Shown here one piece after another: positions 1-64,000 of a stretch of DNA of 64,000 bases. The notes under the pieces were generated by a model. That model saw only the letters and a program-made list of their open reading frames with translations, had not been told where the DNA came from and ran no database searches. The position numbers and the translations under genes were made by a program. The stretch comes from a virus. The stretch covers positions 7,823 to 71,822 of the IMG/VR virus record IMGVR_UViG_3300017731_001834, one strand, 5' to 3'. Each line of letters starts with the position of its first letter. Position 1 is the stretch's first letter.

Positions 1-1
1 G

Positions 2-265
2 TTTTATCATCAAGATGAGATTAGACAAAGGGAAGAACCATTTGAAGCAAGTTATTGTGGTTTTGGATTCACAAAGGTCGCATCAAACATCATAAGAGAG
101 TTAGAATATCCTTATTTCAGACAAAGAATGGTAACCATCGGTGACCATAGTGAGAATTGTAGTGAGGATGTCTCATTCTGTCTTGATGTTTGGGAAAAAT
201 GTGGTATAAAACCAACAATTTTACCACAATTAAGGGTAAATCATTTAAAAGAAATGTATATTTAA
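2..265 (+). CDS. 5'-truncated GT2-like glycosyltransferase (C-terminal part)
   Basis: Not in the ORF track. The frame starting at base 2 reads FYHQ...YCGFGFTKV...YPYF...SEDVSFC...RVNHLKEMYI*; GFGF/EDxxFC/RVxH is typical of phage GT-A/GT2 C-termini. Confidence 0.6.
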   Translation, partial: FYHQDEIRQREEPFEASYCGFGFTKVASNIIRELEYPYFRQRMVTIGDHSENCSEDVSFCLDVWEKCGIKPTILPQLRVNHLKEMYI

Positions 266-266
266 T

Positions 267-274
267 ATATTTAT
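267..274 (+). promoter_or_regulatory. Putative late-promoter motif ATA(T/C)TTAT
   Basis: The same octamer recurs at gene boundaries: 507, 1137, 3733, 5437, 12840, 17206, 21519, 35167, 62580 and 63027. Confidence 0.55.
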
Positions 275-292
275 ATAAAATAGGAAAAAATT

Positions 293-499
293 ATGTATCG
301 TATAGTAAAACAACTTCATCCAGCACCAAGTTCAAGTGCAGACCCATATTGGGCATCAAGAGATGTATACGTTGCAAAGTTGAGTGGTAGCGCAGAGCAG
401 GTTTGGGAGTACAGTACTCAAGCAGCGGCTACCGCTAAAATGAATGAATTAGAAGCGGCTGATTCAACCGAAAGAAAATATAAAGTTATTTTAGTCTAA
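293..499 (+). CDS. Hypothetical protein (68 aa)
   Basis: ATG with an AGGA SD, downstream of the ATATTTAT motif. Confidence 0.7.
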   Translation: MYRIVKQLHPAPSSSADPYWASRDVYVAKLSGSAEQVWEYSTQAAATAKMNELEAADSTERKYKVILV

Positions 500-549
500 C
501 AAGTATATACTTATATATTAGTAAACAGAAACAGTTATAGGAGAATAAT

Positions 550-819
550 ATGTCAGAAGACGTAAATATAAAAGAAACACCTTTGTCTGAAAGTGAAAAA
601 GAACAACTATCTGAAGTGGTTCAACTTAGTCAACAACTACAGAGTGCCTTTGGTAATCTATCGATAAGAAAAATCCAAATTGAATCAGAGGAAGAAGTTT
701 TAAAACAAGAACTTTCTAAGAAAAATCAAAAAGAAGCCGAAATTTCACGTAAAATAAATGAAAAGTATGGTGTCGGTTCGGTTGATTTACAAAAAGGTGT
801 TTTTATAAAACAAGATTAA
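550..819 (+). CDS. Small coiled-coil protein (paralog 1)
   Basis: AGGAG SD; heptad-rich; C-terminal NEKYGVGSVDLQKGVF. Confidence 0.75.
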   Translation: MSEDVNIKETPLSESEKEQLSEVVQLSQQLQSAFGNLSIRKIQIESEEEVLKQELSKKNQKEAEISRKINEKYGVGSVDLQKGVFIKQD

Positions 820-821
820 TT

Positions 822-1097
822 ATGGCAGAAAAAATAAAATTTAATGACGAAGAGTTAAAACAACTAGAATCATTACAGAACGACTACTCACAAAAACAGG
901 TGGAGTTAGGTCAAATTCACGTACAAAGATTGTTACTTAACCAACAATTAGCAGAATTACAAAACCGTCAATCAGAGATAGAACAGCAGTATATAGAAAT
1001 ACAAGGTAGAGAAAAACAAATGGTTGATGTACTTAACGAAAAGTATGGTGCAGGTCAATTAGATCCTGAGACTGGTGTTTTTACCCCTACAAAATAA
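822..1097 (+). CDS. Small coiled-coil protein (paralog 2)
   Basis: Heptad-rich; C-terminal NEKYGAGQLDPETGVF aligns with the previous ORF. Confidence 0.75.
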   Translation: MAEKIKFNDEELKQLESLQNDYSQKQVELGQIHVQRLLLNQQLAELQNRQSEIEQQYIEIQGREKQMVDVLNEKYGAGQLDPETGVFTPTK

Positions 1098-1100
1098 AAA

Positions 1101-1135
1101 AAAGTGTCCTAAAAGGTGTTTTTAGGATATTTTTT
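1101..1135 (+). terminator. Putative intrinsic terminator
   Basis: Stem GTGTCCTAAAA / TTTTAGGATAT (G-U pairs allowed), flanked by A- and T-runs, immediately after a stop codon. Confidence 0.55.
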
Positions 1136-1186
1136 AATATTTATTGTAGACATTTACTTTAATATCAACTAATTAGGAGATTACCG

Positions 1187-3646
1187 ATGGCTGAAAGAAT
1201 CGTCTCGCCAGGTGTATTTACAAGAGAAAAGGATTTATCCTTTCTACCACAAGGCATAAGTGAAATAGGTGCAGCTATCATCGGGCCAACCGAGAAAGGC
1301 CCTGCATTCACACCAACACAAATAACAAGTTTTCAAGAGTTTGAAGAAATTTTTGGAAACTTAGACCCAAGATTTTACACACCATACGCTGCTGAGGCAT
1401 ATCTTAAAAGCGCTGGTGTAGTTACAATCGTTAGAGTTTTAGGAATCGGCGGATATCTAGCTGATACTATAGAGCTTAGAATACAAAGTAGTGGTTCTGG
1501 TTATTCAGAATTCACACAATCAATCGCCGTATTAGCACCATCACTTGGTTCAAGCGGTGGTGGTGACTTATCAAAGTCAAAACTTGTCTCATCAACATCA
1601 TCCGCTACATCATTTGATTTGGTTGTAAGTGGTAGTAACGTGACTGAAAGAACCTATTCTTTATCATTCGATACAGGTAGTTCAACGCATATAAGTAAGG
1701 TATTCAGTTCAAGTCCTTTATCGACCAAAGCTAACGGAGCAGCTGGTGAGGTATACGTATACAAGAATTATAAAACTAGACCATTTGATGTAGTAGGTGA
1801 GACAGGTGTCGCACTCGCAACTATGTCAGCTTCCATTTCGGTTACTGACAATGGTTTAGATTTTAAGAGTGGAACAAATACTGTCGACGATGGTGGTGAT
1901 GCTTCAGATACAACATGGACTGGTAATAAGGACTTCCAATTTGCAAGAACACCTTATATTCAATCCCAAAACTTATCTGGCGCTAGAGAAGATTTATTCA
2001 GAGTATACTCAAGAAGTCATGGAACTGACGTAAATTCTAAATTTAAAATAGCTATTTTAGATATTGTTAGAGCAGATGATGTTGCTGGTTCAGACTTTGG
2101 TACATTTGCTATACAGGTTAGAGTACATAATCCAGATGGAATTGATGATGACACAATCTTAGAGACCTTTAATAAGTTAACATTTGACCCATTATCACCA
2201 AACTTCTTTGCTAGAAGAATCGGTGATAGATATTCAGTCATTGATGATAATGGTAAAAAGACAGAATATGGAACATTTCCAAATGTAAGTAAACATATTA
2301 GGGTCGCAGACTTTAAAAACCTCGTAAAAGATGGTCAATTTAAGTTAGATAAAGCTTTAGTACCTATGGGACATGGTAAATTACAAAACCCAACACCAGG
2401 TGGTACTACAGTTCCAACTGCAGTAACTCAATCTAATCAGTTAACAACTGGCGGTATTTATGACCAAAATATTTTCTACGGATTTAATTTCGCAAATGAA
2501 ATCTCAAGACAATATCTTGCTCCAATTCCATCATCAGCAACACCAGGTAGTAACGTTACCATGAGTCTTGAAGACCAATTTGGAACAGACGAGGCTACAG
2601 AATTAGGTGTATCAACATTTGCAGATGCTACAGAACAGATTTCGTTGACAAACTCAGCTTTACAACAAAGAAAGTTCATAGTACCTCTACAATTTGGTTT
2701 TGATGGAAAAAATCCAGCAATAGATTCAAAAACCGCAACAGATATAGTAAATACAAATACGCAAGGATTTGATTTATCATCAACAACTGCTAGTGGTTCT
2801 GTCGCATTTAAAAGAGCGATTAACACCATTTCAAATCCAGATGAGGTTGATATAAATCTATTGGCTATACCTGGTGTGATTCACGGATTACACTCGACTG
2901 TAACAAACCATGCTATATCAAAGATGGAAGCAAGGGCAGATGCGTTTTACATAATGGACGCAGCTGGATGGAGTGATACAATCGAAACTGTCAAAAATAC
3001 AATAGTAAATCTTGATACTAATTACGCAGCTGTTTACTACCCATGGGTACAAGTTGTTGATTCAAGCACAGATAGTCCAGTATGGGTTCCCCCATCAACT
3101 GTATTACCAGGTGTTTATAGTTTCAATGATAGTGTCGCACATGAGTGGTTTGCACCAGCCGGTTTGACAAGAGGTGGTTTGACGGATGTATTACAAGCTA
3201 ATGGAAAATTGACACACGCTGAAAGAGATGATTTATATGAGGCAAGAATAAACCCAATCGCTTCATTCCCAAATCAGAACGTGGTGGTATTCGGACAGAA
3301 GACACTTCAATCAAAACCATCAGCGTTAGATAGAATCAATATTAGAAGATTGTTGATTAGACTTAGAAAGTTTATCGCATCATCTTCAAGATTCTTGGTG
3401 TTCGAACAAAATACACAGGCAACAAGAAACAGATTCCTAAATATTGTGAATCCTTTCTTAGAGTCAGTACAATCCAATAGTGGATTAAGTGCTTTCAGAG
3501 TTGTCATGGATGATTCGAATAACACACCAGATGTTGTTGATAGAAATCAGTTGGTAGGTCAGATATTTATCCAACCTACAAGAACCGCAGAGTTTATAGT
3601 GTTAGACTTTGTTGTTCAACCAACAGGCGCTTCATTTCCTGAGTAA
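1187..3646 (+). CDS. Contractile tail sheath protein (T4 gp18-like)
   Basis: N-terminal VSPGVFTREKDLS and IIGPTEKGP; C-terminal WFAPAG, LYEARINPI, RINIRRLL, FEQN and PTRTAEFI. Confidence 0.95.
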   Translation: MAERIVSPGVFTREKDLSFLPQGISEIGAAIIGPTEKGPAFTPTQITSFQEFEEIFGNLDPRFYTPYAAEAYLKSAGVVTIVRVLGIGGYLADTIELRIQSSGSGYSEFTQSIAVLAPSLGSSGGGDLSKSKLVSSTSSATSFDLVVSGSNVTERTYSLSFDTGSSTHISKVFSSSPLSTKANGAAGEVYVYKNYKTRPFDVVGETGVALATMSASISVTDNGLDFKSGTNTVDDGGDASDTTWTGNKDFQFARTPYIQSQNLSGAREDLFRVYSRSHGTDVNSKFKIAILDIVRADDVAGSDFGTFAIQVRVHNPDGIDDDTILETFNKLTFDPLSPNFFARRIGDRYSVIDDNGKKTEYGTFPNVSKHIRVADFKNLVKDGQFKLDKALVPMGHGKLQNPTPGGTTVPTAVTQSNQLTTGGIYDQNIFYGFNFANEISRQYLAPIPSSATPGSNVTMSLEDQFGTDEATELGVSTFADATEQISLTNSALQQRKFIVPLQFGFDGKNPAIDSKTATDIVNTNTQGFDLSSTTASGSVAFKRAINTISNPDEVDINLLAIPGVIHGLHSTVTNHAISKMEARADAFYIMDAAGWSDTIETVKNTIVNLDTNYAAVYYPWVQVVDSSTDSPVWVPPSTVLPGVYSFNDSVAHEWFAPAGLTRGGLTDVLQANGKLTHAERDDLYEARINPIASFPNQNVVVFGQKTLQSKPSALDRINIRRLLIRLRKFIASSSRFLVFEQNTQATRNRFLNIVNPFLESVQSNSGLSAFRVVMDDSNNTPDVVDRNQLVGQIFIQPTRTAEFIVLDFVVQPTGASFPE

Positions 3647-3672
3647 TTCAGTAACATAAATCGAAAAACATT

Positions 3673-3699
3673 AAGCCCCATTTAACGATGGGGTTTTTT
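3673..3699 (+). terminator. Intrinsic terminator after sheath gene
   Basis: AAGCCCCAT-ttaacg-ATGGGGTTT followed by a T-run. Confidence 0.8.
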
Positions 3700-3778
3700 G
3701 TTTGACGTTTTTGTCGAAAATATTTTAACATGATATTTATTAATGAGTATCAAAGAAATGACTTTTTGGAGACAATGA

Positions 3779-4264
3779 ATGGCTACATTAGACCCTAATG
3801 AAATAATGTTTACCCCTTTCGAACCGAAAACTAAAAATCGGTTCATTATGTATATTGATGGAATACCAGCGTATCTGATAAGGGCAATGAACAGACCACA
3901 ACTTCAGTTTGAAGAGATAGTTTTAGACCATATTAATGTGAAAAGATATGTCAAAGGTAAAGCTGCATGGCAACCTATTGATATCACATTATACGACCCG
4001 GTTGTACCAAGTGGGGCGCAATCAGTTTTAGAGTGGATTCGTTTAGGTCACGAATCTGTAACAGGTCGTGATGGTTATTCAGATTTTTATAAAAAAGATA
4101 TAACCTTTAATTTGTTAGGGCCAGTTGGTGACGTTGTTGAGGAATGGTTACTAAAAGGAACCTATATTGAGAACGCTAACTTTGGTGATTTAGATTATGC
4201 ATCAAGTGACCCAGCTGAAATTACCCTAACACTTAAATATGACTACGCAGTCTTACAATTCTAA
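3779..4264 (+). CDS. Tail tube protein (T4 gp19-like)
   Basis: Follows the sheath; FEPKTKNRF, WQPIDITLYDP, GDVVEEW and EITLTLKYDYA. Confidence 0.9.
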   Translation: MATLDPNEIMFTPFEPKTKNRFIMYIDGIPAYLIRAMNRPQLQFEEIVLDHINVKRYVKGKAAWQPIDITLYDPVVPSGAQSVLEWIRLGHESVTGRDGYSDFYKKDITFNLLGPVGDVVEEWLLKGTYIENANFGDLDYASSDPAEITLTLKYDYAVLQF

Positions 4265-4276
4265 TAGGAGAATAAA

Positions 4277-4429
4277 ATGAGTGAATGGATAGCAGCAAAT
4301 TGGGAGTATGTTTTAGTAGCATTCTACGCAATTGAAAAAATTGTAAAACTTACACCAACAAAATATGATGATATCTTATTTGATGCGGTTCTTAAACCAA
4401 TCAAAGAAAAAATGATGCCATCAAAATAA
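4277..4429 (+). CDS. Small membrane protein, holin-like (50 aa; not in ORF track)
   Basis: AGGAG SD; MSEWIAANWEYVLVAFYAIEKIVKLTPTKYDDILFDAVLKPIKEKMMPSK has a hydrophobic helix followed by TPTKxDD. Confidence 0.6.
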   Translation: MSEWIAANWEYVLVAFYAIEKIVKLTPTKYDDILFDAVLKPIKEKMMPSK

Positions 4430-4497
4430 AATAGTTTTTCAGAATAAAAGGTTATAATTATAATTGGTTTTAAAATTATTCAAAGGAGTAAAAATAA

Positions 4498-5244
4498 ATG
4501 TCTGAGTACAAGTTCCCTACTGAAATAGTAGAGCTTCCGTCAAAAGGTCATTTTTACGTTAATGGACACCCCCTATCATCAGGTAAGGTAGAGATAAAAT
4601 ATATGACAGCGAAAGAAGAAGATATCTTATCGTCAGAAAATTTAATCCGTCAAGGTGTAGTAATAGACAAACTATTGGAAGCATTAATAGTAGACAAGTC
4701 AATAAAAGTAAATGATTTATTAACAGGTGATAAAAACGCTATCATGGTAGCCACTAGAATATTAGCTTATGGAAAAGAGTATAATTTTGAGTATGGTGGT
4801 GTAGAACAATCAGTTGATTTAACAGAATTATCAAATAAAGAGGTAGACCTAAGTAAACATACTAAAGGCATCAATGAGTTTGATTTTAAGTTACCCAACT
4901 CAAAAAGAGAGGTAAAGTTTAAATTACCAAATGGTCACGACGAAGCTGCGATTGATGAAGAGGTTAAAGCCATGAAAAAAGTTAATGAGACTGTTTCAAC
5001 AGACTTAACGACCAGATTCAAAAAAACGATTATTTCCGTTGATGGTAAAACGGATGCTTCATTCATAAATAAATTTGTCGATAATGAATTTTTATCAGTC
5101 GATTCATTAGCTCTGAGAAAATATATTCAAGAAATACAACCAGACATTGACATGACCGCAAATGTAAAAGATGTCAATGGGGAGGAGATAGAGGTGACGA
5201 TTCCAGTCACCCTCCGATTTTTTTGGCCTACCGCCAACATATAG
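4498..5244 (+). CDS. Baseplate hub / tail assembly chaperone (T4 gp26-like)
   Basis: VELPSKG, YMTAKEEDIL, GDKNAIMVATRILAYG and a terminal FFWP; lies between tube and tape measure genes. Confidence 0.8.
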   Translation: MSEYKFPTEIVELPSKGHFYVNGHPLSSGKVEIKYMTAKEEDILSSENLIRQGVVIDKLLEALIVDKSIKVNDLLTGDKNAIMVATRILAYGKEYNFEYGGVEQSVDLTELSNKEVDLSKHTKGINEFDFKLPNSKREVKFKLPNGHDEAAIDEEVKAMKKVNETVSTDLTTRFKKTIISVDGKTDASFINKFVDNEFLSVDSLALRKYIQEIQPDIDMTANVKDVNGEEIEVTIPVTLRFFWPTANI

Positions 5245-5437
5245 GCGAGACCTACACGAACAAATATTCCAACTTATGATAAATTCAAAAGGTGGTTTCA
5301 CCTTTACTGAATTATACAACCTACCGGTATATCTGAGAAGTTTTTATCTCAATAGATTAAATAAGTATTATCAAGAAGAAGCCAAAGAGATTAAAAAAGA
5401 GACTTCTAAGATGAAGTCATCTTTTAGTAAAAAGTAA
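5222..5437 (+). CDS. Frameshift-accessed C-terminal extension of the chaperone (gp51/GT-like)
   Basis: Open +1 frame from the T7 run at 5218-5224: FGLPPTYRRDLHEQIFQLMINSKGGFTFTELYNLPVYLRSFYLNRL...KK*. No SD or start codon at its 5' end. Confidence 0.65.
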   Translation, partial: FGLPPTYRRDLHEQIFQLMINSKGGFTFTELYNLPVYLRSFYLNRLNKYYQEEAKEIKKETSKMKSSFSKK

Positions 5438-5476
5438 TATTTATTATTGAAGTGTTTTAATTAATCGGAGATTACT

Positions 5477-5725
5477 ATGCCAAAATACAAAAATCTAAAA
5501 CCTGAAATTATAGAGAGTTTTTTAGACAAGATTTTTGCAAACGCCGCAAAAAAAGCACAAAATGATGCTATCAAAAAATTAGCTAAAAAAGATAAGACCT
5601 TTGCTAAGAACTACGCTACCCTCGTTAAGTTAAGGGATAAAGTCGAAAAGGATTTGAGAGCTAAGGGAATTGATCCTGATGAAGAGGCGTTGAAAGCTAT
5701 GAGGAAACTTAGAAGAAATTCTTAG
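5477..5725 (+). CDS. Hypothetical basic helical protein
   Basis: GGAG SD; follows the ATATTTAT motif. Confidence 0.65.
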   Translation: MPKYKNLKPEIIESFLDKIFANAAKKAQNDAIKKLAKKDKTFAKNYATLVKLRDKVEKDLRAKGIDPDEEALKAMRKLRRNS

Positions 5726-5734
5726 GAAACTTTA

Positions 5735-7009
5735 ATGTCTATTGAAAAGGTAACTCAAGAACGTTTAGATATAGCTCAACAATTAAGACAAGAGCTAGCA
5801 AACATGGCAGAAATCCAAGAGGAAAGTGGAGAATCACTATCTAAACAGCTTGGTCTTCTTAAAGACTTTAATGTAATAAACAAAGATTTGTTAGCAAAAG
5901 AGAGTTTAAGAAGAAACGTTTCAAATGATTTTGCTAAACAACAACTAAAGACGATTCAAGGGCAAAATATAATCAGAAAGAATGTGGCGGCACAATTAGG
6001 TGGTTTTAAAAAGCTTATCGCTGGTGCAAAAACATTTAATTTAGTATTAGCAGCAAATCCAGTCATAGCTATCGGAGCAGCCTTAGTATTCGTTCTGACT
6101 TTAGTAAGTAAAATTAATAAAGCCCTAGCTGAGACAAGAACAAATCTTGGTGTGAGCGCTGTTGAAGCGGCAAAGATAAGATTTAGAGTTGAAGCTACTG
6201 GCAAGGCTCTTCAGGTTCTTGGTTTGGAGGCTAAAGATGCACAAGAATCTTTCGATGCCATAAGACAAACATTTGGTGGTATAGACCAAGCATCAAGTAA
6301 ATTTGTATTCAATTTAGCCAGAGCACAACTTGTGACAGGCGCCACAACATCACAATTATCTGACTTATTAGCCATACAAGAATCGGTTACCTCATCCAGT
6401 AGAGAAACATTATTAGCACAATTGAGTACGGTATCAGCGGCTATCAGATTAGAGGGTGTCGCACCAGATGCGGTCTTTAGACAATTAGCTGAAAATGCAG
6501 AAGCTGTCGCACTAAGTATAAATGATGGTGGTGACAATCTTATAAAGGCAGCTATACAAGCTAGAAAACTTGGTGTAGAATTTAGAACAGTTACGGGCAT
6601 CGCTGATAAATTATTAGACTTTGAATCATCGATTGAGAGTCAACTACAGGCTTCAGTATTATTAGGTAGAGAGATAAACCTTGATAGGGCTAGACAACTA
6701 GCTTTGAATAATGATTTGGCTGGAGCGTTAGAAGAAGTGGTCACACAGGTCGGTGGTGAAGCAGAATTTAATGAATTGAATAGAATACAAAGACAAGCCT
6801 TAGCAGATAGTGTTGGTGTTAGTGTACAAGAATTATCAAGACTTGTCAGAGATAATGGTAACGCCGGTATAGAGGGTGTGGCCTCATCATTTACAGATGT
6901 TGAAAAATATCAGAACGAATCAATTAACTTACTAAACCAAGTCGTTAGAAATACTGACAAGAGTGCAAAAGCGAATACAACAACAGCGAACGAAGTAGGT
7001 GGAGGATAA
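5735..7009 (+). CDS. Tape measure protein (short, 424 aa)
   Basis: Ala/Leu-rich and helical with a hydrophobic segment (LAANPVIAIGAALVFVL); LLDFESSIESQLQASVLLGREINLDRARQLAL; position after the chaperone. Confidence 0.75.
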   Translation: MSIEKVTQERLDIAQQLRQELANMAEIQEESGESLSKQLGLLKDFNVINKDLLAKESLRRNVSNDFAKQQLKTIQGQNIIRKNVAAQLGGFKKLIAGAKTFNLVLAANPVIAIGAALVFVLTLVSKINKALAETRTNLGVSAVEAAKIRFRVEATGKALQVLGLEAKDAQESFDAIRQTFGGIDQASSKFVFNLARAQLVTGATTSQLSDLLAIQESVTSSSRETLLAQLSTVSAAIRLEGVAPDAVFRQLAENAEAVALSINDGGDNLIKAAIQARKLGVEFRTVTGIADKLLDFESSIESQLQASVLLGREINLDRARQLALNNDLAGALEEVVTQVGGEAEFNELNRIQRQALADSVGVSVQELSRLVRDNGNAGIEGVASSFTDVEKYQNESINLLNQVVRNTDKSAKANTTTANEVGGG

Positions 7010-7012
7010 TTA

Positions 7013-8959
7013 ATGGCATTAGTTGAATTTACATCAGATTTAGCAGATATCAATAGTTTCGACCAACCAGATAGGAACGTTGAAAAAGAAACGTCCAATT
7101 CGAGTGCCGTAGATGCGAAGAAAAGAAATAAATTTTTAGATATAAAAGGAGATTTCGTATCACCTTTTAAGTATTCTGAATTAAATAAAGCTAAACCGAT
7201 TAGAGAAGATTTAGGACGTAAGTCATTTGAGAATAATAATTTTAGGGGTGAAAAGGGAAATCCATCCACGTTTAGAAGTAATATTATTGATTCGAGAGGA
7301 AACAAGGCTGTAAACTTTGACCCAAATAGACCTTATACAATTGATAGAAATTCAGAACTCTTAAAGTTACATACCAAAGATAACTTTTTAGAAAAACTTT
7401 ATGATAGAGCCCTTAGTAATAGTGATGAGCTAGGACTAAGAAATAATTCAAAATTTTCATTTGACCAACCATTTGTAATCAGAAAGGTTGACAACAGATT
7501 AGGCTTTGGTGGATTAGAACAATTCTCACAAGATAACAGAGTTTTAAAATTTTTAGATACGGCCGGTGCAATTGTTAATAATGTAGCTGGTTCGATAGTA
7601 GGTAGGTCACCAAATGAGTTTATCGGTGCATCGATAAATTCATATGCAAGAACCATTAAGTTTTTAATAACATCAAACGGAATCGCTTTTCTTGCTAAGC
7701 AACAGGCCTTAAAAAGTAGAAACCCAAATCCACTTAGAGGCTCAGTTAGATATAATGACGCTAAATTTGACTCAATACCTACAGGCCCATTAGCACAAAG
7801 TGAGAACCTACAAAGATATAACTCGTTATCATTGGCTAGTATACCAGGCGTTACGAAATTAAACATAAACACACCTGATTTAGGTCAATTTGTCGCACCT
7901 TACATCAATACAATAAAAGACGCTATCGTTCCACAAATAACTGATTTAGCAAAAGGTGTTGGTAAAAAGGTAATTAAATTTGGAAAAGACGCTCTCGCTC
8001 CCATCGCAAAATCAGCAGCCTCATTTGTTGGTGGTGGATTAAAATTTATAGGTAGTAAGTTACCAAACATACCAAAACCAAATATTAATATTTCTATTAA
8101 TGCACCAGCTTTTATAGATACAGCAGGACTCAAAGAAAAAGTTGGGGTTATAGCTAGTCAAGTCGCATCAGCAGCAAAGGCTTTTAGTTTTGGTAGTGGG
8201 ATATTTGATAAAAAATCATTAGCTGCGTTACAAGGTAGGCAGGCTGTTTTAAATATGGGTGCCGACCCAACAAATCTAGTCCCTTATGGTTCAGATTCAT
8301 ATCAGGGAGTTTCTTATGAAAATATAGACTTCATACCTTTCAGTTTTTATGATGTGGTGAATCAAAAAAGAATTGTCTTCAGAGCTTTATTAAGTGGTAT
8401 TACGGATACGTTCTCACCTGAGTATTCATCAGAGAGGTATGTAGGAAGACCAGATAGTGTTTATGTTTATCAAGGCACACAGCGTGAGATAAGTTTTACA
8501 TTTGACATTTATCCACAGAGTGATAGGGAGATGATTACGCTTTGGTCAAAAATGAATTATTTAGCTGGTCTCTGTTATCCAACTTATGAGTCGACTGGCG
8601 CGGGTGGTGGTCTTGGTATGATTGCTCCATTTGCTAAGTTAACGATTGGTGATATGTACAGAAACACTTCAGGTTATATTTCCTCACTAACTTATACTGT
8701 TCAAGATACAGGCACATATGAAACAACATTCGCAAAGTTACCAAAGTACATACAGGCTAATTGTTCATTTACGTATATAGGGGATAGGTTACCAAGTAGT
8801 ACACAAAAACATTATGAAGCTGAGTGGATTGGTGACGAGGATTATGAAATAGATTCTAGTTCGTTATTACGTGAATTAGCAGGAAACGCTCTCTTAAATA
8901 GGATTGATTCTAATAAATTAAAAGATAAAGCAAAAAGTAAAGTATTAGGTCTATTATGA
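7013..8959 (+). CDS. Baseplate / tail-tube initiator-like protein
   Basis: C-terminal tube-like domain (FRALLSGITDTFSPEY...YVGRPD...REISFTFDI...LTIGDMY); synteny. Confidence 0.65.
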   Translation: MALVEFTSDLADINSFDQPDRNVEKETSNSSAVDAKKRNKFLDIKGDFVSPFKYSELNKAKPIREDLGRKSFENNNFRGEKGNPSTFRSNIIDSRGNKAVNFDPNRPYTIDRNSELLKLHTKDNFLEKLYDRALSNSDELGLRNNSKFSFDQPFVIRKVDNRLGFGGLEQFSQDNRVLKFLDTAGAIVNNVAGSIVGRSPNEFIGASINSYARTIKFLITSNGIAFLAKQQALKSRNPNPLRGSVRYNDAKFDSIPTGPLAQSENLQRYNSLSLASIPGVTKLNINTPDLGQFVAPYINTIKDAIVPQITDLAKGVGKKVIKFGKDALAPIAKSAASFVGGGLKFIGSKLPNIPKPNINISINAPAFIDTAGLKEKVGVIASQVASAAKAFSFGSGIFDKKSLAALQGRQAVLNMGADPTNLVPYGSDSYQGVSYENIDFIPFSFYDVVNQKRIVFRALLSGITDTFSPEYSSERYVGRPDSVYVYQGTQREISFTFDIYPQSDREMITLWSKMNYLAGLCYPTYESTGAGGGLGMIAPFAKLTIGDMYRNTSGYISSLTYTVQDTGTYETTFAKLPKYIQANCSFTYIGDRLPSSTQKHYEAEWIGDEDYEIDSSSLLRELAGNALLNRIDSNKLKDKAKSKVLGLL

Positions 8960-9324
8960 GATATCAAAATACAAAAACTAAAAAATCCAAAGAGGGGTTC
9001 GAGGTGTATAGTACCACCTACTATCCTACAATTCCAATTTCCGATTCAGACACATTTATCCTATCCAAAGATAGTTCACGTTTAGATTCTTTAGCATACG
9101 AAGCTTACGGAGATAGTAAATTGTGGTGGGTAATCGCAAAAGCAAATGGTATCAGAGGTAAGATAGCTCTTAAAGCTGGACAGTTATTAAGAATACCTGG
9201 TCAAATCACAAAAATAATCGACGACTTTGAAACTATTAATGAAAGTGGTGATGCAACATCATCGGCCGGAGGTGGTTCGACGGGTGGAGGAGGAGGAGCC
9301 GCTGGTGGTGGAGGCGGTTACTAA
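8956..9324 (+). CDS. LysM-like baseplate wedge protein with Gly-rich tail
   Basis: RLDSLAYEAYGDSKLWWVIAKANGI...GQLLRIP; ATGA overlap with the previous gene. Confidence 0.8.
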   Translation: MRYQNTKTKKSKEGFEVYSTTYYPTIPISDSDTFILSKDSSRLDSLAYEAYGDSKLWWVIAKANGIRGKIALKAGQLLRIPGQITKIIDDFETINESGDATSSAGGGSTGGGGGAAGGGGGY

Positions 9325-12248
9325 TGTCATTTCTAAAACCAATCAATAAAAAAATACAAAAAAGACTTTTTCAAAAAATGAGAATATTAGGTCGTGAGGG
9401 TAACTCACCTAATGCGACAGTTAATGTAGATGGACTATCACTTGATAAAATGGCTACAAGGAGCACTTTTATCAGAATGACATCTGGACTTAGAGAGCCT
9501 ATTGTTTTAATGGGTGGTGAATTGGTGGAAACGGCTGATGAAAATTTCAATATACAACGTGATACTGCTCAAGGTTATGATGAGATATATGGGCCAAGAC
9601 CATATCTAACGTATGATTTACAAATTAAGGGAGAAAACAAGTTTCGACGACCGATGCCAGGTATCAAATCCCTTGATGCACAATTTCTCGGTGGTAACAA
9701 AGCTTTAAGACAAGCAACAATCAATTGGACTTGTTGGTCATTTGAGGATATAGATAGGCTGACCCCACACTTTTTATCCGTTGGTAAGACGGTGTGTGTA
9801 GAATGGGGTTGGGTCTATGGTAATAATGGTCTTAGAAATGTAAGAGGTTTCATAGGGCCAAATGGTATTAGAAAATCAGCTTATGAAAATTATCGAGAGG
9901 TAGTAAATGGTATGAAAGGGGATATCGACATGATGGTTGGTATCGTCAAGAATTTTGAATTTAATACGAGGTCTGATGGTGGTTTTGATTGTACTACGAC
10001 ACTTACTAGCGTTGGTAGTGATATGTTAAAGAAACCAGCACCCGCTAAAGGGGCAACCAACATGACTGTTAGATTAAATGCTAAAAAAGGTGAAACCGCT
10101 AAGGAACTAAAAGAAAAAATAGAAAGTGATAACGTAGAAAAGAATGAAGTAGAGATAACTTTAAAAAATATGATATCAGAGATTGATGAGTTCTTGTTAG
10201 ACCAAATATCAACATTTAACACTAAAGGAGCAGCTGACGGTGGTTATGTAAAAGGAACGTCTGAGTTAAACTATAGCGGTCTCGGAAGATACAGATACGT
10301 TCGTAATTCTTTTTTGATTGATGGTAATAAATCTGCTGGTAAACCTAACGATGTTTGGGTTAGATGGGGCTGGTTTGAGGATAACATATTATCAAAATTT
10401 GAAACAATTATAGGTGGTTCAATAATCAAGTCGGAGATTAGGTCTGTGGATAATGTTTTAGATAAAATAACAGATAAAGTTATTGGTTACACGCCGACCT
10501 TAATTAGAGATGATGAAAATTTAGAAACCACAAATCCGTTTAAATTTATCCTACCAGGCAAATTTTTCCCATTAGATAAAAACGCAATTAGTGAAGCTTA
10601 TAAAAAAGCGGTGGGTGTAGAGCTCTCAGGAACATATGGAGATAAAACTAAATTAGTGGAACTGGCTACGGTTGTAAACGAAGATGATAACTTTCAACCC
10701 TTTAACGCTGCAGAGGTCAAGGGTATAGATATTGGAAGACCAGACCGTGGTGTGTTCAGAAATATTTTAATCAACACAAAATTATTAAAAGAGGCTATGG
10801 GAGTTTTAGAGGGGCCGGGTGTTGAATCATTTTCAACATTTGAGTTCTTATCAAGAATGTTTGACCTACTTAATGAGGATATTGGATTTTGGAACTATCA
10901 AATTCAAGCTGATGAAAATCAAACTTATAGATTGAAAATAGTCGATACGTTTGCCGTGGATAAGCCTATATTAGAAGCAGACCCATCAAAACCCGCGTTG
11001 GGTGACTCAACAACAAGAAGTGTGTATGACCCCTCATTAAATGAGGTCGTTAATAACGGTATATTCTATTTTCCTGTGTGGCAACATGATTCATTGGTAA
11101 AAGACCAAAACGTGAGTTGTACAATACCGAATCAACTAGCTATTTCAATAATGTATGGAGCCAACGCTCCAAAAATTAAAACAGGTGGTGCAACCGAAAA
11201 TGAGGCTAACGACGAAGAGAGTCAGGCAGCTGCAGGTATTGGTAAAGCCGCAAACGATGATGGTGACCTAAAGGATTTACAAATAGCTTTACATAAAGAT
11301 GGTTATGAAAACTACGGTCTTGATAGTACACCATTATCGGCTCCATCAGCAAACACAATTGGCCCACGACAAGATTTTGATACATATCCTGAGTATAAAA
11401 CTGGTCTTTCAAGAAAAGGGTACAAGCTTAATGTATCAATAAAAGACTTTTTTAACACAACAAGTGTTAAGGAAAGAACCGCTGATAGAAAAAAAGAAAA
11501 ACAAAAGAAGAAAGATGAAAAGATAAATGCTTCGGTTGATGCTAAATTACAATCTGACTTGGATGCACAGATATCAGCTGCTATACCAACACCCCTATTT
11601 AATAGATTAACACCTGAACAAAGGATACAGGTCTTTAAAAATGTTGAATTTAATGGTGTGAAAGTTGATGACAAAGTTCTTAATTTAAAACCACAGAGTA
11701 ATTTTGCAGAATTATATTTTACAAAATTTGATGCTGATGGTAGGATGAAACAGAACTTCATTGATAGCATCGTGTATAACGTAACATATAACACAAAAAC
11801 AAAGTCTACAAAAAAAGTTAAACAGAGTAGCACGGAGTTGGAAAAACCACTACTTCTACCCATATCTTTAGAACTATCAATTGATGGTATAGGTGGTATA
11901 TTTCCATTTGAATCATTTCATTCTACTTATCTACCAAAGAGATATCAGAAAGAGGCTTTATTTCAGATTTTCTCAGTAAATCACACGGTTGATTCTACAC
12001 AATGGACAACAACAATCGGTGGTAAAATGAGGTCTAACTTAAAAACAATTTATAAAACAGAAATAGTTGAAAACCAAGTAAAAGAAGTGCTAGACCAACT
12101 TCATGCAGCACAAGCGGCATCCTTTGCGGAGGAATTAAAAGAAAAGGTATTTGAAGATACTGATAGTGATACAAGAAAAGCTAAATTAGCAGAAAGTAGA
12201 CAAAGGCTTGTTACAGCAAATCAATCTAGCGGAGAAAATGGTGAGTGA
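9324..12248 (+). CDS. Large baseplate hub-like structural protein
   Basis: RPMPGIKS, ATINWTCWS, VEWGW, DGGFDCTT, LSIDGIGGI and VNHTVDSTQWTTTI; synteny after the LysM gene. Confidence 0.6.
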   Translation: MSFLKPINKKIQKRLFQKMRILGREGNSPNATVNVDGLSLDKMATRSTFIRMTSGLREPIVLMGGELVETADENFNIQRDTAQGYDEIYGPRPYLTYDLQIKGENKFRRPMPGIKSLDAQFLGGNKALRQATINWTCWSFEDIDRLTPHFLSVGKTVCVEWGWVYGNNGLRNVRGFIGPNGIRKSAYENYREVVNGMKGDIDMMVGIVKNFEFNTRSDGGFDCTTTLTSVGSDMLKKPAPAKGATNMTVRLNAKKGETAKELKEKIESDNVEKNEVEITLKNMISEIDEFLLDQISTFNTKGAADGGYVKGTSELNYSGLGRYRYVRNSFLIDGNKSAGKPNDVWVRWGWFEDNILSKFETIIGGSIIKSEIRSVDNVLDKITDKVIGYTPTLIRDDENLETTNPFKFILPGKFFPLDKNAISEAYKKAVGVELSGTYGDKTKLVELATVVNEDDNFQPFNAAEVKGIDIGRPDRGVFRNILINTKLLKEAMGVLEGPGVESFSTFEFLSRMFDLLNEDIGFWNYQIQADENQTYRLKIVDTFAVDKPILEADPSKPALGDSTTRSVYDPSLNEVVNNGIFYFPVWQHDSLVKDQNVSCTIPNQLAISIMYGANAPKIKTGGATENEANDEESQAAAGIGKAANDDGDLKDLQIALHKDGYENYGLDSTPLSAPSANTIGPRQDFDTYPEYKTGLSRKGYKLNVSIKDFFNTTSVKERTADRKKEKQKKKDEKINASVDAKLQSDLDAQISAAIPTPLFNRLTPEQRIQVFKNVEFNGVKVDDKVLNLKPQSNFAELYFTKFDADGRMKQNFIDSIVYNVTYNTKTKSTKKVKQSSTELEKPLLLPISLELSIDGIGGIFPFESFHSTYLPKRYQKEALFQIFSVNHTVDSTQWTTTIGGKMRSNLKTIYKTEIVENQVKEVLDQLHAAQAASFAEELKEKVFEDTDSDTRKAKLAESRQRLVTANQSSGENGE

Positions 12249-12837
12249 TTTTAGCCAAATACTAAACAACAGTGAAAGAATAATACCAAATCTACAAACA
12301 GAGTTTAAACAATTCAAGTTTTTAGATAGTGAGGGTTTCGTGCCAGCTAACGTTACCTACACAGCCTATTATACAAAAGATAAAATTAAAATATATCTGA
12401 CAGGTTTACCGACTACACCAAACAGTCGTAGGATTAAACCTGTAGTTGAGAGCGATAACTTTGTAAAATATCAAGGATTAAAAAATTTAAGCAGAGAAAA
12501 TTATCCAAAACCAAATCAAATAGCTCCAAGTAAGAGTGATTATGATGTGGGTGAATTTATTAGATACTTTTGTAAAAAAGGAAATGGTGAGGGAGATATA
12601 TTTGAGATATCAAAGGAAACGTTTGATAGTCAGAGCACCCTCTACTTATATTACGAATTATCATGGGTTATTACAGGTAAGAGGGTGGATGTAAGACAAA
12701 AAAATATTTCTACATTAAATGCTTTGTCCTTAGACCTCCCAAGAATAAAAAATTACCTTGACCCCTTACAGTATTGGAAGCCAAATAGGAATTCGGTTGA
12801 TGATGTACAAAAAAAATTATCTTTTCTAAAAAGTTAG
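12238..12837 (+). CDS. Hypothetical protein (tail-region associated)
   Basis: GGAG SD before ATG 12238; PSKSDYDVGEFIRYF...IFEIS...LSWVITG. Confidence 0.6.
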   Translation: MVSDFSQILNNSERIIPNLQTEFKQFKFLDSEGFVPANVTYTAYYTKDKIKIYLTGLPTTPNSRRIKPVVESDNFVKYQGLKNLSRENYPKPNQIAPSKSDYDVGEFIRYFCKKGNGEGDIFEISKETFDSQSTLYLYYELSWVITGKRVDVRQKNISTLNALSLDLPRIKNYLDPLQYWKPNRNSVDDVQKKLSFLKS

Positions 12838-12867
12838 TAATATTTATATAAAAATCAAGGTTATAAA

Positions 12868-13560
12868 ATGAAAATAGATGTATTAGACAAAGGATACATT
12901 GAGGTTGTTGATTCGTTAGGTGATGACCTAACACCAGTAAATGCAGCTCGTGTATCATTCGGTGGTCGCTCAGACAAATTCACAAATAAAGATAGAAAAC
13001 TATCTAAATTCTTAATCAAACACAAACACCATAGTCCTTTTAGACATCAAACCATTCAGGTCATAATAAAAGCACCAGAGTTCGTAATGAGACAATGGTA
13101 TAAACACGTCGTTGGTATTGAAACCACATCAAGTCACGTTACTAAAGACCACGCTTGGAATGAGATTAGTGGTCGTTATGTCCCTTATGATGAGTTTTAT
13201 GAACCAACAGAGTTTCGTAAACAATCAGACGATAATAAGCAGGCTAGTGATGGATTGGTAAACAATCAAGCTCACGTACAAAGGATTTGGCAAATAGGTC
13301 AGAGAGAAGCAATATCAGCATACAATGATTTACTTGAAAATGGTGTCGCTCGTGAACAAGCTCGTAGTATCTTACCACTTACAGTCTATACAAAAGTGTG
13401 GTGGACGGCATCATTCCAATCCGTAATGAACTTTATAGAACTTAGGGATGAGGCTACTTCTCAAGTAGAGATACAAGAGTATGCGAGAGCTATGAAAAAA
13501 ATTATGTTGACTTTCTTTCCAGAAACCACTAAATTATGGTTCGATGATAGTAGAGAATAA
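12868..13560 (+). CDS. thyX: FAD-dependent thymidylate synthase
   Basis: VNAARVSF, HHSPF, WNEISGRY, GVAREQARSILP, FIELR and AQ-like SQVEIQEYA. Confidence 0.92.
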   Translation: MKIDVLDKGYIEVVDSLGDDLTPVNAARVSFGGRSDKFTNKDRKLSKFLIKHKHHSPFRHQTIQVIIKAPEFVMRQWYKHVVGIETTSSHVTKDHAWNEISGRYVPYDEFYEPTEFRKQSDDNKQASDGLVNNQAHVQRIWQIGQREAISAYNDLLENGVAREQARSILPLTVYTKVWWTASFQSVMNFIELRDEATSQVEIQEYARAMKKIMLTFFPETTKLWFDDSRE

Positions 13561-14815
13561 CAAACAGATAGAGATTTTTTTAGAAAATTATAAGACAAAA
13601 GATTGCATAATCATACCCGTCGAGTCCGACTCTAATAAACATCCAAAACAAACATCTTTAAGCTTTGTTTACGTAAACACGTTTGATGATGAATACGTTC
13701 TGCCAATAAATCATAACGATTGTCTTAACATAGAGATATTGAACATGGAATCGGATACGCAAAAATATACTTATGACAAAAAAAAGTTATTGCATTTTTT
13801 AGATTTAACGAATGTAACCGACGTTAATATGTTAAACTATATGAACACAGGCTTACCAATCGAGATTGATGATTTTGATACAAACGCTCATAGTTTCTTA
13901 AAAATGAAATACTACAAGAAAGATGATGTGAATAACGTAATACCAATCATGAAGCACATCGAGAGATGTAGGAATATTGTCACCCTACTCAAAGATAAGA
14001 TTGAAAAAAACATTCAATATGTCAATTTGTCATACAATAATCAAATATTAAATGATTTACGTTATATAGAGTCAAATGGTATACAAACAACGGCTGGTAA
14101 GGTCTATAGTGAGTATAATCTGTATACCTCAACAGGTAGACCAAGTAATAGATTTGGTGGTATCAACTTTGCCGCTCTCAATAAAAAAGATGGTAGTAGA
14201 AAACAATTTGTAAGTAGATTTAAGAATGGTGTATTGGTTGAGATGGACTTTGATGCATACCATCTAAGGTTAATTGCAGATAAAATAGGCTATTCATTTC
14301 CAAAGGGTTCAGTACACGAACATATGGCTAAGTTTTATGGTGTAGGTTATGAAGAAGCAAAGACATTATCATTTCAGTATTTATATGGTTTCATCCCACA
14401 AGATGTAGTACAAATGAATCCATATTTCAGCAGAGTGGAAGATTATATAAAAAACTTATGGAGTGAGTATAATTCGAAAGAATTTATAGTATCAGATATT
14501 TATAAAAGACAGATATTTAAGAAGAATTTATCAGATATGAACGCAAATAAGTTGTTTAATTATACAATACAACTTATGGAGACAGAAAACAATATGAGAG
14601 TGTTATCAGCGTTGATACCTGAGATTAAGGATTACAAGAGTAAATTAATACTTTATTCTTACGATAGTTTTTTACTTGACTTTAATATGGAAGATGGTTT
14701 AGATTATCTGGTGAAAGTTAAGAAGATATTAGAGCAAGATGGTAAATATCCCGTAAAAGTAAGTTGGGGTATAAACTATCACGAAATGAAAGATATCACG
14801 GAGAAATTCGAATGA
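13544..14815 (+). CDS. Reduced family A DNA polymerase-like protein
   Basis: TSTGRPS; motif A EMDFDAYHLRL; motif B EAKTLSFQYLYG; motif C YSYDSFLLD; only 423 aa. Confidence 0.75.
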   Translation: MIVENNKQIEIFLENYKTKDCIIIPVESDSNKHPKQTSLSFVYVNTFDDEYVLPINHNDCLNIEILNMESDTQKYTYDKKKLLHFLDLTNVTDVNMLNYMNTGLPIEIDDFDTNAHSFLKMKYYKKDDVNNVIPIMKHIERCRNIVTLLKDKIEKNIQYVNLSYNNQILNDLRYIESNGIQTTAGKVYSEYNLYTSTGRPSNRFGGINFAALNKKDGSRKQFVSRFKNGVLVEMDFDAYHLRLIADKIGYSFPKGSVHEHMAKFYGVGYEEAKTLSFQYLYGFIPQDVVQMNPYFSRVEDYIKNLWSEYNSKEFIVSDIYKRQIFKKNLSDMNANKLFNYTIQLMETENNMRVLSALIPEIKDYKSKLILYSYDSFLLDFNMEDGLDYLVKVKKILEQDGKYPVKVSWGINYHEMKDITEKFE

Positions 14816-16776
14816 TTGAAAAAATATTAAAAGATTGGGTTAGTATTGTTGGTAAAGAGCCCGATTATAATAATGAAGACCATTTATTTGCATTAGGTTC
14901 AACGTTAACAGAGCAAGGTTGGGATTCAGATTCCATAGGTATGTTATTACAAAACTTAAGAGAAAGAGACCTTGTTAAAAATAAAGAGAGTGGTAACGTA
15001 TATCCAGTTCAAAAACACAATCCCTCGACACAAGATTTAATAAAGAAAGATGCAACAGATGATGATATTGCTAAAGCTGAAAAAGGTGAACCAATAGATA
15101 CCGATGATGATAAAAAAGACACCGAAGAAAAATCAGTTGGGTATCAATACAAAAAAATTAGTAAAGTCGATACACTTAAAGAAAAACCATTTACTGAAAG
15201 TTTAGAAACATCAGATGAAGACTTTGAAAAGGCTAACGAAAAAACAAAGACTCCAAGAACATTTAAAATGTCAGAACAATCAGAAAAAGCTTTAAGTAAA
15301 ATTCCAAGTAAATATAGAACATTATTGAATAGGGTTATGAATACAGCTGCATCAGTTAAAAATCCAAAAACAGGTAAAACTGAATCTACTAACGTAGGTG
15401 GAAAGTTAGGTTTTTTTGGCGTGGGTGCAGGTGGTGCTGGACAATCAAAAGCACAGATGGGTGAATTAATGACAATGATGTTTTCCACTTTAGATACAGA
15501 GGGTTTGTTTGGTGAAAAACAAGACGGATTACATCAAGGTGGTTTATTTCGTGATATGATAGACCATTTGGATGAATTACAAGGGCAGGGAGTAAAAACC
15601 CATATTGACTCATCTTGGGTTAGGGCAGCGATGGAAAATCGTTCAGCACTAATGGCTTACATGAGAGAGGAACAAGGTGAGGGTTATGAGGTTGTTGCAA
15701 CTGCTTGGGATGTAAGAGAAGAAGTTGAAGCGTTGGGTTTAGATTACGATAAAAAACAAAATACAACAGATATGTTTATGAAAGTTAGAGATAAAGATGG
15801 TAATGAAAAAGTTATTGAAGTTTCTCTAAAAAAAGGATTCGCAGCTAACTTATATAATGGTACAATTGGTGATGTCATAAAAAACGCTGACACAACTTTA
15901 AATGTAGACGAGTTTATTGAAAAGCAAAATAATAGTTTAGACAATAATTACGATAAAAAACAAAAACAGATAGTTTCATCTTTGAATGGTATTAGTTTAG
16001 GTAGTCAAGAATCAGAAGATATTATTGATGCAGTAGCACAAAAAATGGGTAAAGATGATTCAACACGAGGACTTATCAGAAAACAACTAGAACATTCATT
16101 ACCCAAGATACAAGAAGATTTAATATCTAATCCAGATTTAAAAATTGATAGAGATTATATTGGTAACGTTACCCAAGCAGGTGTGAAAAAGGGTAAGTTT
16201 ACAAAAGAAAAAAGAGGTGTTAACAAAATTATGCTGGCTTTATTAGAAACTGCTGGACAAGTAAATGAGAATATAGCTGGCGCCGTTCAAAAACATAGAC
16301 AGATTACAAAAGACTTTCAAGATGATGCTATAAAAGAAATTAGTAAAAATGAATCTTTTAAAGCTGCAGTGTTAGATAAATGTAAAGAAAATTTACCACT
16401 TCAAGATATTTTAGAGGGTAAAGAAATAATGGCTGCTGGACAAACACCTGTAACAAGAAAATCTTTAATAGATATGTTTGGTACTGATAATTGGGATGAA
16501 GTAAAACAGAAAACATCAGTTGATGCAGGCCCACCCCCATCATTAGTTTATAGTGGTGATATAGAGGGAAAACCACCGATAAAATTTGCAAACATAAATA
16601 TTAGAGAAGATGGTCAAGGATATAGTGGTGGACCTGGTAGTATTAAATTTGAGATTAAATTTAATAATAATTTTAGAGATAATGCAAGTAATAGCGCCGA
16701 TGATATATACACCGAGTTCAGACCTGAGGGCGGTCAGATTCCTATTAGATATAAAAAAAATAAAAAGAGTAATTAA
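14812..16776 (+). CDS. Large hypothetical protein with possible PD-(D/E)xK-fold segment
   Basis: Start reassigned to ATG 14812 (GGAG SD, ATGA overlap); QMGELM...TTDMFMKV...EVSLKK. Confidence 0.55.
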   Translation: MIEKILKDWVSIVGKEPDYNNEDHLFALGSTLTEQGWDSDSIGMLLQNLRERDLVKNKESGNVYPVQKHNPSTQDLIKKDATDDDIAKAEKGEPIDTDDDKKDTEEKSVGYQYKKISKVDTLKEKPFTESLETSDEDFEKANEKTKTPRTFKMSEQSEKALSKIPSKYRTLLNRVMNTAASVKNPKTGKTESTNVGGKLGFFGVGAGGAGQSKAQMGELMTMMFSTLDTEGLFGEKQDGLHQGGLFRDMIDHLDELQGQGVKTHIDSSWVRAAMENRSALMAYMREEQGEGYEVVATAWDVREEVEALGLDYDKKQNTTDMFMKVRDKDGNEKVIEVSLKKGFAANLYNGTIGDVIKNADTTLNVDEFIEKQNNSLDNNYDKKQKQIVSSLNGISLGSQESEDIIDAVAQKMGKDDSTRGLIRKQLEHSLPKIQEDLISNPDLKIDRDYIGNVTQAGVKKGKFTKEKRGVNKIMLALLETAGQVNENIAGAVQKHRQITKDFQDDAIKEISKNESFKAAVLDKCKENLPLQDILEGKEIMAAGQTPVTRKSLIDMFGTDNWDEVKQKTSVDAGPPPSLVYSGDIEGKPPIKFANINIREDGQGYSGGPGSIKFEIKFNNNFRDNASNSADDIYTEFRPEGGQIPIRYKKNKKSN

Positions 16777-17186
16777 TGAAGACTCAACTACTTTGCACAT
16801 TTACCCAAAAGAACAATCTAAATGATGTCGTAAACTTGGTGATTGAATGTAACACAATTGTGTTCGACAAGATTTATGTGTTTGAAAATGGTAATGATAG
16901 TAATCAACTAATATGCACGTATAACGTTGAATACGAAGAGGACTTCGTGCAAGGTAGTCACGACACAATATCCTTACACAGAAAAAAGATGACCAACACA
17001 TTATACACTATTAATGCCCTCAATGATTTAATCAGAGAGCTGAATGGTGGAAGATTAGATAAGAGCTACCAAGTAAATTGGGAAGATTATCAGAACTGCT
17101 TACTATTAACAAATGAAAATGGACTAAATAAAATACCAACTAAAATTTACACAATCGTCGATACTAAAACTTGGAATAAAAAATAG
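16776..17186 (+). CDS. Hypothetical protein
   Basis: TAATG coupling; KTQLLCTF and SLHRKK...TLYTINALN. Confidence 0.7.
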   Translation: MKTQLLCTFTQKNNLNDVVNLVIECNTIVFDKIYVFENGNDSNQLICTYNVEYEEDFVQGSHDTISLHRKKMTNTLYTINALNDLIRELNGGRLDKSYQVNWEDYQNCLLLTNENGLNKIPTKIYTIVDTKTWNKK

Positions 17187-17272
17187 TATTTACAAAAATT
17201 ACTTTATACTTATATACGAATCAACAAATGATTCCACTAAAAAATAATAAATTAAATAATAGGAGATAAAAA

Positions 17273-18019
17273 ATGGACTTAAACGCAATAAAAAATCGTC
17301 TTAGTCAACTTCAGACTACAAACAACAGAACATCAAACCTTTGGAAACCATCACCTGGTACACAGGTTGTAAGGATTGCACCTTACAAATTCAATAAAGA
17401 TAATCCTTTTATTGAATTATACTTTCACTATGATTTAGGTGGAAAGAATTATCTTTCACCAATTTCTTTTGGAAGGCCAGACCCGATTGAAGAGTTCGCT
17501 CAGAAATTGAAGTCAACTGGCTCTAAAGAAGACTATCGTCTTGGAAGAAAGATTGAAGCAAAGATGAGAACCTATGCTCCAATCGTTGTCAGAGGTGAAG
17601 AATCACAAGGTGTGAAGTTTTGGGGATTTGGTAAGACGGTTTATCAAGAGTTATTATCCATTATAGCAGACCCTGATTATGGTGATATCACAGACACAAC
17701 AAGTGGTCGTGATGTTTCTGTAGAATTCAAAACTGCAGAAGAAACAGGCGCATCGTTTCCATCTACATCAATCAGAGTTAAACCAAACATAACACCAATT
17801 ACAGAAGACGCATCGCTACTTGAGACAATCAATAATTCTCAGAAGAATATTACTGAGATTTATCAAGAACGCTCATATGATGAGTTGACAGACGCTTTAA
17901 ATGAATATCTAAACGGAAGTTCTGAAGAAGAGAAAACCGAAGAGGTAACTGAAAAAGCTCAAAGTTCAACGGATGCGAAAGCAGCAGGAGACGCATTCGA
18001 CGATTTGTTCAATAGTTAA
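17273..18019 (+). CDS. Single-stranded DNA-binding protein (T4 gp32-like)
   Basis: LWKP, PFIELYFHY, WGFGKTVYQ, YGDITD..GRD and an acidic tail AFDDLFNS; upstream of recA. Confidence 0.85.
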   Translation: MDLNAIKNRLSQLQTTNNRTSNLWKPSPGTQVVRIAPYKFNKDNPFIELYFHYDLGGKNYLSPISFGRPDPIEEFAQKLKSTGSKEDYRLGRKIEAKMRTYAPIVVRGEESQGVKFWGFGKTVYQELLSIIADPDYGDITDTTSGRDVSVEFKTAEETGASFPSTSIRVKPNITPITEDASLLETINNSQKNITEIYQERSYDELTDALNEYLNGSSEEEKTEEVTEKAQSSTDAKAAGDAFDDLFNS

Positions 18020-18040
18020 TCTTAAAAATCGGAGAAAAAT

Positions 18041-19132
18041 ATGTCTACAAGAGACGAATTGGCTGGTGTCTTAGCGGATACCATAAACAAACAATTCAAG
18101 GATATGAAGGTTGCTTACTTCCTTGATGGTAGTGATACTACACCCACCGACATAAAAGATTTTGTGTCAACTGGTTCTACAATGTTAGACCTAGCAATAT
18201 CAAATAAACCAAATGGTGGTATTGCGGTCGGTAGAATCACCGAACTAAATGGACTTGAGAGTAGTGGTAAGTCACTAATCGGAGCTCATATGTTAGCGGA
18301 GACGCAGAAGAAAGGTGGTGTTGCAGTTTACATCGATACCGAAACAGCTGTTAGTACAGAGTTTCTATCAGCTATTGGAGTCGATACAGATAGTATGTTA
18401 TATCTACACTTAGAAACAGTAGAAGACATATTTCATGCAATCGAAGAGATTGTCGCAAAAGTAAGAGAGAGTGATAAGGATAGGTTAGTAACTATACTTG
18501 TTGACTCACTCGCCGCCGCATCCACCAATGTGGAGATGGAATCCGACTTTGATAAAGATGGTTGGGCTACATCCAAAGCGATTATCATTTCGAAAGCAAT
18601 GCGTAAGATTACCCAAATGATTGGGAGACAACAAATAGCTTTAGTTTTCACTAATCAGTTGAGACAAAAGTTAGGTGTAATGTTTGGAGACCCTTGGACA
18701 ACAAGTGGTGGAAAAGCACTACCATTCCATTCATCAACACGTATCAGATTAAAGAATACAGGTCAGATTAAAGATAAAAAGAATAATACTATCGGTATGA
18801 AGATGAGAGCTCAGGTCATTAAGAATAGACTTGGCCCTCCAATGAGACACGCCGATTTTGAACTTTACTTTGAAACTGGCATAGATGATGATGGAAGTTG
18901 GCTTAAGGTAATGAAAGACCATAGACTCGTAAAGCAGGGTGGTTCATGGTATACCATGGACAATCACAAAGGTAAAGAGGTTAAGTTTCAATCTAAGGAT
19001 TGGAGTGAACTTCTAAAAGATGAAGAGTTTAGGTCACATTGTTATGACTTAATCTGTAGCAAGGTAATCCTTAAATACGAAAAAAACTTTGGCATTGATG
19101 ATGTTGTTATTGAAGAGGAGATGAGTGAGTAA
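18041..19132 (+). CDS. recA: RecA/UvsX recombinase
   Basis: STGSTMLDLA, GRITELNGLESSGKS, YIDTE, VDSLAA, FTNQLR, TTSGGKALPF and KNRLGPP. Confidence 0.92.
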   Translation: MSTRDELAGVLADTINKQFKDMKVAYFLDGSDTTPTDIKDFVSTGSTMLDLAISNKPNGGIAVGRITELNGLESSGKSLIGAHMLAETQKKGGVAVYIDTETAVSTEFLSAIGVDTDSMLYLHLETVEDIFHAIEEIVAKVRESDKDRLVTILVDSLAAASTNVEMESDFDKDGWATSKAIIISKAMRKITQMIGRQQIALVFTNQLRQKLGVMFGDPWTTSGGKALPFHSSTRIRLKNTGQIKDKKNNTIGMKMRAQVIKNRLGPPMRHADFELYFETGIDDDGSWLKVMKDHRLVKQGGSWYTMDNHKGKEVKFQSKDWSELLKDEEFRSHCYDLICSKVILKYEKNFGIDDVVIEEEMSE

Positions 19133-20141
19133 TAAACGATATCTTTCAATGTTCGAAGAGATAAAGAAAAAAGGTGGTTCACTTGACGGTGGTGAACCCA
19201 ACGATAAGGTGCTTATTATAGATGGTCTAAATACATTTATCAGAGTATTTAGTGTTATACCAACTACTAACGAAGATGGTGTGCACGTTGGTGGAATAGT
19301 TGGTTTTCTTAAAAGCATTGGTTATGTGATAAACATGGTTAGTCCCACCAGAGTCATCATAGTGTTTGATGGTAAAGGTGGGTCTACCCGCCGTCGTAAG
19401 ATATTACCAGAGTACAAACAAAATAGAAAAACAAAATATCGTGTAAACAGAACTTATGATTTTGCATCTCAAGAGGATGAAAAACAGAATATGATTATGC
19501 AGTTACAAAGAAGTGTAGAATATTTAGATAATCTACCTGTAACAGTTTTATCGTATGATAATATTGAGGCTGATGATACCATCGGTTATTTAGCAGAACA
19601 AGCTTTACCAAAATCAGAAGTGATAATTATGTCGACTGATAAAGACTTTCTTCAGTTAGCAAATGGTCGTGTGAAAATATGGAGTCCCACTAAGAAGAAG
19701 ATGTACAATGATAAATCAGTTTTTGAAGAGTTTGGTATATTTTCAAAGAACTATATATGGTACAGAGTCTTAGATGGTGACAAGTCAGATAACATACCTG
19801 GCGTTAAGGGTTTAGGTTTAAAAACAATTAAAAAAAAGTTGCCATTTTTGGCAGATAGTGTGATATGTAATATAGATGATATCATCGGAGTTTTACCAGA
19901 ATCAAAAGAAATCATCGAACGTAATTATAAATTAATGCAGTTACATGAAGTAGACATATCTGGTAATACGAAAACAAAGATAGTACAAAGAATAAATGAA
20001 CCAATAAATCAGTTGGTTAAGTATAAGTTTGAAAAGATGTTTTTAGAGGACAAACTATTTACTGCTTTACCAAATCTAAATACGTGGTTATTAACTAATT
20101 TTAATCAATTAAATCGGTACGCAAAGAAAACACATGAGTGA
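19125..20141 (+). CDS. 5'-3' exonuclease / flap endonuclease (T4 RNase H-like)
   Basis: LIIDGLN, VFDG, EYKQNR, EADD, STDKDFLQ and GDKSDNIPGVKGLGLKT. Confidence 0.9.
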   Translation: MSNKRYLSMFEEIKKKGGSLDGGEPNDKVLIIDGLNTFIRVFSVIPTTNEDGVHVGGIVGFLKSIGYVINMVSPTRVIIVFDGKGGSTRRRKILPEYKQNRKTKYRVNRTYDFASQEDEKQNMIMQLQRSVEYLDNLPVTVLSYDNIEADDTIGYLAEQALPKSEVIIMSTDKDFLQLANGRVKIWSPTKKKMYNDKSVFEEFGIFSKNYIWYRVLDGDKSDNIPGVKGLGLKTIKKKLPFLADSVICNIDDIIGVLPESKEIIERNYKLMQLHEVDISGNTKTKIVQRINEPINQLVKYKFEKMFLEDKLFTALPNLNTWLLTNFNQLNRYAKKTHE

Positions 20142-21501
20142 AACTTTAGTAAAATTTGGAACTTCATTTCAATCAAAGATAATAGCTTCATTATTATCTG
20201 ATAAGAAATTTATACAAACAATAATGGACATTATAAAGCCATCCATGTTTGATTCAGATTCAAACAAGTGGTTGGTAAAACATATTCAAGAATATTATTT
20301 TGAGTATAAAAAGCAACCAACGTTAGAGGTACTAAAATGTGGTGTTGAAGAAATCGATAATGATATATTAAAATCAGGCGTAGTAGAAAAATTAAGAGAG
20401 ACTTGGAAGCACATCGAGGCTACTGATTTAGATTTTGTTCAAAAGAAGACTTTAGATTTTTGTAAAAATCAAACACTAAAAAGCGCCATATTAGAATCGG
20501 TGGACTTATTAGAGAATAAAGATTATGATGGTATAAAAAATATTATTGATGAAGCTATGAAAGCTGGAACTACGAAAGATTTAGGACATGATTATATTGA
20601 GTCTTTTAAATCAAGACTTGAAGAGTCTGCTAGAACCACAGTTAAAACTCCTTGGGATGTTGTTAATGATATTATGGATGGTGGTTTAGGTGCAGGTGAA
20701 TTAGGTGTAATAGTTGCGCCAGCTGGTATTGGTAAGTCTTGGACTTTACAATCTTTAGGTAGTAGTGTTTTGAAAAACAAAGGTGTGATAGTTCACTATA
20801 CTTTAGAATTGAATGAGAACTATGTAGGTTTGAGATATGATTCTATTTTTAGTGGTGTGACTACAGCAAATATCAAATATCATAAAGAAGATGTTGAGTC
20901 TAAAATAAAGAAGTTAAATGGTAAGTTATTAATAAAATATTTCCCAACAAAATCAGCTACAGTACAAACAATAGGTTCACACCTAAAACAGATAGAACTA
21001 AGTGGTATCAAGGTTGATATGGCTTTGGTTGATTATGCAGATATTCTAATGCCTACAGGTAACTTTAAAGAAAAAAGACATGCGATAGGTAATATTTATG
21101 AAGACCTAAGAGGTTTGGCTGGTGAGATGGAGATTCCGATATGGACAGCATCACAGGCTAATCGTTCAGCATTAGAAGAGGATGTTATTGGGGCAGATAA
21201 GGTGGCTGAGGATTATAGTAAGGTCATGACCGCTGACTTTGTTATGAGTATGAGTCGTAAGGTCGAAGATAAGATAGCTAACACAGGTCGTTTTCATGTT
21301 ATAAAAAATAGGTTTGGTATAGATGGTATCACATATCCAGCGACCATAAATACTAACATAGGTCAAATTCAAGTGTTCGAAGGTAGTAGTCAGTTTGGTA
21401 AAGAGGCACAAGGTAAGATGAATAATAGTGAAGAGTTTTTAAGAAAAGAATTAGCTAACAAATATAAAGATTTTGGTAAAAATGTTGACGGATTTGAGTA
21501 A
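20134..21501 (+). CDS. Replicative helicase (DnaB / T4 gp41-like)
   Basis: Walker A APAGIGKS, YTLE, VDYAD, WTASQANR and KNRFG. Confidence 0.9.
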   Translation: MSETLVKFGTSFQSKIIASLLSDKKFIQTIMDIIKPSMFDSDSNKWLVKHIQEYYFEYKKQPTLEVLKCGVEEIDNDILKSGVVEKLRETWKHIEATDLDFVQKKTLDFCKNQTLKSAILESVDLLENKDYDGIKNIIDEAMKAGTTKDLGHDYIESFKSRLEESARTTVKTPWDVVNDIMDGGLGAGELGVIVAPAGIGKSWTLQSLGSSVLKNKGVIVHYTLELNENYVGLRYDSIFSGVTTANIKYHKEDVESKIKKLNGKLLIKYFPTKSATVQTIGSHLKQIELSGIKVDMALVDYADILMPTGNFKEKRHAIGNIYEDLRGLAGEMEIPIWTASQANRSALEEDVIGADKVAEDYSKVMTADFVMSMSRKVEDKIANTGRFHVIKNRFGIDGITYPATINTNIGQIQVFEGSSQFGKEAQGKMNNSEEFLRKELANKYKDFGKNVDGFE

Positions 21502-21563
21502 AGAGTCTTATATATATGATATTTATTTTTGTTACAAAAATGAGTTTACAAGGAGTATTTTGA

Positions 21564-23570
21564 ATGGAAAATTTTAAGTTATCAGAAAAGTTTATAGACA
21601 AGTATAAAAGGAAAAAGGCTCCTTTTGGTTTTAACGGATTAGGTGAGTTGGTTTATATGAGAACCTATTCACGAATCAAAGAAAATGGAAAAAATGAGAG
21701 ATGGTGGGAAACTGTTCAAAGGGTTGTTGAAGGCACCTACACAATGCAAAAAAATCATATCGAATCTCATCAGTTAGGTTGGAATGCCTGGCAAGCACAG
21801 AAGTCTGCTCAAGAGATGTATGATAGAATATTTCACATGAAGTTCTTACCACCAGGTCGTGGTTTATGGGCTATGGGAACCGCCGTTACAGAAGAGAAAG
21901 GATTGTATGCGGCTTTAAACAATTGTGCTTTCGTATCAACAAAAACACTAAAGGAAGACTATTCAAAGCCATTTTGTTTCTTAATGGATGCAAGTATGTT
22001 AGGTGTTGGTGTAGGATTTGATACAAAGGGTGCTGGTGAAATTATCGTTAAAGGCGTTGATGAAGATAGAGAAACTACGTACGTAATACCAGACACTCGT
22101 GAGGGTTGGGTAGAATCTTTGAAATTACTATTAGAAAGTTATTTTCATGGACAACCTATGGTTGAGTTTGATTACTCAAAGGTAAGACCAGAAGGTGAAC
22201 CAATCAAGGGCTTCGGTGGTGTGTCAAGTGGGCCTGAACCTTTAATGGAAGTTCATGAAGATATCAGAGAAGTATTACAAAAGAACAGTGGAGAACCAAT
22301 AACAATCACAACAATAGTAGACATAATGAATCTTATAGGTAAATGTGTTGTCGCTGGTAATGTAAGAAGAACAGCAGAGATTGTATTCGGTGACCCATAC
22401 AACGAAGAATACTTAGATTTAAAAAATTACAAAGTAAATCCACATAGAGACCAATATGGTTGGACATCAAACAACTCAATATTCGCAGAGTTAGGTATGG
22501 ATTATACAGAGGTTTCTAAGAGAGTTGTAGATAATGGTGAACCAGGTTTTGCTTGGTTAGATAACATGAGACATTACTCAAGGATGAAGAATGGTGGTGA
22601 TAATAAAGACCATAGAGTTATGGGTGGTAATCCTTGTTTAGAACAATCATTAGAATCATATGAGCTATGTTGTCTTGTAGAAACATTTCCAAACAATCAT
22701 GATTCATTAGAGGATTATCAACGTACCCTTAAATATGCATATCTGTATGCTAAGACGGTAACTCTTGGTAGAACTCATTGGTCGGATACAAATAGGGTTA
22801 TGTTAAGAAACAGACGAATCGGTTGTTCAGTAAGTGGTGTCGCTCAATTTATTACCAAACGTGGTATCCATGAATTAAGAGATTGGTTAGAGGGTGGTTA
22901 TGATACGATTCAAGAATGGGATAAACAATATTCAGATTGGTTTGCAGTACCAAAGTCAATCAAGACTACCTCAGTAAAACCAAGTGGTACGGTATCTCTT
23001 TTAGCAGGTGCTACACCAGGTCTTCATTATCCTGAATCACGATTCTACATTAGAAGAATCAGATTATCAAAACATTCAGAGTTGATTGAACCACTAAAAA
23101 AAGCAGGTTATAAGATTGAACCAGCATTTGGTTCAGAGGACACAACAATGGTTGTAGAGGTGCCAGTAGATGTAGGTGAGGGAATACGAACGGCGGGAGA
23201 ACTCTCTATTTGGGAACAATTTAACATAGCAGCTTTTATGCAGAGACATTGGGCTGATAACCAAGTTAGTTGCACAGTGACGTTCGACCCACAGACAGAG
23301 GGAGAACAGATACCTCACGTATTAAACTACTTTCAATATCACCTAAAAGGTATTTCATTATTACCAAGACATGATTGGGGTGCTTATCCTCAAATGCCAT
23401 ACGAATCCATAGAAGAGAAAGAGTATGAAAAGCAAATTAAAGGTCTCGGTAAGTTATCATTCGGAGTAATCAAGAATGAAGAAGCAGAGATAGATAAGTT
23501 CTGCAATAATGATAATTGTGAAGTACCATCTCTTACAGGTGATAATGATGACCAAGACTATGCAAATTAA
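21564..23570 (+). CDS. nrdJ: Class II adenosylcobalamin-dependent ribonucleotide reductase (monomeric RTPR type)
   Basis: RTYSR, PPGRGLW, LNNCAF, GNVRR, NPCLEQSLESYELCCL, VKPSGTVS and a C-terminal Cys pair. Confidence 0.93.
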   Translation: MENFKLSEKFIDKYKRKKAPFGFNGLGELVYMRTYSRIKENGKNERWWETVQRVVEGTYTMQKNHIESHQLGWNAWQAQKSAQEMYDRIFHMKFLPPGRGLWAMGTAVTEEKGLYAALNNCAFVSTKTLKEDYSKPFCFLMDASMLGVGVGFDTKGAGEIIVKGVDEDRETTYVIPDTREGWVESLKLLLESYFHGQPMVEFDYSKVRPEGEPIKGFGGVSSGPEPLMEVHEDIREVLQKNSGEPITITTIVDIMNLIGKCVVAGNVRRTAEIVFGDPYNEEYLDLKNYKVNPHRDQYGWTSNNSIFAELGMDYTEVSKRVVDNGEPGFAWLDNMRHYSRMKNGGDNKDHRVMGGNPCLEQSLESYELCCLVETFPNNHDSLEDYQRTLKYAYLYAKTVTLGRTHWSDTNRVMLRNRRIGCSVSGVAQFITKRGIHELRDWLEGGYDTIQEWDKQYSDWFAVPKSIKTTSVKPSGTVSLLAGATPGLHYPESRFYIRRIRLSKHSELIEPLKKAGYKIEPAFGSEDTTMVVEVPVDVGEGIRTAGELSIWEQFNIAAFMQRHWADNQVSCTVTFDPQTEGEQIPHVLNYFQYHLKGISLLPRHDWGAYPQMPYESIEEKEYEKQIKGLGKLSFGVIKNEEAEIDKFCNNDNCEVPSLTGDNDDQDYAN

Positions 23571-23591
23571 AATTTCACATACAAATAGCGG

Positions 23592-23625
23592 ACAGGCAGT
23601 AGACACACCTGTGAAAAAATGTGTC
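23592..23625 (+). ncRNA. Putative cis-acting H-type RNA pseudoknot in the TonB receptor leader
   Basis: S1 ACAGG(23592-96)/CCTGT(23608-12); S2 GACACA(23602-07)/TGTGTC(23620-25); L1 CAGTA; L3 GAAAAAA. Confidence 0.5.
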
Positions 23626-23653
23626 GTTCATAACAATAACAAGGAGATTCGAT

Positions 23654-26428
23654 ATGAAAAGTCGTAATCTAATTGCTATGATGATGACTCTACTCACACC
23701 GATAATGTTGTTTTCACAATCGGTAACAGGAAAAGTTACATCAGAAGCAGGAGACCCCTTACCAAATGCTAACATTGTTGTAGTAGGAACCGAATTAGGT
23801 ACAATTTCAGATGAAATTGGTACATTTGTACTTGATTTAGGTGCTGGTGACTACACAATTACAGCGACGGTAATTGGGTTTAAACCACAATCACAAACCG
23901 TGAAAGTAACAGAAGCAGATACAGATTTAATGATGGCTTTTGTTCTTCCACTAAACGTGATTGAATTATCAGACGTTGAGGTTTTGGCTTCAAGGGCTGA
24001 TGATAAAACACCTGTTGCTTACACAACTGTAAGTAAAGAAGAGTTAGAAGTTCGTCTTGGGTCACAAGATATTCCAATGGCTCTAAATACTACACCAAGT
24101 GTATATGCAACACAACAAGGTGGTGGTGCGGGTGATGCTCGTATCAATGTTCGTGGATTCAATCAAAGAAACGTAGCAGTTATGATTAACGGTGTTCCCC
24201 AAAATGATATGGAGAACGGATGGGTTTATTGGAGTAATTGGGACGGAGTAGCAGATGCAGCTAACTCTATTCAGTTACAAAGAGGTCTATCGGCTGTTAA
24301 TTTAGCTACACCATCAATTGGTGGAACTATGAACATCATAACAAATCCAGCTGGAGCTGAAAAAGGTGGTAAATTCAAACAAGAAGGTGGTGCAGGTAAT
24401 TTCTTGAAAACTACTTTTAACTACAATACTGGTTTGATGATGGGAGACAAGTTAGCATTGAGTGGAACTTTGGTTCGTAAGACTGGTGATGGTATCATCG
24501 ACGCTACTTGGACAGACGCATGGGCTTATTATTTAGGTTCTAGTTTTCAGATGAATGAAAACAATAGATTTGAATTATATGCAATTGGCGCTCCACAACG
24601 TCACGGTCAAAATCTGTACAAACAGAATATCGCTACTTACTCACAAGAGTTAGCTGGTGATGTCGATGGATATGATGTCAATGCTTTTGCTGACGGTGCT
24701 AAGTTCCAAACAGAAGGTGGTCGTACATTTAATCAGAATTGGGCTCCTGTAAGTTCAGACTATACAGGTAAACAATATTGGTATATGTATGGAGTTGGTG
24801 GACTATTTGGTGGTGGAAATCAAGACAGATATAACTCTGGTTTCTTAAATGAAAGAGAAAACTTCTTTCATAAGCCATTAGTAAACCTAAACCACTTTAT
24901 GACTATCAACGAAAAGACAAGACTAAGTTCAGTATTGTATTGGAGTGGTGGTTCAGGTGGTGGAACTGGTACATACGGTTCATCATTTAGAAAACCAGCT
25001 GTAGATGGTGAAAGGTGGTATAGAAGTTCACCATGGGGTTGGGATTGGGATGCAGCTATTGCAACCAATTCAAACAACGTTGATGCTAACTTTGATGCGA
25101 CAATGAATCGTTCAAAGGGTATTCTTCGTAACTCAATCAATCGTCAAGATACTTATGGTTTGATTTCAAAACTTAACTATGAAGTTAGTGACGAACTTGA
25201 GATTCAACTTGGTTTAGATTGGAGAACTGCAGGTATAGAACACGCTCGTGAAGTTCGTGACTTACTTGGCGGTGACTACTATGTAGACTATGCTGATGAT
25301 AATGCACCTGATGGTAAAAAGGTCGGTTTAGGTGACATCATCGCTTATCACAATCACACTACAGTCGATTGGATTGGTGGATTCTTACAAGGTAACTACA
25401 CTAAAGATAAACTAAATGTTTATGGTATGGGTGGAGTTTCAAGTATCAAGTATTCTTACCAAGACCACTTTACAGTTGCTGATGAAGTGATTACAGCAGA
25501 TGCTATCTCAACTTTCCAAGTTAAGGGTGGAGCTATGTATGACGTAGATGATAATGTTAGTGTATTTGCTAACACAGGCTACGTTCAGAAACCACCTATC
25601 ATGGATAACGTAATCTACTTTGATGGTACAGTCGCTTCAGACCCATCTAACGAAAAGTTCATCAGTTCAGAAGCTGGTGTAAACTTCAATACTGAGAATG
25701 TAGCAGTTAAAGTGAGTGCTTACAATACTGATTGGATGGATAGAAACCAAACTAAATCTGTAACAACAGGTCAAGGTGACTCAGGTGATACTGACGTGAT
25801 TTTCTTGAGTGGTATCAATCAGAAACACCAAGGTCTTGAGATTGAAGCTTCAATGAAACTTAATGACATGATTCGTTTAGACGGAGCAGTATCATTTGGT
25901 AAGTGGAAGTTTGATGGAGATGCAAAAGGTAACTATCAAGAGAATGAGTACAATGATGCAGGTCAGGTAATCGGTCTAAAGACCACACCTTACTCTTATG
26001 CACTTAATGGATTATTCGTGGGTGATATGCCTCAGACAGCTTATGTCATGGGTGCAACACTTACACCAATCAAGGGTCTTAGACTACAAGGTATCTTTAA
26101 GATGTACGATAAGAACTACGCTGATTGGAGTCCAAATGCACGTGAGTATGATGGAAGTGATGCTGATGCTGATAGAGACCAAGTATGGATGGCACCAAAG
26201 TACAATCGTTTAGACCTACATGGTTCATACAAACTACCAAAAGTTGGTGGTCTTGATATGAGTCTAACTGGTCACATTTTCAACGCTCTTGACGCAGTTT
26301 ATGTACAAGACGCAGTTGACAATTCACAATACAATGGTTTCGGTGATAAACTTCACCTACCACATAACGCAGAGGTATTCTTAGGAACACCACGTTATGC
26401 TAACATTGGTATAGTTGTAAATTTCTAA
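23654..26428 (+). CDS. TonB-dependent outer-membrane receptor (FCB-group type)
   Basis: Start reassigned to ATG 23654 (AAGGAG SD). Signal peptide, N-terminal carboxypeptidase-regulatory-like domain, plug (TPVAYTTV, NVRGFNQRN, NGVPQND, IGGTMNIIT), beta-barrel and terminal Phe. Confidence 0.92.
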   Translation: MKSRNLIAMMMTLLTPIMLFSQSVTGKVTSEAGDPLPNANIVVVGTELGTISDEIGTFVLDLGAGDYTITATVIGFKPQSQTVKVTEADTDLMMAFVLPLNVIELSDVEVLASRADDKTPVAYTTVSKEELEVRLGSQDIPMALNTTPSVYATQQGGGAGDARINVRGFNQRNVAVMINGVPQNDMENGWVYWSNWDGVADAANSIQLQRGLSAVNLATPSIGGTMNIITNPAGAEKGGKFKQEGGAGNFLKTTFNYNTGLMMGDKLALSGTLVRKTGDGIIDATWTDAWAYYLGSSFQMNENNRFELYAIGAPQRHGQNLYKQNIATYSQELAGDVDGYDVNAFADGAKFQTEGGRTFNQNWAPVSSDYTGKQYWYMYGVGGLFGGGNQDRYNSGFLNERENFFHKPLVNLNHFMTINEKTRLSSVLYWSGGSGGGTGTYGSSFRKPAVDGERWYRSSPWGWDWDAAIATNSNNVDANFDATMNRSKGILRNSINRQDTYGLISKLNYEVSDELEIQLGLDWRTAGIEHAREVRDLLGGDYYVDYADDNAPDGKKVGLGDIIAYHNHTTVDWIGGFLQGNYTKDKLNVYGMGGVSSIKYSYQDHFTVADEVITADAISTFQVKGGAMYDVDDNVSVFANTGYVQKPPIMDNVIYFDGTVASDPSNEKFISSEAGVNFNTENVAVKVSAYNTDWMDRNQTKSVTTGQGDSGDTDVIFLSGINQKHQGLEIEASMKLNDMIRLDGAVSFGKWKFDGDAKGNYQENEYNDAGQVIGLKTTPYSYALNGLFVGDMPQTAYVMGATLTPIKGLRLQGIFKMYDKNYADWSPNAREYDGSDADADRDQVWMAPKYNRLDLHGSYKLPKVGGLDMSLTGHIFNALDAVYVQDAVDNSQYNGFGDKLHLPHNAEVFLGTPRYANIGIVVNF

Positions 26429-26436
26429 GTAATTTT

Positions 26437-26462
26437 AGGGGGGATTAATTTCCCCCCTTTTT
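26437..26462 (+). terminator. Intrinsic terminator after the TonB receptor
   Basis: AGGGGGGA-ttaatt-TCCCCCCT followed by TTTT. Confidence 0.8.
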
Positions 26463-26474
26463 ACGGAGTATTAA

Positions 26475-26693
26475 ATGAACGAAAAATTATATAAATATGG
26501 AGTGATATATCTTGGTACAGCCATTATGATGTTATCACCTTATTTTATAAATTCACATATAGGAAAGATAGGGATGTTAATTGGTTTAGCTCTACTTACT
26601 ATTCAAACTCAAAAAACCAAACAATATAATTTATCCTTACTTAACATAGTAGGATTTTGTGGTTACTTATTCAGCTTATATCAATCACTATGA
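26475..26693 (+). CDS. Small integral membrane protein (~3 TM)
   Basis: GGAG SD; three hydrophobic stretches in 72 aa. Confidence 0.6.
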   Translation: MNEKLYKYGVIYLGTAIMMLSPYFINSHIGKIGMLIGLALLTIQTQKTKQYNLSLLNIVGFCGYLFSLYQSL

Positions 26694-27223
26694 GCAAATT
26701 AATAAATTTATTCGGAGGGCCAGGTATCGGAAAGTCCTCTATAGCAGCAGGGGTTTTTTACGAACTCAAAAGAAAACATATAAGTTGTAATAATCCATAC
26801 GAGTTTCCAAAGAGACTAGCATGGGATAACAACCTACCAGCGATAAAAGACCAGCTTTACGTATGTGCTAATCAACATAGGGGAATAGCTGAATGTTATG
26901 GTAAGGTTGATTACATAGTTGTAGATTCACCAGTCTTATTCTCATTAATATATAAGACATGGTATAGTAAAGGTTATCCAGCCGAGTTTTATTCAGAAGC
27001 CTTTAATCAAATGGTTTTAGACCTACATAACAATTATGATAATATAAATGTAATGTTGGAACGACCAGAAGCAAATCATAATGACGCTGAGAGATTTCAG
27101 AACTTAGAGGATTCAATCAAAATAGATAAACATTGTATCAAAACATTAGATGATAATAATATAGATTATCATACAATTAAAACGGATGATAATACCGTAC
27201 AAAAAATTATTGAATTATTATAA
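26690..27223 (+). CDS. P-loop NTPase / kinase (NadR-type AAA_28-like)
   Basis: Start ATG 26690 (ATGA overlap); LINLFGGPGIGKSS, EFPK, IVVDSPVL and R..QNLE.S..ID. Confidence 0.7.
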   Translation: MSKLINLFGGPGIGKSSIAAGVFYELKRKHISCNNPYEFPKRLAWDNNLPAIKDQLYVCANQHRGIAECYGKVDYIVVDSPVLFSLIYKTWYSKGYPAEFYSEAFNQMVLDLHNNYDNINVMLERPEANHNDAERFQNLEDSIKIDKHCIKTLDDNNIDYHTIKTDDNTVQKIIELL

Positions 27224-27231
27224 AAAAACAC

Positions 27232-27261
27232 TTGACAAGTATAGGTTTTATTTCGTATATT
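27232..27261 (+). promoter_or_regulatory. Sigma70-like early/middle promoter
   Basis: TTGACA-N18-TATATT with TTCG just before the -10; same architecture at 33055 and 60739. Confidence 0.7.
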
Positions 27262-27290
27262 CTGTCATGATAAATTGGGAAATTATATAG

Positions 27291-29797
27291 TTGTATCAAA
27301 ACATTTACTACGATAGACGTTTAAATAAAATGCATGTGTGGGATGATAAGCTGGTTATCTCACGTTCAATTACAAAAAATATGCTTATGTAAAAAATAGG
27401 ACTGGCACATTTGTATCGTTGTATGGAGACAGACTAAAGAAAATAAATAAGTGGGACAAAGACCAACCAGAATTATTTGAGTCCGATGTTTCTCCTGAAA
27501 TTAGGGTGTTGGTGGATAACTACACAGATTCAGACGAACCATCAGTAGGCAACAAGGTTATGATATTTGATATTGAGGTAGAAGTTACCGATGGTTTTCC
27601 TGACCCAAAGAGAGCAGAAAATACAATCACATCAATAGCATTCAATGACCCACTCACAGAAGAATATTATTGTTATGTCTTAGATACAAAAGATAAACTT
27701 GGACTTGGTGAATCACGAACCAAAAAAGATGGTGACATCATTGTTTCATTTTATGATGAATATGATTTATTAAATGCTTTCTTCAAAAAGTATATGGAGA
27801 TACAACCAACAATACTAACAGGTTGGAACGTCGAGTTCTTTGATGTAAACTATCTTTATAATAGAGCTCAACAAGTGGTTGGTAAAGATATAGCCAATTT
27901 GTTATCACCAATCGGTCAAGTTCAATGGAGTGATTTCAGTAAAAGATATAAGATAGCTGGTGTTAGTGTTTTAGATTATCTAGCACTATATAAAACATTT
28001 ACATTTAGTCAAAGAGCATCATATCGTTTGGACGCAATTGGTGAGTATGAAGTCGGTGAGAAAAAGGTTGCGTATGAGGGAACACTAAATGATTTGTATG
28101 AGAATGATATAGATAAGTTTGTTCAGTATAACTTACAAGACGTAAAGTTGGTACAAAAACTTGATGACAAACTTAACTTTATAGACATAGGTAGAGGTAT
28201 AGCACACTTGGGACATTGTCCTTATGAGGATGTATTCATGTCTTCTCGTTATTTAGAGGGTGCAATATTAGCTTATCTAAAGAAGAACGGTATCGTGGCA
28301 CCTAACAAACCACCACGACCTAAAAAATTTGGTAATGATAAATTCGCTGGGGCATATGTACAAGACCCAATCAAGGGTAAGCATGAGTGGGTTTATGATT
28401 TAGATATCACGAGTATGTATCCGTCTTGTATTATGTCTTTGAATATATCACCTGAGACTAAAATAGGAAAGATTGAGGGTTGGTCGCCAGAAGAGTTTCT
28501 AAAAGATAATCACAGAAAAACTTATACCATAACTAAAGATGATAAGGGGATGGGTAAGTTTACAGAAAAAGAATTAAAAAAGTTTTTAGATGGTAAAGAG
28601 ATTGGTGTAGCTACTAATGGTGTAATGTATAGAACGGATAAAGATGGACTACTACCTGCTCTTCTAAGAAAGTGGTTTGATGAAAGGGTAGAGTATCGCA
28701 AGTTATCAAAGAAGTTTCATGAAGAGGGTGATAGGGAACAATCAGACTATTTTGATAGAAGACAATACCTACAGAAAGTTCTGTTAAATAGTTTGTATGG
28801 TGTATTAGGATTACCCGTGTTTCGTTTTTATGATTTGGATAACGCAGAGGCTACAACCTACACAGGTCAAACCTTGATTAAGTTTACTAAAAAGATTGGT
28901 AATTCATATTACAATAAAATATTGAATGACAACGAAAATCATTGTATTTATATAGACACGGATTCGGTGTTCTATTCTGCAACACCATTAGTGAAGAAAA
29001 GATTTCCTGATGTAGATGTAAATGATGAAGATAAAATGTCAAAGTCTATTCTTGAGATAGCCGATGAGATGCAAACATATTTAAATAAAAGTTATGACTA
29101 CTTTGCTATGAAGTTTTGTAATTTAACAGAACATAGATTCGATATCAAACAAGAGGTTATTGCAAAAAGTGGCTTATTCGTAACAAAGAAAAGATATGGA
29201 TTAAAGATTATCAACGACAATGGTAAAAAAGTTGATAAGATGATGGTAAAGGGATTAGATACAGTTCGTAGTAGTTTTCCTGTAGCGATGAGAACAATGT
29301 TAAGTAAGTTGTTAGAGGATATATTAATGGATGTCCCAAAGGATAAGCTAGACAAATTTATTATAAATTTTAGAGAAAGTATGAAGCTGATGGAGTTTGA
29401 TAAGATAGCAGTTCCAACAAGCGTAAAGGGAATAAAAAAATATAGAACCGATGGTGGATTGTTCAGTTCATACGCAAAAGGAACACCAGTTCATGTTAAG
29501 TCAGCTTTATTCTATAATGATATATTAACGCATATGAAGATTTCAAAAAGATTTACAGAAATATTTGATGGTGAAAAAATTAAGTGGGTATATTTAAAAA
29601 ACAATCCGATAGGTATAGAGACAATGGCTTACAAAGGACACGAAGACCCACCAAAGATATTAGAGTTTATAAGACAATTTATAAATCCTGATAAGTTATA
29701 TAAACAAGCACTACACAAAAAAATTATGATGCTATACGAAGCGTTGGGTTGGGACGAACCCACGGATGCATCAAAAACAATGGAACGTTTTTTTTAA
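27291..29797 (+). CDS. Family B DNA polymerase (N-terminus interrupted by a -1 frame break near 27350)
   Basis: Exonuclease FDIE, TGWN..FD; polymerase DITSMYPS, KVLLNSLYG, YIDTDS, KKRY, KGLD. The upstream frame TTG-YQNIYYDRRLNKMHVWDDK continues as AGYLTFNYKKYAYVK in the track ORF's frame. Confidence 0.9.
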
Positions 29798-29809
29798 TAG
29801 GAGAATAAA

Positions 29810-30535
29810 ATGAATAAAAGTAAATTGGTTAGTTTTATAGGTAAGTATTATCTAAATGGAACTGTCAACTCAGTTATATTAAATAGTAGTTCAGATAGAA
29901 AGCAATTATCATGTAGGTTTATCTCAGGCGATAAGAATCTATTAGGTGAGGTAAAAATGGATGATTGGGATTTCGAAACATCTGAAATAGGTATCTACTC
30001 TACAGACCAACTATTAAAGTTGTTGTCTGTGCTAGATGAGGATATCAGAGTAAACTTAACAAAGGCTGGTGATAAAGCAATATCACTAAAAGTGAATGAC
30101 TCTACGTCAGCTGTAAATTATATGTTAAGTGATACAACGGTTATAAATGCACCACCACAAATGAAGCAAGTACCAGAGTTTGAATTAGAGATAGACGTGA
30201 CGCCAGCTCTAATTAATAAATTTATATCAGGTAAAAGTGCTTTGTCTGAGGAAGAACATTTTACTGTTATTACTGATGGGACTAGCACAAAGTTAGTTAT
30301 AGGATACGCTTCTGTAAATACGAATAGAGTGACCATTCCTGTTACTACTAACAAGGATAGTGTGATACCAAACACATCATTTGATGCTAATCTTTTCAAA
30401 GAAGTCCTTTCTGCAAATAAAGAATGTGAAAGTGCAACTTTATTCGTTAGTAGTGAGGGATTATCTAAGATTACTTTTGAAATAGATAAATACTCAGCTA
30501 CATATTACTTAGTTGCAAAGAGTACAAGTGACTAA
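29810..30535 (+). CDS. Sliding clamp (gp45/PCNA-like)
   Basis: ~240 aa alpha/beta protein between polB and the clamp loader; IGIYSTDQLLKLL and GLSKITF...ATYYLVA. Confidence 0.75.
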   Translation: MNKSKLVSFIGKYYLNGTVNSVILNSSSDRKQLSCRFISGDKNLLGEVKMDDWDFETSEIGIYSTDQLLKLLSVLDEDIRVNLTKAGDKAISLKVNDSTSAVNYMLSDTTVINAPPQMKQVPEFELEIDVTPALINKFISGKSALSEEEHFTVITDGTSTKLVIGYASVNTNRVTIPVTTNKDSVIPNTSFDANLFKEVLSANKECESATLFVSSEGLSKITFEIDKYSATYYLVAKSTSD

Positions 30536-31298
30536 AACTTGTGATACAAGTAAGGTATCGATAAGAGAAATACCTAAAGCAACAGCAAAGAAAATGATTA
30601 AGAAGAATCATTATACTCATTCATTTTCTTCTTGTAGATTTGCTTTAGGTATCTTCTATCAAAAAGATACACAACATAAGTTCTTTGATGATATTGATGA
30701 AGAGTTAATCGGTTGTATGAGTTATGGTTATCCTGTGGGTAGAAGTGTTGTCGGTTCAATCTTTACCGATGAAAAGATGCTAGGGACTAATAATATTTTA
30801 GAACTAACAAGGCTTTTCATTCATGATGGTTATGGAAAAAATATTGAATCCTTTTCAATATCACAATCGTTTAAGTGGCTGAAACAAAATGCAAAAGATA
30901 TCAAAGTTTTAATATCATATGCAGACCCAACGGTAAAACATAATGGTAGTATATATCAGGCAACGAATTGGTTATATCAAGGTGAGGGACTGAATCTTAT
31001 GCCAAACTATTCTGTATCACTAACCGAAGAACCATATGAATGGATACATAGTCGTACGGTATTTTCAAGGTTCGGTAGTCACAATATAGAAAAGTTAGGT
31101 AAGGCTATTGGTCACACGTTTTGGAGAATGAGAGAACTTGAAAAACACAGATATGTATTTTTTCTTGGTAATAAGAAAGAAAACAAACTATTTATAAATA
31201 AGTTGAAGTATCAGAAGCTGACTTATCCAAAAGTTGGCGATATCAAAATAGAAATCACAAAACACAAAGTAAAAGAGAAAAAAGGGTTTTATGAGTAA
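30528..31298 (+). CDS. Mom-like (GNAT-fold) DNA adenine-modification protein
   Basis: NHYTH, LELTRL, NIESFSISQSFKWL and LISYADP..KHNGSIYQATNWLY; start likely GTG 30528. Confidence 0.7.
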   Translation: MTKTCDTSKVSIREIPKATAKKMIKKNHYTHSFSSCRFALGIFYQKDTQHKFFDDIDEELIGCMSYGYPVGRSVVGSIFTDEKMLGTNNILELTRLFIHDGYGKNIESFSISQSFKWLKQNAKDIKVLISYADPTVKHNGSIYQATNWLYQGEGLNLMPNYSVSLTEEPYEWIHSRTVFSRFGSHNIEKLGKAIGHTFWRMRELEKHRYVFFLGNKKENKLFINKLKYQKLTYPKVGDIKIEITKHKVKEKKGFYE

Positions 31299-32205
31299 TT
31301 CATTATGGGTTGAAAAGTATCGACCAAATACATTAGATAATTATATCGGTAATGACCATTTAAAATCTAAGGTGGAAAATTATTTAAAAAGTGGTGACCT
31401 ACCACATTTATTACTTTATGGTAAAGCAGGAACAGGTAAAACTACGCTTGCCAAACTATTGGTTAATAATATAGAGTGTGATTATTTATACATTAATGCT
31501 AGTGATGAAAACAACGTTGATACTGTTAGAACAAAAGTAAAGAACTTTGCTTCAACAGTAGGTTTTAAAGATATGAAAGTTATTATCTTGGATGAGTGTG
31601 ATTATATTACACCAAATGCACAAGCTGCACTTCGTAATCTAATGGAGACATTCTCAAAACATTGTAGGTTCATATTGACTTGTAATTATGTAGAAAGAAT
31701 TATCGACCCAATTCAGAGTCGGTGTCAATCATTTCAGATTATACCACCAAGTAAAAGTGAAGTTGCTAAACACTTACATAATATTCTTATTCAAGAAAAT
31801 GTGATAGATTCACCTGAGGATATAAAGATTTTGGTTGAAAGTAGTTATCCTGATATTAGAAGAGTAATAAACGCTGCACAAAGAAATGTTGTAAATGGTA
31901 AATTAAAACTTGATACCACAAGTATTATACAGAATGATTATAAATTAAAGTTATTAAGAATTTTAGAAACAAAAAATAAGAAAGACGCTTTTGTAGAAAT
32001 AAGAAAACTTTTGGCTGACAATACAGTGACAGACTTCGCAGACCTATTCAGATTATTATATGATGAGGTTGATGGTTATGGTAAAGGTCATGTGGCTGAG
32101 TGTATTCTGATTATAGCAAGGTATGAACTTTCAGATGGTCAAGTAGTTGATAAAGAAATCAATGCTATGGCTATGTTAATTGAATTATTAGGAGTAATAA
32201 AATGA
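31291..32205 (+). CDS. Clamp loader ATPase subunit (gp44/RFC-like)
   Basis: LWVEKYRP, GKAGTGKTT, INASDE, ILDECD, AQAALRN and SRC. Confidence 0.93.
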   Translation: MSNSLWVEKYRPNTLDNYIGNDHLKSKVENYLKSGDLPHLLLYGKAGTGKTTLAKLLVNNIECDYLYINASDENNVDTVRTKVKNFASTVGFKDMKVIILDECDYITPNAQAALRNLMETFSKHCRFILTCNYVERIIDPIQSRCQSFQIIPPSKSEVAKHLHNILIQENVIDSPEDIKILVESSYPDIRRVINAAQRNVVNGKLKLDTTSIIQNDYKLKLLRILETKNKKDAFVEIRKLLADNTVTDFADLFRLLYDEVDGYGKGHVAECILIIARYELSDGQVVDKEINAMAMLIELLGVIK

Positions 32206-32480
32206 GTATGCACCCACAAGGTAGAATACAAAAACAAAAACAACAAGTACAAGTTGATTTAAAACAAGCTGAAACTATTAAATGTGGTGATTGTGGTAAC
32301 TATTTATTTATAACATCATTCATATTAAAAAAGTTATCAGCCTTAGTTTCACCAAATGGTCAAGAATCATTAATACCCGTTCAAGTTTATAGTTGTGGTA
32401 ATTGTGGTAAGGTAGCTGATGGGTTTTTAGATGGTTCAGGTGTAAGTGAGAGTGTACAATCAAATGTCAAAAAAGGATAG
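32202..32480 (+). CDS. Zinc-ribbon protein
   Basis: CGDCG...CGNCG; GGAG SD. Confidence 0.7.
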   Translation: MSMHPQGRIQKQKQQVQVDLKQAETIKCGDCGNYLFITSFILKKLSALVSPNGQESLIPVQVYSCGNCGKVADGFLDGSGVSESVQSNVKKG

Positions 32481-32622
32481 ATACTCTGAAGCTGGTAAAG
32501 GTGATGGACTACGAAGAGGTATAAGTTATGAAGAGTGGGAAAAAAGATATGAAAAAATATTCGGTAAAAAAGAAGAGTCTATTCGACCACATAAAACAGA
32601 TAACAGCGGTTCAAAGTCCTAA
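32464..32622 (+). CDS. Small GKGD-motif protein (52 aa; not in ORF track)
   Basis: MSKKDRYSEAGKGDGLRRGISYEEWEKRYEKIFGKKEE...; fills the gap and overlaps both neighbours. Confidence 0.5.
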   Translation: MSKKDRYSEAGKGDGLRRGISYEEWEKRYEKIFGKKEESIRPHKTDNSGSKS

Positions 32623-33046
32623 TTATTGGGAAGAGATTTCAGACGAAGATAAAAAAACTTGGTCTAATTATATGGTTCATAGATTCCTATCAATGAAGAT
32701 GGAATGGGTTGAATTAGTAAATGAATTACAAAAGTATAATTTGGAGTCAAAAGATTTGTACAAATTATACGCCAATGTTTTACCAAAGGGTAAACAATGG
32801 TTAAAATATATTAAGGGAGAAAAACGAATGGAACATCCACAATGGTTAATTAATTTAGTATCATTACATATGAAGAATAGTAGGAAAGAAGCCTATGACG
32901 CTGTTGAAATGTATATGTTAACAGAGGGCGGTATGCTTGAGTTAGCAGAGCTTTGTAAAAAATACGGAGTTGAACCAAAGAAAATAGAAAAAGCTGGATT
33001 AAATGTATTAGGTAGTGTAGGCGGATATACCGCTGGAAATGGCTAA
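32549..33046 (+). CDS. Clamp loader small subunit (gp62-like)
   Basis: SLFDHIKQIT, WSNYMVHRFLSM, VNELQKY and LPKGKQWLKYIK. Confidence 0.65.
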   Translation: MKKYSVKKKSLFDHIKQITAVQSPNYWEEISDEDKKTWSNYMVHRFLSMKMEWVELVNELQKYNLESKDLYKLYANVLPKGKQWLKYIKGEKRMEHPQWLINLVSLHMKNSRKEAYDAVEMYMLTEGGMLELAELCKKYGVEPKKIEKAGLNVLGSVGGYTAGNG

Positions 33047-33054
33047 AAAAATAC

Positions 33055-33084
33055 TTGACTTATATACGATTTTATTCGTATATT
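33055..33084 (+). promoter_or_regulatory. Sigma70-like early/middle promoter
   Basis: TTGACT-N18-TATATT with TTCG before the -10. Confidence 0.7.
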
Positions 33085-33109
33085 CAGTTATGTAAATTAG
33101 GAGAAATAT

Positions 33110-33493
33110 ATGGAAAAGGTTATAAAAGATAGTCCTCGTGTAAAATCAGAGGAGTATGATGTTATTCAAAAGATGGAAGAAGAGTGGCCAGAGATGACCA
33201 CCGAGTTCAAGAAGATTCAAAAAGAACAATATGAATTATTCTTACATAAACAACACGATTATGGTCCTGGTAATATTTCAGTAGGTACAAACCTACAAAC
33301 ACCTGAAGAAGTAAAATTATCATTAACAGGCTTATGGTTTCGTATGAATGATAAGCTACAAAGGATGAAAACATTGTTAATGGGAAATAAAGAATCAGCC
33401 GTACAAGATGAACCATTAGAAGATGCTTATCTTGATGTTTCAAATTATGGAATCATAGCTACGTTAGTTGGTCGTGGTAAGTGGGGAAAATGA
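33110..33493 (+). CDS. Nucleotide-modification-associated domain 1 (DUF1599-like, MazG/dUTPase helical fold)
   Basis: KQHDYG, RMNDKLQR and EPLEDAYLDVSNYGII. Confidence 0.7.
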   Translation: MEKVIKDSPRVKSEEYDVIQKMEEEWPEMTTEFKKIQKEQYELFLHKQHDYGPGNISVGTNLQTPEEVKLSLTGLWFRMNDKLQRMKTLLMGNKESAVQDEPLEDAYLDVSNYGIIATLVGRGKWGK

Positions 33494-34353
33494 AACGAAT
33501 AAGTTATAGTCAGTATAGTCAATGGGATGTATGTCCTTACAAGTGGAAGCTTAACTACGTAGACAAGTTAAGTAAATTTACAGATAATATACATACTTTG
33601 TTTGGGACTTCCATGCATGAAGTCTTACAAACCTACTTAACTGTAATGTATGAAGACACGGTCAAAATGGCTGATGCTCTACCCCTACAAGAGATGTTAT
33701 TAAAAAGGATGAAAACTAATTACTCACAAATCATGGGTAGAAATGGTGGAGAGGTTTTTGTAGAACAACATGATATGGAAGAGTTTTATCAGCATGGACT
33801 TCTAATATTAGAATGGTTCAAAAAGAAACGTGGTATGTATTTTAGTAAAAAAGGTTATGAGTTAGTTGGCATAGAGGTTCCAATAGACTATGTGATGGAT
33901 GATGGTATTAAGTTCATTGGTTATATTGATGTATTGATTCATGATAAGGTGAGAGATAGATATAAGATTATAGATATTAAGACCTCAACAATGGGTTGGA
34001 ATAAGTATCAGAAAGCTGATAAGAATAAAACAGACCAATTATTATTATATAAGAATTTTTGGGGCGCTCAGAATGAGGTTCCATTAGATAAAATAGATGT
34101 AGAATATTTTATCGTAAAAAGAAAACTATACGAGAAGTTAGATTTTCCACAACGTAGGGTACAAACCTTTATACCAGCCAATGGTAAACCAAGCATAAAC
34201 AAAGTAGTTAACAATGTAAACAGATTTGTAGAAGAATGTTTCATAGGTGATGAGCACAATGTTGAGAGAGATTATATGAAAAATCCATCAAAGAAAAATT
34301 GTAGATTCTGTGAATTTAATCAAACAGAACATTGTGACGTAGGAGTAAAATAA
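33490..34353 (+). CDS. PD-(D/E)xK exonuclease (RecB/AddB/Cas4-like)
   Basis: ISYSQ..CPYKW, GTSMH, GYIDV...IIDIKTS, QLLLY and C-terminal CRFC...C (Fe-S ligands). Confidence 0.85.
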   Translation: MKRISYSQYSQWDVCPYKWKLNYVDKLSKFTDNIHTLFGTSMHEVLQTYLTVMYEDTVKMADALPLQEMLLKRMKTNYSQIMGRNGGEVFVEQHDMEEFYQHGLLILEWFKKKRGMYFSKKGYELVGIEVPIDYVMDDGIKFIGYIDVLIHDKVRDRYKIIDIKTSTMGWNKYQKADKNKTDQLLLYKNFWGAQNEVPLDKIDVEYFIVKRKLYEKLDFPQRRVQTFIPANGKPSINKVVNNVNRFVEECFIGDEHNVERDYMKNPSKKNCRFCEFNQTEHCDVGVK

Positions 34354-34766
34354 TGACTAGAGTTGCTAACATTAGATTAAAACTTTCTGATTTTATAAAC
34401 ACAGATTTAGAAAACGTAATCATGGAGAAGATAAAAGATATAGAGCAAAGCTTAAGAATAAAGTTTGTTTTGTATTTTTGGATTGACAATCAAGACGTTG
34501 ACCTAAAAAGTTTTTATGAAAGGTGGAAAGATAATTTATCAATCAAAACAATAATTAAAAATGATGCAAATCTATCTGCTAACGAATTCATTTTCTTTGA
34601 TATAGCACCACATGATATAGGATATCATTCCAACGTTAGATTCCAATCAAAATATAAGTATATTGAAACGATACCACATATACTATCAGATTTGTATGAC
34701 GTGGCTAAATTTACAACCTCAACTCATACAATGAAACCACAGAAAAGAAATGATTATGAAGACTAA
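34353..34766 (+). CDS. Hypothetical protein
   Basis: AGGAG SD and TAATG coupling. Confidence 0.6.
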   Translation: MTRVANIRLKLSDFINTDLENVIMEKIKDIEQSLRIKFVLYFWIDNQDVDLKSFYERWKDNLSIKTIIKNDANLSANEFIFFDIAPHDIGYHSNVRFQSKYKYIETIPHILSDLYDVAKFTTSTHTMKPQKRNDYED

Positions 34767-35163
34767 AATAGCAATAATCGGTAGTAGGGTCTATACAAAT
34801 AATAAAAAAATAAAAGACTTTATTTATAATTTAAAGGAAAAGTATAAGGATGACGTTGTGATTGTTAGTGGTGGTCAACCACAAGGTGCTGATGGATATG
34901 CAAAAAAATATGCTTTAGAGTTTGATATGAATTATAAGGAGTTTCCACCAGCGCATTATAATTGGAATATGCATTGTGTTTTACCAGCGACCGAGTATAA
35001 AAAAACATATTATGTTTCGAATTATATTAAAAGAAATAAACAACTCGCTGAGTATTCAGATATTATAGTAGCTTTCATGCCAGAGGGTCAAGTCACAAGA
35101 GGTACCAGTTCAACTTTAGAATATGCAGTTAAGAAAAAAAAGTTGATTAAAATAATGAGTTAG
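34756..35163 (+). CDS. SLOG-family (YspA/DprA-like) nucleotide-binding protein
   Basis: IAIIGSR, IVSGG..GAD, RNKQLAEYSD and SRG-like TRGTSST. Confidence 0.75.
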   Translation: MKTKIAIIGSRVYTNNKKIKDFIYNLKEKYKDDVVIVSGGQPQGADGYAKKYALEFDMNYKEFPPAHYNWNMHCVLPATEYKKTYYVSNYIKRNKQLAEYSDIIVAFMPEGQVTRGTSSTLEYAVKKKKLIKIMS

Positions 35164-35166
35164 TAT

Positions 35167-35174
35167 ATATTTAT
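35167..35174 (+). promoter_or_regulatory. Late-type motif heading the glycan island
   Basis: ATATTTAT, identical to the motif upstream of the sheath and tube genes. Confidence 0.5.
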
Positions 35175-35198
35175 ATATGTATATACAGAGGTTTTATT

Positions 35199-35390
35199 AT
35201 GAATTACAAACTAACATCAGTAAAAATATTGAAAGAATTATATAAAAATTTCAAGACAAGCACGGTTGAAAGCGAATTTACGTTACAAAAATTAGTAAAT
35301 CGTTCAATGGATTTATATGTGCTTGATTCTGATTTTAAAAATAAAATAAATTCTTATAACAACTTAATACCAAGTGGGAGTAGATTATGA
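35199..35390 (+). CDS. Small protein, possibly ribbon-helix-helix-like
   Basis: LTSVKI (beta strand) followed by two helices (TLQKLVNRSMDLY). Confidence 0.55.
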   Translation: MNYKLTSVKILKELYKNFKTSTVESEFTLQKLVNRSMDLYVLDSDFKNKINSYNNLIPSGSRL

Positions 35391-35629
35391 GCAATATGAG
35401 AGAAGACTTTATAAATGCTTTAAGATTAAATTTTAAAGCGAATATTGAAAAACACCGTGTAAACGTAGAAAGTATTATGTGTAATTCTGTGGGTATCGGT
35501 GAGCATGGAGACTTGATGGATGAGATGGAGAAAGAGATAAGCAAAATGGCTGACTACGCAGATAAGTTAGAAATGTTGGATTACTTTGAAGCTGAAGTGG
35601 GGCCAAACAAAACAGTTTTAAAAGGTTAG
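35387..35629 (+). CDS. Small helical-hairpin protein (VGIGEH motif)
   Basis: ATGA coupling; NSVGIGEHGDLMDE. Confidence 0.65.
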   Translation: MSNMREDFINALRLNFKANIEKHRVNVESIMCNSVGIGEHGDLMDEMEKEISKMADYADKLEMLDYFEAEVGPNKTVLKG

Positions 35630-35636
35630 AGGTTAT

Positions 35637-37025
35637 ATGTCTAAGAAAAAAATATTATTACTTTCAGATGATTTAAGAATGTCAAGTGGTGTCGGTACAA
35701 TGTCAAAAGAATTTGTTTTAGGCACAATAAATCATTATGATTGGGCTCAAATAGGTGGAGCTATAAAACATCCTGAGAATGGTAAGAGGGTTGATATGAA
35801 TCAAGTCTCAAGAGAAGAGACTGGCGTTGAAGATGCATCATTAACAATCTATCCAACCAGCGGATATGGTAATCCTGATTTGTTAAGACAGATTATGGAT
35901 TTAGAACAGCCAGATGCTATCTTACACTACACCGACCCAAGGTTTTGGAGATGGTTATACGATATGGAACATGAGATAAGACAAGAGATTCCAATATTCT
36001 ATTACAATATTTGGGACGATTGGCCAGCTCCACAATACAATGAAAACTTTTATGAATGTTCTGACTTGATTATGAATATATCAAAACAAACAGTAGCGAT
36101 TGTAAATGAAGTTGCAAAGAATAAACCACGTACAAAAACTGATTGCACATACTTACCACATGGTATAAGTGAAAAATATTTTAAACCAATATCAATATTT
36201 GATGATGAGTATAATAGTGTGTTGGAAATGAAAAAACAATTAACTGATGAAAATGTGGAATTTATTGTGTTTTACAATAACAGAAATATCCGTCGTAAAT
36301 TACCAGGTGATGTAATAATGGCATTTAAATATTTTTGTGATATGTTACCAAAAGAAGAAGCTGATAAATGTGCATTGTTAATGCATACTCAGCCAGTAGA
36401 TGATAATGGTACAGATTTACCAGCAGTAGCCAAAGCAGTGGCACCAGATTGTAAAGTATACTTTAGTTCAAAAAAATTAGATGCAGATAAATTAAACTAT
36501 CTTTATAATATGGCTGATGTTACGGTTAATATGGCTTCTAATGAGGGATTTGGATTGGGTACAGCAGAATCATTAATTGCTGGTACACCAATCGTTGTTA
36601 ATGTTACAGGTGGATTACAAGACCAATGTGGTTTTAAACTTAATGGTAAACATATTACATCTGATGATTATAATGAAATAAAGTCATTACATGATGATAG
36701 AAAATGGGCTCACAATGAAGAGTTAACTTGGGGTGATTGGGTTAAACCTGTTTGGCCATCAAATAGATGTTTGCAAGGTTCACCTCCCACACCATATATT
36801 TTTGACGATAGATGTAGATGGGATGATGTTGGTGATAACATATACGAATGGTATATGATGGATGAAGAAAAAAGAAGAGAGTGTGGAATGAAAGGACATG
36901 ATTACGTAAAACGTGAGGATGTTATGATGACTTCCAAAATGATGTCTGACAATTTTATAGAACAAATGGACAAAGTTTTTTCTGAGTGGAAGCCAAGAAA
37001 AAGATTTACCATTTTTAAAGCATAG
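35637..37025 (+). CDS. GT4-like (GT-B) glycosyltransferase
   Basis: SGVG, PHGI, NRNIRRK and EGFGLGTAES (Ex7E). Confidence 0.88.
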   Translation: MSKKKILLLSDDLRMSSGVGTMSKEFVLGTINHYDWAQIGGAIKHPENGKRVDMNQVSREETGVEDASLTIYPTSGYGNPDLLRQIMDLEQPDAILHYTDPRFWRWLYDMEHEIRQEIPIFYYNIWDDWPAPQYNENFYECSDLIMNISKQTVAIVNEVAKNKPRTKTDCTYLPHGISEKYFKPISIFDDEYNSVLEMKKQLTDENVEFIVFYNNRNIRRKLPGDVIMAFKYFCDMLPKEEADKCALLMHTQPVDDNGTDLPAVAKAVAPDCKVYFSSKKLDADKLNYLYNMADVTVNMASNEGFGLGTAESLIAGTPIVVNVTGGLQDQCGFKLNGKHITSDDYNEIKSLHDDRKWAHNEELTWGDWVKPVWPSNRCLQGSPPTPYIFDDRCRWDDVGDNIYEWYMMDEEKRRECGMKGHDYVKREDVMMTSKMMSDNFIEQMDKVFSEWKPRKRFTIFKA

Positions 37026-37033
37026 AGGTTATA

Positions 37034-38362
37034 ATGAGTAAGCCAGTATTATTAGTAACAGCGCCTGTAGCAACAAGAAGTGGTTATGGAGCACACGCGA
37101 GAGATATAGTTCGTTCCTTAATTGAGTTAGATAAATATGACGTTAAGATTTGGAACGTACGTTGGGGAACCACTCCGTTAAATGCTTTAGATAAATCTTC
37201 TGAAAGGGATAAACCAATAATAGATAGATTGTTACAGACTCCACAACTACCTAATCAGCCTGATATACATATTCATATCGTAGTTCCAAATGAATTTAGT
37301 CCAATTGGTAAATACAATATAGGTATTACGGCAGGTTTAGAATGCACGATTGTACCACCTGAATGGATGCAGGGATTAAATAAGATGGATATGAATATTG
37401 TTCCATCAACGTTTGTTTCTAATACCCTACGAAACATAAATTTTGATATAAAGGATGAAAAAACACAAGAGCTAAAAGGCGTATTAAAATTAGATAAACC
37501 CATGGAAGTTTTGTTTGAGGGTGTTGATAATACAGTTTACAAAAAGACTAAAGAGTTTAGTAAAGAGCTTGTTGATGAAATGAAATCTATAAATGAATCA
37601 TTTAACTTTCTCTATGTAGGACATTGGTTACAAGGTGGATTAGGTGAAGATAGAAAAGATACAGGTATGTTAGTGAAAGTTTTCTTAGAGACTTTTAAGA
37701 ACCAAAAAGTTAAACCTGGCTTAATACTAAAGACAAGTGGTGCTGGATTCTCTGTTTTAGATAGAGAGGAAATTCTCAAAAAAATTAGAGATATTAGAAA
37801 TTCTATTAGTGGAGATTTACCTAACGTATATTTATTACATGGAGACTTACAAGACGAAGAAATAAATGAATTGTATAATCATCCAAAAGTAAAAGCACAC
37901 GTTAACTTAACACATGGTGAAGGATTTGGTAGACCATTGTTAGAAGCTTCAATATCAGGTAAACCAATCATAGCTTCATCATGGAGTGGACAATTAGACT
38001 TCTTGAATTCAAATTCAAGCGTATTAGTTTCAGGTAGGATGACCGACGTACCAAAATCAGCTCTTCCAGAAAAGATGCATGTTGATGGAACGCAATGGTT
38101 TACTGCTGATTATCAAGAAGCATCATCTTATATGAAAGACGTATATAAAAATTACAAAAAATATACATCTAATTCCATGAAGTTAGGTAAAGTAAATGAA
38201 TCATTGTTTTCTTTAAAAAGGATGACAAAAGAACTTGGTAAAATACTAGATAACTATGTTCCTGATTTTCCAAAAGAGGTTGAATTAAAGCTACCAAAGT
38301 TGAAAAAAGTAGGACAGAAAGTTAAACCAAAAATAGAATTACCAAAACTAAAGAGAGTATAA
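37034..38362 (+). CDS. GT4-like (GT-B) glycosyltransferase
   Basis: SGYG, RKD and GEGFGRPLLEA (Ex7E). Confidence 0.88.
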   Translation: MSKPVLLVTAPVATRSGYGAHARDIVRSLIELDKYDVKIWNVRWGTTPLNALDKSSERDKPIIDRLLQTPQLPNQPDIHIHIVVPNEFSPIGKYNIGITAGLECTIVPPEWMQGLNKMDMNIVPSTFVSNTLRNINFDIKDEKTQELKGVLKLDKPMEVLFEGVDNTVYKKTKEFSKELVDEMKSINESFNFLYVGHWLQGGLGEDRKDTGMLVKVFLETFKNQKVKPGLILKTSGAGFSVLDREEILKKIRDIRNSISGDLPNVYLLHGDLQDEEINELYNHPKVKAHVNLTHGEGFGRPLLEASISGKPIIASSWSGQLDFLNSNSSVLVSGRMTDVPKSALPEKMHVDGTQWFTADYQEASSYMKDVYKNYKKYTSNSMKLGKVNESLFSLKRMTKELGKILDNYVPDFPKEVELKLPKLKKVGQKVKPKIELPKLKRV

Positions 38363-38805
38363 TGGAAATAAAAATAAATTGCCCAATTTGTTATAGCACA
38401 AAAAAATGTTTTGAAGAAAAACAAGAGGAATATAGTTCTTATCTTTGTTTTAAATGTGGTTATATGAGTGATTCAAGGTATGAAATCGGTAGTCTAAGTG
38501 TTTTAAATAACATTAAAAAATCACCAAAGTTAGTTCAAGATACGGTATACGAAGATAAAGAAAGAAATATAGTTTGGCTATTATCTGTGATAAACATGGG
38601 ACAGATGGGTATGATTTATCCTGAGGGTTCAGCTGAAATATATGAGTGGAAGTATGCAAAGGTTGTTACTATACCTGAGGAAGAAAGAAAAAACTACGAT
38701 GGTCACGTTCAGAGATTAGATGTAGAAAATGCTAAATCATTTCATAAGTTTGATTTCTTATCTGCTTGTGATGAATTGGGTATGACCAAAAGAGTATTTA
38801 ACTAA
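38362..38805 (+). CDS. Zinc-finger hypothetical protein
   Basis: CPIC...CFKCG. Confidence 0.65.
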   Translation: MEIKINCPICYSTKKCFEEKQEEYSSYLCFKCGYMSDSRYEIGSLSVLNNIKKSPKLVQDTVYEDKERNIVWLLSVINMGQMGMIYPEGSAEIYEWKYAKVVTIPEEERKNYDGHVQRLDVENAKSFHKFDFLSACDELGMTKRVFN

Positions 38806-39272
38806 TGCCTAAACAAGTATACGCTTGGGGAAAAGTAAAAGCTGGTGATATTATATCTTTTAGGTATAACCAAAACCTAAATACTCTTTTAGTTTTAAAT
38901 GTTCAATTACCTTTCAGAAAGAAAGATGGCAGTAAATCACTTCATTTGGTTGGATTGAAATTAGAAGAAAAAGGAACTATTAGGACAATACGAAGTCAAC
39001 CTATGCTAGTAACAATATTAGAAACAATTGGTGAAATAAAATTAGTAGAGGGTAGTGATGATATTTTTAGGTTAGACATACCAAATACTCAACGACTCGG
39101 TGTTAGAAGAGACGTGTATATTAAAATAGAAAGATTTTTAAAAGCAAATAGCGTATATCGAACATACGATTATATGAAAGCTAAAAAATCACAAGTGTTT
39201 CTTGAACCAATTGAATTACCAAAAAATGTTATAGAAGCGATAATATCAGATGAGGAATTAAGTGAAGATTAG
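38805..39272 (+). CDS. Hypothetical protein
   Basis: TAATG coupling; GDIISFRY...YRTY. Confidence 0.6.
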   Translation: MPKQVYAWGKVKAGDIISFRYNQNLNTLLVLNVQLPFRKKDGSKSLHLVGLKLEEKGTIRTIRSQPMLVTILETIGEIKLVEGSDDIFRLDIPNTQRLGVRRDVYIKIERFLKANSVYRTYDYMKAKKSQVFLEPIELPKNVIEAIISDEELSED

Positions 39273-39906
39273 TTATGGTATAACAGTCCACAATGAGGCT
39301 GATGAATTAAATAGGTTATTAGAAACTCTAATACACAAAACAGATGTAGAAGATGAGATAGTTATTTGTGTTGATGGTAACGATGAAAAAGTACAAGAAG
39401 TTATTATGAGTTGGGTTCAACAATATGGAAGTGATGATATTGATAAAAAGAAAGACATCATAGTATATAATAGAAAACTTGAAAATGACTTCGCAGCTCA
39501 TAAAAATTCAGTTATAGAAAAATCTACAGGTGATTATATATTTCATATTGACGCCGACGAGTATCCAAGTGATGCTTTGTTACTACACATGAAACCTATC
39601 TTAGAAGCAAACGATATAGATTTGATTTGGGTTCCAAGAATAAACACGGTTGATGGCTTAACTGAGAGTCACATACAAAAATGGGGATGGAGAGTTACAG
39701 AAAATGGTTGGGTAAATTATCCTGATTATCAAGCAAGAATATTTAAAAGAGATAAAGATATAAAATGGATTAAACCAGTTCATGAAATTATTTCAGGTGC
39801 TAACACCTATTCACATTTGCCACCAAATGAAACTCTAAGTCTATATCATCCTAAGACAATAGATAAACAAGAAAAACAAAATGCACTATATGAGTCAATA
39901 ATATGA
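39262..39906 (+). CDS. GT2 glycosyltransferase
   Basis: ISYGITVHNE, DFAAHKN, IDADE, PDYQARIF and VHE. Confidence 0.88.
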   Translation: MKISYGITVHNEADELNRLLETLIHKTDVEDEIVICVDGNDEKVQEVIMSWVQQYGSDDIDKKKDIIVYNRKLENDFAAHKNSVIEKSTGDYIFHIDADEYPSDALLLHMKPILEANDIDLIWVPRINTVDGLTESHIQKWGWRVTENGWVNYPDYQARIFKRDKDIKWIKPVHEIISGANTYSHLPPNETLSLYHPKTIDKQEKQNALYESII

Positions 39907-41339
39907 TTTTTTGGAGAATATTAGATAATGATGTTTATCCTGTAGAAGAAGTAACAAAACTTGGCTTCAATGAACAAGATGGAGTTAGGGTACCAGATGA
40001 GTATTTAGAGGGTAGAAATTTCATAGTCATGCGTAGTTGTCATGGTCTTGGAGATTGGGGTGTTATATCCGCAATGCCAAGATTATTAAAAGAAAAGTAT
40101 GAAGATTGTAAGGTCTATGTACCATCACCAAAGTTACTCGAAAATTTATTTGGGGCTACCGATGATTGGGATAGTTGGTCAAATCCTTATGCTCATGTTG
40201 AAACTATTTTTTCTAATAATCCCTATGTTGATGGTTTTATTGATAGTTTTGAGGGTGATATATACCACGACCACTACAGAGTATACAATTTAGATGAACC
40301 AAATATATCAATGATAAAACAGATGTTAAAGTTCTGGCAGTTTGAGGAAAGTGAAATGAAAGATTGTATGCCAGAGTTATATTTTTCAGAGGAAGAAAAA
40401 GCTTTAGGTGAGGAAGTGATAGCTCAGTATACAGCTAATTTAGAGTTTGCTTGTTTATTAATATCAGATAGATACGATTACACAATGGATAAAGAGATGA
40501 GACAAGTTATAGATGAAGGTATACCTCATTTCTATTGGACGGAAAGACCGATTGAACAAACATCATTTCACGATGTTTACAAAGCGATGGATTTAAGACA
40601 CGTCCCAATTAGAATACAACTTTATATAAAATCACAGGCTAAATATAACGTTGGTAATCAGGTTGGAACCTCACAATTATGTGCCAGATACAATCCTACA
40701 CACACTATACAAAGACAATTTCCAATAGCTCATAACTTTGTAGATAACGAAAATTTAATTACTAATGAAGAGAAGAGATTATTATTAAAAGGTCTACCTG
40801 ATAAAACTGAATCAAAAACAACAACAAGTTTAAAATTTAAAGCAGACTTCTATGATTACTTTAAGGGAAAAAGTGAGGACTTAAAAATATTAGAGATTGG
40901 TTCTTCACTTGGACACTCCACTAAATTATTAAGTCATCTTTTTAAAAAAGTTATAGCTGTTGATAATTTAGAATTTAGACATTTAGAATCACAAAAGATA
41001 AATGGTGATAAGGATAATATAGATTATGTTGTGATGGATGTTTATGAAGATAGATGGAACTTTGAAGAAATAGACGCTGTCTTTATTGATTGCGTTCACG
41101 ATTATAATCATGTGAAAAGTGATATTAATAACTCTTTATCATTACTAAAATCAGGTGGTTATTTAATCTTTGATGACTATGGTTTATTTCCAGAAATAAA
41201 AAAAGCAGTTGATGAATATATTGATGATAGCAAATTAAAAATTATTGAAAAAGTTGGACACTATAAAGGAGCATATTATCCAACAACACAAAACAAAGTA
41301 TTAAAAGATAGAGAGGGCATTATATGTCAGGTCGTGTAG
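39903..41339 (+). CDS. Fusion of a GT9-like glycosyltransferase and a class I SAM methyltransferase
   Basis: N-terminal HGLGDW...FSNNPYVD...PELYFS; C-terminal LEIGSSLG, FIDCVHDY and LKSGGYLIFDDY. Confidence 0.7.
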   Translation: MIFWRILDNDVYPVEEVTKLGFNEQDGVRVPDEYLEGRNFIVMRSCHGLGDWGVISAMPRLLKEKYEDCKVYVPSPKLLENLFGATDDWDSWSNPYAHVETIFSNNPYVDGFIDSFEGDIYHDHYRVYNLDEPNISMIKQMLKFWQFEESEMKDCMPELYFSEEEKALGEEVIAQYTANLEFACLLISDRYDYTMDKEMRQVIDEGIPHFYWTERPIEQTSFHDVYKAMDLRHVPIRIQLYIKSQAKYNVGNQVGTSQLCARYNPTHTIQRQFPIAHNFVDNENLITNEEKRLLLKGLPDKTESKTTTSLKFKADFYDYFKGKSEDLKILEIGSSLGHSTKLLSHLFKKVIAVDNLEFRHLESQKINGDKDNIDYVVMDVYEDRWNFEEIDAVFIDCVHDYNHVKSDINNSLSLLKSGGYLIFDDYGLFPEIKKAVDEYIDDSKLKIIEKVGHYKGAYYPTTQNKVLKDREGIICQVV

Positions 41340-42016
41340 TCTATACTTCAATTTTTGGTGATTATGATGATAAACAAGAACAGCAGTTACCAGAGGGATG
41401 GGAATGGAAATGTTTTGATGAGACTAATAGTGTAAAGTTTTATTCCGATAACAATAGAAATGCAAAAAAGTTCAAAGTTTTACCTCATAGATGTTTTGGT
41501 GTGGATTATGAGTATAGTATTTTTATTGATGGTAATATGAAAGTGGTTGGAAATATTGACGAACTGATTGATAAATATCTGAGTGATGCTAACGTTGCTT
41601 TTTATAGTCATAACAATAACTCGTTAGATGCTCGTAATTGTGCATATGAAGAGGCTAAAACAATATTTTCTTTGGGTGAAAGAAATATGAAAGCAACACC
41701 AGAAAGAGGAATGTTAAATTATAAGGATAACCCAAAGATTATAAAAAAACAAATGGATAGATATGCTCATGAGGGATTTCCAACAAGTAATGGTTTAATT
41801 ACAGGCATGGTTATATTGAGAAGACACAATGAATCTGATTGTATGAAGGTGATGGAAGATTGGTGGACTGAAATAAAATACGGAAGTAAGAGAGACCAAC
41901 TAAGTTTTAATTATGTGGCTTGGAAAAACAATCTTAAGTTTAATTATATGGATGGTGATTCAAGAAACAATGATTATTTTATTAGAGACACTAAACCACA
42001 CAAGGGTAAAAAATAA
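41324..42016 (+). CDS. DUF616 / TOD1-MUCI70-like glycosyltransferase
   Basis: VVYTSIFGDYD, KVLPH, IFIDG, YEEA and RDQLSFNY. Confidence 0.8.
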   Translation: MSGRVVYTSIFGDYDDKQEQQLPEGWEWKCFDETNSVKFYSDNNRNAKKFKVLPHRCFGVDYEYSIFIDGNMKVVGNIDELIDKYLSDANVAFYSHNNNSLDARNCAYEEAKTIFSLGERNMKATPERGMLNYKDNPKIIKKQMDRYAHEGFPTSNGLITGMVILRRHNESDCMKVMEDWWTEIKYGSKRDQLSFNYVAWKNNLKFNYMDGDSRNNDYFIRDTKPHKGKK

Positions 42017-42801
42017 TGAAAAAAATAGCTATTATAGGTCATGGTTATGTAGGTAAGGCGATGAGTAAATTTTTTGAGGCTCATTATGAATTAGAGATAT
42101 ATGACCCACCAGCAGGTTATGATGTTAGTAAAGAAGAGGTAAATGATTGTGAGGCAGCTTTTGTTTGTGTACCAACTCCAAGGAGTGAGGATGGAAGTTG
42201 TGATACCTCTCTCGTTGAGGAAGTTGTTAGTTGGATTGAAACAGATTTCATAGTGATAAAATCCACCATTTCAGTTGGTACGACAGATAGGTTAGTGAAA
42301 AAATACAATAAGAGAATAGTATTTTCACCTGAGTACGCTGGAGAATCAACATATTGGAGTCCCTATCTTTTCCATACTGATATGAAAGAGACTCCGTTTT
42401 TTACTTTTGGTGGTGATGAGAGAGTATGTAGTGATGCGATTGACCTAATTTTACCTGTTGTTGGCCCTTGTAAAAAATATAATATAAGTGATGCTAAAAC
42501 AGCTGAGATGGCTAAATATATGGAGAATGCATTCTACGCAACTAAGGTAGCATTTTGTAATGAGTTATATGATATCTGTGAGTCAGCTGACGTAGATTGG
42601 AATCAAGCTAGAGAGTTATGGTTATCAGACCCAAGAATTAATCCAATGCATACCGCCGTGTTTAAAGATAATAGAGGGTTTGGTGGAAAGTGTTTACCTA
42701 AAGATACAAGCGCTTTAGTTAGTATGGCTAAAGACTTTGGTGTACAATCAGATTTATTAGAGGGTGTTTTAAGCTCAAATGATAAGGTAAGGAACAAATG
42801 A
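42016..42801 (+). CDS. NDP-sugar (UDP-glucose/GDP-mannose) dehydrogenase, short form
   Basis: GHGYVG, CVPTP, KST, SPE, AEMAKYMENAF and GFGGKCLPKD. Confidence 0.88.
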   Translation: MKKIAIIGHGYVGKAMSKFFEAHYELEIYDPPAGYDVSKEEVNDCEAAFVCVPTPRSEDGSCDTSLVEEVVSWIETDFIVIKSTISVGTTDRLVKKYNKRIVFSPEYAGESTYWSPYLFHTDMKETPFFTFGGDERVCSDAIDLILPVVGPCKKYNISDAKTAEMAKYMENAFYATKVAFCNELYDICESADVDWNQARELWLSDPRINPMHTAVFKDNRGFGGKCLPKDTSALVSMAKDFGVQSDLLEGVLSSNDKVRNK

Positions 42802-43604
42802 AAAAGAACGTAGTATTGATGCCTTGGATTGAACGTGAACAATCAATCGGAACGAGTGGCATAGGTGAGTCTACTAGAACACGTGGATATCAATATGGTA
42901 TGGATTCTTGGAAAAAGTGGTGTGATAAAAATAATGTAGAATTCTTTTTGATGGATACTTTACTCATGCCTGAAACAGAGATGGTTATAACATGGCAAAG
43001 GTGGTATGTTTTAGAGATACTTAAAAACAATGAGATAGATTATGACCAAGTTTTATTAGTTGATGCTGATTGTATTATTCATCCTGATTGTCCAAACTTC
43101 TTTGAATTGACAGATGGAAAGTTTTCAACATCTTTCTGTAATGGTGATTTCGAATGGGTAAATAGAAGTATAAAGGGATACTCACAAAAGTTTTTTGATA
43201 CGGATTATTTAATGATGGCATCAGATTTCTTTCAAACAGGCTTTGTCATATTAAATAAAGACCATGAAGAGTTCTTAAATTATGTAATAGATTTTTATTG
43301 GAAGAATCAAGCAGAAATCATAGAGTCATATGATGTAATAAGAACAGGTAGTGACCAGCCGTTAATTAATTTATTATCAACTAAATTTGGTGTGGATGTA
43401 AACTTTTTACCAAATAAATATTCTACTGTGGACATTGGTCGGAAAAATTTATTCTATAATGATACAAGATGTTGGTGGGAAGATAAATTAGATAATCTAT
43501 ACAACACAAGTTACATTTATCAGTTCAACGCAATATCACAAAATCCTTTGAATAGGGATAGAAGCTATTGGATGAAAAGAATTTATGAGGAGTTATACAA
43601 ATGA
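42798..43604 (+). CDS. GT-A glycosyltransferase (GT8/GT34-like)
   Basis: VLLVDAD (DxD), FQTGFVI and DQPLIN. Confidence 0.7.
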   Translation: MKKNVVLMPWIEREQSIGTSGIGESTRTRGYQYGMDSWKKWCDKNNVEFFLMDTLLMPETEMVITWQRWYVLEILKNNEIDYDQVLLVDADCIIHPDCPNFFELTDGKFSTSFCNGDFEWVNRSIKGYSQKFFDTDYLMMASDFFQTGFVILNKDHEEFLNYVIDFYWKNQAEIIESYDVIRTGSDQPLINLLSTKFGVDVNFLPNKYSTVDIGRKNLFYNDTRCWWEDKLDNLYNTSYIYQFNAISQNPLNRDRSYWMKRIYEELYK

Positions 43605-44404
43605 AAATATTGTTAACAGGTTCTGATGGTTTTATAGGTAAAAACGTTTACAAAAGAATTAATGATAATATAGCTCCAATAGAAATATTTTGTATAGAAA
43701 AAGATTTTATTAATAGTGTAAATTGGAAAACTGATTTAGAAGAGTATGTAAAACAAAATGATGTCGTACTTCACATTGGAGCAATATCTGATACGATGTT
43801 AAAAGATGCTAATAAGATGATGAAGTATAATTATCTATTTAGTAAAGAACTTTTTGATTTAGCTCAGAAACATAATAAAAAGGTGGTTTACTCATCATCA
43901 GCAGCTAACACAGGTGAAAGTGGTACTCCGTCAAATATCTATGGTTGGTCTAAATTTATTACAGAACAATATGGTTTGGCTAAAGTAAATAACTTTTACG
44001 CTTTGAGATATTTTAATGTATATGGTCCTGGTGAAGAACACAAAGGTAAAATGGCATCGGTGGCACATCAAGCTTGGAAGATAGGTTCATTCACCTTATT
44101 TCCAAAAAAACCTGAAAGGGATTTTGTTTACATAGATGATGTGGTTGATGCGACAATATATCCAATATTCAATGATGTTAAACCTGGTGTGTATGAAGTC
44201 GGAAGTGGTGAAGCACGTACCTTTGAAGACGTTTTAGATATAATGGAAATTCCTTTTGAATATAAAGGTGAGTACGAAATACCCAAAGGTTATCAATTCT
44301 TTACCCAATCAGAATCAAAACTTTTTATGGAGGGTTGGCAACCTAAATATAGTTTGGAAGATGGTTTACAAAAATATAAGGATTACCTAAATGGAGTCGT
44401 GTAG
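43601..44404 (+). CDS. ADP-L-glycero-D-manno-heptose-6-epimerase-like SDR
   Basis: TGSDGFIG, HIGAISDT, YSSSAA, YGWSK and RYFNVYGPGEEHKGKMASV (the HldD/RfaD signature). Confidence 0.8.
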   Translation: MKILLTGSDGFIGKNVYKRINDNIAPIEIFCIEKDFINSVNWKTDLEEYVKQNDVVLHIGAISDTMLKDANKMMKYNYLFSKELFDLAQKHNKKVVYSSSAANTGESGTPSNIYGWSKFITEQYGLAKVNNFYALRYFNVYGPGEEHKGKMASVAHQAWKIGSFTLFPKKPERDFVYIDDVVDATIYPIFNDVKPGVYEVGSGEARTFEDVLDIMEIPFEYKGEYEIPKGYQFFTQSESKLFMEGWQPKYSLEDGLQKYKDYLNGVV

Positions 44405-45509
44405 ACATTTTAGGGGAGATAGACCTTGTAAATATTATTGGATAAATGGTTGTATCGATTGTAATACAAGTGAACATTACAACCCATTCAATGAACGTAT
44501 ATTGTTAATAAAGTTAGATGCTCTTGGTGATGTTGTAAGAAGCACTGCTTTAGCAGAGGGTATCAAGAAAGAATATCCCAAGTCTCAGTTAACATGGATA
44601 ACCCAACCACAGGCTAAGTTTTTTCTTGAGGGTAATAAATACATTGATAAGATTATGGAATACAATTCAGAATCAGTTCGCATCTTACAATATCAAAAAT
44701 TCGATATCATAATTAACTTAGACAAAGACCCAAAAGCGACTTCAATGGCGATGGCGTTTCAAGCTGATGAATATAGAGGTTATGGTTTAAATGAAGAAGG
44801 CTATCCTATGCCGTTGAATAAAGGTGCTGTATATCATTATGATATGTGTCTTGATAATTGGGGAGCTAAGACAACTAATAAATTAAGTTATCAAGAACTA
44901 ATTTTTATGATTAGTGAGATAGATTATGATAATGAAAAGCCATATATCTATTTAGATAAGGAAGATAACAAAGAGTTTAAGAGTGAATTTTACTCAAAAT
45001 ATAGTATTAAGTCTACAAATAAGATTATTTTATTAAATACAGGCTGTGGGCCGGTGTATCCTCATAAAAAATGGACGAAAGATGGATACATAAAATTAAT
45101 AAATGATTTATTAAAAGATAAAAACAATATTATAATATTGACAGGCTCATCATCTGAAAGCCGAAGAAATGATGATATAAATAAAAGCACTAATTCAAAT
45201 AGGGTCATAGATACAACCTCATTATATTCAATAAGAAAATTCTGTAACCTAATTGATTTATCAGATATAGTTATTACTGGTGATACGGTAGCTTTACATA
45301 TAGCAATATCGTTACAGAAAAAAATAGTTAGTTTCTTTGGCCCAACACCCCATCAAGAAATAAATCTTTTTGGATTAGGAACTAAGTTGGTCAGAGAAGA
45401 ATTAGATTGTTTGAATTGCTATGACCAGTTTCCATGCCCGTATGATGGTAAATGTATGAGTTTAATTTCACATAAAGATGTGTTAAAAAGTATAAAGGAG
45501 TTATTATGA
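44391..45509 (+). CDS. GT9 (heptosyltransferase-like) glycosyltransferase
   Basis: LIKLDALGDVV, KKW, ITGDT..LHIA and FGPT; Cys clusters at both termini. Confidence 0.85.
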   Translation: MESCRHFRGDRPCKYYWINGCIDCNTSEHYNPFNERILLIKLDALGDVVRSTALAEGIKKEYPKSQLTWITQPQAKFFLEGNKYIDKIMEYNSESVRILQYQKFDIIINLDKDPKATSMAMAFQADEYRGYGLNEEGYPMPLNKGAVYHYDMCLDNWGAKTTNKLSYQELIFMISEIDYDNEKPYIYLDKEDNKEFKSEFYSKYSIKSTNKIILLNTGCGPVYPHKKWTKDGYIKLINDLLKDKNNIIILTGSSSESRRNDDINKSTNSNRVIDTTSLYSIRKFCNLIDLSDIVITGDTVALHIAISLQKKIVSFFGPTPHQEINLFGLGTKLVREELDCLNCYDQFPCPYDGKCMSLISHKDVLKSIKELL

Positions 45510-46267
45510 ACGTTGAAATTATTTTTGCTGAATTTGGTGGAAGAGGTGCAGCTAATCAAAAATGGGTAAGTGATATTGGTAGATTAGACCCAACATACGA
45601 TAGTGTGAAAAATTATTTTCCTGAAGCGAAGATAGTTTGTTATACCGATGATGAATCCATTGGTGACGGCTATGATGTTGAGGTGAGATTTATCGACTCC
45701 GATAGCACACCATTTGATAAAGATTATAAAGAGGGTAGTGGAAAGTTAAAATGGGGATATCATTGTTGTGATTATTATCAGATAAAGGGACTCTTAGAAT
45801 CTAAGGCAGATATAGCTATAGCGGTAGATTCAGATTTAATGTTTGTATCTGATGAGGTGAGAACTATAATTCCGATTATAGAAAAGTTTGGTATTTGTTG
45901 TCCACAGAATGAAAGACAACTTGTCAAGGTTGATGGTATTCATACAAGGGGTAATGATGGAGATTATCACATCGGTGAGGACGTAAGTCGTGGTAATATT
46001 CTAACTTATGATTTATGGTGGACTGGCTTTAACACAAAGGATGATAGAGGTAGAACTTATCTAAAAGAGTTCTTGAGGTTGATGGAGACAAACCCAAAAA
46101 GAGGCCCACTACAATTATCTCGTGCAGCTTGGAACACAGGTTGTTTCCCATATCCAATGCCAAAACAATGGGGAGTTGGTTCGGGTCACATTGGATGTGG
46201 TGATGAGATTATACTACACGTCGGTCACGAAAATGTACAAGACCATTATTTGGAAAAAAGAATATAA
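45506..46267 (+). CDS. Putative GT-A / nucleotidyl-donor transferase
   Basis: CYTD and AVDSDL (DxD); terminal ILHVGH. Confidence 0.5.
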   Translation: MNVEIIFAEFGGRGAANQKWVSDIGRLDPTYDSVKNYFPEAKIVCYTDDESIGDGYDVEVRFIDSDSTPFDKDYKEGSGKLKWGYHCCDYYQIKGLLESKADIAIAVDSDLMFVSDEVRTIIPIIEKFGICCPQNERQLVKVDGIHTRGNDGDYHIGEDVSRGNILTYDLWWTGFNTKDDRGRTYLKEFLRLMETNPKRGPLQLSRAAWNTGCFPYPMPKQWGVGSGHIGCGDEIILHVGHENVQDHYLEKRI

Positions 46268-47412
46268 TGAAAATATATTGTATTCTGTTTGATACTTTTC
46301 CGAGACATCCTGAGATAGAAGAATTATTTAAATCAAAGGGTTTACACTTTGGGGATTATCTGACACAGCCGGATACTGTAACTACTATGATTTCAATGTT
46401 TTCAGGTTGTAGACCATCAGAGATGAGAGACACGGGTATCGGTCATTCACATACCTACGCTAATCTATCAGATAAAGATAAAAAAATATGGGATGATAAG
46501 ATATTACTTAAACATTTACCTGATGATTGGAAAATACACATACACGCGATGCCACCAACAAGAGGGGATGACAATACAATTAGGCGATGTTGGCCGATGT
46601 ATCAAGATAAAAATACTACACCAGGTTCAAATGATTGTAAATTAATACCAGATGATATCTGTGGTAGATTTAGAGATTTTGAATTTTATGAATATAAACC
46701 AACCTTGGATGAAGAAAATTTTATACCAAAAATGCAAGAATTACCATCCGATGAAAATCATTTTATTATATTAAAATATAATCATTACCATGATGCCGAA
46801 AGAGGTGCACAAAGAGATGTCCTTGGTCTATTTAAAGATATAATTGAAACCATAGATTTTCAAGAAAAAAATTCTTTGTTTTGGGTTTTTGCAGACCATG
46901 GTGAACCACAAGGTATTACAAAAAATCATAATCCACCTGACTCATTTCTATCTTGGGTGAGTGTAACTGATAATATTACGAATAGAAAAGTCACAAAAAA
47001 TAAGATAGCATCAATAGATTTTAAGAATACAATTTTAAACAGAGCCGTGTTACCTGCGACAGACGAACTACCAAATGATGTATTATCAGAACTAGACATG
47101 GATAGAATCTATGTGACTGAGGATAGCCGTTCAGCTGTTAGTGAGTATAATTGTACGACTGTATCAGCGATTATAGCTAGTGGTGAAAACAAGTATATTC
47201 AATATTGTATGCATAATAGATTAGCACCATATGGTAATTACGGAGGACATCAAGAAGAGGTTGGTAGAATATATGAAAGACAATATGGTCACTCTGGTGA
47301 TTTAGGTGTCATACATCGAGAATGGGAAGATGTACAAATAGAGAATCCTGAAATACAAGTTCTAAAAGATTATTTACGTAATGGTGTTTGGAGATGGTAT
47401 ATCGAACCATGA
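46267..47412 (+). CDS. Alkaline phosphatase / sulfatase superfamily protein
   Basis: ILFDT, PDTVTTMISMFSG (Thr at the nucleophile position), YNHYHD and FADHGE. Confidence 0.65.
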   Translation: MKIYCILFDTFPRHPEIEELFKSKGLHFGDYLTQPDTVTTMISMFSGCRPSEMRDTGIGHSHTYANLSDKDKKIWDDKILLKHLPDDWKIHIHAMPPTRGDDNTIRRCWPMYQDKNTTPGSNDCKLIPDDICGRFRDFEFYEYKPTLDEENFIPKMQELPSDENHFIILKYNHYHDAERGAQRDVLGLFKDIIETIDFQEKNSLFWVFADHGEPQGITKNHNPPDSFLSWVSVTDNITNRKVTKNKIASIDFKNTILNRAVLPATDELPNDVLSELDMDRIYVTEDSRSAVSEYNCTTVSAIIASGENKYIQYCMHNRLAPYGNYGGHQEEVGRIYERQYGHSGDLGVIHREWEDVQIENPEIQVLKDYLRNGVWRWYIEP

Positions 47413-48698
47413 AAAATAATTTAGTTTACATCGGAATGTGTGCTGATTTAATTCATCATGGACACCTAAACATAATAAAACAAGCTAGAAAATATGGAAA
47501 GGTTGTCATAGGATTATTGACCGATTCAGCTATCGCCAGTTACAAGAGACTACCAGCCTTAAGTTATGAAGAAAGAAAAATAGTTGTAGAAAATATAGTG
47601 GGTGTTAATGAGGTGATTCCACAAGACACACTTGATTATATTCCAAATTTAGAAAAGATAAAACCAAACTATGTTGTTCACGGAGATGATTGGAAAGAGG
47701 GTGTACAAAAACAAGTAAGGCAAAATGTTATAAATAAATTAAAGGAGTGGGGTGGTGAAGTTATTGATGTCCCCTATACTAAAGGTGTCTCTTCAACAAA
47801 ATTACATGACCATCTAAAAGAAATAGGAACAACTCCTGATGTAAGAAGAAAGATGCTCACAAGGTTAATTGAATCAAAACCAATAGTTAGGGTATTAGAA
47901 GCGCACAATGGTTTAAGTGGTTTAGTAGTAGAAAAAACAAAAGTTAAAAATGATGAGTTTGACGCCATGTGGTTAAGTAGTCTTACACATTCTGCTTCAA
48001 AGGGTAAACCAGACAATCAATATGTGGACATAACCACGGTTAGTCAAACCTTAAGTGAAATATTTGATGTAACTACAAAACCAATGATTGTTGATTTGGA
48101 TAATGGTGGAATTATTGAACATTTTAAGCATACAGTTAGAACATTAGAAAGAATGGGTGTATCTGCTGTAATCATAGAAGATAAAATCGGTTCTAAAAGA
48201 AATTCACTTTTTCATGACACATCTAATCAAAGACAAGATAGTTCACTTGAATTTTCCATTAAAATATCAGAGGGGAAAAAATCATTAGTCACAAAAGATT
48301 TTATGATTATCGCCAGAATAGAAAGTTTTATTTTAGGGAAAGATGTTGACGATGCTATTAGTAGAGCAGAGACTTATATTCTTGGTGGTGCTGATGGTAT
48401 TATGATTCACAGTAAAGATAAAGACTTTAATCAAATATTAAGTTTCTGTGATAAATTTAAAAGTGTCAAGAAAAAAGTTCCTTTGGTAGTTGTACCATCT
48501 ACTTATAATAAAGTAAGGGAAGAGGAACTAATAAAAGCAGGTGTAGACATAGTAATTTATGCCAATCACCTATTAAGAAGTTCTTATCCAGCCATGGTTA
48601 ATACGGCACAATCAATACTTAAAAATAAAAGATGTTACGAAGCTAGTAAAGATTGTTTACCAATAAAAAAGGTTTTAGAATTAATACCAAATGATTGA
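47409..48698 (+). CDS. pepM: Cytidylyltransferase-phosphoenolpyruvate mutase fusion (Fom1-like)
   Basis: N-terminal DLIHHGH (HxGH), VHGDDW, GVSST; C-terminal EAHNGLS, GKPD, DLDNGG and the PepM-diagnostic EDKIGSKRNS (EDKx5NS), IARIES, YANHLLR. Confidence 0.92.
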   Translation: MKNNLVYIGMCADLIHHGHLNIIKQARKYGKVVIGLLTDSAIASYKRLPALSYEERKIVVENIVGVNEVIPQDTLDYIPNLEKIKPNYVVHGDDWKEGVQKQVRQNVINKLKEWGGEVIDVPYTKGVSSTKLHDHLKEIGTTPDVRRKMLTRLIESKPIVRVLEAHNGLSGLVVEKTKVKNDEFDAMWLSSLTHSASKGKPDNQYVDITTVSQTLSEIFDVTTKPMIVDLDNGGIIEHFKHTVRTLERMGVSAVIIEDKIGSKRNSLFHDTSNQRQDSSLEFSIKISEGKKSLVTKDFMIIARIESFILGKDVDDAISRAETYILGGADGIMIHSKDKDFNQILSFCDKFKSVKKKVPLVVVPSTYNKVREEELIKAGVDIVIYANHLLRSSYPAMVNTAQSILKNKRCYEASKDCLPIKKVLELIPND

Positions 48699-49071
48699 AC
48701 TAAATAACATACTAAGTGATTATGACTTTTTTACAGGCGTGCCTGATAGTGGACTAAAAGAATTTATCTCTAATATAGATGAAAAAAAACATATACCTGC
48801 CACGAATGAGGGACAAGCAATTGGTATAGCGGTTGGTGCTGAGTTAGCTGGAAAAAAGAGTTGTGTGTACCTACAAAATTCAGGTTTAGGTAACATAATA
48901 AATCCGTTGACAAGTCTTTGTATACCTCATGGTATTTATCCATTTTTAGTTATTGGTCACAGACATACGCTACCTCAACACAAAGTGATGGGTGAAGTTG
49001 ATGAGGATATATTAAAGTTGATAGGATATGAAAATTATTTAATTGTTAGAGGTGATAACAATGTTGACTAG
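48691..49071 (+). CDS. Phosphonopyruvate decarboxylase, alpha (PYR) subunit
   Basis: FTGVPDS, NEGQAIGIAVG, YLQNSGLGN and PQHKVMG. Confidence 0.85.
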   Translation: MIELNNILSDYDFFTGVPDSGLKEFISNIDEKKHIPATNEGQAIGIAVGAELAGKKSCVYLQNSGLGNIINPLTSLCIPHGIYPFLVIGHRHTLPQHKVMGEVDEDILKLIGYENYLIVRGDNNVD

Positions 49072-49519
49072 ACAAGATGCTATCAATGATATATTTAATT
49101 GGCATGGTCAAGATTCCATCTACATAACTAATACTGGTTTTATATCAAGAGATGTTTATAATTTATTTCCTAAGAATAAAAATATTTTTTATATGCAAGG
49201 GAGTATGGGATTATCACCATGTATTGGTTTAGGTATAGCTGCTAATTCTGAAAAAGATGTGGTAGTGATTAGTGGGGACGCATCATTATTAATGCATTTA
49301 GGAATCACTCACACGATAGAAGAACAAGATTTAAAAAACCTTTTTGTTTATGTCTTGGATAATGGCTGTCATGAATCAGTTGGTGAATTTCATAGTGCTA
49401 AATTACAAGACGAATATAATGGTATTAATAAGATTTATAAAATTAGTAATGATGGTAAAAAAGGTAGAGTCAATTTAGATTGTATGGAAAACACAAAACA
49501 GATAAAGGAATTATTATGA
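49061..49519 (+). CDS. Phosphonopyruvate decarboxylase, beta (ThDP-binding) subunit
   Basis: TGFISR, FYMQGSMG, GDASLLMHLG and DNGCHESVG. Confidence 0.85.
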   Translation: MLTRQDAINDIFNWHGQDSIYITNTGFISRDVYNLFPKNKNIFYMQGSMGLSPCIGLGIAANSEKDVVVISGDASLLMHLGITHTIEEQDLKNLFVYVLDNGCHESVGEFHSAKLQDEYNGINKIYKISNDGKKGRVNLDCMENTKQIKELL

Positions 49520-50274
49520 GTTTATTGGTTTGTTCAAATTCCACTAAAGATTTTTTACAAGGGTTTGATAAGAAGAAAATTATTAGTTCAGCACCTGACA
49601 AATCAATCTTAGATGAAATGGGTTCAGAGGAATCTGTGGTTGCTATCGGTGGTGGAGCTGTAATTGATACTGCAAAGATAATCTGTAAGAATTCTATAAT
49701 TTGTTACCCCACCACTGCATCAGGTGCATCAGAAACATCTTGGTCTGTATATTGGGATGGAAGTAATAAAATAAGTCTAAAAAGATTCAAACCGAAAAAG
49801 GTTGAAATAAATTCTGATTACGCTGATTTACCAGAGAGGGTTAAAAGGGATACAACCTTTGATGTTATTAGTCATTTTTTAGATAGTCTAACCTCGAAGA
49901 AAAAAACAAAAAAAAGTGAGGGTTATTGTATTGATGGATTAGAATTATTAAGAGAAAACAATAATATTCTTAATCTTTTACAGGCAGGTAGACTTGGTGG
50001 TAAAGCGATAGAAATCACAGGCACCAATTTATTACATTCATTATCTTATCCACTAACTGGTCATTATGGGATAGCACACGGAGAAGCTCTTGGATTCTTT
50101 TTACCGAAAGTTTCTAAGTTTATGGGATTTGACGTTGATGATTTAATTAAGGATTACGAGATTAAATTAGATGTTGATATTGACTTTGTAATTGATGAGG
50201 CGCTAAAATATGATAAGATACATGAGGCCAATATATTTATAAATAAATCAATCTTAAAGGATGTGTTATGTTAG
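49516..50274 (+). CDS. Iron-containing alcohol dehydrogenase (phosphonoacetaldehyde reductase-like)
   Basis: IGGGAVIDTAK, PTTASGASE, DVISH and HSLSYPLTGHYGIAHG; adjacent to pepM/ppd. Confidence 0.8.
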   Translation: MSLLVCSNSTKDFLQGFDKKKIISSAPDKSILDEMGSEESVVAIGGGAVIDTAKIICKNSIICYPTTASGASETSWSVYWDGSNKISLKRFKPKKVEINSDYADLPERVKRDTTFDVISHFLDSLTSKKKTKKSEGYCIDGLELLRENNNILNLLQAGRLGGKAIEITGTNLLHSLSYPLTGHYGIAHGEALGFFLPKVSKFMGFDVDDLIKDYEIKLDVDIDFVIDEALKYDKIHEANIFINKSILKDVLC

Positions 50275-50984
50275 ATTTACACGAAATAGCAAAAAAATAT
50301 AATTGTGATAAACTTGATTTAGGTTACACTAAACATTATGAAAAAAAGTTTGAGAGTATCAGAAATGATGTTACTAAAATATTAGAGATTGGATTGAATA
50401 CAGGTGGTTCTCATTTAATGTGGTTGGATTATTTCCCAAACGCAAATGTTTATGCTATAGATAATAGAATAGTATATGAGGATAAAGTACACGACAAAAG
50501 AACAGGTAGAGACATGGTAATGGTAAATGGTTGGGATGAGAGAGACAAAGATAGGTCATTTGTTTTTAGAGGTGACCAATCTGATGTAGTGGATTTAAAT
50601 AAATTTGTCGTTGAGCATGGAGTGGATTTTGATATAATCATAGATGATGGTGGTCACTCGATGAGGCAACAACAAGTATCATTAAAAGTGCTTTATAAAC
50701 ATTTAAAAAATAATGGTATTTATGTAATAGAGGATTTACATACCTCAAGTAATCAATGGAACGAGCTATATGGGTACATTATTGTTGAAGATGGAGACAC
50801 GCTATCAATGTCTTTAATGGAAGATTTTCAAAATAGTGAAAACACTATAGATTCAACTAAACATATATCAGTTCAAGAGATGTCTGACCTTAGAGATAAA
50901 ATGGTTCAATGTAAAATCGAGACAGGTTTAAATAGTTATCAAAATTATGTCTGGCCAACAACCTTATCATTTTTGGATTTTTAA
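50268..50984 (+). CDS. SAM-dependent sugar O-methyltransferase-like protein
   Basis: LEIG, GDQSD, DIIIDDGGH and GIYVIEDLHT. Confidence 0.8.
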   Translation: MLDLHEIAKKYNCDKLDLGYTKHYEKKFESIRNDVTKILEIGLNTGGSHLMWLDYFPNANVYAIDNRIVYEDKVHDKRTGRDMVMVNGWDERDKDRSFVFRGDQSDVVDLNKFVVEHGVDFDIIIDDGGHSMRQQQVSLKVLYKHLKNNGIYVIEDLHTSSNQWNELYGYIIVEDGDTLSMSLMEDFQNSENTIDSTKHISVQEMSDLRDKMVQCKIETGLNSYQNYVWPTTLSFLDF

Positions 50985-51706
50985 TGAAAAAAGTAGCGGT
51001 CATAGTTGAAACAAGAGAGCATAAGGCATTACCATTTGTTTTAGAAAATGTAACTTCAGTTTTACCAAAGGATTGGGAATTACAAGTATTTCATGGAACG
51101 ACAAATAAAGAATACGTAAAGGAATGTACAAAACAAATAAAAAATAAAGTACATATGTCTGACCTTGGTATTGATGAAATAACTGCAGATGATTCAAGTT
51201 TACAGATTATGTTAACTAAGAGTTTTTGGGACAAAGTGGTTGGCGAGATTGTGTTATACTTTGAGTGTGATTCTATGTTATGTGTAAACTCAGATTACAA
51301 AATAGAGCAATTTGAACACTTAGATTATATTGGTGGTTATTGGGGAAGTGATATGGGAGTCTTACACGATAAATATAATAGGGTTATGAATGGTGGATTA
51401 TCTCTCAGAAAAAAAAGTTTTATGTTAGATATCATAGAGAATAAATTACAAGCTTATTTAGATAATGGTGGTAATCCATGTGAAGATTATTTTGTGTCTG
51501 AAATGACTGAACAAAAACCCACATATGAAGAGGTGCTATCGTTTTCAATAGATAACGGATATATCTATCCCTTAAAAAATAAGGCTCCGTTTGGTGTACA
51601 TAAACCTTGGGGAGAAAACAAAAGTAAAGGTCATGGAAAATATTATGATAAGATAAAAGAAGTTTGTCATGGTGTTGAAGAATTGGAGAAATTAAATGGC
51701 GTATAG
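50984..51706 (+). CDS. DUF5672-like putative glycosyltransferase
   Basis: VETR, FECDS, DYIGG, NGGLSLR, EDYF and FGVHKPW. Confidence 0.75.
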   Translation: MKKVAVIVETREHKALPFVLENVTSVLPKDWELQVFHGTTNKEYVKECTKQIKNKVHMSDLGIDEITADDSSLQIMLTKSFWDKVVGEIVLYFECDSMLCVNSDYKIEQFEHLDYIGGYWGSDMGVLHDKYNRVMNGGLSLRKKSFMLDIIENKLQAYLDNGGNPCEDYFVSEMTEQKPTYEEVLSFSIDNGYIYPLKNKAPFGVHKPWGENKSKGHGKYYDKIKEVCHGVEELEKLNGV

Positions 51707-52346
51707 AGATGGTGAGACTATGAGACTTGAAGAAGTCAGAGACCTCGGAATTAACCCAAAATCTATTTTAGATATTGGTGCTCATACTGGTCAATTTCAT
51801 GGTTGGTCAAAAAGAGTTTGGCCAGATGTTGGTGTTTTTATGATAGAAGCTAATCCATTACATAAGGATACGTTAAATAAATTAGCAACGGTAAATGGAG
51901 ACTCATCTTTGATAGCAGCTTTAGGTGATGAAGTGAGAGAGGTCACTTTTTATACAAGAAGTGATAAACCTCAGACGGAGGGTAATTCTTATTACAAAGA
52001 GCATAACTATTGGGACATACCACAATTAGTTCAAGAGAGTAAAGTTATGCTAAAAAGATTAGATGATATTTTTGAGGATGATGCTGTATTTGACTTAATC
52101 AAGGTGGACACACAAGGTTCAGAGTTAGATATTTTAAAAGGTGGTGAAAATTTGGTTAGTAGAGCATCAGCGATAATATTAGAAGTATCCTACATAGAAT
52201 ATAATGAAGGGGCCCCCAGTCAACAAGAAACACTTGATTATATGAAAGAAATCGGGTTTACACAAAAAATGAGTATCGGTGAACATTATAATGGAGAAGA
52301 AGTAGTGCAGAAAGATTTATTATTTTTAAGAATTGGAGAGAAATAA
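51696..52346 (+). CDS. FkbM-family methyltransferase
   Basis: LDIGAHTG, IEAN and LIKVDTQGSELDILKG. Confidence 0.85.
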   Translation: MAYRDGETMRLEEVRDLGINPKSILDIGAHTGQFHGWSKRVWPDVGVFMIEANPLHKDTLNKLATVNGDSSLIAALGDEVREVTFYTRSDKPQTEGNSYYKEHNYWDIPQLVQESKVMLKRLDDIFEDDAVFDLIKVDTQGSELDILKGGENLVSRASAIILEVSYIEYNEGAPSQQETLDYMKEIGFTQKMSIGEHYNGEEVVQKDLLFLRIGEK

Positions 52347-52347
52347 A

Positions 52348-53556
52348 ATGAAAAAAGAATTTTTAGATTTGGGTAGACAACCAATAGCTAACAAATTTCT
52401 AAAAAAAGAGGAATTCAAAGATGAGTTCTTTTTTGATTTAAAAGTTGTATTTGATGATGAAACTAATTTGGTATCATTAAAAGATTTTGTTAAACCAGAA
52501 TTAATGTTTAATGATGATTATACATATCATACTTCTTTATCAACACCAATGGTTGAACACTTTAAGAGAACTGCAACTGAATTAGTTGATTACAGAAAAA
52601 AACTTAGATATAAAACCGAAAAAGTATTAGAGATAGGTTCTAATGATGGCCCTTTTATAACAAACTTTGATAAAAAGACAGCATATTGTGTCGAACCTTG
52701 TGATAACTTTGCTTTAAAAACTGCCCACATGGGATATAACACCTATACGGATTTTTGGGATACAAAGTTAGCTGAAAGAATATTAGGTTGGCATGGTAAG
52801 ATGGATTTAATTTACTCTGCAAATTGCATATGTCATGTTCAAGATTTAGACGATTGTTTTACAGCGGTCTATAATTTATTAGATGATAAGGGTATGTTTG
52901 TATTTGAAGACCCATCGTTACTTGAAATGTTGAAAAGAGGTTCTTACGACCAAATTTATGATGAACACGCTCATATATTCTCTGTGACTGCATTACAGAA
53001 CGTACTACAGAGAAACGGACTTACTATTTTTAAAGTAGACCAACTAGATAATGTTCATGGTGGTTCAAATAGGATATACGCTAGAAAACTAAACATAAAC
53101 TCAGATATGATTGATTTTGAAGAGAATGTCGTTAAGATAATTGAAAACGAAAAAATATTTGGTGTGGATAAATTTGAAACATATGAAGTGTTTGCTGATA
53201 AGGTTCAAAGGTCAAAGGACGAATTAAGAAATATATTATGTGATTTAAGTAGCGATGGTTTTCATGTTATAAGTTTAGGTGCAACATCAAAATCAACGAC
53301 GGTTTTTAATTATTGTGGTATTGATTCATCAATGATAGATTTTATATCAGATACGACACCCGCTAAACAAGGTCTGTATTCACCTGGTATGCATATAAAA
53401 GTTGTGGATAGAGAAAAGATAAATCTATCAGATTATGATTATGCTTTCTTAGGTGCTTGGAACTTCGTTGATTTAATTAGAGAAAACGAAAAGGATTTTC
53501 TAAAAAATGGTGGTAAGTTTATAACTCACGTGCCGGAGGTTAGGATAATTGACTAA
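52348..53556 (+). CDS. NDP-sugar C-methyltransferase
   Basis: LDLGRQPIAN, LEIGSNDG, NCICH, YDQIYDEH, VHGGSNR, GATSK, KQGLYSPG and AWNF. Confidence 0.88.
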   Translation: MKKEFLDLGRQPIANKFLKKEEFKDEFFFDLKVVFDDETNLVSLKDFVKPELMFNDDYTYHTSLSTPMVEHFKRTATELVDYRKKLRYKTEKVLEIGSNDGPFITNFDKKTAYCVEPCDNFALKTAHMGYNTYTDFWDTKLAERILGWHGKMDLIYSANCICHVQDLDDCFTAVYNLLDDKGMFVFEDPSLLEMLKRGSYDQIYDEHAHIFSVTALQNVLQRNGLTIFKVDQLDNVHGGSNRIYARKLNINSDMIDFEENVVKIIENEKIFGVDKFETYEVFADKVQRSKDELRNILCDLSSDGFHVISLGATSKSTTVFNYCGIDSSMIDFISDTTPAKQGLYSPGMHIKVVDREKINLSDYDYAFLGAWNFVDLIRENEKDFLKNGGKFITHVPEVRIID

Positions 53557-53962
53557 TTTAACTGATGTAAAAAAGTTTACCCTACGGACTTTTGATGAGC
53601 CAGATGGTTGTTTAACCCCAATAGAATTTGGAACAGATATACCATTTAAATCAAAAAGAATATTTTATGTGTATGGGGTCAAAGACCAAAATGATAGAGG
53701 GAAACACGCTCACCACAAAACAAAACAAGTGTTGATTTGTCTATCAGGTCGTGTAGATGTAATTTGTGATGATGCTGAGAATCGTGAGAGATACGTATTA
53801 TGTGAACCAAACGATGCGATTTATATACCAGAGATGATTTGGGATGAACAAATTTACGTTGAAAAAAATAGTGTGTTATTGGTGATAGCTAACACTAATT
53901 ATAATAAAGATGATTACATAGAAGACTATGAAGAATTCTTAAAACTAAAAGGGAGTGATTGA
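53549..53962 (+). CDS. dTDP-sugar 3,4-ketoisomerase (FdtA/QdtA/WxcM-like cupin)
   Basis: IPF..KRIFYVY, RGKHAH, QVLICLSG, WDE and DYIEDYEEF. Confidence 0.85.
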   Translation: MTNLTDVKKFTLRTFDEPDGCLTPIEFGTDIPFKSKRIFYVYGVKDQNDRGKHAHHKTKQVLICLSGRVDVICDDAENRERYVLCEPNDAIYIPEMIWDEQIYVEKNSVLLVIANTNYNKDDYIEDYEEFLKLKGSD

Positions 53963-54609
53963 TGGAAGAGATACCATTTCCGCACATTTCAATACCAAAC
54001 TTTGTTAAAAACGAAACATTAGTTAGAGCGGCTGCAGAAAGTTTTGAACAATTAGATAGTTGGGTTGAATATGGTGATGGCGAAAATGATGGACAAATAC
54101 AATATTGTTCAGAGTTGGGTAGAAAAAATTATCCACCAGCAGCATTGGCTGTCTTAGATTACATATGTGAAAACTTTAACCCAAATGATTATTTTGTGGA
54201 ACAACTAAAATGTTTTCCAGACCATGAATTTTATGGTGGTGGTATGATGAATACACCAAATCGTAATGATGAGGGTGGATATTTAGGTATGCACGTCGAT
54301 GCAAGTCATCATGGGGTGCACACGAATTGGGTTAGGTGTTACAGCGTAATACTTTGCATTTCTGAAGACTATGACGAGTCGTTTGATTTACGTCTCTTTG
54401 ATGGACAATACTCTGGTGCTAAATTAAAGTATGAATTTAATACTCTAAATGTTTTTAGATGTTCAGCAAACTCTTGGCATGGATTACCCGAAATAACTAA
54501 GGGTCTAGATAGAAAAGCATTAGGTGTGGTGTATTGGAGAATATCAGATAACGATGATGTACCAATGGTTAAAGCTAAATTTTATAATCAAATGGAGTTA
54601 TTTAAATGA
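53959..54609 (+). CDS. 2OG-Fe(II) dioxygenase (prolyl-hydroxylase-like)
   Basis: PFPH..IPNF, GGYLGMHVD (HxD), SWHG and RKALGVVYW. Confidence 0.75.
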   Translation: MMEEIPFPHISIPNFVKNETLVRAAAESFEQLDSWVEYGDGENDGQIQYCSELGRKNYPPAALAVLDYICENFNPNDYFVEQLKCFPDHEFYGGGMMNTPNRNDEGGYLGMHVDASHHGVHTNWVRCYSVILCISEDYDESFDLRLFDGQYSGAKLKYEFNTLNVFRCSANSWHGLPEITKGLDRKALGVVYWRISDNDDVPMVKAKFYNQMELFK

Positions 54610-55358
54610 AAAAAATAATGGTTACAGGTGGTGCTGGTAGATTTGCTCAGCACATAAATAATATTACAAAAGATGATGATAATTATCAGGTTTTACTTCC
54701 AACAAGACAAGAAATGGATTTTACTAAATTTTGGGATTGTGAAAAGTATTTTTATGCGAATCAAAAAGATTTTGATTATGTAATACATTCAGGTGGTCTA
54801 TCATCACCAATGAGAAGACATAAAGAGAATCCGACCTTAAGCATAAACACTAACATAGTTGGAACTTGTAATATAGCTATGATGTGTGAAAGATTCGATA
54901 AGAAGATGATTTACATATCAACAAACTATGTTTATCCTGGTTTATTTGGTAATCAAGATGAGGAATATGGACTAAAACCATTTAATGCTTATGGATGGTC
55001 TAAGTTAGGTGGTGAATGTGCAGTTCATCATTACATAGATAAATTTTTAATATTAAGAGCTTGCATGAACGCTGTTCCATTTCCACACAAAAAAGCATTT
55101 ACCGATGTCATAAGTTCTCATATGTATGCTGACGAAGCGGCTGATGTGACTTTAAAATTATTAGATGAGGTGGGTATAATAAATGTTGGTGGAGAGGCTC
55201 AGACTGTTTATGACTTTGTAAAACCTCATGAGCCTGAGGTAGGTAAGATAAGTGTTAGAGATATATCTGACGTTGAGGTAAATCCAAATAGTAGTATGAA
55301 CATAGACAAAATGAAAAGGTTATTAGATGATTCAACTATTTCACATTCAAAATCATAA
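54606..55358 (+). CDS. dTDP-4-dehydrosugar reductase (RmlD-like)
   Basis: VTGGAG, YISTNYVY, YGWSKLGGE and LILR. Confidence 0.8.
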   Translation: MKKIMVTGGAGRFAQHINNITKDDDNYQVLLPTRQEMDFTKFWDCEKYFYANQKDFDYVIHSGGLSSPMRRHKENPTLSINTNIVGTCNIAMMCERFDKKMIYISTNYVYPGLFGNQDEEYGLKPFNAYGWSKLGGECAVHHYIDKFLILRACMNAVPFPHKKAFTDVISSHMYADEAADVTLKLLDEVGIINVGGEAQTVYDFVKPHEPEVGKISVRDISDVEVNPNSSMNIDKMKRLLDDSTISHSKS

Positions 55359-56271
55359 GATAGATACATCTGATTATTCACATAGTCTACATGACAAGGG
55401 TGTTGAAGAATTAGAAAAAAATATAGCTAATTATGTTGGTGCTAAATATGCTTGTGCGGTTAACAGCGCCACAAGTGCTATATTTTTGATTATGAAAGAA
55501 AAAAGAACCTACGTTAGAGAGCCAGTTACAATTAACATTCCAAGTATGATACCACCTGTAGTTGCAAACGCAGCCTTGACAAGCGGTTTCTTTCACAAAT
55601 TAAACTTTGTAGATGATGTTGAGTGGATGGGTGACTCTTATGTTCTTCATCAATTTAAAGATTATAAGGTTGTAGATTCAGCTCAAAAGTTAGAAAAAAA
55701 TCAATTTAAAAAAGAATGTAACGATGAAGACCTAATGATATTCAGTTTTTATCCGACTAAACCATTAAGTGGCTTAGATGGTGGTATGATAGTTACAAAT
55801 GATAAGGACAAGTATGAATATTATAAGTCGGCAGTATTAAATGGTATGTCATACTCAGATAACAATTGGGAAAGAAAAATTAGTTTTCCTGGTTACAAGA
55901 TGTACATGAGTTCATTTCAAGCTGATATCATATTAAGAAACTTTAAACACTTTGAAAAAAAACAAAGGGCTTTGAAACAATTATGTGATAGGTATAATAA
56001 AGAATTTGGTTGTGAAAATAAAAGCACCCATCTCTATATAATTGAAACAAAAAATAACAAAAAATTTGTTGAAAAAATGAGAGAGAGTGGTGTTATGGTA
56101 GGTATCCATTATCCAGCTCTACATCTCAATGACATATATTCAAAAAATTGGAGATTTGATTGTCCTAAATCAGAATATTTAAATGATAAGGTTGTTTCAT
56201 TACCAATGAATGAAAAGCTATCATTCAATGATTTTGAAACAATAATAGAAAAGGTAAAGTTATATAAATGA
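55327..56271 (+). CDS. DegT/DnrJ/EryC1/StrS sugar aminotransferase
   Basis: VGAKYACAVNSATSA, DSAQ, FSFYPTKPL..DGGMI, GYKMYM, IHY and SLPM. Confidence 0.85.
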   Translation: MIQLFHIQNHKIDTSDYSHSLHDKGVEELEKNIANYVGAKYACAVNSATSAIFLIMKEKRTYVREPVTINIPSMIPPVVANAALTSGFFHKLNFVDDVEWMGDSYVLHQFKDYKVVDSAQKLEKNQFKKECNDEDLMIFSFYPTKPLSGLDGGMIVTNDKDKYEYYKSAVLNGMSYSDNNWERKISFPGYKMYMSSFQADIILRNFKHFEKKQRALKQLCDRYNKEFGCENKSTHLYIIETKNNKKFVEKMRESGVMVGIHYPALHLNDIYSKNWRFDCPKSEYLNDKVVSLPMNEKLSFNDFETIIEKVKLYK

Positions 56272-56801
56272 AAATTCCAAGTCACGGTAAATACGAATGG
56301 TTACCAAAATTATATGATGCGGTATCAGCTCTAAAACCCAAAACAATTATTGAATTTGGCCCAGCATCAGGCGTGACAACTATCACCATGGCACAAGCTC
56401 TAAAGGATAATAATATAGATGGAAAGATAAAATCCTATGATATATGGGATGATAGTTATTGGGGAAGTCAATGGAATTGTCAAATTAATATTGACGCGTG
56501 GGCTGTAAGAGACTATGTACAACTAAATCACTTAGATTTTTACGATTGGATTAAAGAACCAGAACAATTTGATTTTATGTATTTTGATGTTAATAATAAT
56601 GGTAATAAGCTAGAAGATTTAAATAATTGTGTGAGAGAGCAGATTAATATGGGAGGTTCCGTGGTTTATTTTGAGGGTGGTTCAGTTGAGAGAGACAAAT
56701 ATGTTCAAGATGGTTTCAAAAAAATGAACGATGTTAAATCAGAAATAGGTTATGAAGTGTTGACAGAAAATGTAAAATACTCACTATCGAGGATATCATG
56801 A
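56268..56801 (+). CDS. Class I SAM methyltransferase
   Basis: KPKTIIEFGPASG and FDFMYFD. Confidence 0.7.
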   Translation: MKIPSHGKYEWLPKLYDAVSALKPKTIIEFGPASGVTTITMAQALKDNNIDGKIKSYDIWDDSYWGSQWNCQINIDAWAVRDYVQLNHLDFYDWIKEPEQFDFMYFDVNNNGNKLEDLNNCVREQINMGGSVVYFEGGSVERDKYVQDGFKKMNDVKSEIGYEVLTENVKYSLSRIS

Positions 56802-57685
56802 AAGTATTAGTTGTAGCTACGGGCTGGCATTATAGTTCTCATTTTTATCAACAAATGATTAAGCAAGAGGTGCCAGATGGGTGGTCTGTAGACTATCATT
56901 CTGTAGCTCATCGCTCACCTGATGATGAAAATACAATTCTTGAAAAAGAAAATGTGAGAAACCACTCTAATTTAGAGAGTTTTTGGGAAGAGTTAGATTT
57001 ATTGATGTATGAGGCACCAATAACAAAAAAAGAAATCGAAGAGCTTGGATGGGGTTATTCAGAAGAAGAAAATACTGTCGGTGACATGGAGTGTTTTAAT
57101 CAATGGGCTGATAAAAATGATTACACTCAATACGATTCTATATTAATAACTCACGATGATAATTTAATATTATCTGACCAATTATTTGTTGATATGGATA
57201 AGAGAGTCGATGTTTTAAAACCTAACTCTGATAGATATGGTTCAGCTAATCATCAAGTCAAGACAACTAAAATTAGTTTAGATGATGATTGGTATTTTCT
57301 TGATAATGGTTATACAGAAAATATACCGAAAGCGTTAACACCACGAGGTTCGTTTTGTTTTTATAAGAAAGAATTAATTGACCTTTTACCTAATAATAGA
57401 TTTAATATGTATGAAGAGGGTGGATTAGGTGTTGTCAATAGAGTGGGAGAAACTAATAGTGTTGGTTACGATGGTATATCAGCTTGGAACGCTCACGCTG
57501 GAACTTTCAGAGAGTTTCTTTATGAACATAATTTAGTCCCCAAAATAAGATGGTTTTCTGACGTAAAGAGAGTTAGTAAATATTGTATTGAGGGTGAGAG
57601 AGGATTTGTTACAGGCAATAGAGCTAATGAGCATGGTTACGAAAAAGCTGTACAAGATATATTGACGGAGATAGGATGGATATAA
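56798..57685 (+). CDS. Putative GT-A glycosyltransferase
   Basis: ILITHDDN (xDD motif) and RGSF; located in the glycan island. Confidence 0.5.
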   Translation: MKVLVVATGWHYSSHFYQQMIKQEVPDGWSVDYHSVAHRSPDDENTILEKENVRNHSNLESFWEELDLLMYEAPITKKEIEELGWGYSEEENTVGDMECFNQWADKNDYTQYDSILITHDDNLILSDQLFVDMDKRVDVLKPNSDRYGSANHQVKTTKISLDDDWYFLDNGYTENIPKALTPRGSFCFYKKELIDLLPNNRFNMYEEGGLGVVNRVGETNSVGYDGISAWNAHAGTFREFLYEHNLVPKIRWFSDVKRVSKYCIEGERGFVTGNRANEHGYEKAVQDILTEIGWI

Positions 57686-58413
57686 GACAGCCAATAATAC
57701 ACGACAGGCATTTAGTAAAAACAGAGTTTGCTAGATTAAAACAAAGACTTCAACCTGATTGTTTTGAATTACCAAAAGACTTGACGATAGTTACTTGTAG
57801 AAATAAAGGCTCAATGGAAGACAGAATAATAGACCACCTCAAGGGTTATGAGGACATATCTATTTTAGAGCAAAATCTTGAGTATCTTGGTGTCCAATTA
57901 AAAGTGTTAAGGGACGATAGATTACCTTGGAGAAATACGTTTAAATTTGAGTTGTTAAATCGTTATTTAAATAGTGGAGAATGTAAAACGGAATATTTTA
58001 TGTGTGTTGACGCTATTGATGTGATATTTAAAGATGACCCACAAAAAGTTATTGATATATTCTTAGGTTTTGATTGTGAAGCACTTTTTATGTCAACAAC
58101 ATCTTTAGATGGTTACAATTGTATGCCAGATATATTTAATCAGGTATTAGATATAAATAAAGATAATGGTAGGTATCTAAATAGTGGTGTTTACATTGGT
58201 AGAACAGACTTTATTAAAGAGGTTATAGAATCAGCTATGTCGTATGCAAATCCACCAGGTGTAACAATGGATGACTACAGAGATTATTTGGCTAGTGAGC
58301 CTAAAGATTATCCTTTGGGTTCTCAAGACCAAGATATTTTTAGATTTTTAGAACCTAAGTTTTACCCAAGACTAAAAATCGATTATGATAACGTTATGGC
58401 TTATAGAGGATAA
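57676..58413 (+). CDS. PLOD/LH3-type glycosyltransferase-domain protein
   Basis: KFELL..YL, CVDAIDVIF, YLNSGVYIG, DQDIF and LKIDY. Confidence 0.7.
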   Translation: MDIRQPIIHDRHLVKTEFARLKQRLQPDCFELPKDLTIVTCRNKGSMEDRIIDHLKGYEDISILEQNLEYLGVQLKVLRDDRLPWRNTFKFELLNRYLNSGECKTEYFMCVDAIDVIFKDDPQKVIDIFLGFDCEALFMSTTSLDGYNCMPDIFNQVLDINKDNGRYLNSGVYIGRTDFIKEVIESAMSYANPPGVTMDDYRDYLASEPKDYPLGSQDQDIFRFLEPKFYPRLKIDYDNVMAYRG

Positions 58414-58414
58414 T

Positions 58415-59326
58415 ATGAAAGTAGCATTTTTTTCAGAGGTGGGTGAGAATCAAAGATACCCAAGAGATTTTCCAAACGCTAGAACAGAAGTAGCTTGGTG
58501 TTTAGCACTTGATGCACCAATGTGTCACTTAACGAATTTACCTAATGAACATTTTGATTTGGGTATAGTAATAATCCCAAAAAATAATCCGAACGTTGAT
58601 TTAAATCATATAAGACAAATTTGTGATAAAGTTGCCGTTATGCAAGAGGGGCCACATTGGTTCTTTCAGGACTATGACATAACTAATCAGTTTCATTATT
58701 ATAATTGTCTTATGGATGCTGATTGGGTTTATTGTCATAATTACTCTGATATAAAATATTATAAGGGGTTAGGTTGTGAAGATGTAAGAGTAATGAGAAG
58801 TTTGATGATACCTGAGGGATTAATTCCAAGAAGTGAATGGGGAGATGCCACAATGATAGGTGGTAACTTTGTTAGTTGGTATGGTGGTTTTGATTCCTAC
58901 GTAGTTGCAAGAGAGATTGATGACCCTATATCAGCTCCGTCAATGGGTAGAAAACAAGAACAAGAAAACATGATATCTGATATTAAATATCTACCATACA
59001 TGAGTTGGAGAGAGTGGATAGATTGTTTATCACAATATAATATAGGTATTCACTTGATGAGAACACATGCAGCTGGTACATTTGCTATGAATTGTGCTTT
59101 TCATGGAATACCTTGTATTGGATATCGTGGTTTAGATACGCAAGAGTTGTTACATAATAATACCATGGTGGATCCTGGTGACTTGTTTGAGGCAAAAAAA
59201 ATAGCGAAACAATTAAAAGAAGATACTTATTTTTATAACGAGTGTAGTCAAATAGCCATAGAAGGATTTAGCAAATACTACACCGAAGAAAAGTGGAAAG
59301 AGAGTTTCAATAATGAAACCAATTAG
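58415..59326 (+). CDS. Putative GT-B glycosyltransferase
   Basis: KVAFFSE; YLPYMSW...AGTFAMNCAFHGIPCIG. Confidence 0.6.
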   Translation: MKVAFFSEVGENQRYPRDFPNARTEVAWCLALDAPMCHLTNLPNEHFDLGIVIIPKNNPNVDLNHIRQICDKVAVMQEGPHWFFQDYDITNQFHYYNCLMDADWVYCHNYSDIKYYKGLGCEDVRVMRSLMIPEGLIPRSEWGDATMIGGNFVSWYGGFDSYVVAREIDDPISAPSMGRKQEQENMISDIKYLPYMSWREWIDCLSQYNIGIHLMRTHAAGTFAMNCAFHGIPCIGYRGLDTQELLHNNTMVDPGDLFEAKKIAKQLKEDTYFYNECSQIAIEGFSKYYTEEKWKESFNNETN

Positions 59327-60506
59327 TTTTATACAACCAAGTAGAAATAATCTAAAATACCTTAAATGGTCATATAATAGTATTCGTAAAAATCTTGGAC
59401 ACATACACGAGATATGTTGGGCTGATGATTTTTCAGACGACGGAACTTGGGAGTGGATGCAAGAGATAGCAGAGAAAGACCCAAATGTAAAAATACATCG
59501 TAACGAGGGGCCAAATAGGTTAGGGCACACCATTCTATATGATACCCTCGTTAACGATTATGCTACAAATGATATCGTAATGATATATCACGCTGATATG
59601 TATGCTTGTCCAAATCTTGATGAGATGATTATCAAACACATTGAGCCAGGTGTTGTCGTATCAGCTACAAGAATAGAACCACCATTACATCCCGATGGGC
59701 CAGAGAAACTGTTATATGATTGTGGTATTGAGCCAGAGGAATTCCAAGAACAAAAGTTAATGGACTATATAGAAAATTTAAACATAGGTGGTGAAACATC
59801 AAAAGGTATATTCGCTCCATGGGCTATATACAAAGACGACTTCCAAGCGATAAATGGACACGACCCACTATACGCACCACAATCAAAAGAGGATAGTGAT
59901 ATTTTCAATAGATTCGTGTTAGCTGGTTATGATTTAGTTCAAACTTGGGAGGGTTTTGTTTATCATATGACCTGTAGAGGTAGTAGATTCAAGGATGGAG
60001 CATTAAGGAATCCAGCTGGTCAAGTATTTATGAAAGGTAGAGAGTCAAGTGAGTGGTTGGCTCAGAATTTACGTAGTACAAGAAACTTTATTCGTAAATG
60101 GGGTCACATGGTCAAACATGATAATAAGATGTATCCTATCATACCACCAAAATATGATATTGGTTTTGTGGTTAAAAATTGTGACGCAAATCTATTAAAA
60201 GAATTAGAGCCTTGGTGTTCTACAATATATGTTGATTGTGAATATAACGATTACATAAAAGAGGAACAAAGAAACACAGCCTTTGATTTATCAGATAGGG
60301 TTAAACCATATGACAATGAAAAGAATAATAATATCATTGTTGAGTTCGATGCTAAAATGTTAAATGCTAATAACTTTCAGGTGATAGTGAATCTTTCAGA
60401 GATGTTCAATGACTCAGCTGAAGTTGGTGATATGGAATATGATATATTTACATTTAATATTAACTCATTAGAAACCTATGAATCAGATTTAATTATTAGA
60501 GAATGA
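59313..60506 (+). CDS. GT2 glycosyltransferase
   Basis: ISFIQPSRNN, DDFSDDGT, HADM, EDSDIFNR, YH and FIRKWG. Confidence 0.85.
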   Translation: MKPISFIQPSRNNLKYLKWSYNSIRKNLGHIHEICWADDFSDDGTWEWMQEIAEKDPNVKIHRNEGPNRLGHTILYDTLVNDYATNDIVMIYHADMYACPNLDEMIIKHIEPGVVVSATRIEPPLHPDGPEKLLYDCGIEPEEFQEQKLMDYIENLNIGGETSKGIFAPWAIYKDDFQAINGHDPLYAPQSKEDSDIFNRFVLAGYDLVQTWEGFVYHMTCRGSRFKDGALRNPAGQVFMKGRESSEWLAQNLRSTRNFIRKWGHMVKHDNKMYPIIPPKYDIGFVVKNCDANLLKELEPWCSTIYVDCEYNDYIKEEQRNTAFDLSDRVKPYDNEKNNNIIVEFDAKMLNANNFQVIVNLSEMFNDSAEVGDMEYDIFTFNINSLETYESDLIIRE

Positions 60507-60742
60507 TATACTACTTATTATTAGATGGTGACAACGAGAAAGACTTGATGTATGAAACAAATATGTTGGGTGAAGAAAGTTTTAAAGTGTTCTATCCATC
60601 GCTAGGGCTTTCAATATTGAATAGAATTGTGGTTGATAAGCCAGAGTTGTTAGAACGATTAAAGATAGTGGACGAGCAAAAGAAGTATTATACTATCGAA
60701 GAATTTTTAAACAAATTAGAAAAATGGAAAATAAAAGCTTGA
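60503..60742 (+). CDS. Hypothetical protein
   Basis: ATGA coupling; last gene before the next promoter. Confidence 0.6.
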   Translation: MIYYLLLDGDNEKDLMYETNMLGEESFKVFYPSLGLSILNRIVVDKPELLERLKIVDEQKKYYTIEEFLNKLEKWKIKA

Positions 60743-60767
60743 CTTTTATATTTTTTATTCGTAACTT
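60739..60767 (+). promoter_or_regulatory. Sigma70-like early/middle promoter
   Basis: TTGACT-N17-TAACTT with TTCG before the -10. Confidence 0.6.
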
Positions 60768-60783
60768 AGAGGAGTTATAATAG

Positions 60784-60942
60784 ATGCCAAAGGTACATAA
60801 TTGGGAAGATTGGGATGAGGTAGAGGAAGAGGTTCAAAAAGAACAAGCTCGCATCAAGACCAACGGTAAAATAAATGAAAAGAAAAAGGAAAAAAAGAAT
60901 GTCAGTCAAAAATCTAAAACTAATATGTCTAGCAGTTCTTAG
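60784..60942 (+). CDS. Small charged protein (52 aa; not in ORF track)
   Basis: GAGGAG SD; MPKVHNWEDWDEVEEEVQKE... Confidence 0.55.
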   Translation: MPKVHNWEDWDEVEEEVQKEQARIKTNGKINEKKKEKKNVSQKSKTNMSSSS

Positions 60943-61408
60943 CTGCTTATTTATATCATGTGAGGATGCTAGTCGTGATTACTCAGGTGAATTAACATTT
61001 GATATGAGACTACCACAAGATAAGAATGGATATTTTCAGTTAGAATTAAACAAAGATAATTGGCAAACTCTACATAGGGTTTCAGCTAAAGTATCAAACG
61101 CGTATTACTTAGATAATTTTAGGGTTACTTGGGAGAGTAATTTATATTGGCAGTTAAATGACACTTTAGGATATATAATCAAAGAAAGATTTAGTGATTG
61201 GGACGGTCGTTATGTTGCAACTGATACATCATACATAACAGGTTTCAATGGATTTACAGTACCTACAACCAATAGGGCTAGTTATAGTAATCAAGATGGT
61301 GAGATTAATAATATGATAGCACCCGTCCAAAGCATGGTCGGTGATACTTTAATTTTAGGCGCTTTTTGGGAAGAGGGAGAAGCTTTTTTTGGAATAGTTC
61401 TTAAATAG
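60899..61408 (+). CDS. Putative lipoprotein
   Basis: Basic N-terminus, hydrophobic core and lipobox-like FISC followed by ED. Confidence 0.65.
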   Translation: MSVKNLKLICLAVLSCLFISCEDASRDYSGELTFDMRLPQDKNGYFQLELNKDNWQTLHRVSAKVSNAYYLDNFRVTWESNLYWQLNDTLGYIIKERFSDWDGRYVATDTSYITGFNGFTVPTTNRASYSNQDGEINNMIAPVQSMVGDTLILGAFWEEGEAFFGIVLK

Positions 61409-61419
61409 GAGTTAAATAC

Positions 61420-61641
61420 ATGACATTCAAGTTAGTTCACAGAGGTGGTGACGAAGCTATAGATAAGGTAACGTTATCAGATACTCACGCTAAACAATAT
61501 TTTATGAATATAAAAAGATTATCAGAAGCTGACTTTGATAAAATATTCGAAGTTAAGGTGGTAAAAACTAAACACACACCAATGATGAACTATCAATGGT
61601 GGCACGAAGAGAGCAAAAATTTAGATATAGAAAAGGAGTAA
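61420..61641 (+). CDS. Hypothetical protein
   Basis: AGGAG SD. Confidence 0.65.
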   Translation: MTFKLVHRGGDEAIDKVTLSDTHAKQYFMNIKRLSEADFDKIFEVKVVKTKHTPMMNYQWWHEESKNLDIEKE

Positions 61642-61643
61642 AC

Positions 61644-61763
61644 ATGACATTTCAAGAAGCAGCAGATGCACTAACCAAAATCATAGTTGGTGAAAAGGTA
61701 GCAGTTAGACCTAAGAGAAAAGCTAGACGTACTAGACGCACCAAAAGAACAACGAGAAAATGA
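61644..61763 (+). CDS. Arg/Lys-rich microprotein (39 aa; not in ORF track)
   Basis: AAGGAG SD; MTFQEAADALTKIIVGEKVAVRPKRKARRTRRTKRTTRK; ATGA overlap with the next gene. Confidence 0.6.
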   Translation: MTFQEAADALTKIIVGEKVAVRPKRKARRTRRTKRTTRK

Positions 61764-62005
61764 AACAGGTTATAATAGACGTACTAGAAAAACTTAAGGA
61801 AGCTAATTTATATTCCGAATCAGCTCGCGAGGTTATTGCAGATGCTATCGTTGAAGAGTTAAATAAGCTAAACAGTAAAGAGTATTACTATTCACGTGAC
61901 CTAATGCACGCTAAGACAAATTCAAATAGTGCACATGATTATGGGTGTACAAACGAAGCTTACGAAAAATTTTTAGATGAGTATGAGGGTGGTCATTTAG
62001 GCTAA
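61760..62005 (+). CDS. Hypothetical protein
   Basis: Coupled on both sides; ANLYSESAREVIA. Confidence 0.6.
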   Translation: MKQVIIDVLEKLKEANLYSESAREVIADAIVEELNKLNSKEYYYSRDLMHAKTNSNSAHDYGCTNEAYEKFLDEYEGGHLG

Positions 62006-62580
62006 TGGATATATCAAAGCTAAACGAGTTTGAGAACAGACCAAAGAAAAAGAATCCGTTCAAAAGCAAACCGATACCAAAGGGAAAAATTGAGGCGGCT
62101 ATAAATGCTACGTTGTCAATTAAGGCGGCTGCGCAATTCGCTGGTGTGGCGTATAATACATTTAAGAAGTACGCTATAAAATATGACTTGTTTGAGCAAA
62201 ATAAAAATCAATCAGGTGTTGGTATCACCACAAAGGGTAATACTGGTTGGGGCATAAAGTTACAAGATATATTCGAGGGCAAAAATCCTAACTACCCACA
62301 TTGGAAGTTACAAGAGAGAGTTATTCGTAATGGTTACGTCGCTCAAGAATGTAGTAACTGCGGTTATTCCGATGTGAGGGATAAGGATTTAAGAGGCCCA
62401 TTTCTAATCAATTTCTTTGATGGTGATGGTACTAATCATAGACTAGACAATCTACACCTATTATGCTATAATTGTTTCTTCATAGTCAAACCAACGGGTA
62501 GAATGCTAACAACACCAAAAAATGTTACACTTTTACGTAAAAAATTGGAAGAAGTGTATGATGAAAAAGATAGTGAGTAA
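62005..62580 (+). CDS. HTH plus Zn-binding HNH-like protein
   Basis: SIKAAAQFAGVAYNTFKKYA (HTH); CSNCG...DGDGTNHRLDNLHLLCYNC. Confidence 0.7.
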   Translation: MDISKLNEFENRPKKKNPFKSKPIPKGKIEAAINATLSIKAAAQFAGVAYNTFKKYAIKYDLFEQNKNQSGVGITTKGNTGWGIKLQDIFEGKNPNYPHWKLQERVIRNGYVAQECSNCGYSDVRDKDLRGPFLINFFDGDGTNHRLDNLHLLCYNCFFIVKPTGRMLTTPKNVTLLRKKLEEVYDEKDSE

Positions 62581-62628
62581 TATTTATCTTTAAGACGATT
62601 TCCCAATGCCTGTGGTTTTCCATAATAT

Positions 62629-62706
62629 ATGGAACTAAAAATAATAATACTATTACTATTAGTAATTGGATATTGGATTTACTTAATCCGATACATAAGG
62701 AAATAA
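62629..62706 (+). CDS. Single-TM microprotein (25 aa)
   Basis: MELKIIILLLLVIGYWIYLIRYIRK; no clear SD. Confidence 0.35.
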   Translation: MELKIIILLLLVIGYWIYLIRYIRK

Positions 62707-62709
62707 TAA

Positions 62710-62994
62710 ATGAACCAAGCAGATAGAAAAGAGTTCGAAATAATACACGAGAAGATAGACACCATAAAAAATACCATTAATGAAATAAAAATTCACAATG
62801 AAGCTGAACATATGAAGAACAGAACTGATTTAAAATTCATTAAAGATAATTTGTTTAATCCACATGAGGGTCTATGGGCGGAGACGAAGCTAAATTCTCA
62901 GTTCCGAACCAACACCACAAAGTGGAGAGGAGTTATAGGCACCGGTTTTGTAGGATTATTTTTTAAGCACATTTGGGATATGTTTAATGGATGA
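62710..62994 (+). CDS. Coiled-coil protein with C-terminal membrane anchor
   Basis: AAGGA SD; IHEKIDTIKNTINEIK; WRGVIGTGFVGLFF. Confidence 0.6.
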   Translation: MNQADRKEFEIIHEKIDTIKNTINEIKIHNEAEHMKNRTDLKFIKDNLFNPHEGLWAETKLNSQFRTNTTKWRGVIGTGFVGLFFKHIWDMFNG

Positions 62995-63050
62995 GAAAAA
63001 AATTTTTAATAAACAAATACTAAGTTATACTTATTGACAAAAGGGTCTCA

Positions 63051-63344
63051 ATGAAAAAATTAGTTCTAATAATGTTATTTTCTTTCATATCAGGTTATGA
63101 AACTACATCTTCACCAACATTGATTACATTGAAGCTTGAATCCTCCGAAATCGTAAACGATTCCGAAGGTGAACTTCCAAGAGATGAACTCAATAATTCA
63201 ATCAAGGTCTTTCCAAGGGCCTATCTAAAACACAACTACGTTGAAGCTCAAAAATACGAAATACGTCAAATATCGGATACACAATTCGAGTTATTGGGTA
63301 GTCCGCTATCAAGGGCAATCGACGGTGGAGAGGAACTAAAATGA
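63051..63344 (+). CDS. Putative secreted protein
   Basis: MKKLVLIMLFSFISG signal-peptide-like N-terminus. Confidence 0.55.
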   Translation: MKKLVLIMLFSFISGYETTSSPTLITLKLESSEIVNDSEGELPRDELNNSIKVFPRAYLKHNYVEAQKYEIRQISDTQFELLGSPLSRAIDGGEELK

Positions 63345-63550
63345 TTAAGAGTCTCGGTTATTACATCTATTACAATATAAGATTAATGTTTTCATATCTT
63401 GGTGAGTGGATAGAGGAACAAACGCCAACCAAGGACGGATTCCCAATCGATGAGAGCGAGGATGGTCTGCCCGAAAATCATTCCTTAAACTCGAACGTCG
63501 AGGGAATAAGAGGCGATTGGGGCTACCCATCGATAGAGGACGAGGTATGA
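63341..63550 (+). CDS. Small acidic hypothetical protein
   Basis: GAGGA SD and ATGA coupling. Confidence 0.55.
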   Translation: MIKSLGYYIYYNIRLMFSYLGEWIEEQTPTKDGFPIDESEDGLPENHSLNSNVEGIRGDWGYPSIEDEV

Positions 63551-63657
63551 ACGAACGAGAGGAAGCCGAACAAATGGATGTGTTGATGTTGATGATTCGA
63601 AGAAGCCCAAGATTTTGGAAGAGATTAATGAGGAGGTGGTCGTGGTGTTTGAGATAA
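63547..63657 (+). CDS. Microprotein (36 aa)
   Basis: ATGA overlap; MNEREEAEQMDVLMLMIRRSPRFWKRLMRRWSWCLR. Confidence 0.45.
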   Translation: MNEREEAEQMDVLMLMIRRSPRFWKRLMRRWSWCLR

Positions 63658-63752
63658 TATTTTGGACAATAGCGGTGGTGGTATCGTATAGGTTCGGAAG
63701 GGATTTGGAGCCAAGAAGGGGTCATTGGACGGATTCGATGAGGGGACATTAG
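63645..63752 (+). CDS. Single-TM microprotein (35 aa)
   Basis: AGGAGG SD before GTG; MFEIIFWTIAVVVSYRFGRD... Confidence 0.5.
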   Translation: MFEIIFWTIAVVVSYRFGRDLEPRRGHWTDSMRGH

Positions 63753-63848
63753 ATGTTTGATTACATAGCGCTCGGTGTGATAGCCGTGTTCTGCATATAT
63801 AACATAAGAAAGTTTTTAAAAGAGATAAATAAAGGGTTATACAAATGA
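63753..63848 (+). CDS. Single-TM microprotein (31 aa)
   Basis: GAGGGG SD; abuts the previous stop; MFDYIALGVIAVFCIYNIRKFLKEINKGLYK. Confidence 0.5.
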   Translation: MFDYIALGVIAVFCIYNIRKFLKEINKGLYK

Positions 63849-63928
63849 ATCTACTATTAACATCAATATTAAGCCTGCTGGTCATCGGTGTCGTTGATAG
63901 GCTCTTCGAATGGAGAAATCTTAAATGA
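63845..63928 (+). CDS. Single-TM microprotein (27 aa)
   Basis: ATGA overlap; MNLLLTSILSLLVIGVVDRLFEWRNLK. Confidence 0.5.
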   Translation: MNLLLTSILSLLVIGVVDRLFEWRNLK

Positions 63929-64000
63929 GCAAGGAGAGCTACATAAGGGAGATAGAGGAAGAGGACATGGAGAACGAGATAAAGCGTTTCCTTGGTCACC
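63925..64000 (+). CDS. 3'-truncated small acidic protein
   Basis: GGAG SD and ATGA overlap; MSKESYIREIEEEDMENEIKRFLGH... Confidence 0.45.
   Translation, partial: MSKESYIREIEEEDMENEIKRFLGH

Follow-up and report, generated by a model that had tools for sequence, protein, structure and literature searches.

A 25-kb operon of soluble sugar enzymes in a marine T4-like phage, with virion protein as a candidate glycan acceptor

Results

The window analyzed here is 64,000 nucleotides of viral DNA (IMG/VR record IMGVR_UViG_3300017731_001834, positions 7,823 to 71,822). Between 35199 and 60742 it holds 33 ORFs of at least 60 aa, all co-oriented on the + strand and arranged as a single tight operon, which we refer to as the island. 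Its 32 junctions comprise ten 4-nt overlaps, five 1-nt overlaps and 15 overlaps of 7-40 nt, and the only two gaps are 7 and 8 nt long. An earlier note on this DNA had described about 30 co-oriented, tightly joined genes flanked by phage genes, and both points held: 30 of the 32 junctions overlap, and the island is preceded by phage replication genes and followed by an HNH endonuclease. GC content is 0.305-0.348 in the island versus 0.305-0.391 in the remaining window. Measured against G001, one of five related records (G001-G005), dN/dS is 0.045-0.28 across all 31 island ORFs with measurable dS, and the island ORFs are under purifying selection.

A phage-conserved promoter-like motif, TATATATTTATATATGTATATA, designated class A, lies on the + strand at 35164..35186, 13 nt ahead of the island's first ORF. 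The motif is near-identical upstream of the corresponding ORF in G001-G005, and similar in Flavobacterium phage immuto. Its core, ATATTTAT[AT], has 10 + strand matches in the window, seven of them at most 50 nt upstream of a start codon; intergenic DNA makes up ~3% of the window. There the motif precedes sheath, tube and a baseplate operon, in G004 it precedes the baseplate-wedge operon, the gene after portal and an endolysin cassette, and in immuto it precedes GroES, the baseplate operon and a tail spike. The motif had been called late-type, a description that fits these structural, assembly and lysis genes, but ThyX, RNR and PhoH are also preceded by it, so the motif does not prove late timing. 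At the other end of the island, a class B promoter-like motif, TTGACTT-N16-CGTAACTT, occupies 60739..60775 (+) and opens the next transcription unit, in agreement with the sigma70-like promoter proposed there earlier. The same extended motif recurs ahead of PolB (27232) and of the gene at 33110. Many small ORFs of G004, as well as its PolB and polynucleotide kinase genes, also have it upstream. The motif of PolB and the small ORFs differs from that of the island and the structural genes.

Two blocks of the island are conserved among relatives, a 5′ block (GT4, GT4, Zn-ribbon, 155-aa protein, GT2) and a 3′ block (313-aa protein, GT2). All coordinates that follow are on the + strand. Ahead of the 5′ block are two small conserved ORFs of 63 and 80 aa with no assigned function (35199..35629); the first is present in 5/5 relatives and in immuto, and the second matches phrog_1811 (unknown function). 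GT4-A (35637..37025, 462 aa) is a GT-B-type glycosyltransferase that keeps the EX7E motif and matches PF00534 at 30.2 bits (cut-off 26.4), with a dN/dS of 0.063 and matches in at least 8000 database clusters. Its identity is 66-85% in the five relatives, 44% in immuto and 47% in Microcystis phage Mel-JY01. PolB identity in the relatives is 62-95%, and by this measure the framework enzymes are conserved to the same degree as core replication genes. The best PDB sequence match of GT4-A is B736L of chlorovirus NY-2A (3oy2, E 4.3e-9). The second framework GT-B enzyme, GT4-B (37034..38362, 442 aa, PF00534 27.1 bits), shares 27% identity with GT4-A in the C-terminal domain, with E-x7-E kept in both, and is retained in all relatives, immuto (48%) and Mel-JY01 (42%).

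Overlapping GT4-B by 1 nt is a conserved 147-aa Zn-ribbon protein with an invariant CxxC...CxxC pattern (38362..38805). Its family numbers 524 clusters at 50% identity, with the nearest Atlas clusters labeled "Viruses 100%" and only viral records to date; the immuto homologue is 30% identical. The AF2 model has a pLDDT of 94.7, and the modeled fold appears to lack a clear solved relative, as Foldseek against the PDB gave 0 matches at E <= 0.001 and the best VIA Z was 4.6. The next gene encodes a conserved 155-aa protein with no assigned function (38805..39272), which is present in 5/5 relatives, was not found in immuto or Mel-JY01, and has 1242 matching database proteins; a PDB profile search gave no match, and the AF2 model (pLDDT 56.7) is too low for use. 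The 5′ block closes with a 214-aa GT2 (39262..39906, PF00535 57.3 bits) of 50-70% identity in relatives, 43% in immuto and 35% in Mel-JY01. The 3′ block begins with a 313-aa protein (58385..59326; 46-70% identity in 5/5 relatives) without a family match in Pfam, NCBIfam or PHROGs searches; it is probably a GT-B enzyme, judging by a C-terminal GT-B-like motif read in the alignment only. The block ends at 59313..60742 with a 397-aa GT2 that has a Glyco_transf_7C-like part (PF00535 43.6 bits; 70-92% identity in relatives, 47% in immuto) and a 79-aa ORF.

The window phage belongs to an abundant marine T4-like lineage, and the group includes immuto and Mel-JY01, two cultured phages that carry the same framework. 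Between the conserved ends, the 18.5-kb core is exchanged for other sugar pathways in four of the five relatives. Nonulosonic-acid, GDP-mannose dehydratase and dTDP-sugar genes occur in relatives; G003 has NeuB with a CMP-transferase. The comparison of island content strongly supports the earlier suggestion that the core is an exchangeable cassette flanked by conserved GT4 and GT2 genes. Many island enzymes come from bacterial families, as they would if bacterial sequence had been joined to a phage contig or host DNA captured. We consider such a chimera exceedingly improbable: the locus starts in the same way in 25/25 independent PolB-linked related contigs with at least 7.5 kb downstream and in the two complete cultured genomes, base composition is even, a conserved phage promoter stands ahead of the island and the whole stretch is collinear with G001. 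The island is native phage DNA.

The first core gene (39903..41339) encodes an N-terminal 320 aa without known family fused to a SAM methyltransferase (PF13578, residues 330-426), and the methyltransferase part alone has relatives in G002-G005. It is followed by a TOD1/MUCI70 (DUF616) glycosyltransferase-like protein (41324..42016, PF04765 55.2 bits), found among the relatives in G001 only, and by a short UGD-like NDP-sugar dehydrogenase of 261 aa (42016..42801; PF00984, PF03721). The latter covers neither the first ~70 residues of the family model nor its C-terminal domain, and it scores 156.4 bits against TIGR03026, below the cut-off of 189.8; its dN/dS is 0.057. A possible GT8-like nucleotide-sugar transferase (42798..43604) had no Pfam match and is a lead from the ESM Atlas (0.99 to viral "nucleotide-diphospho-sugar transferase" clusters, one with PF01501 in 58% of members); homologues of 30-43% identity lie within the islands of all relatives. 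A putative heptose branch (43601..45509) pairs a 267-aa ADP-glyceromanno-heptose 6-epimerase-like SDR (TIGR02197 179 bits, cut-off 274.6) with a 372-aa GT9 heptosyltransferase-like enzyme (PF01075 61.2 bits; TIGR02193 73.9 bits, cut-off 185.3). Two ORFs of 253 and 381 aa with no assigned function follow (45506..47412; dN/dS 0.055 and 0.194), for which nothing matched in Pfam, NCBIfam, PHROGs or PDB sequences.

The phosphonate branch (47388..50274) was recognized by profile matches. A cytidylyltransferase (PF01467 58.7 bits) is fused to PEP mutase (TIGR02320 361.7 bits, cut-off 319.55), phosphonopyruvate decarboxylase is split between two successive ORFs, the first matching TIGR03297 positions 2-122 and the second 169-284, and an Fe-alcohol dehydrogenase matches TIGR03405 (PsrA) at E 2e-17 but with a score below the cut-off. 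An MT24 methyltransferase (PF13578), a DUF5672 protein (PF18922 79.6 bits) and an FkbM methyltransferase (PF05050 66.7 bits) occupy 50268..52346. Six enzymes of a deoxy-amino-sugar tailoring block (52333..56801) have Pfam matches: a sugar C-methyltransferase (PF08484 146.3 bits), an FdtA 3,4-ketoisomerase (PF05523 152.1), a 2OG-Fe(II) oxygenase (PF13640), an RmlD-like reductase (PF04321 74.8), a DegT aminotransferase (PF01041 118.3) and an MT24 methyltransferase (PF13578); Pfam and NCBIfam searches of the island showed no equivalent of RmlA or RmlB. The core ends at 56798..58413 with a 295-aa ORF without known function and a 245-aa PLOD-type GT domain protein (PF25342 31.6 bits). Both have orthologues in G001; the former also has a 37% match in G003, and the latter is in G001 only.

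At a Pfam threshold of E <= 0.01, glycosyltransferase-type domains occur in eight ORFs (35637, 37034, 39262, 41324, 44391, 50984, 57676, 59313), and 42798 (GT8-like, ESM Atlas) and 58385 (GT-B-like motif) are two further leads. The earlier count of about 12 therefore falls to eight, or up to 10 with the leads, and of two supposed GT9-like ORFs only 44391 is a GT9, 43601 being the epimerase-like SDR. The five methyltransferase domains were recovered by Pfam (39903, 50268, 51696, 52333, 56268), as were, by family matches, the NDP-sugar enzymes and the phosphonate pathway, with PepM above its cut-off.

None of the 33 island ORFs has a hydrophobic 19-residue window (Kyte-Doolittle >= 1.6, a crude hydropathy scan), and in four relatives (140 ORFs) such a segment occurs once in each of seven ORFs and twice in none. 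Wzx, Wzy, ABC-2, Bac_transf and WecA-type families were found in 0/5 related records, and Wzx, ABC-2, Bac_transf and WecA-type families in 0/2 complete cultured genomes; five of these seven records are fragments, and controls were positive in 10-14 of 14 genomes. The claim that the island has no multi-TM, export or priming protein thus stands. No Maf- or FlmG-type protein GT was recognized in the island with Pfam, and the only gtr-like signal was a weak GtrB-like PHROG match (E 1.5e-4).

Discussion

The locus is a 25-kb operon of soluble sugar enzymes that would probably sugar-coat the phage particle. We tentatively read the island as a phage-native modular glycan-assembly operon whose likeliest acceptor would be one or more candidate virion proteins, and we rate this at slightly under an even chance. 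In the scheme we infer, one conserved phage promoter, of a class also found before tail, baseplate and lysis genes, would drive ~25.5 kb of translationally coupled genes, and their soluble enzymes would divert host UDP-glucose, dTDP-4-keto-6-deoxyglucose, ADP-heptose and PEP. The predicted products are a uronic acid, a methylated or branched amino-dideoxyhexose, an L,D-heptose and a CMP-activated 2-hydroxyethyl-type phosphonate. On a conserved acceptor in the cytoplasm, GT4-A, GT4-B, the GT2 and the Zn-ribbon protein would build an inner glycan. The swappable core would add a type-specific, methyl-capped outer part, and the 313-aa protein and 397-aa GT2 would serve a step shared by every type. 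Virion protein(s) would receive the glycan in the cytoplasm, much as happens in mycobacteriophages and giant viruses, and the lineage would then gain exchangeable "particle serotypes".

We favor a virion protein because the promoter motif is common to tail, baseplate and lysis genes, because the framework is kept across host phyla (Flavobacterium and Microcystis phages), for which a phage-encoded acceptor is simpler than host glycans, and because distant GT4-A homologues lie in head modules. Outside the lineage and its nearest kin (RM378 and an unannotated 484-kb uncultured phage), the only GT4-A matches in cultured tailed phages are in such modules: portal-hyp-GT4-GalT-MTase in S-CBS4 and MCP-GT4-MTase-GT2-neck in Pontimonas phiPsal1. 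We also count for it the absence of a membrane or export component, the universal locus start (25/25) and the chlorovirus enzyme as best solved sequence relative, and the low dN/dS for the proposed explanation as a whole. Against a virion acceptor, the locus adjoins replication genes rather than lying inside head or tail modules as in mycobacteriophages, and a universal lipid primer, e.g. Und-PP-GlcNAc, could also explain the cross-phylum conservation.

Other points against a virion acceptor speak for remodeling of the host envelope, which we regard as a serious but less likely alternative. Soluble phage enzymes working at the cytoplasmic face would extend a host acceptor, either lipid-linked or lipid A-core, and host flippases, ABC transporters, MsbA and ligases would export the product, altering LPS, LOS or capsule; this could block superinfection or stop progeny from re-adsorbing to debris. 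Bacterial O-antigen/CPS clusters, and Campylobacter LOS and flagellin-glycosylation islands, have conserved flanks and a recombining central cassette, and the island shares both this anatomy and a center of GTs, NDP-sugar and methyltransferase genes, with nonulosonic-acid genes in relatives alongside GDP-mannose dehydratase and dTDP-sugar genes. The combination of a GT9 and a heptose epimerase is characteristic of LPS-core chemistry, NeuB with a CMP-transferase, as in G003, is typical of LOS, and the phage encodes an outer-membrane TonB-dependent receptor and so invests in the host envelope. To our knowledge, LOS-type synthesis does not require dedicated flippase or polymerase genes, and the LOS and flagellin islands, like the one here, are without them. 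However, the island is carried by a lytic phage, and no priming transferase, flippase, polymerase, ligase or transporter occurs among ~170 island ORFs in six locus variants, whereas cassettes of this kind are usually accompanied by glycan-specific Wzx/Wzy or Wzm/Wzt. LPS cores differ between Bacteroidota and Cyanobacteria, yet the framework GTs are conserved across phages of both; GT9 is a variable-core gene missing from four of five relatives; and a promoter class common to tail and lysis genes would leave little time for envelope renewal. Serotype conversion by the gtrABC cassettes of temperate phages is also a phage-encoded glycan change, but gtr products are membrane proteins using Und-P-glucose in the periplasm, and here no TM segment is predicted.

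Marine T4-like cyanomyophages and pelagimyophages (P-SSM2, S-SCSM1, S-SCSM2R, the PMP host-recognition cluster) carry LPS-like gene clusters, and in the portions of the reports consulted (PMC7029224, PMC12801897) these are read as host O-chain modification, which again argues for the envelope. Many GTs and NDP-sugar enzymes in hypervariable regions, with putative functions, are common to both, and S-SCSM2R has 13 GTs, a genome-wide count. Their clusters lie among tail-fiber genes or are scattered, whereas fixed GT4/GT2 ends, an own conserved promoter and a lack of export genes are not described in those portions.

A different cytoplasmic product seems unlikely. In this reading the operon would glycosylate a non-structural phage protein or one of the host, or would yield a phosphonate metabolite or soluble glycoconjugate that could act as a decoy, an osmolyte or an inhibitor released at lysis. 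Every island enzyme is soluble by the hydropathy scan, several ORFs have no known family, and PepM, Ppd and Fe-ADH, also the first steps of small-molecule phosphonate pathways, are compatible with such a product. On the other side, 8-10 transferases and a fused cytidylyltransferase indicate a polymer-bound product, the 253- and 381-aa neighbors matched no later small-molecule phosphonate enzyme (a weak test), and a framework universal in the lineage better fits a structural role.

The earlier note had also offered DNA and nascent LPS core as acceptors; the latter remains a rival to the favored virion protein, and the former, in which GTs would decorate a modified base as in T4 and its relatives, is very improbable. 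Classic phage GTs modify DNA and the island, like T4-type 5-hmC glucosylation/arabinosylation genes, adjoins replication genes; there is also a Mom-like DNA modification gene at 30513-31298 and a borderline PF20706 "GT4-conflict" match (26.0 bits, cut-off 26). But ThyX (PF02511) is the sole thymidylate-synthase-like gene and no hydroxymethylase was found in the window, and scale and variability do not fit: we know of no precedent for a type-variable, multi-enzyme oligosaccharide on DNA at such a scale. In the portions of the account consulted, DNA of immuto, which shares the framework, contains canonical dA, dC and dT but fdPreQ1 (324 Da) in place of dG, and no glycosylated nucleoside is mentioned there.

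Returning to virion glycosylation, the island can be set beside two groups of systems. Giant viruses glycosylate autonomously (chlorovirus capsid glycans; clade-specific Megavirinae fibril clusters), with virus-encoded soluble GTs, NDP-sugar enzymes including UGD, bacterial-type amino-deoxy sugars and clusters that vary by clade. Their hosts are eukaryotic, common ancestry of the loci is supported no further than the GT4 match (E 4e-9), and we know of no description there of conserved flanks with central cassette exchange. Mycobacteriophage systems have about 2-4 GTs adjoining capsid or tail genes. The present operon differs in spanning 25 kb next to replication genes, in encoding 8-10 transferases along with three sugar pathways and a phosphonate branch, in exchanging its cassette in a serotype-like manner and in having a candidate acceptor. 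In mycobacteriophage virion O-glycosylation (Che8, Corndog, Myrna; Freeman et al. 2023, Cell Host Microbe, as cited in the part of PMC12619734 consulted), soluble phage GTs and methyltransferases likewise act without export genes, and the glycan goes on phage proteins in the cytoplasm. The GT4-A homologues of S-CBS4 and phiPsal1, beside capsid genes, show the same GT/MTase/GT pattern.

Genomic setting of the island

The source record is linear, 71,822 bases long and 39% complete as estimated by CheckV, and the + strand carries all long ORFs of the window. PHROGs names cover structural proteins (tail sheath, tail tube, baseplate hub and wedge) and proteins of replication and related functions (ThyX, SSB, a UvsX-like recombinase, an exonuclease, a DnaB-like helicase and ribonucleotide reductase, RNR), together with a family-B DNA polymerase (PolB), a sliding clamp, a clamp loader, a Mom-like protein and a PD-(D/E)XK-type exonuclease. 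By PolB, the nearest cultured phage is Microcystis phage Mel-JY01, at 47% identity. The search for close relatives in IMG/VR gave 146 confirmed matches, with 74 loci kept. Among 50,697 phage records, none matched the island by megablast. One flank of the island (35199-60742, +) holds the clamp loader and PD-(D/E)XK nuclease, and the opposite flank holds small ORFs in a block and an HNH endonuclease. Base composition is uniform from one flank through the island to the other.

Several further genes were noted in this setting. A gene for a Mom-family DNA-modification protein (30513-31298, +; PF25680, 156.5 bits) separates the sliding-clamp gene from the clamp-loader gene and, among the five longer IMG/VR relatives (G001 to G005), is present in G001 and G004 only. 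Directly upstream of the island promoter, a 137-aa SLOG/YpsA-like protein (34750-35163, +; PF10686, PF12694) is kept in all five. PADLOC, applied to 13 framework and flanking proteins, returned only a partial ShosA-like match for the SLOG protein and a mad2 match for a methyltransferase domain. In the 7.8 kb of the record 5′ of the window (L002:10-7426) are three tail-fibre proteins (463+, 855 and 912 aa), each with a C-terminal Peptidase_S74 chaperone domain. Repeated Ser-rich segments of the type SSAQIA.DISGSF occur in at least the 855- and 912-aa fibres and in an adjoining 107-aa ORF, and after the fibres comes a 211-aa ORF with a GT-A-like start and no Pfam match. G004 carries a tmRNA gene (tag GDYQPSYSYAA) with tRNA-Ala, tRNA-Cys and tRNA-Gly (L091:11000-13023), none of which is in the window.

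Conserved ends enclose a replaceable core

Every ORF of the window was compared with the five longer relatives. The 5′ block, consisting of a 63-aa ORF (orf63), two GT4 enzymes (GT4-A at 35637 and GT4-B at 37034), a Zn-ribbon protein (38362), a 155-aa protein (38805) and a GT2 (39262), is found in the same order in all five, as is the 3′ block of a 313-aa protein (58385), a 397-aa GT2 (59313) and a 79-aa ORF. The 18.5-kb core between them (39903-58413) is collinear with G001 only. The other four cores differ, range from about 10 to 30 kb and have 2-5 of the window core's 23 ORFs in common, at no more than 43% identity, whereas the flanks are 46-92% identical. With flanks in 5/5 relatives and the core replaced in 4/5, the swappable core between conserved GT4/GT2 ends proposed in the earlier note is borne out. 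We scanned 93 of the 99 core ORFs of the relatives, leaving out six that cross a locus boundary. The other cores encode NeuB, a CMP-transferase and PseB-like enzymes, a GDP-mannose dehydratase and a dTDP-sugar isomerase, as well as a sulfotransferase, an ATP-grasp enzyme, a radical SAM enzyme, formyltransferases and PIG-L deacetylases.

The frame extends through the lineage. In IMG/VR, 25 PolB-linked loci extend 7.5 kb or more downstream, and all of them have the nuclease, orf63 and GT4-A in order. GT4-B is visible in 24 of these, the remaining one ending too early. Flavobacterium phage vB_FspM_immuto, which is cultured and has a complete genome, encloses a 6-kb core in the same frame, with the nuclease, orf63, GT4-A (44%), GT4-B (48%), Zn-ribbon protein (30%) and GT2 (43%) at one end and a GT2 (47%) followed by HNH at the other. 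Mel-JY01, also cultured and complete, has a reduced form of the framework at the same site. The island is phage DNA and not a chimera; the probability that it was joined to the contig by an assembly error, a possibility raised in the earlier note, is negligible.

Comparison with G001 gave dN/dS values of 0.045-0.28 in all 31 island ORFs with unsaturated dS, including a short UGD-like enzyme and a putative split decarboxylase. Values of dS swing along the island from 0.17 to about 2, a pattern suggestive of mosaic exchange inside the cassette. G001 has an extra 312-aa ORF (35464-36402, equivalent to L078:15464-16402) 5′ of the 3′ framework that the window does not have. Together, the extra ORF and the swings in dS point to exchange that is recent and internal to a single cassette type.

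Gene content of the island

The island holds 33 + strand ORFs. Their 32 junctions are overlaps of 4 nt (10), 1 nt (5) or longer (15), with gaps of 7-8 nt at the other two. Pfam and NCBIfam identify two GT4, two GT2, a TOD1/MUCI70 (DUF616), one GT9, a DUF5672 and a PLOD-type glycosyltransferase domain, and methyltransferase domains in five ORFs. The searches did not recover the second GT9 that had been reported from the sequence. Two more ORFs are no more than transferase leads, a GT8-like protein at 42798 from the ESM Atlas and the 313-aa protein at 58385, where a GT-B-like motif appears in alignment A3. Sugar enzymes include an NDP-sugar dehydrogenase, a heptose-epimerase-like SDR, a sugar C-methyltransferase, FdtA, a 2OG oxygenase, an RmlD-like reductase and a DegT aminotransferase. 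Pfam and NCBIfam showed no RmlA- or RmlB-type enzyme in the island, so the deoxy-sugar branch should start from host dTDP-4-keto-6-deoxyglucose. The GT9 ORF matches PF01075 (61.2 bits), scores below cut-off with six of six NCBIfam heptosyltransferase models (best 73.9 vs 185.3) and is missing from 4/5 relatives. A reading of this ORF as an autotransporter heptosyltransferase was rejected, as NCBIfam listed only LPS heptosyltransferase models, all sub-cut-off.

A phosphonate pathway is also encoded. PEP mutase is present (TIGR02320, equivalog, 361.7 bits vs a cut-off of 319.55; PF13714, 174.9 bits) and is fused to a cytidylyltransferase domain (PF01467, 58.7 bits, residues 18-139), which presumably activates the phosphonate. 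A putative phosphonopyruvate decarboxylase is divided between two ORFs that match TIGR03297 at positions 2-122 and 169-284, with 107 and 96.4 bits vs a whole-protein cut-off of 312.5, and an Fe-alcohol dehydrogenase follows. We considered an MpnS/HepD-type enzyme beside PepM and discarded it; the ORFs at 45506 and 46267 have no PDB sequence match. Several island enzymes are shorter than their family models or split, namely the UGD-like enzyme (261 aa, 42016-42801), the decarboxylase (48691-49519 region), the Fe-alcohol dehydrogenase (264 aa, 49480-50274) and DegT (314 aa, 55327-56271). All are under purifying selection, and short UGD-like forms occur in G003 and G005 as well. Judged by family membership, with several family scores under curated cut-offs, the glycan of this phage would bear heptose, amino-deoxyhexose, methyl and phosphonate groups.

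Export machinery and the acceptor of the glycan

The earlier note had described an island free of multi-TM proteins, exporters and priming transferases, and our searches agree. None of the 33 ORFs has a 19-residue hydrophobic window in a hydropathy scan, which is a crude test, and among 140 ORFs from the islands and surroundings of four relatives, none has two hydrophobic segments and seven have one. A six-frame search of five records (G000, the window's own record, and G002 to G005) found no Wzx (PF01943), Wzy (PF04932) or ABC-2 (PF01061). Bac_transf (PF02397) and WecA-type (PF00953) priming transferases were likewise found in 0/5 of these records. Four families (Wzx, ABC-2, Bac_transf and WecA-type) were searched in the complete genomes of immuto and Mel-JY01, with 0/2 for each. 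Depending on the family, 10-14 of 14 control genomes gave a match (10 and 12 for the two priming families), and five of the seven records searched are fragments, in which absence covers the sequence present. No GtrA or GtrC family is among the Pfam matches of the island ORFs. An "LptF" annotation in immuto, 6 kb past the island, is a 111-aa ORF and no real permease.

With no export, priming or ligase gene in six locus variants, we suggest that the glycan may well be built on a virion protein, a reading that falls only a little short of an even call. Against a virion protein, the anatomy of the locus is that of bacterial serotype loci, and the GT9 and heptose epimerase, along with NeuB in one relative, represent LPS- or LOS-type chemistry. 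That the host envelope (LPS, LOS or CPS) carries the glycan is a possibility we take seriously, though we consider it less likely than not. A collagen-like or S/T-rich acceptor was not found in G000 to G005 except for one Ser-rich tail-fibre segment; the window's contig is without head genes.

Framework proteins

The framework bears on the same question. GT4-A is as conserved as PolB within the clade and retains 44-47% between phages of Bacteroidota and Cyanobacteria, which argues for a virion protein as the acceptor, although a universal lipid primer could account for conservation across host phyla. As an enzyme, this lineage marker belongs to a family of at least 8000 database clusters, and it has matches at E ≤ 0.001 in 12 of 50,697 phage records. 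Tailed-phage matches outside the clade and its nearest kin are S-CBS4 and Pontimonas phiPsal1, both in head modules as part of a GT4/MTase/GT2-type trio, a placement that also favors a virion protein. In RM378 the match is close to replication genes, and the best solved sequence relative is chlorovirus B736L. Because GT4-A and GT4-B both keep E-x7-E, they are not an active/inactive pair of the GtfA/GtfB type.

The Zn-ribbon protein has been seen in viral records only (524 clusters at 50% identity; Atlas neighbors "Viruses 100%"), a further point for a virion acceptor. Its model is confident (pLDDT 94.7). Foldseek gave 0 PDB matches at E ≤ 0.001, a wide VIA search gave no clear solved relative (best Z 4.6, 1bm8_A, rmsd 3.7, 67 aligned), and the single BFVD match is an uncharacterized phage protein. 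For the 155-aa protein, a PDB profile search found nothing and the AF2 model (pLDDT 56.7) was too poor as a query. Each of these two genes overlaps its upstream gene by 1 nt, which suggests that both proteins are made together with GT4-B.

Promoter-like motifs

Two extended promoter-like motifs, defined by sequence only, occur repeatedly. Class A, ATATTTAT[A/T], has 10 + strand matches in the window, seven of them within 50 nt upstream of a start codon, where intergenic DNA of at least 25 nt totals about 2 kb. The seven precede a 68-aa ORF, sheath, tube, the baseplate operon, ThyX, RNR and the island, and the island copy, TATATATTTATATATGTATATA, is kept in G001 to G005 and immuto. Class A sites in G004 also precede the baseplate-wedge operon, the gene after portal, the endolysin cassette, PhoH and two giant ORFs. 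In immuto, five of eight matches in 70 kb precede GroES, the island, an operon leading to baseplate genes, a tail-block gene and a tail spike. Class B, TTGACTT-N15-17-(C)GTAnCTT, precedes PolB (27232), the phrog_1485 gene at 33110 (site at 33055) and the unit after the island (60739), and its G004 sites (L088-L091) lie before PolB, polynucleotide kinase and many small ORFs. This strongly conserved motif probably represents the early or middle class of the lineage.

The boundaries described from the sequence therefore hold, with class A opening the island and class B at 60739 opening the next unit. The label "late-type" for the opening motif holds in part: the motif is common to the island and to virion and lysis genes, but it serves nucleotide-metabolism genes too. 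Sharing a promoter class with virion and lysis genes favors a virion acceptor; that the island lies outside the structural modules counts against one. The T4 late promoter TATAAATA was rejected as the late motif, with 18 matches vs 13.05 expected, no enrichment and no placement before genes. A generic sigma-70 scan was not enriched (9 vs 12.2; 23 vs 19.9), and the ends of the island showed no terminator.

DNA and other acceptors

Phage DNA, offered earlier as another acceptor, is unlikely, and we rate its probability as very low. ThyX (PF02511, 131.9 bits) is the sole thymidylate-synthase-like ORF, and no dCMP/dUMP hydroxymethylase was found in the window, whose contig is a fragment of 39% CheckV completeness. 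In immuto DNA, according to PMC10516641, dA, dC and dT are canonical and fdPreQ1 takes the place of all dG. That the operon serves to make some other cytoplasmic product is improbable, if less so than the DNA reading. Returning to virion proteins, we tentatively propose, as something that could be true but that we would not yet bet on, that this abundant marine lineage gives its particles exchangeable "serotypes": a conserved GT4/GT4/GT2 priming module and a terminal GT2 would enclose 10-30 kb cassettes that recombine, and with these cassettes complex glycans would be built on virion proteins wholly in the cytoplasm.

Relation to known systems

Wzx/Wzy- or ABC-dependent O-antigen and CPS loci resemble the island in having glycosyltransferase and NDP-sugar genes in a variable center between conserved flanks; however, their priming transferase, flippase, polymerase and ABC-2 permease were not found in it. 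In LPS-core and LOS clusters, GT9 heptosyltransferases act on lipid A-Kdo; the one GT9 ORF of the island scores below cut-off on every NCBIfam heptosyltransferase model. Serotype conversion by gtrABC uses the GtrA flippase, membrane-bound GtrB and polytopic GtrC, whereas the island ORFs have no predicted TM segment. T4-like DNA glycosylation depends on a hydroxymethylase to supply the acceptor base, where the window has ThyX only. Mycobacteriophage virion glycosylation likewise combines soluble phage glycosyltransferases and methyltransferases with no export genes; it has a cytoplasmic protein acceptor, with the glycan demonstrated in capsid or tail proteins, but is far smaller and lies beside capsid or tail genes, while the island lies beside replication genes. 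Closest in scale, and in the use of bacterial-type sugar pathways, are the glycosylation clusters of giant viruses.

Glycosyltransferase-rich regions of marine myophages have been taken as host-surface modifiers for twenty years without test, and those of marine T4-like phages are usually read as O-chain modifiers (PMC7029224, PMC12801897). Fixed ends with their own conserved promoter, universality in the lineage, freedom from export genes and presence in the cultured, harmless immuto, whose non-pathogenic host is Flavobacterium sp. LMO8, now make the question testable. We found no description in the literature of a phage glycan locus that has fixed ends, is led by a promoter, lacks export genes and exchanges cassettes, nothing on Mel-JY01, nothing relevant on pepM with phage glycosyltransferases and, in the source excerpts available, nothing on immuto's glycan genes. 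If the virion serotype reading is true, this would be the largest virion glycosylation system in any phage and the first of cassette type, a phage counterpart of bacterial O-antigen diversity and giant-virus fibril glycans, and viral particles would be a source of marine phosphonate. Virions carrying the glycan would display a recombining surface-sugar code, bearing on adsorption, particle grazing and sinking, host lectin-type defences, and seawater phosphonate and methyl-sugar pools. With the glycan on the host envelope instead, this would be the first lytic phage to rewrite LPS/LOS by cassettes without its own export machinery.

A phage-encoded outer-membrane receptor

A 935-aa ORF at 23621-26428 (+) has CarboxypepD_reg and Plug domains and is therefore a SusC-like TonB-dependent outer-membrane receptor. 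G001, G003 and G004 retain the ORF, and its dN/dS is 0.09. Phage-encoded 22-strand OMPs are mentioned in a 2026 preprint. The best cellular relatives of the ORF (51-68% identity) are almost all from Marinimicrobia (SAR406) MAGs, many on contigs of >200 kb, which hints that the host may be SAR406 and not a flavobacterium.
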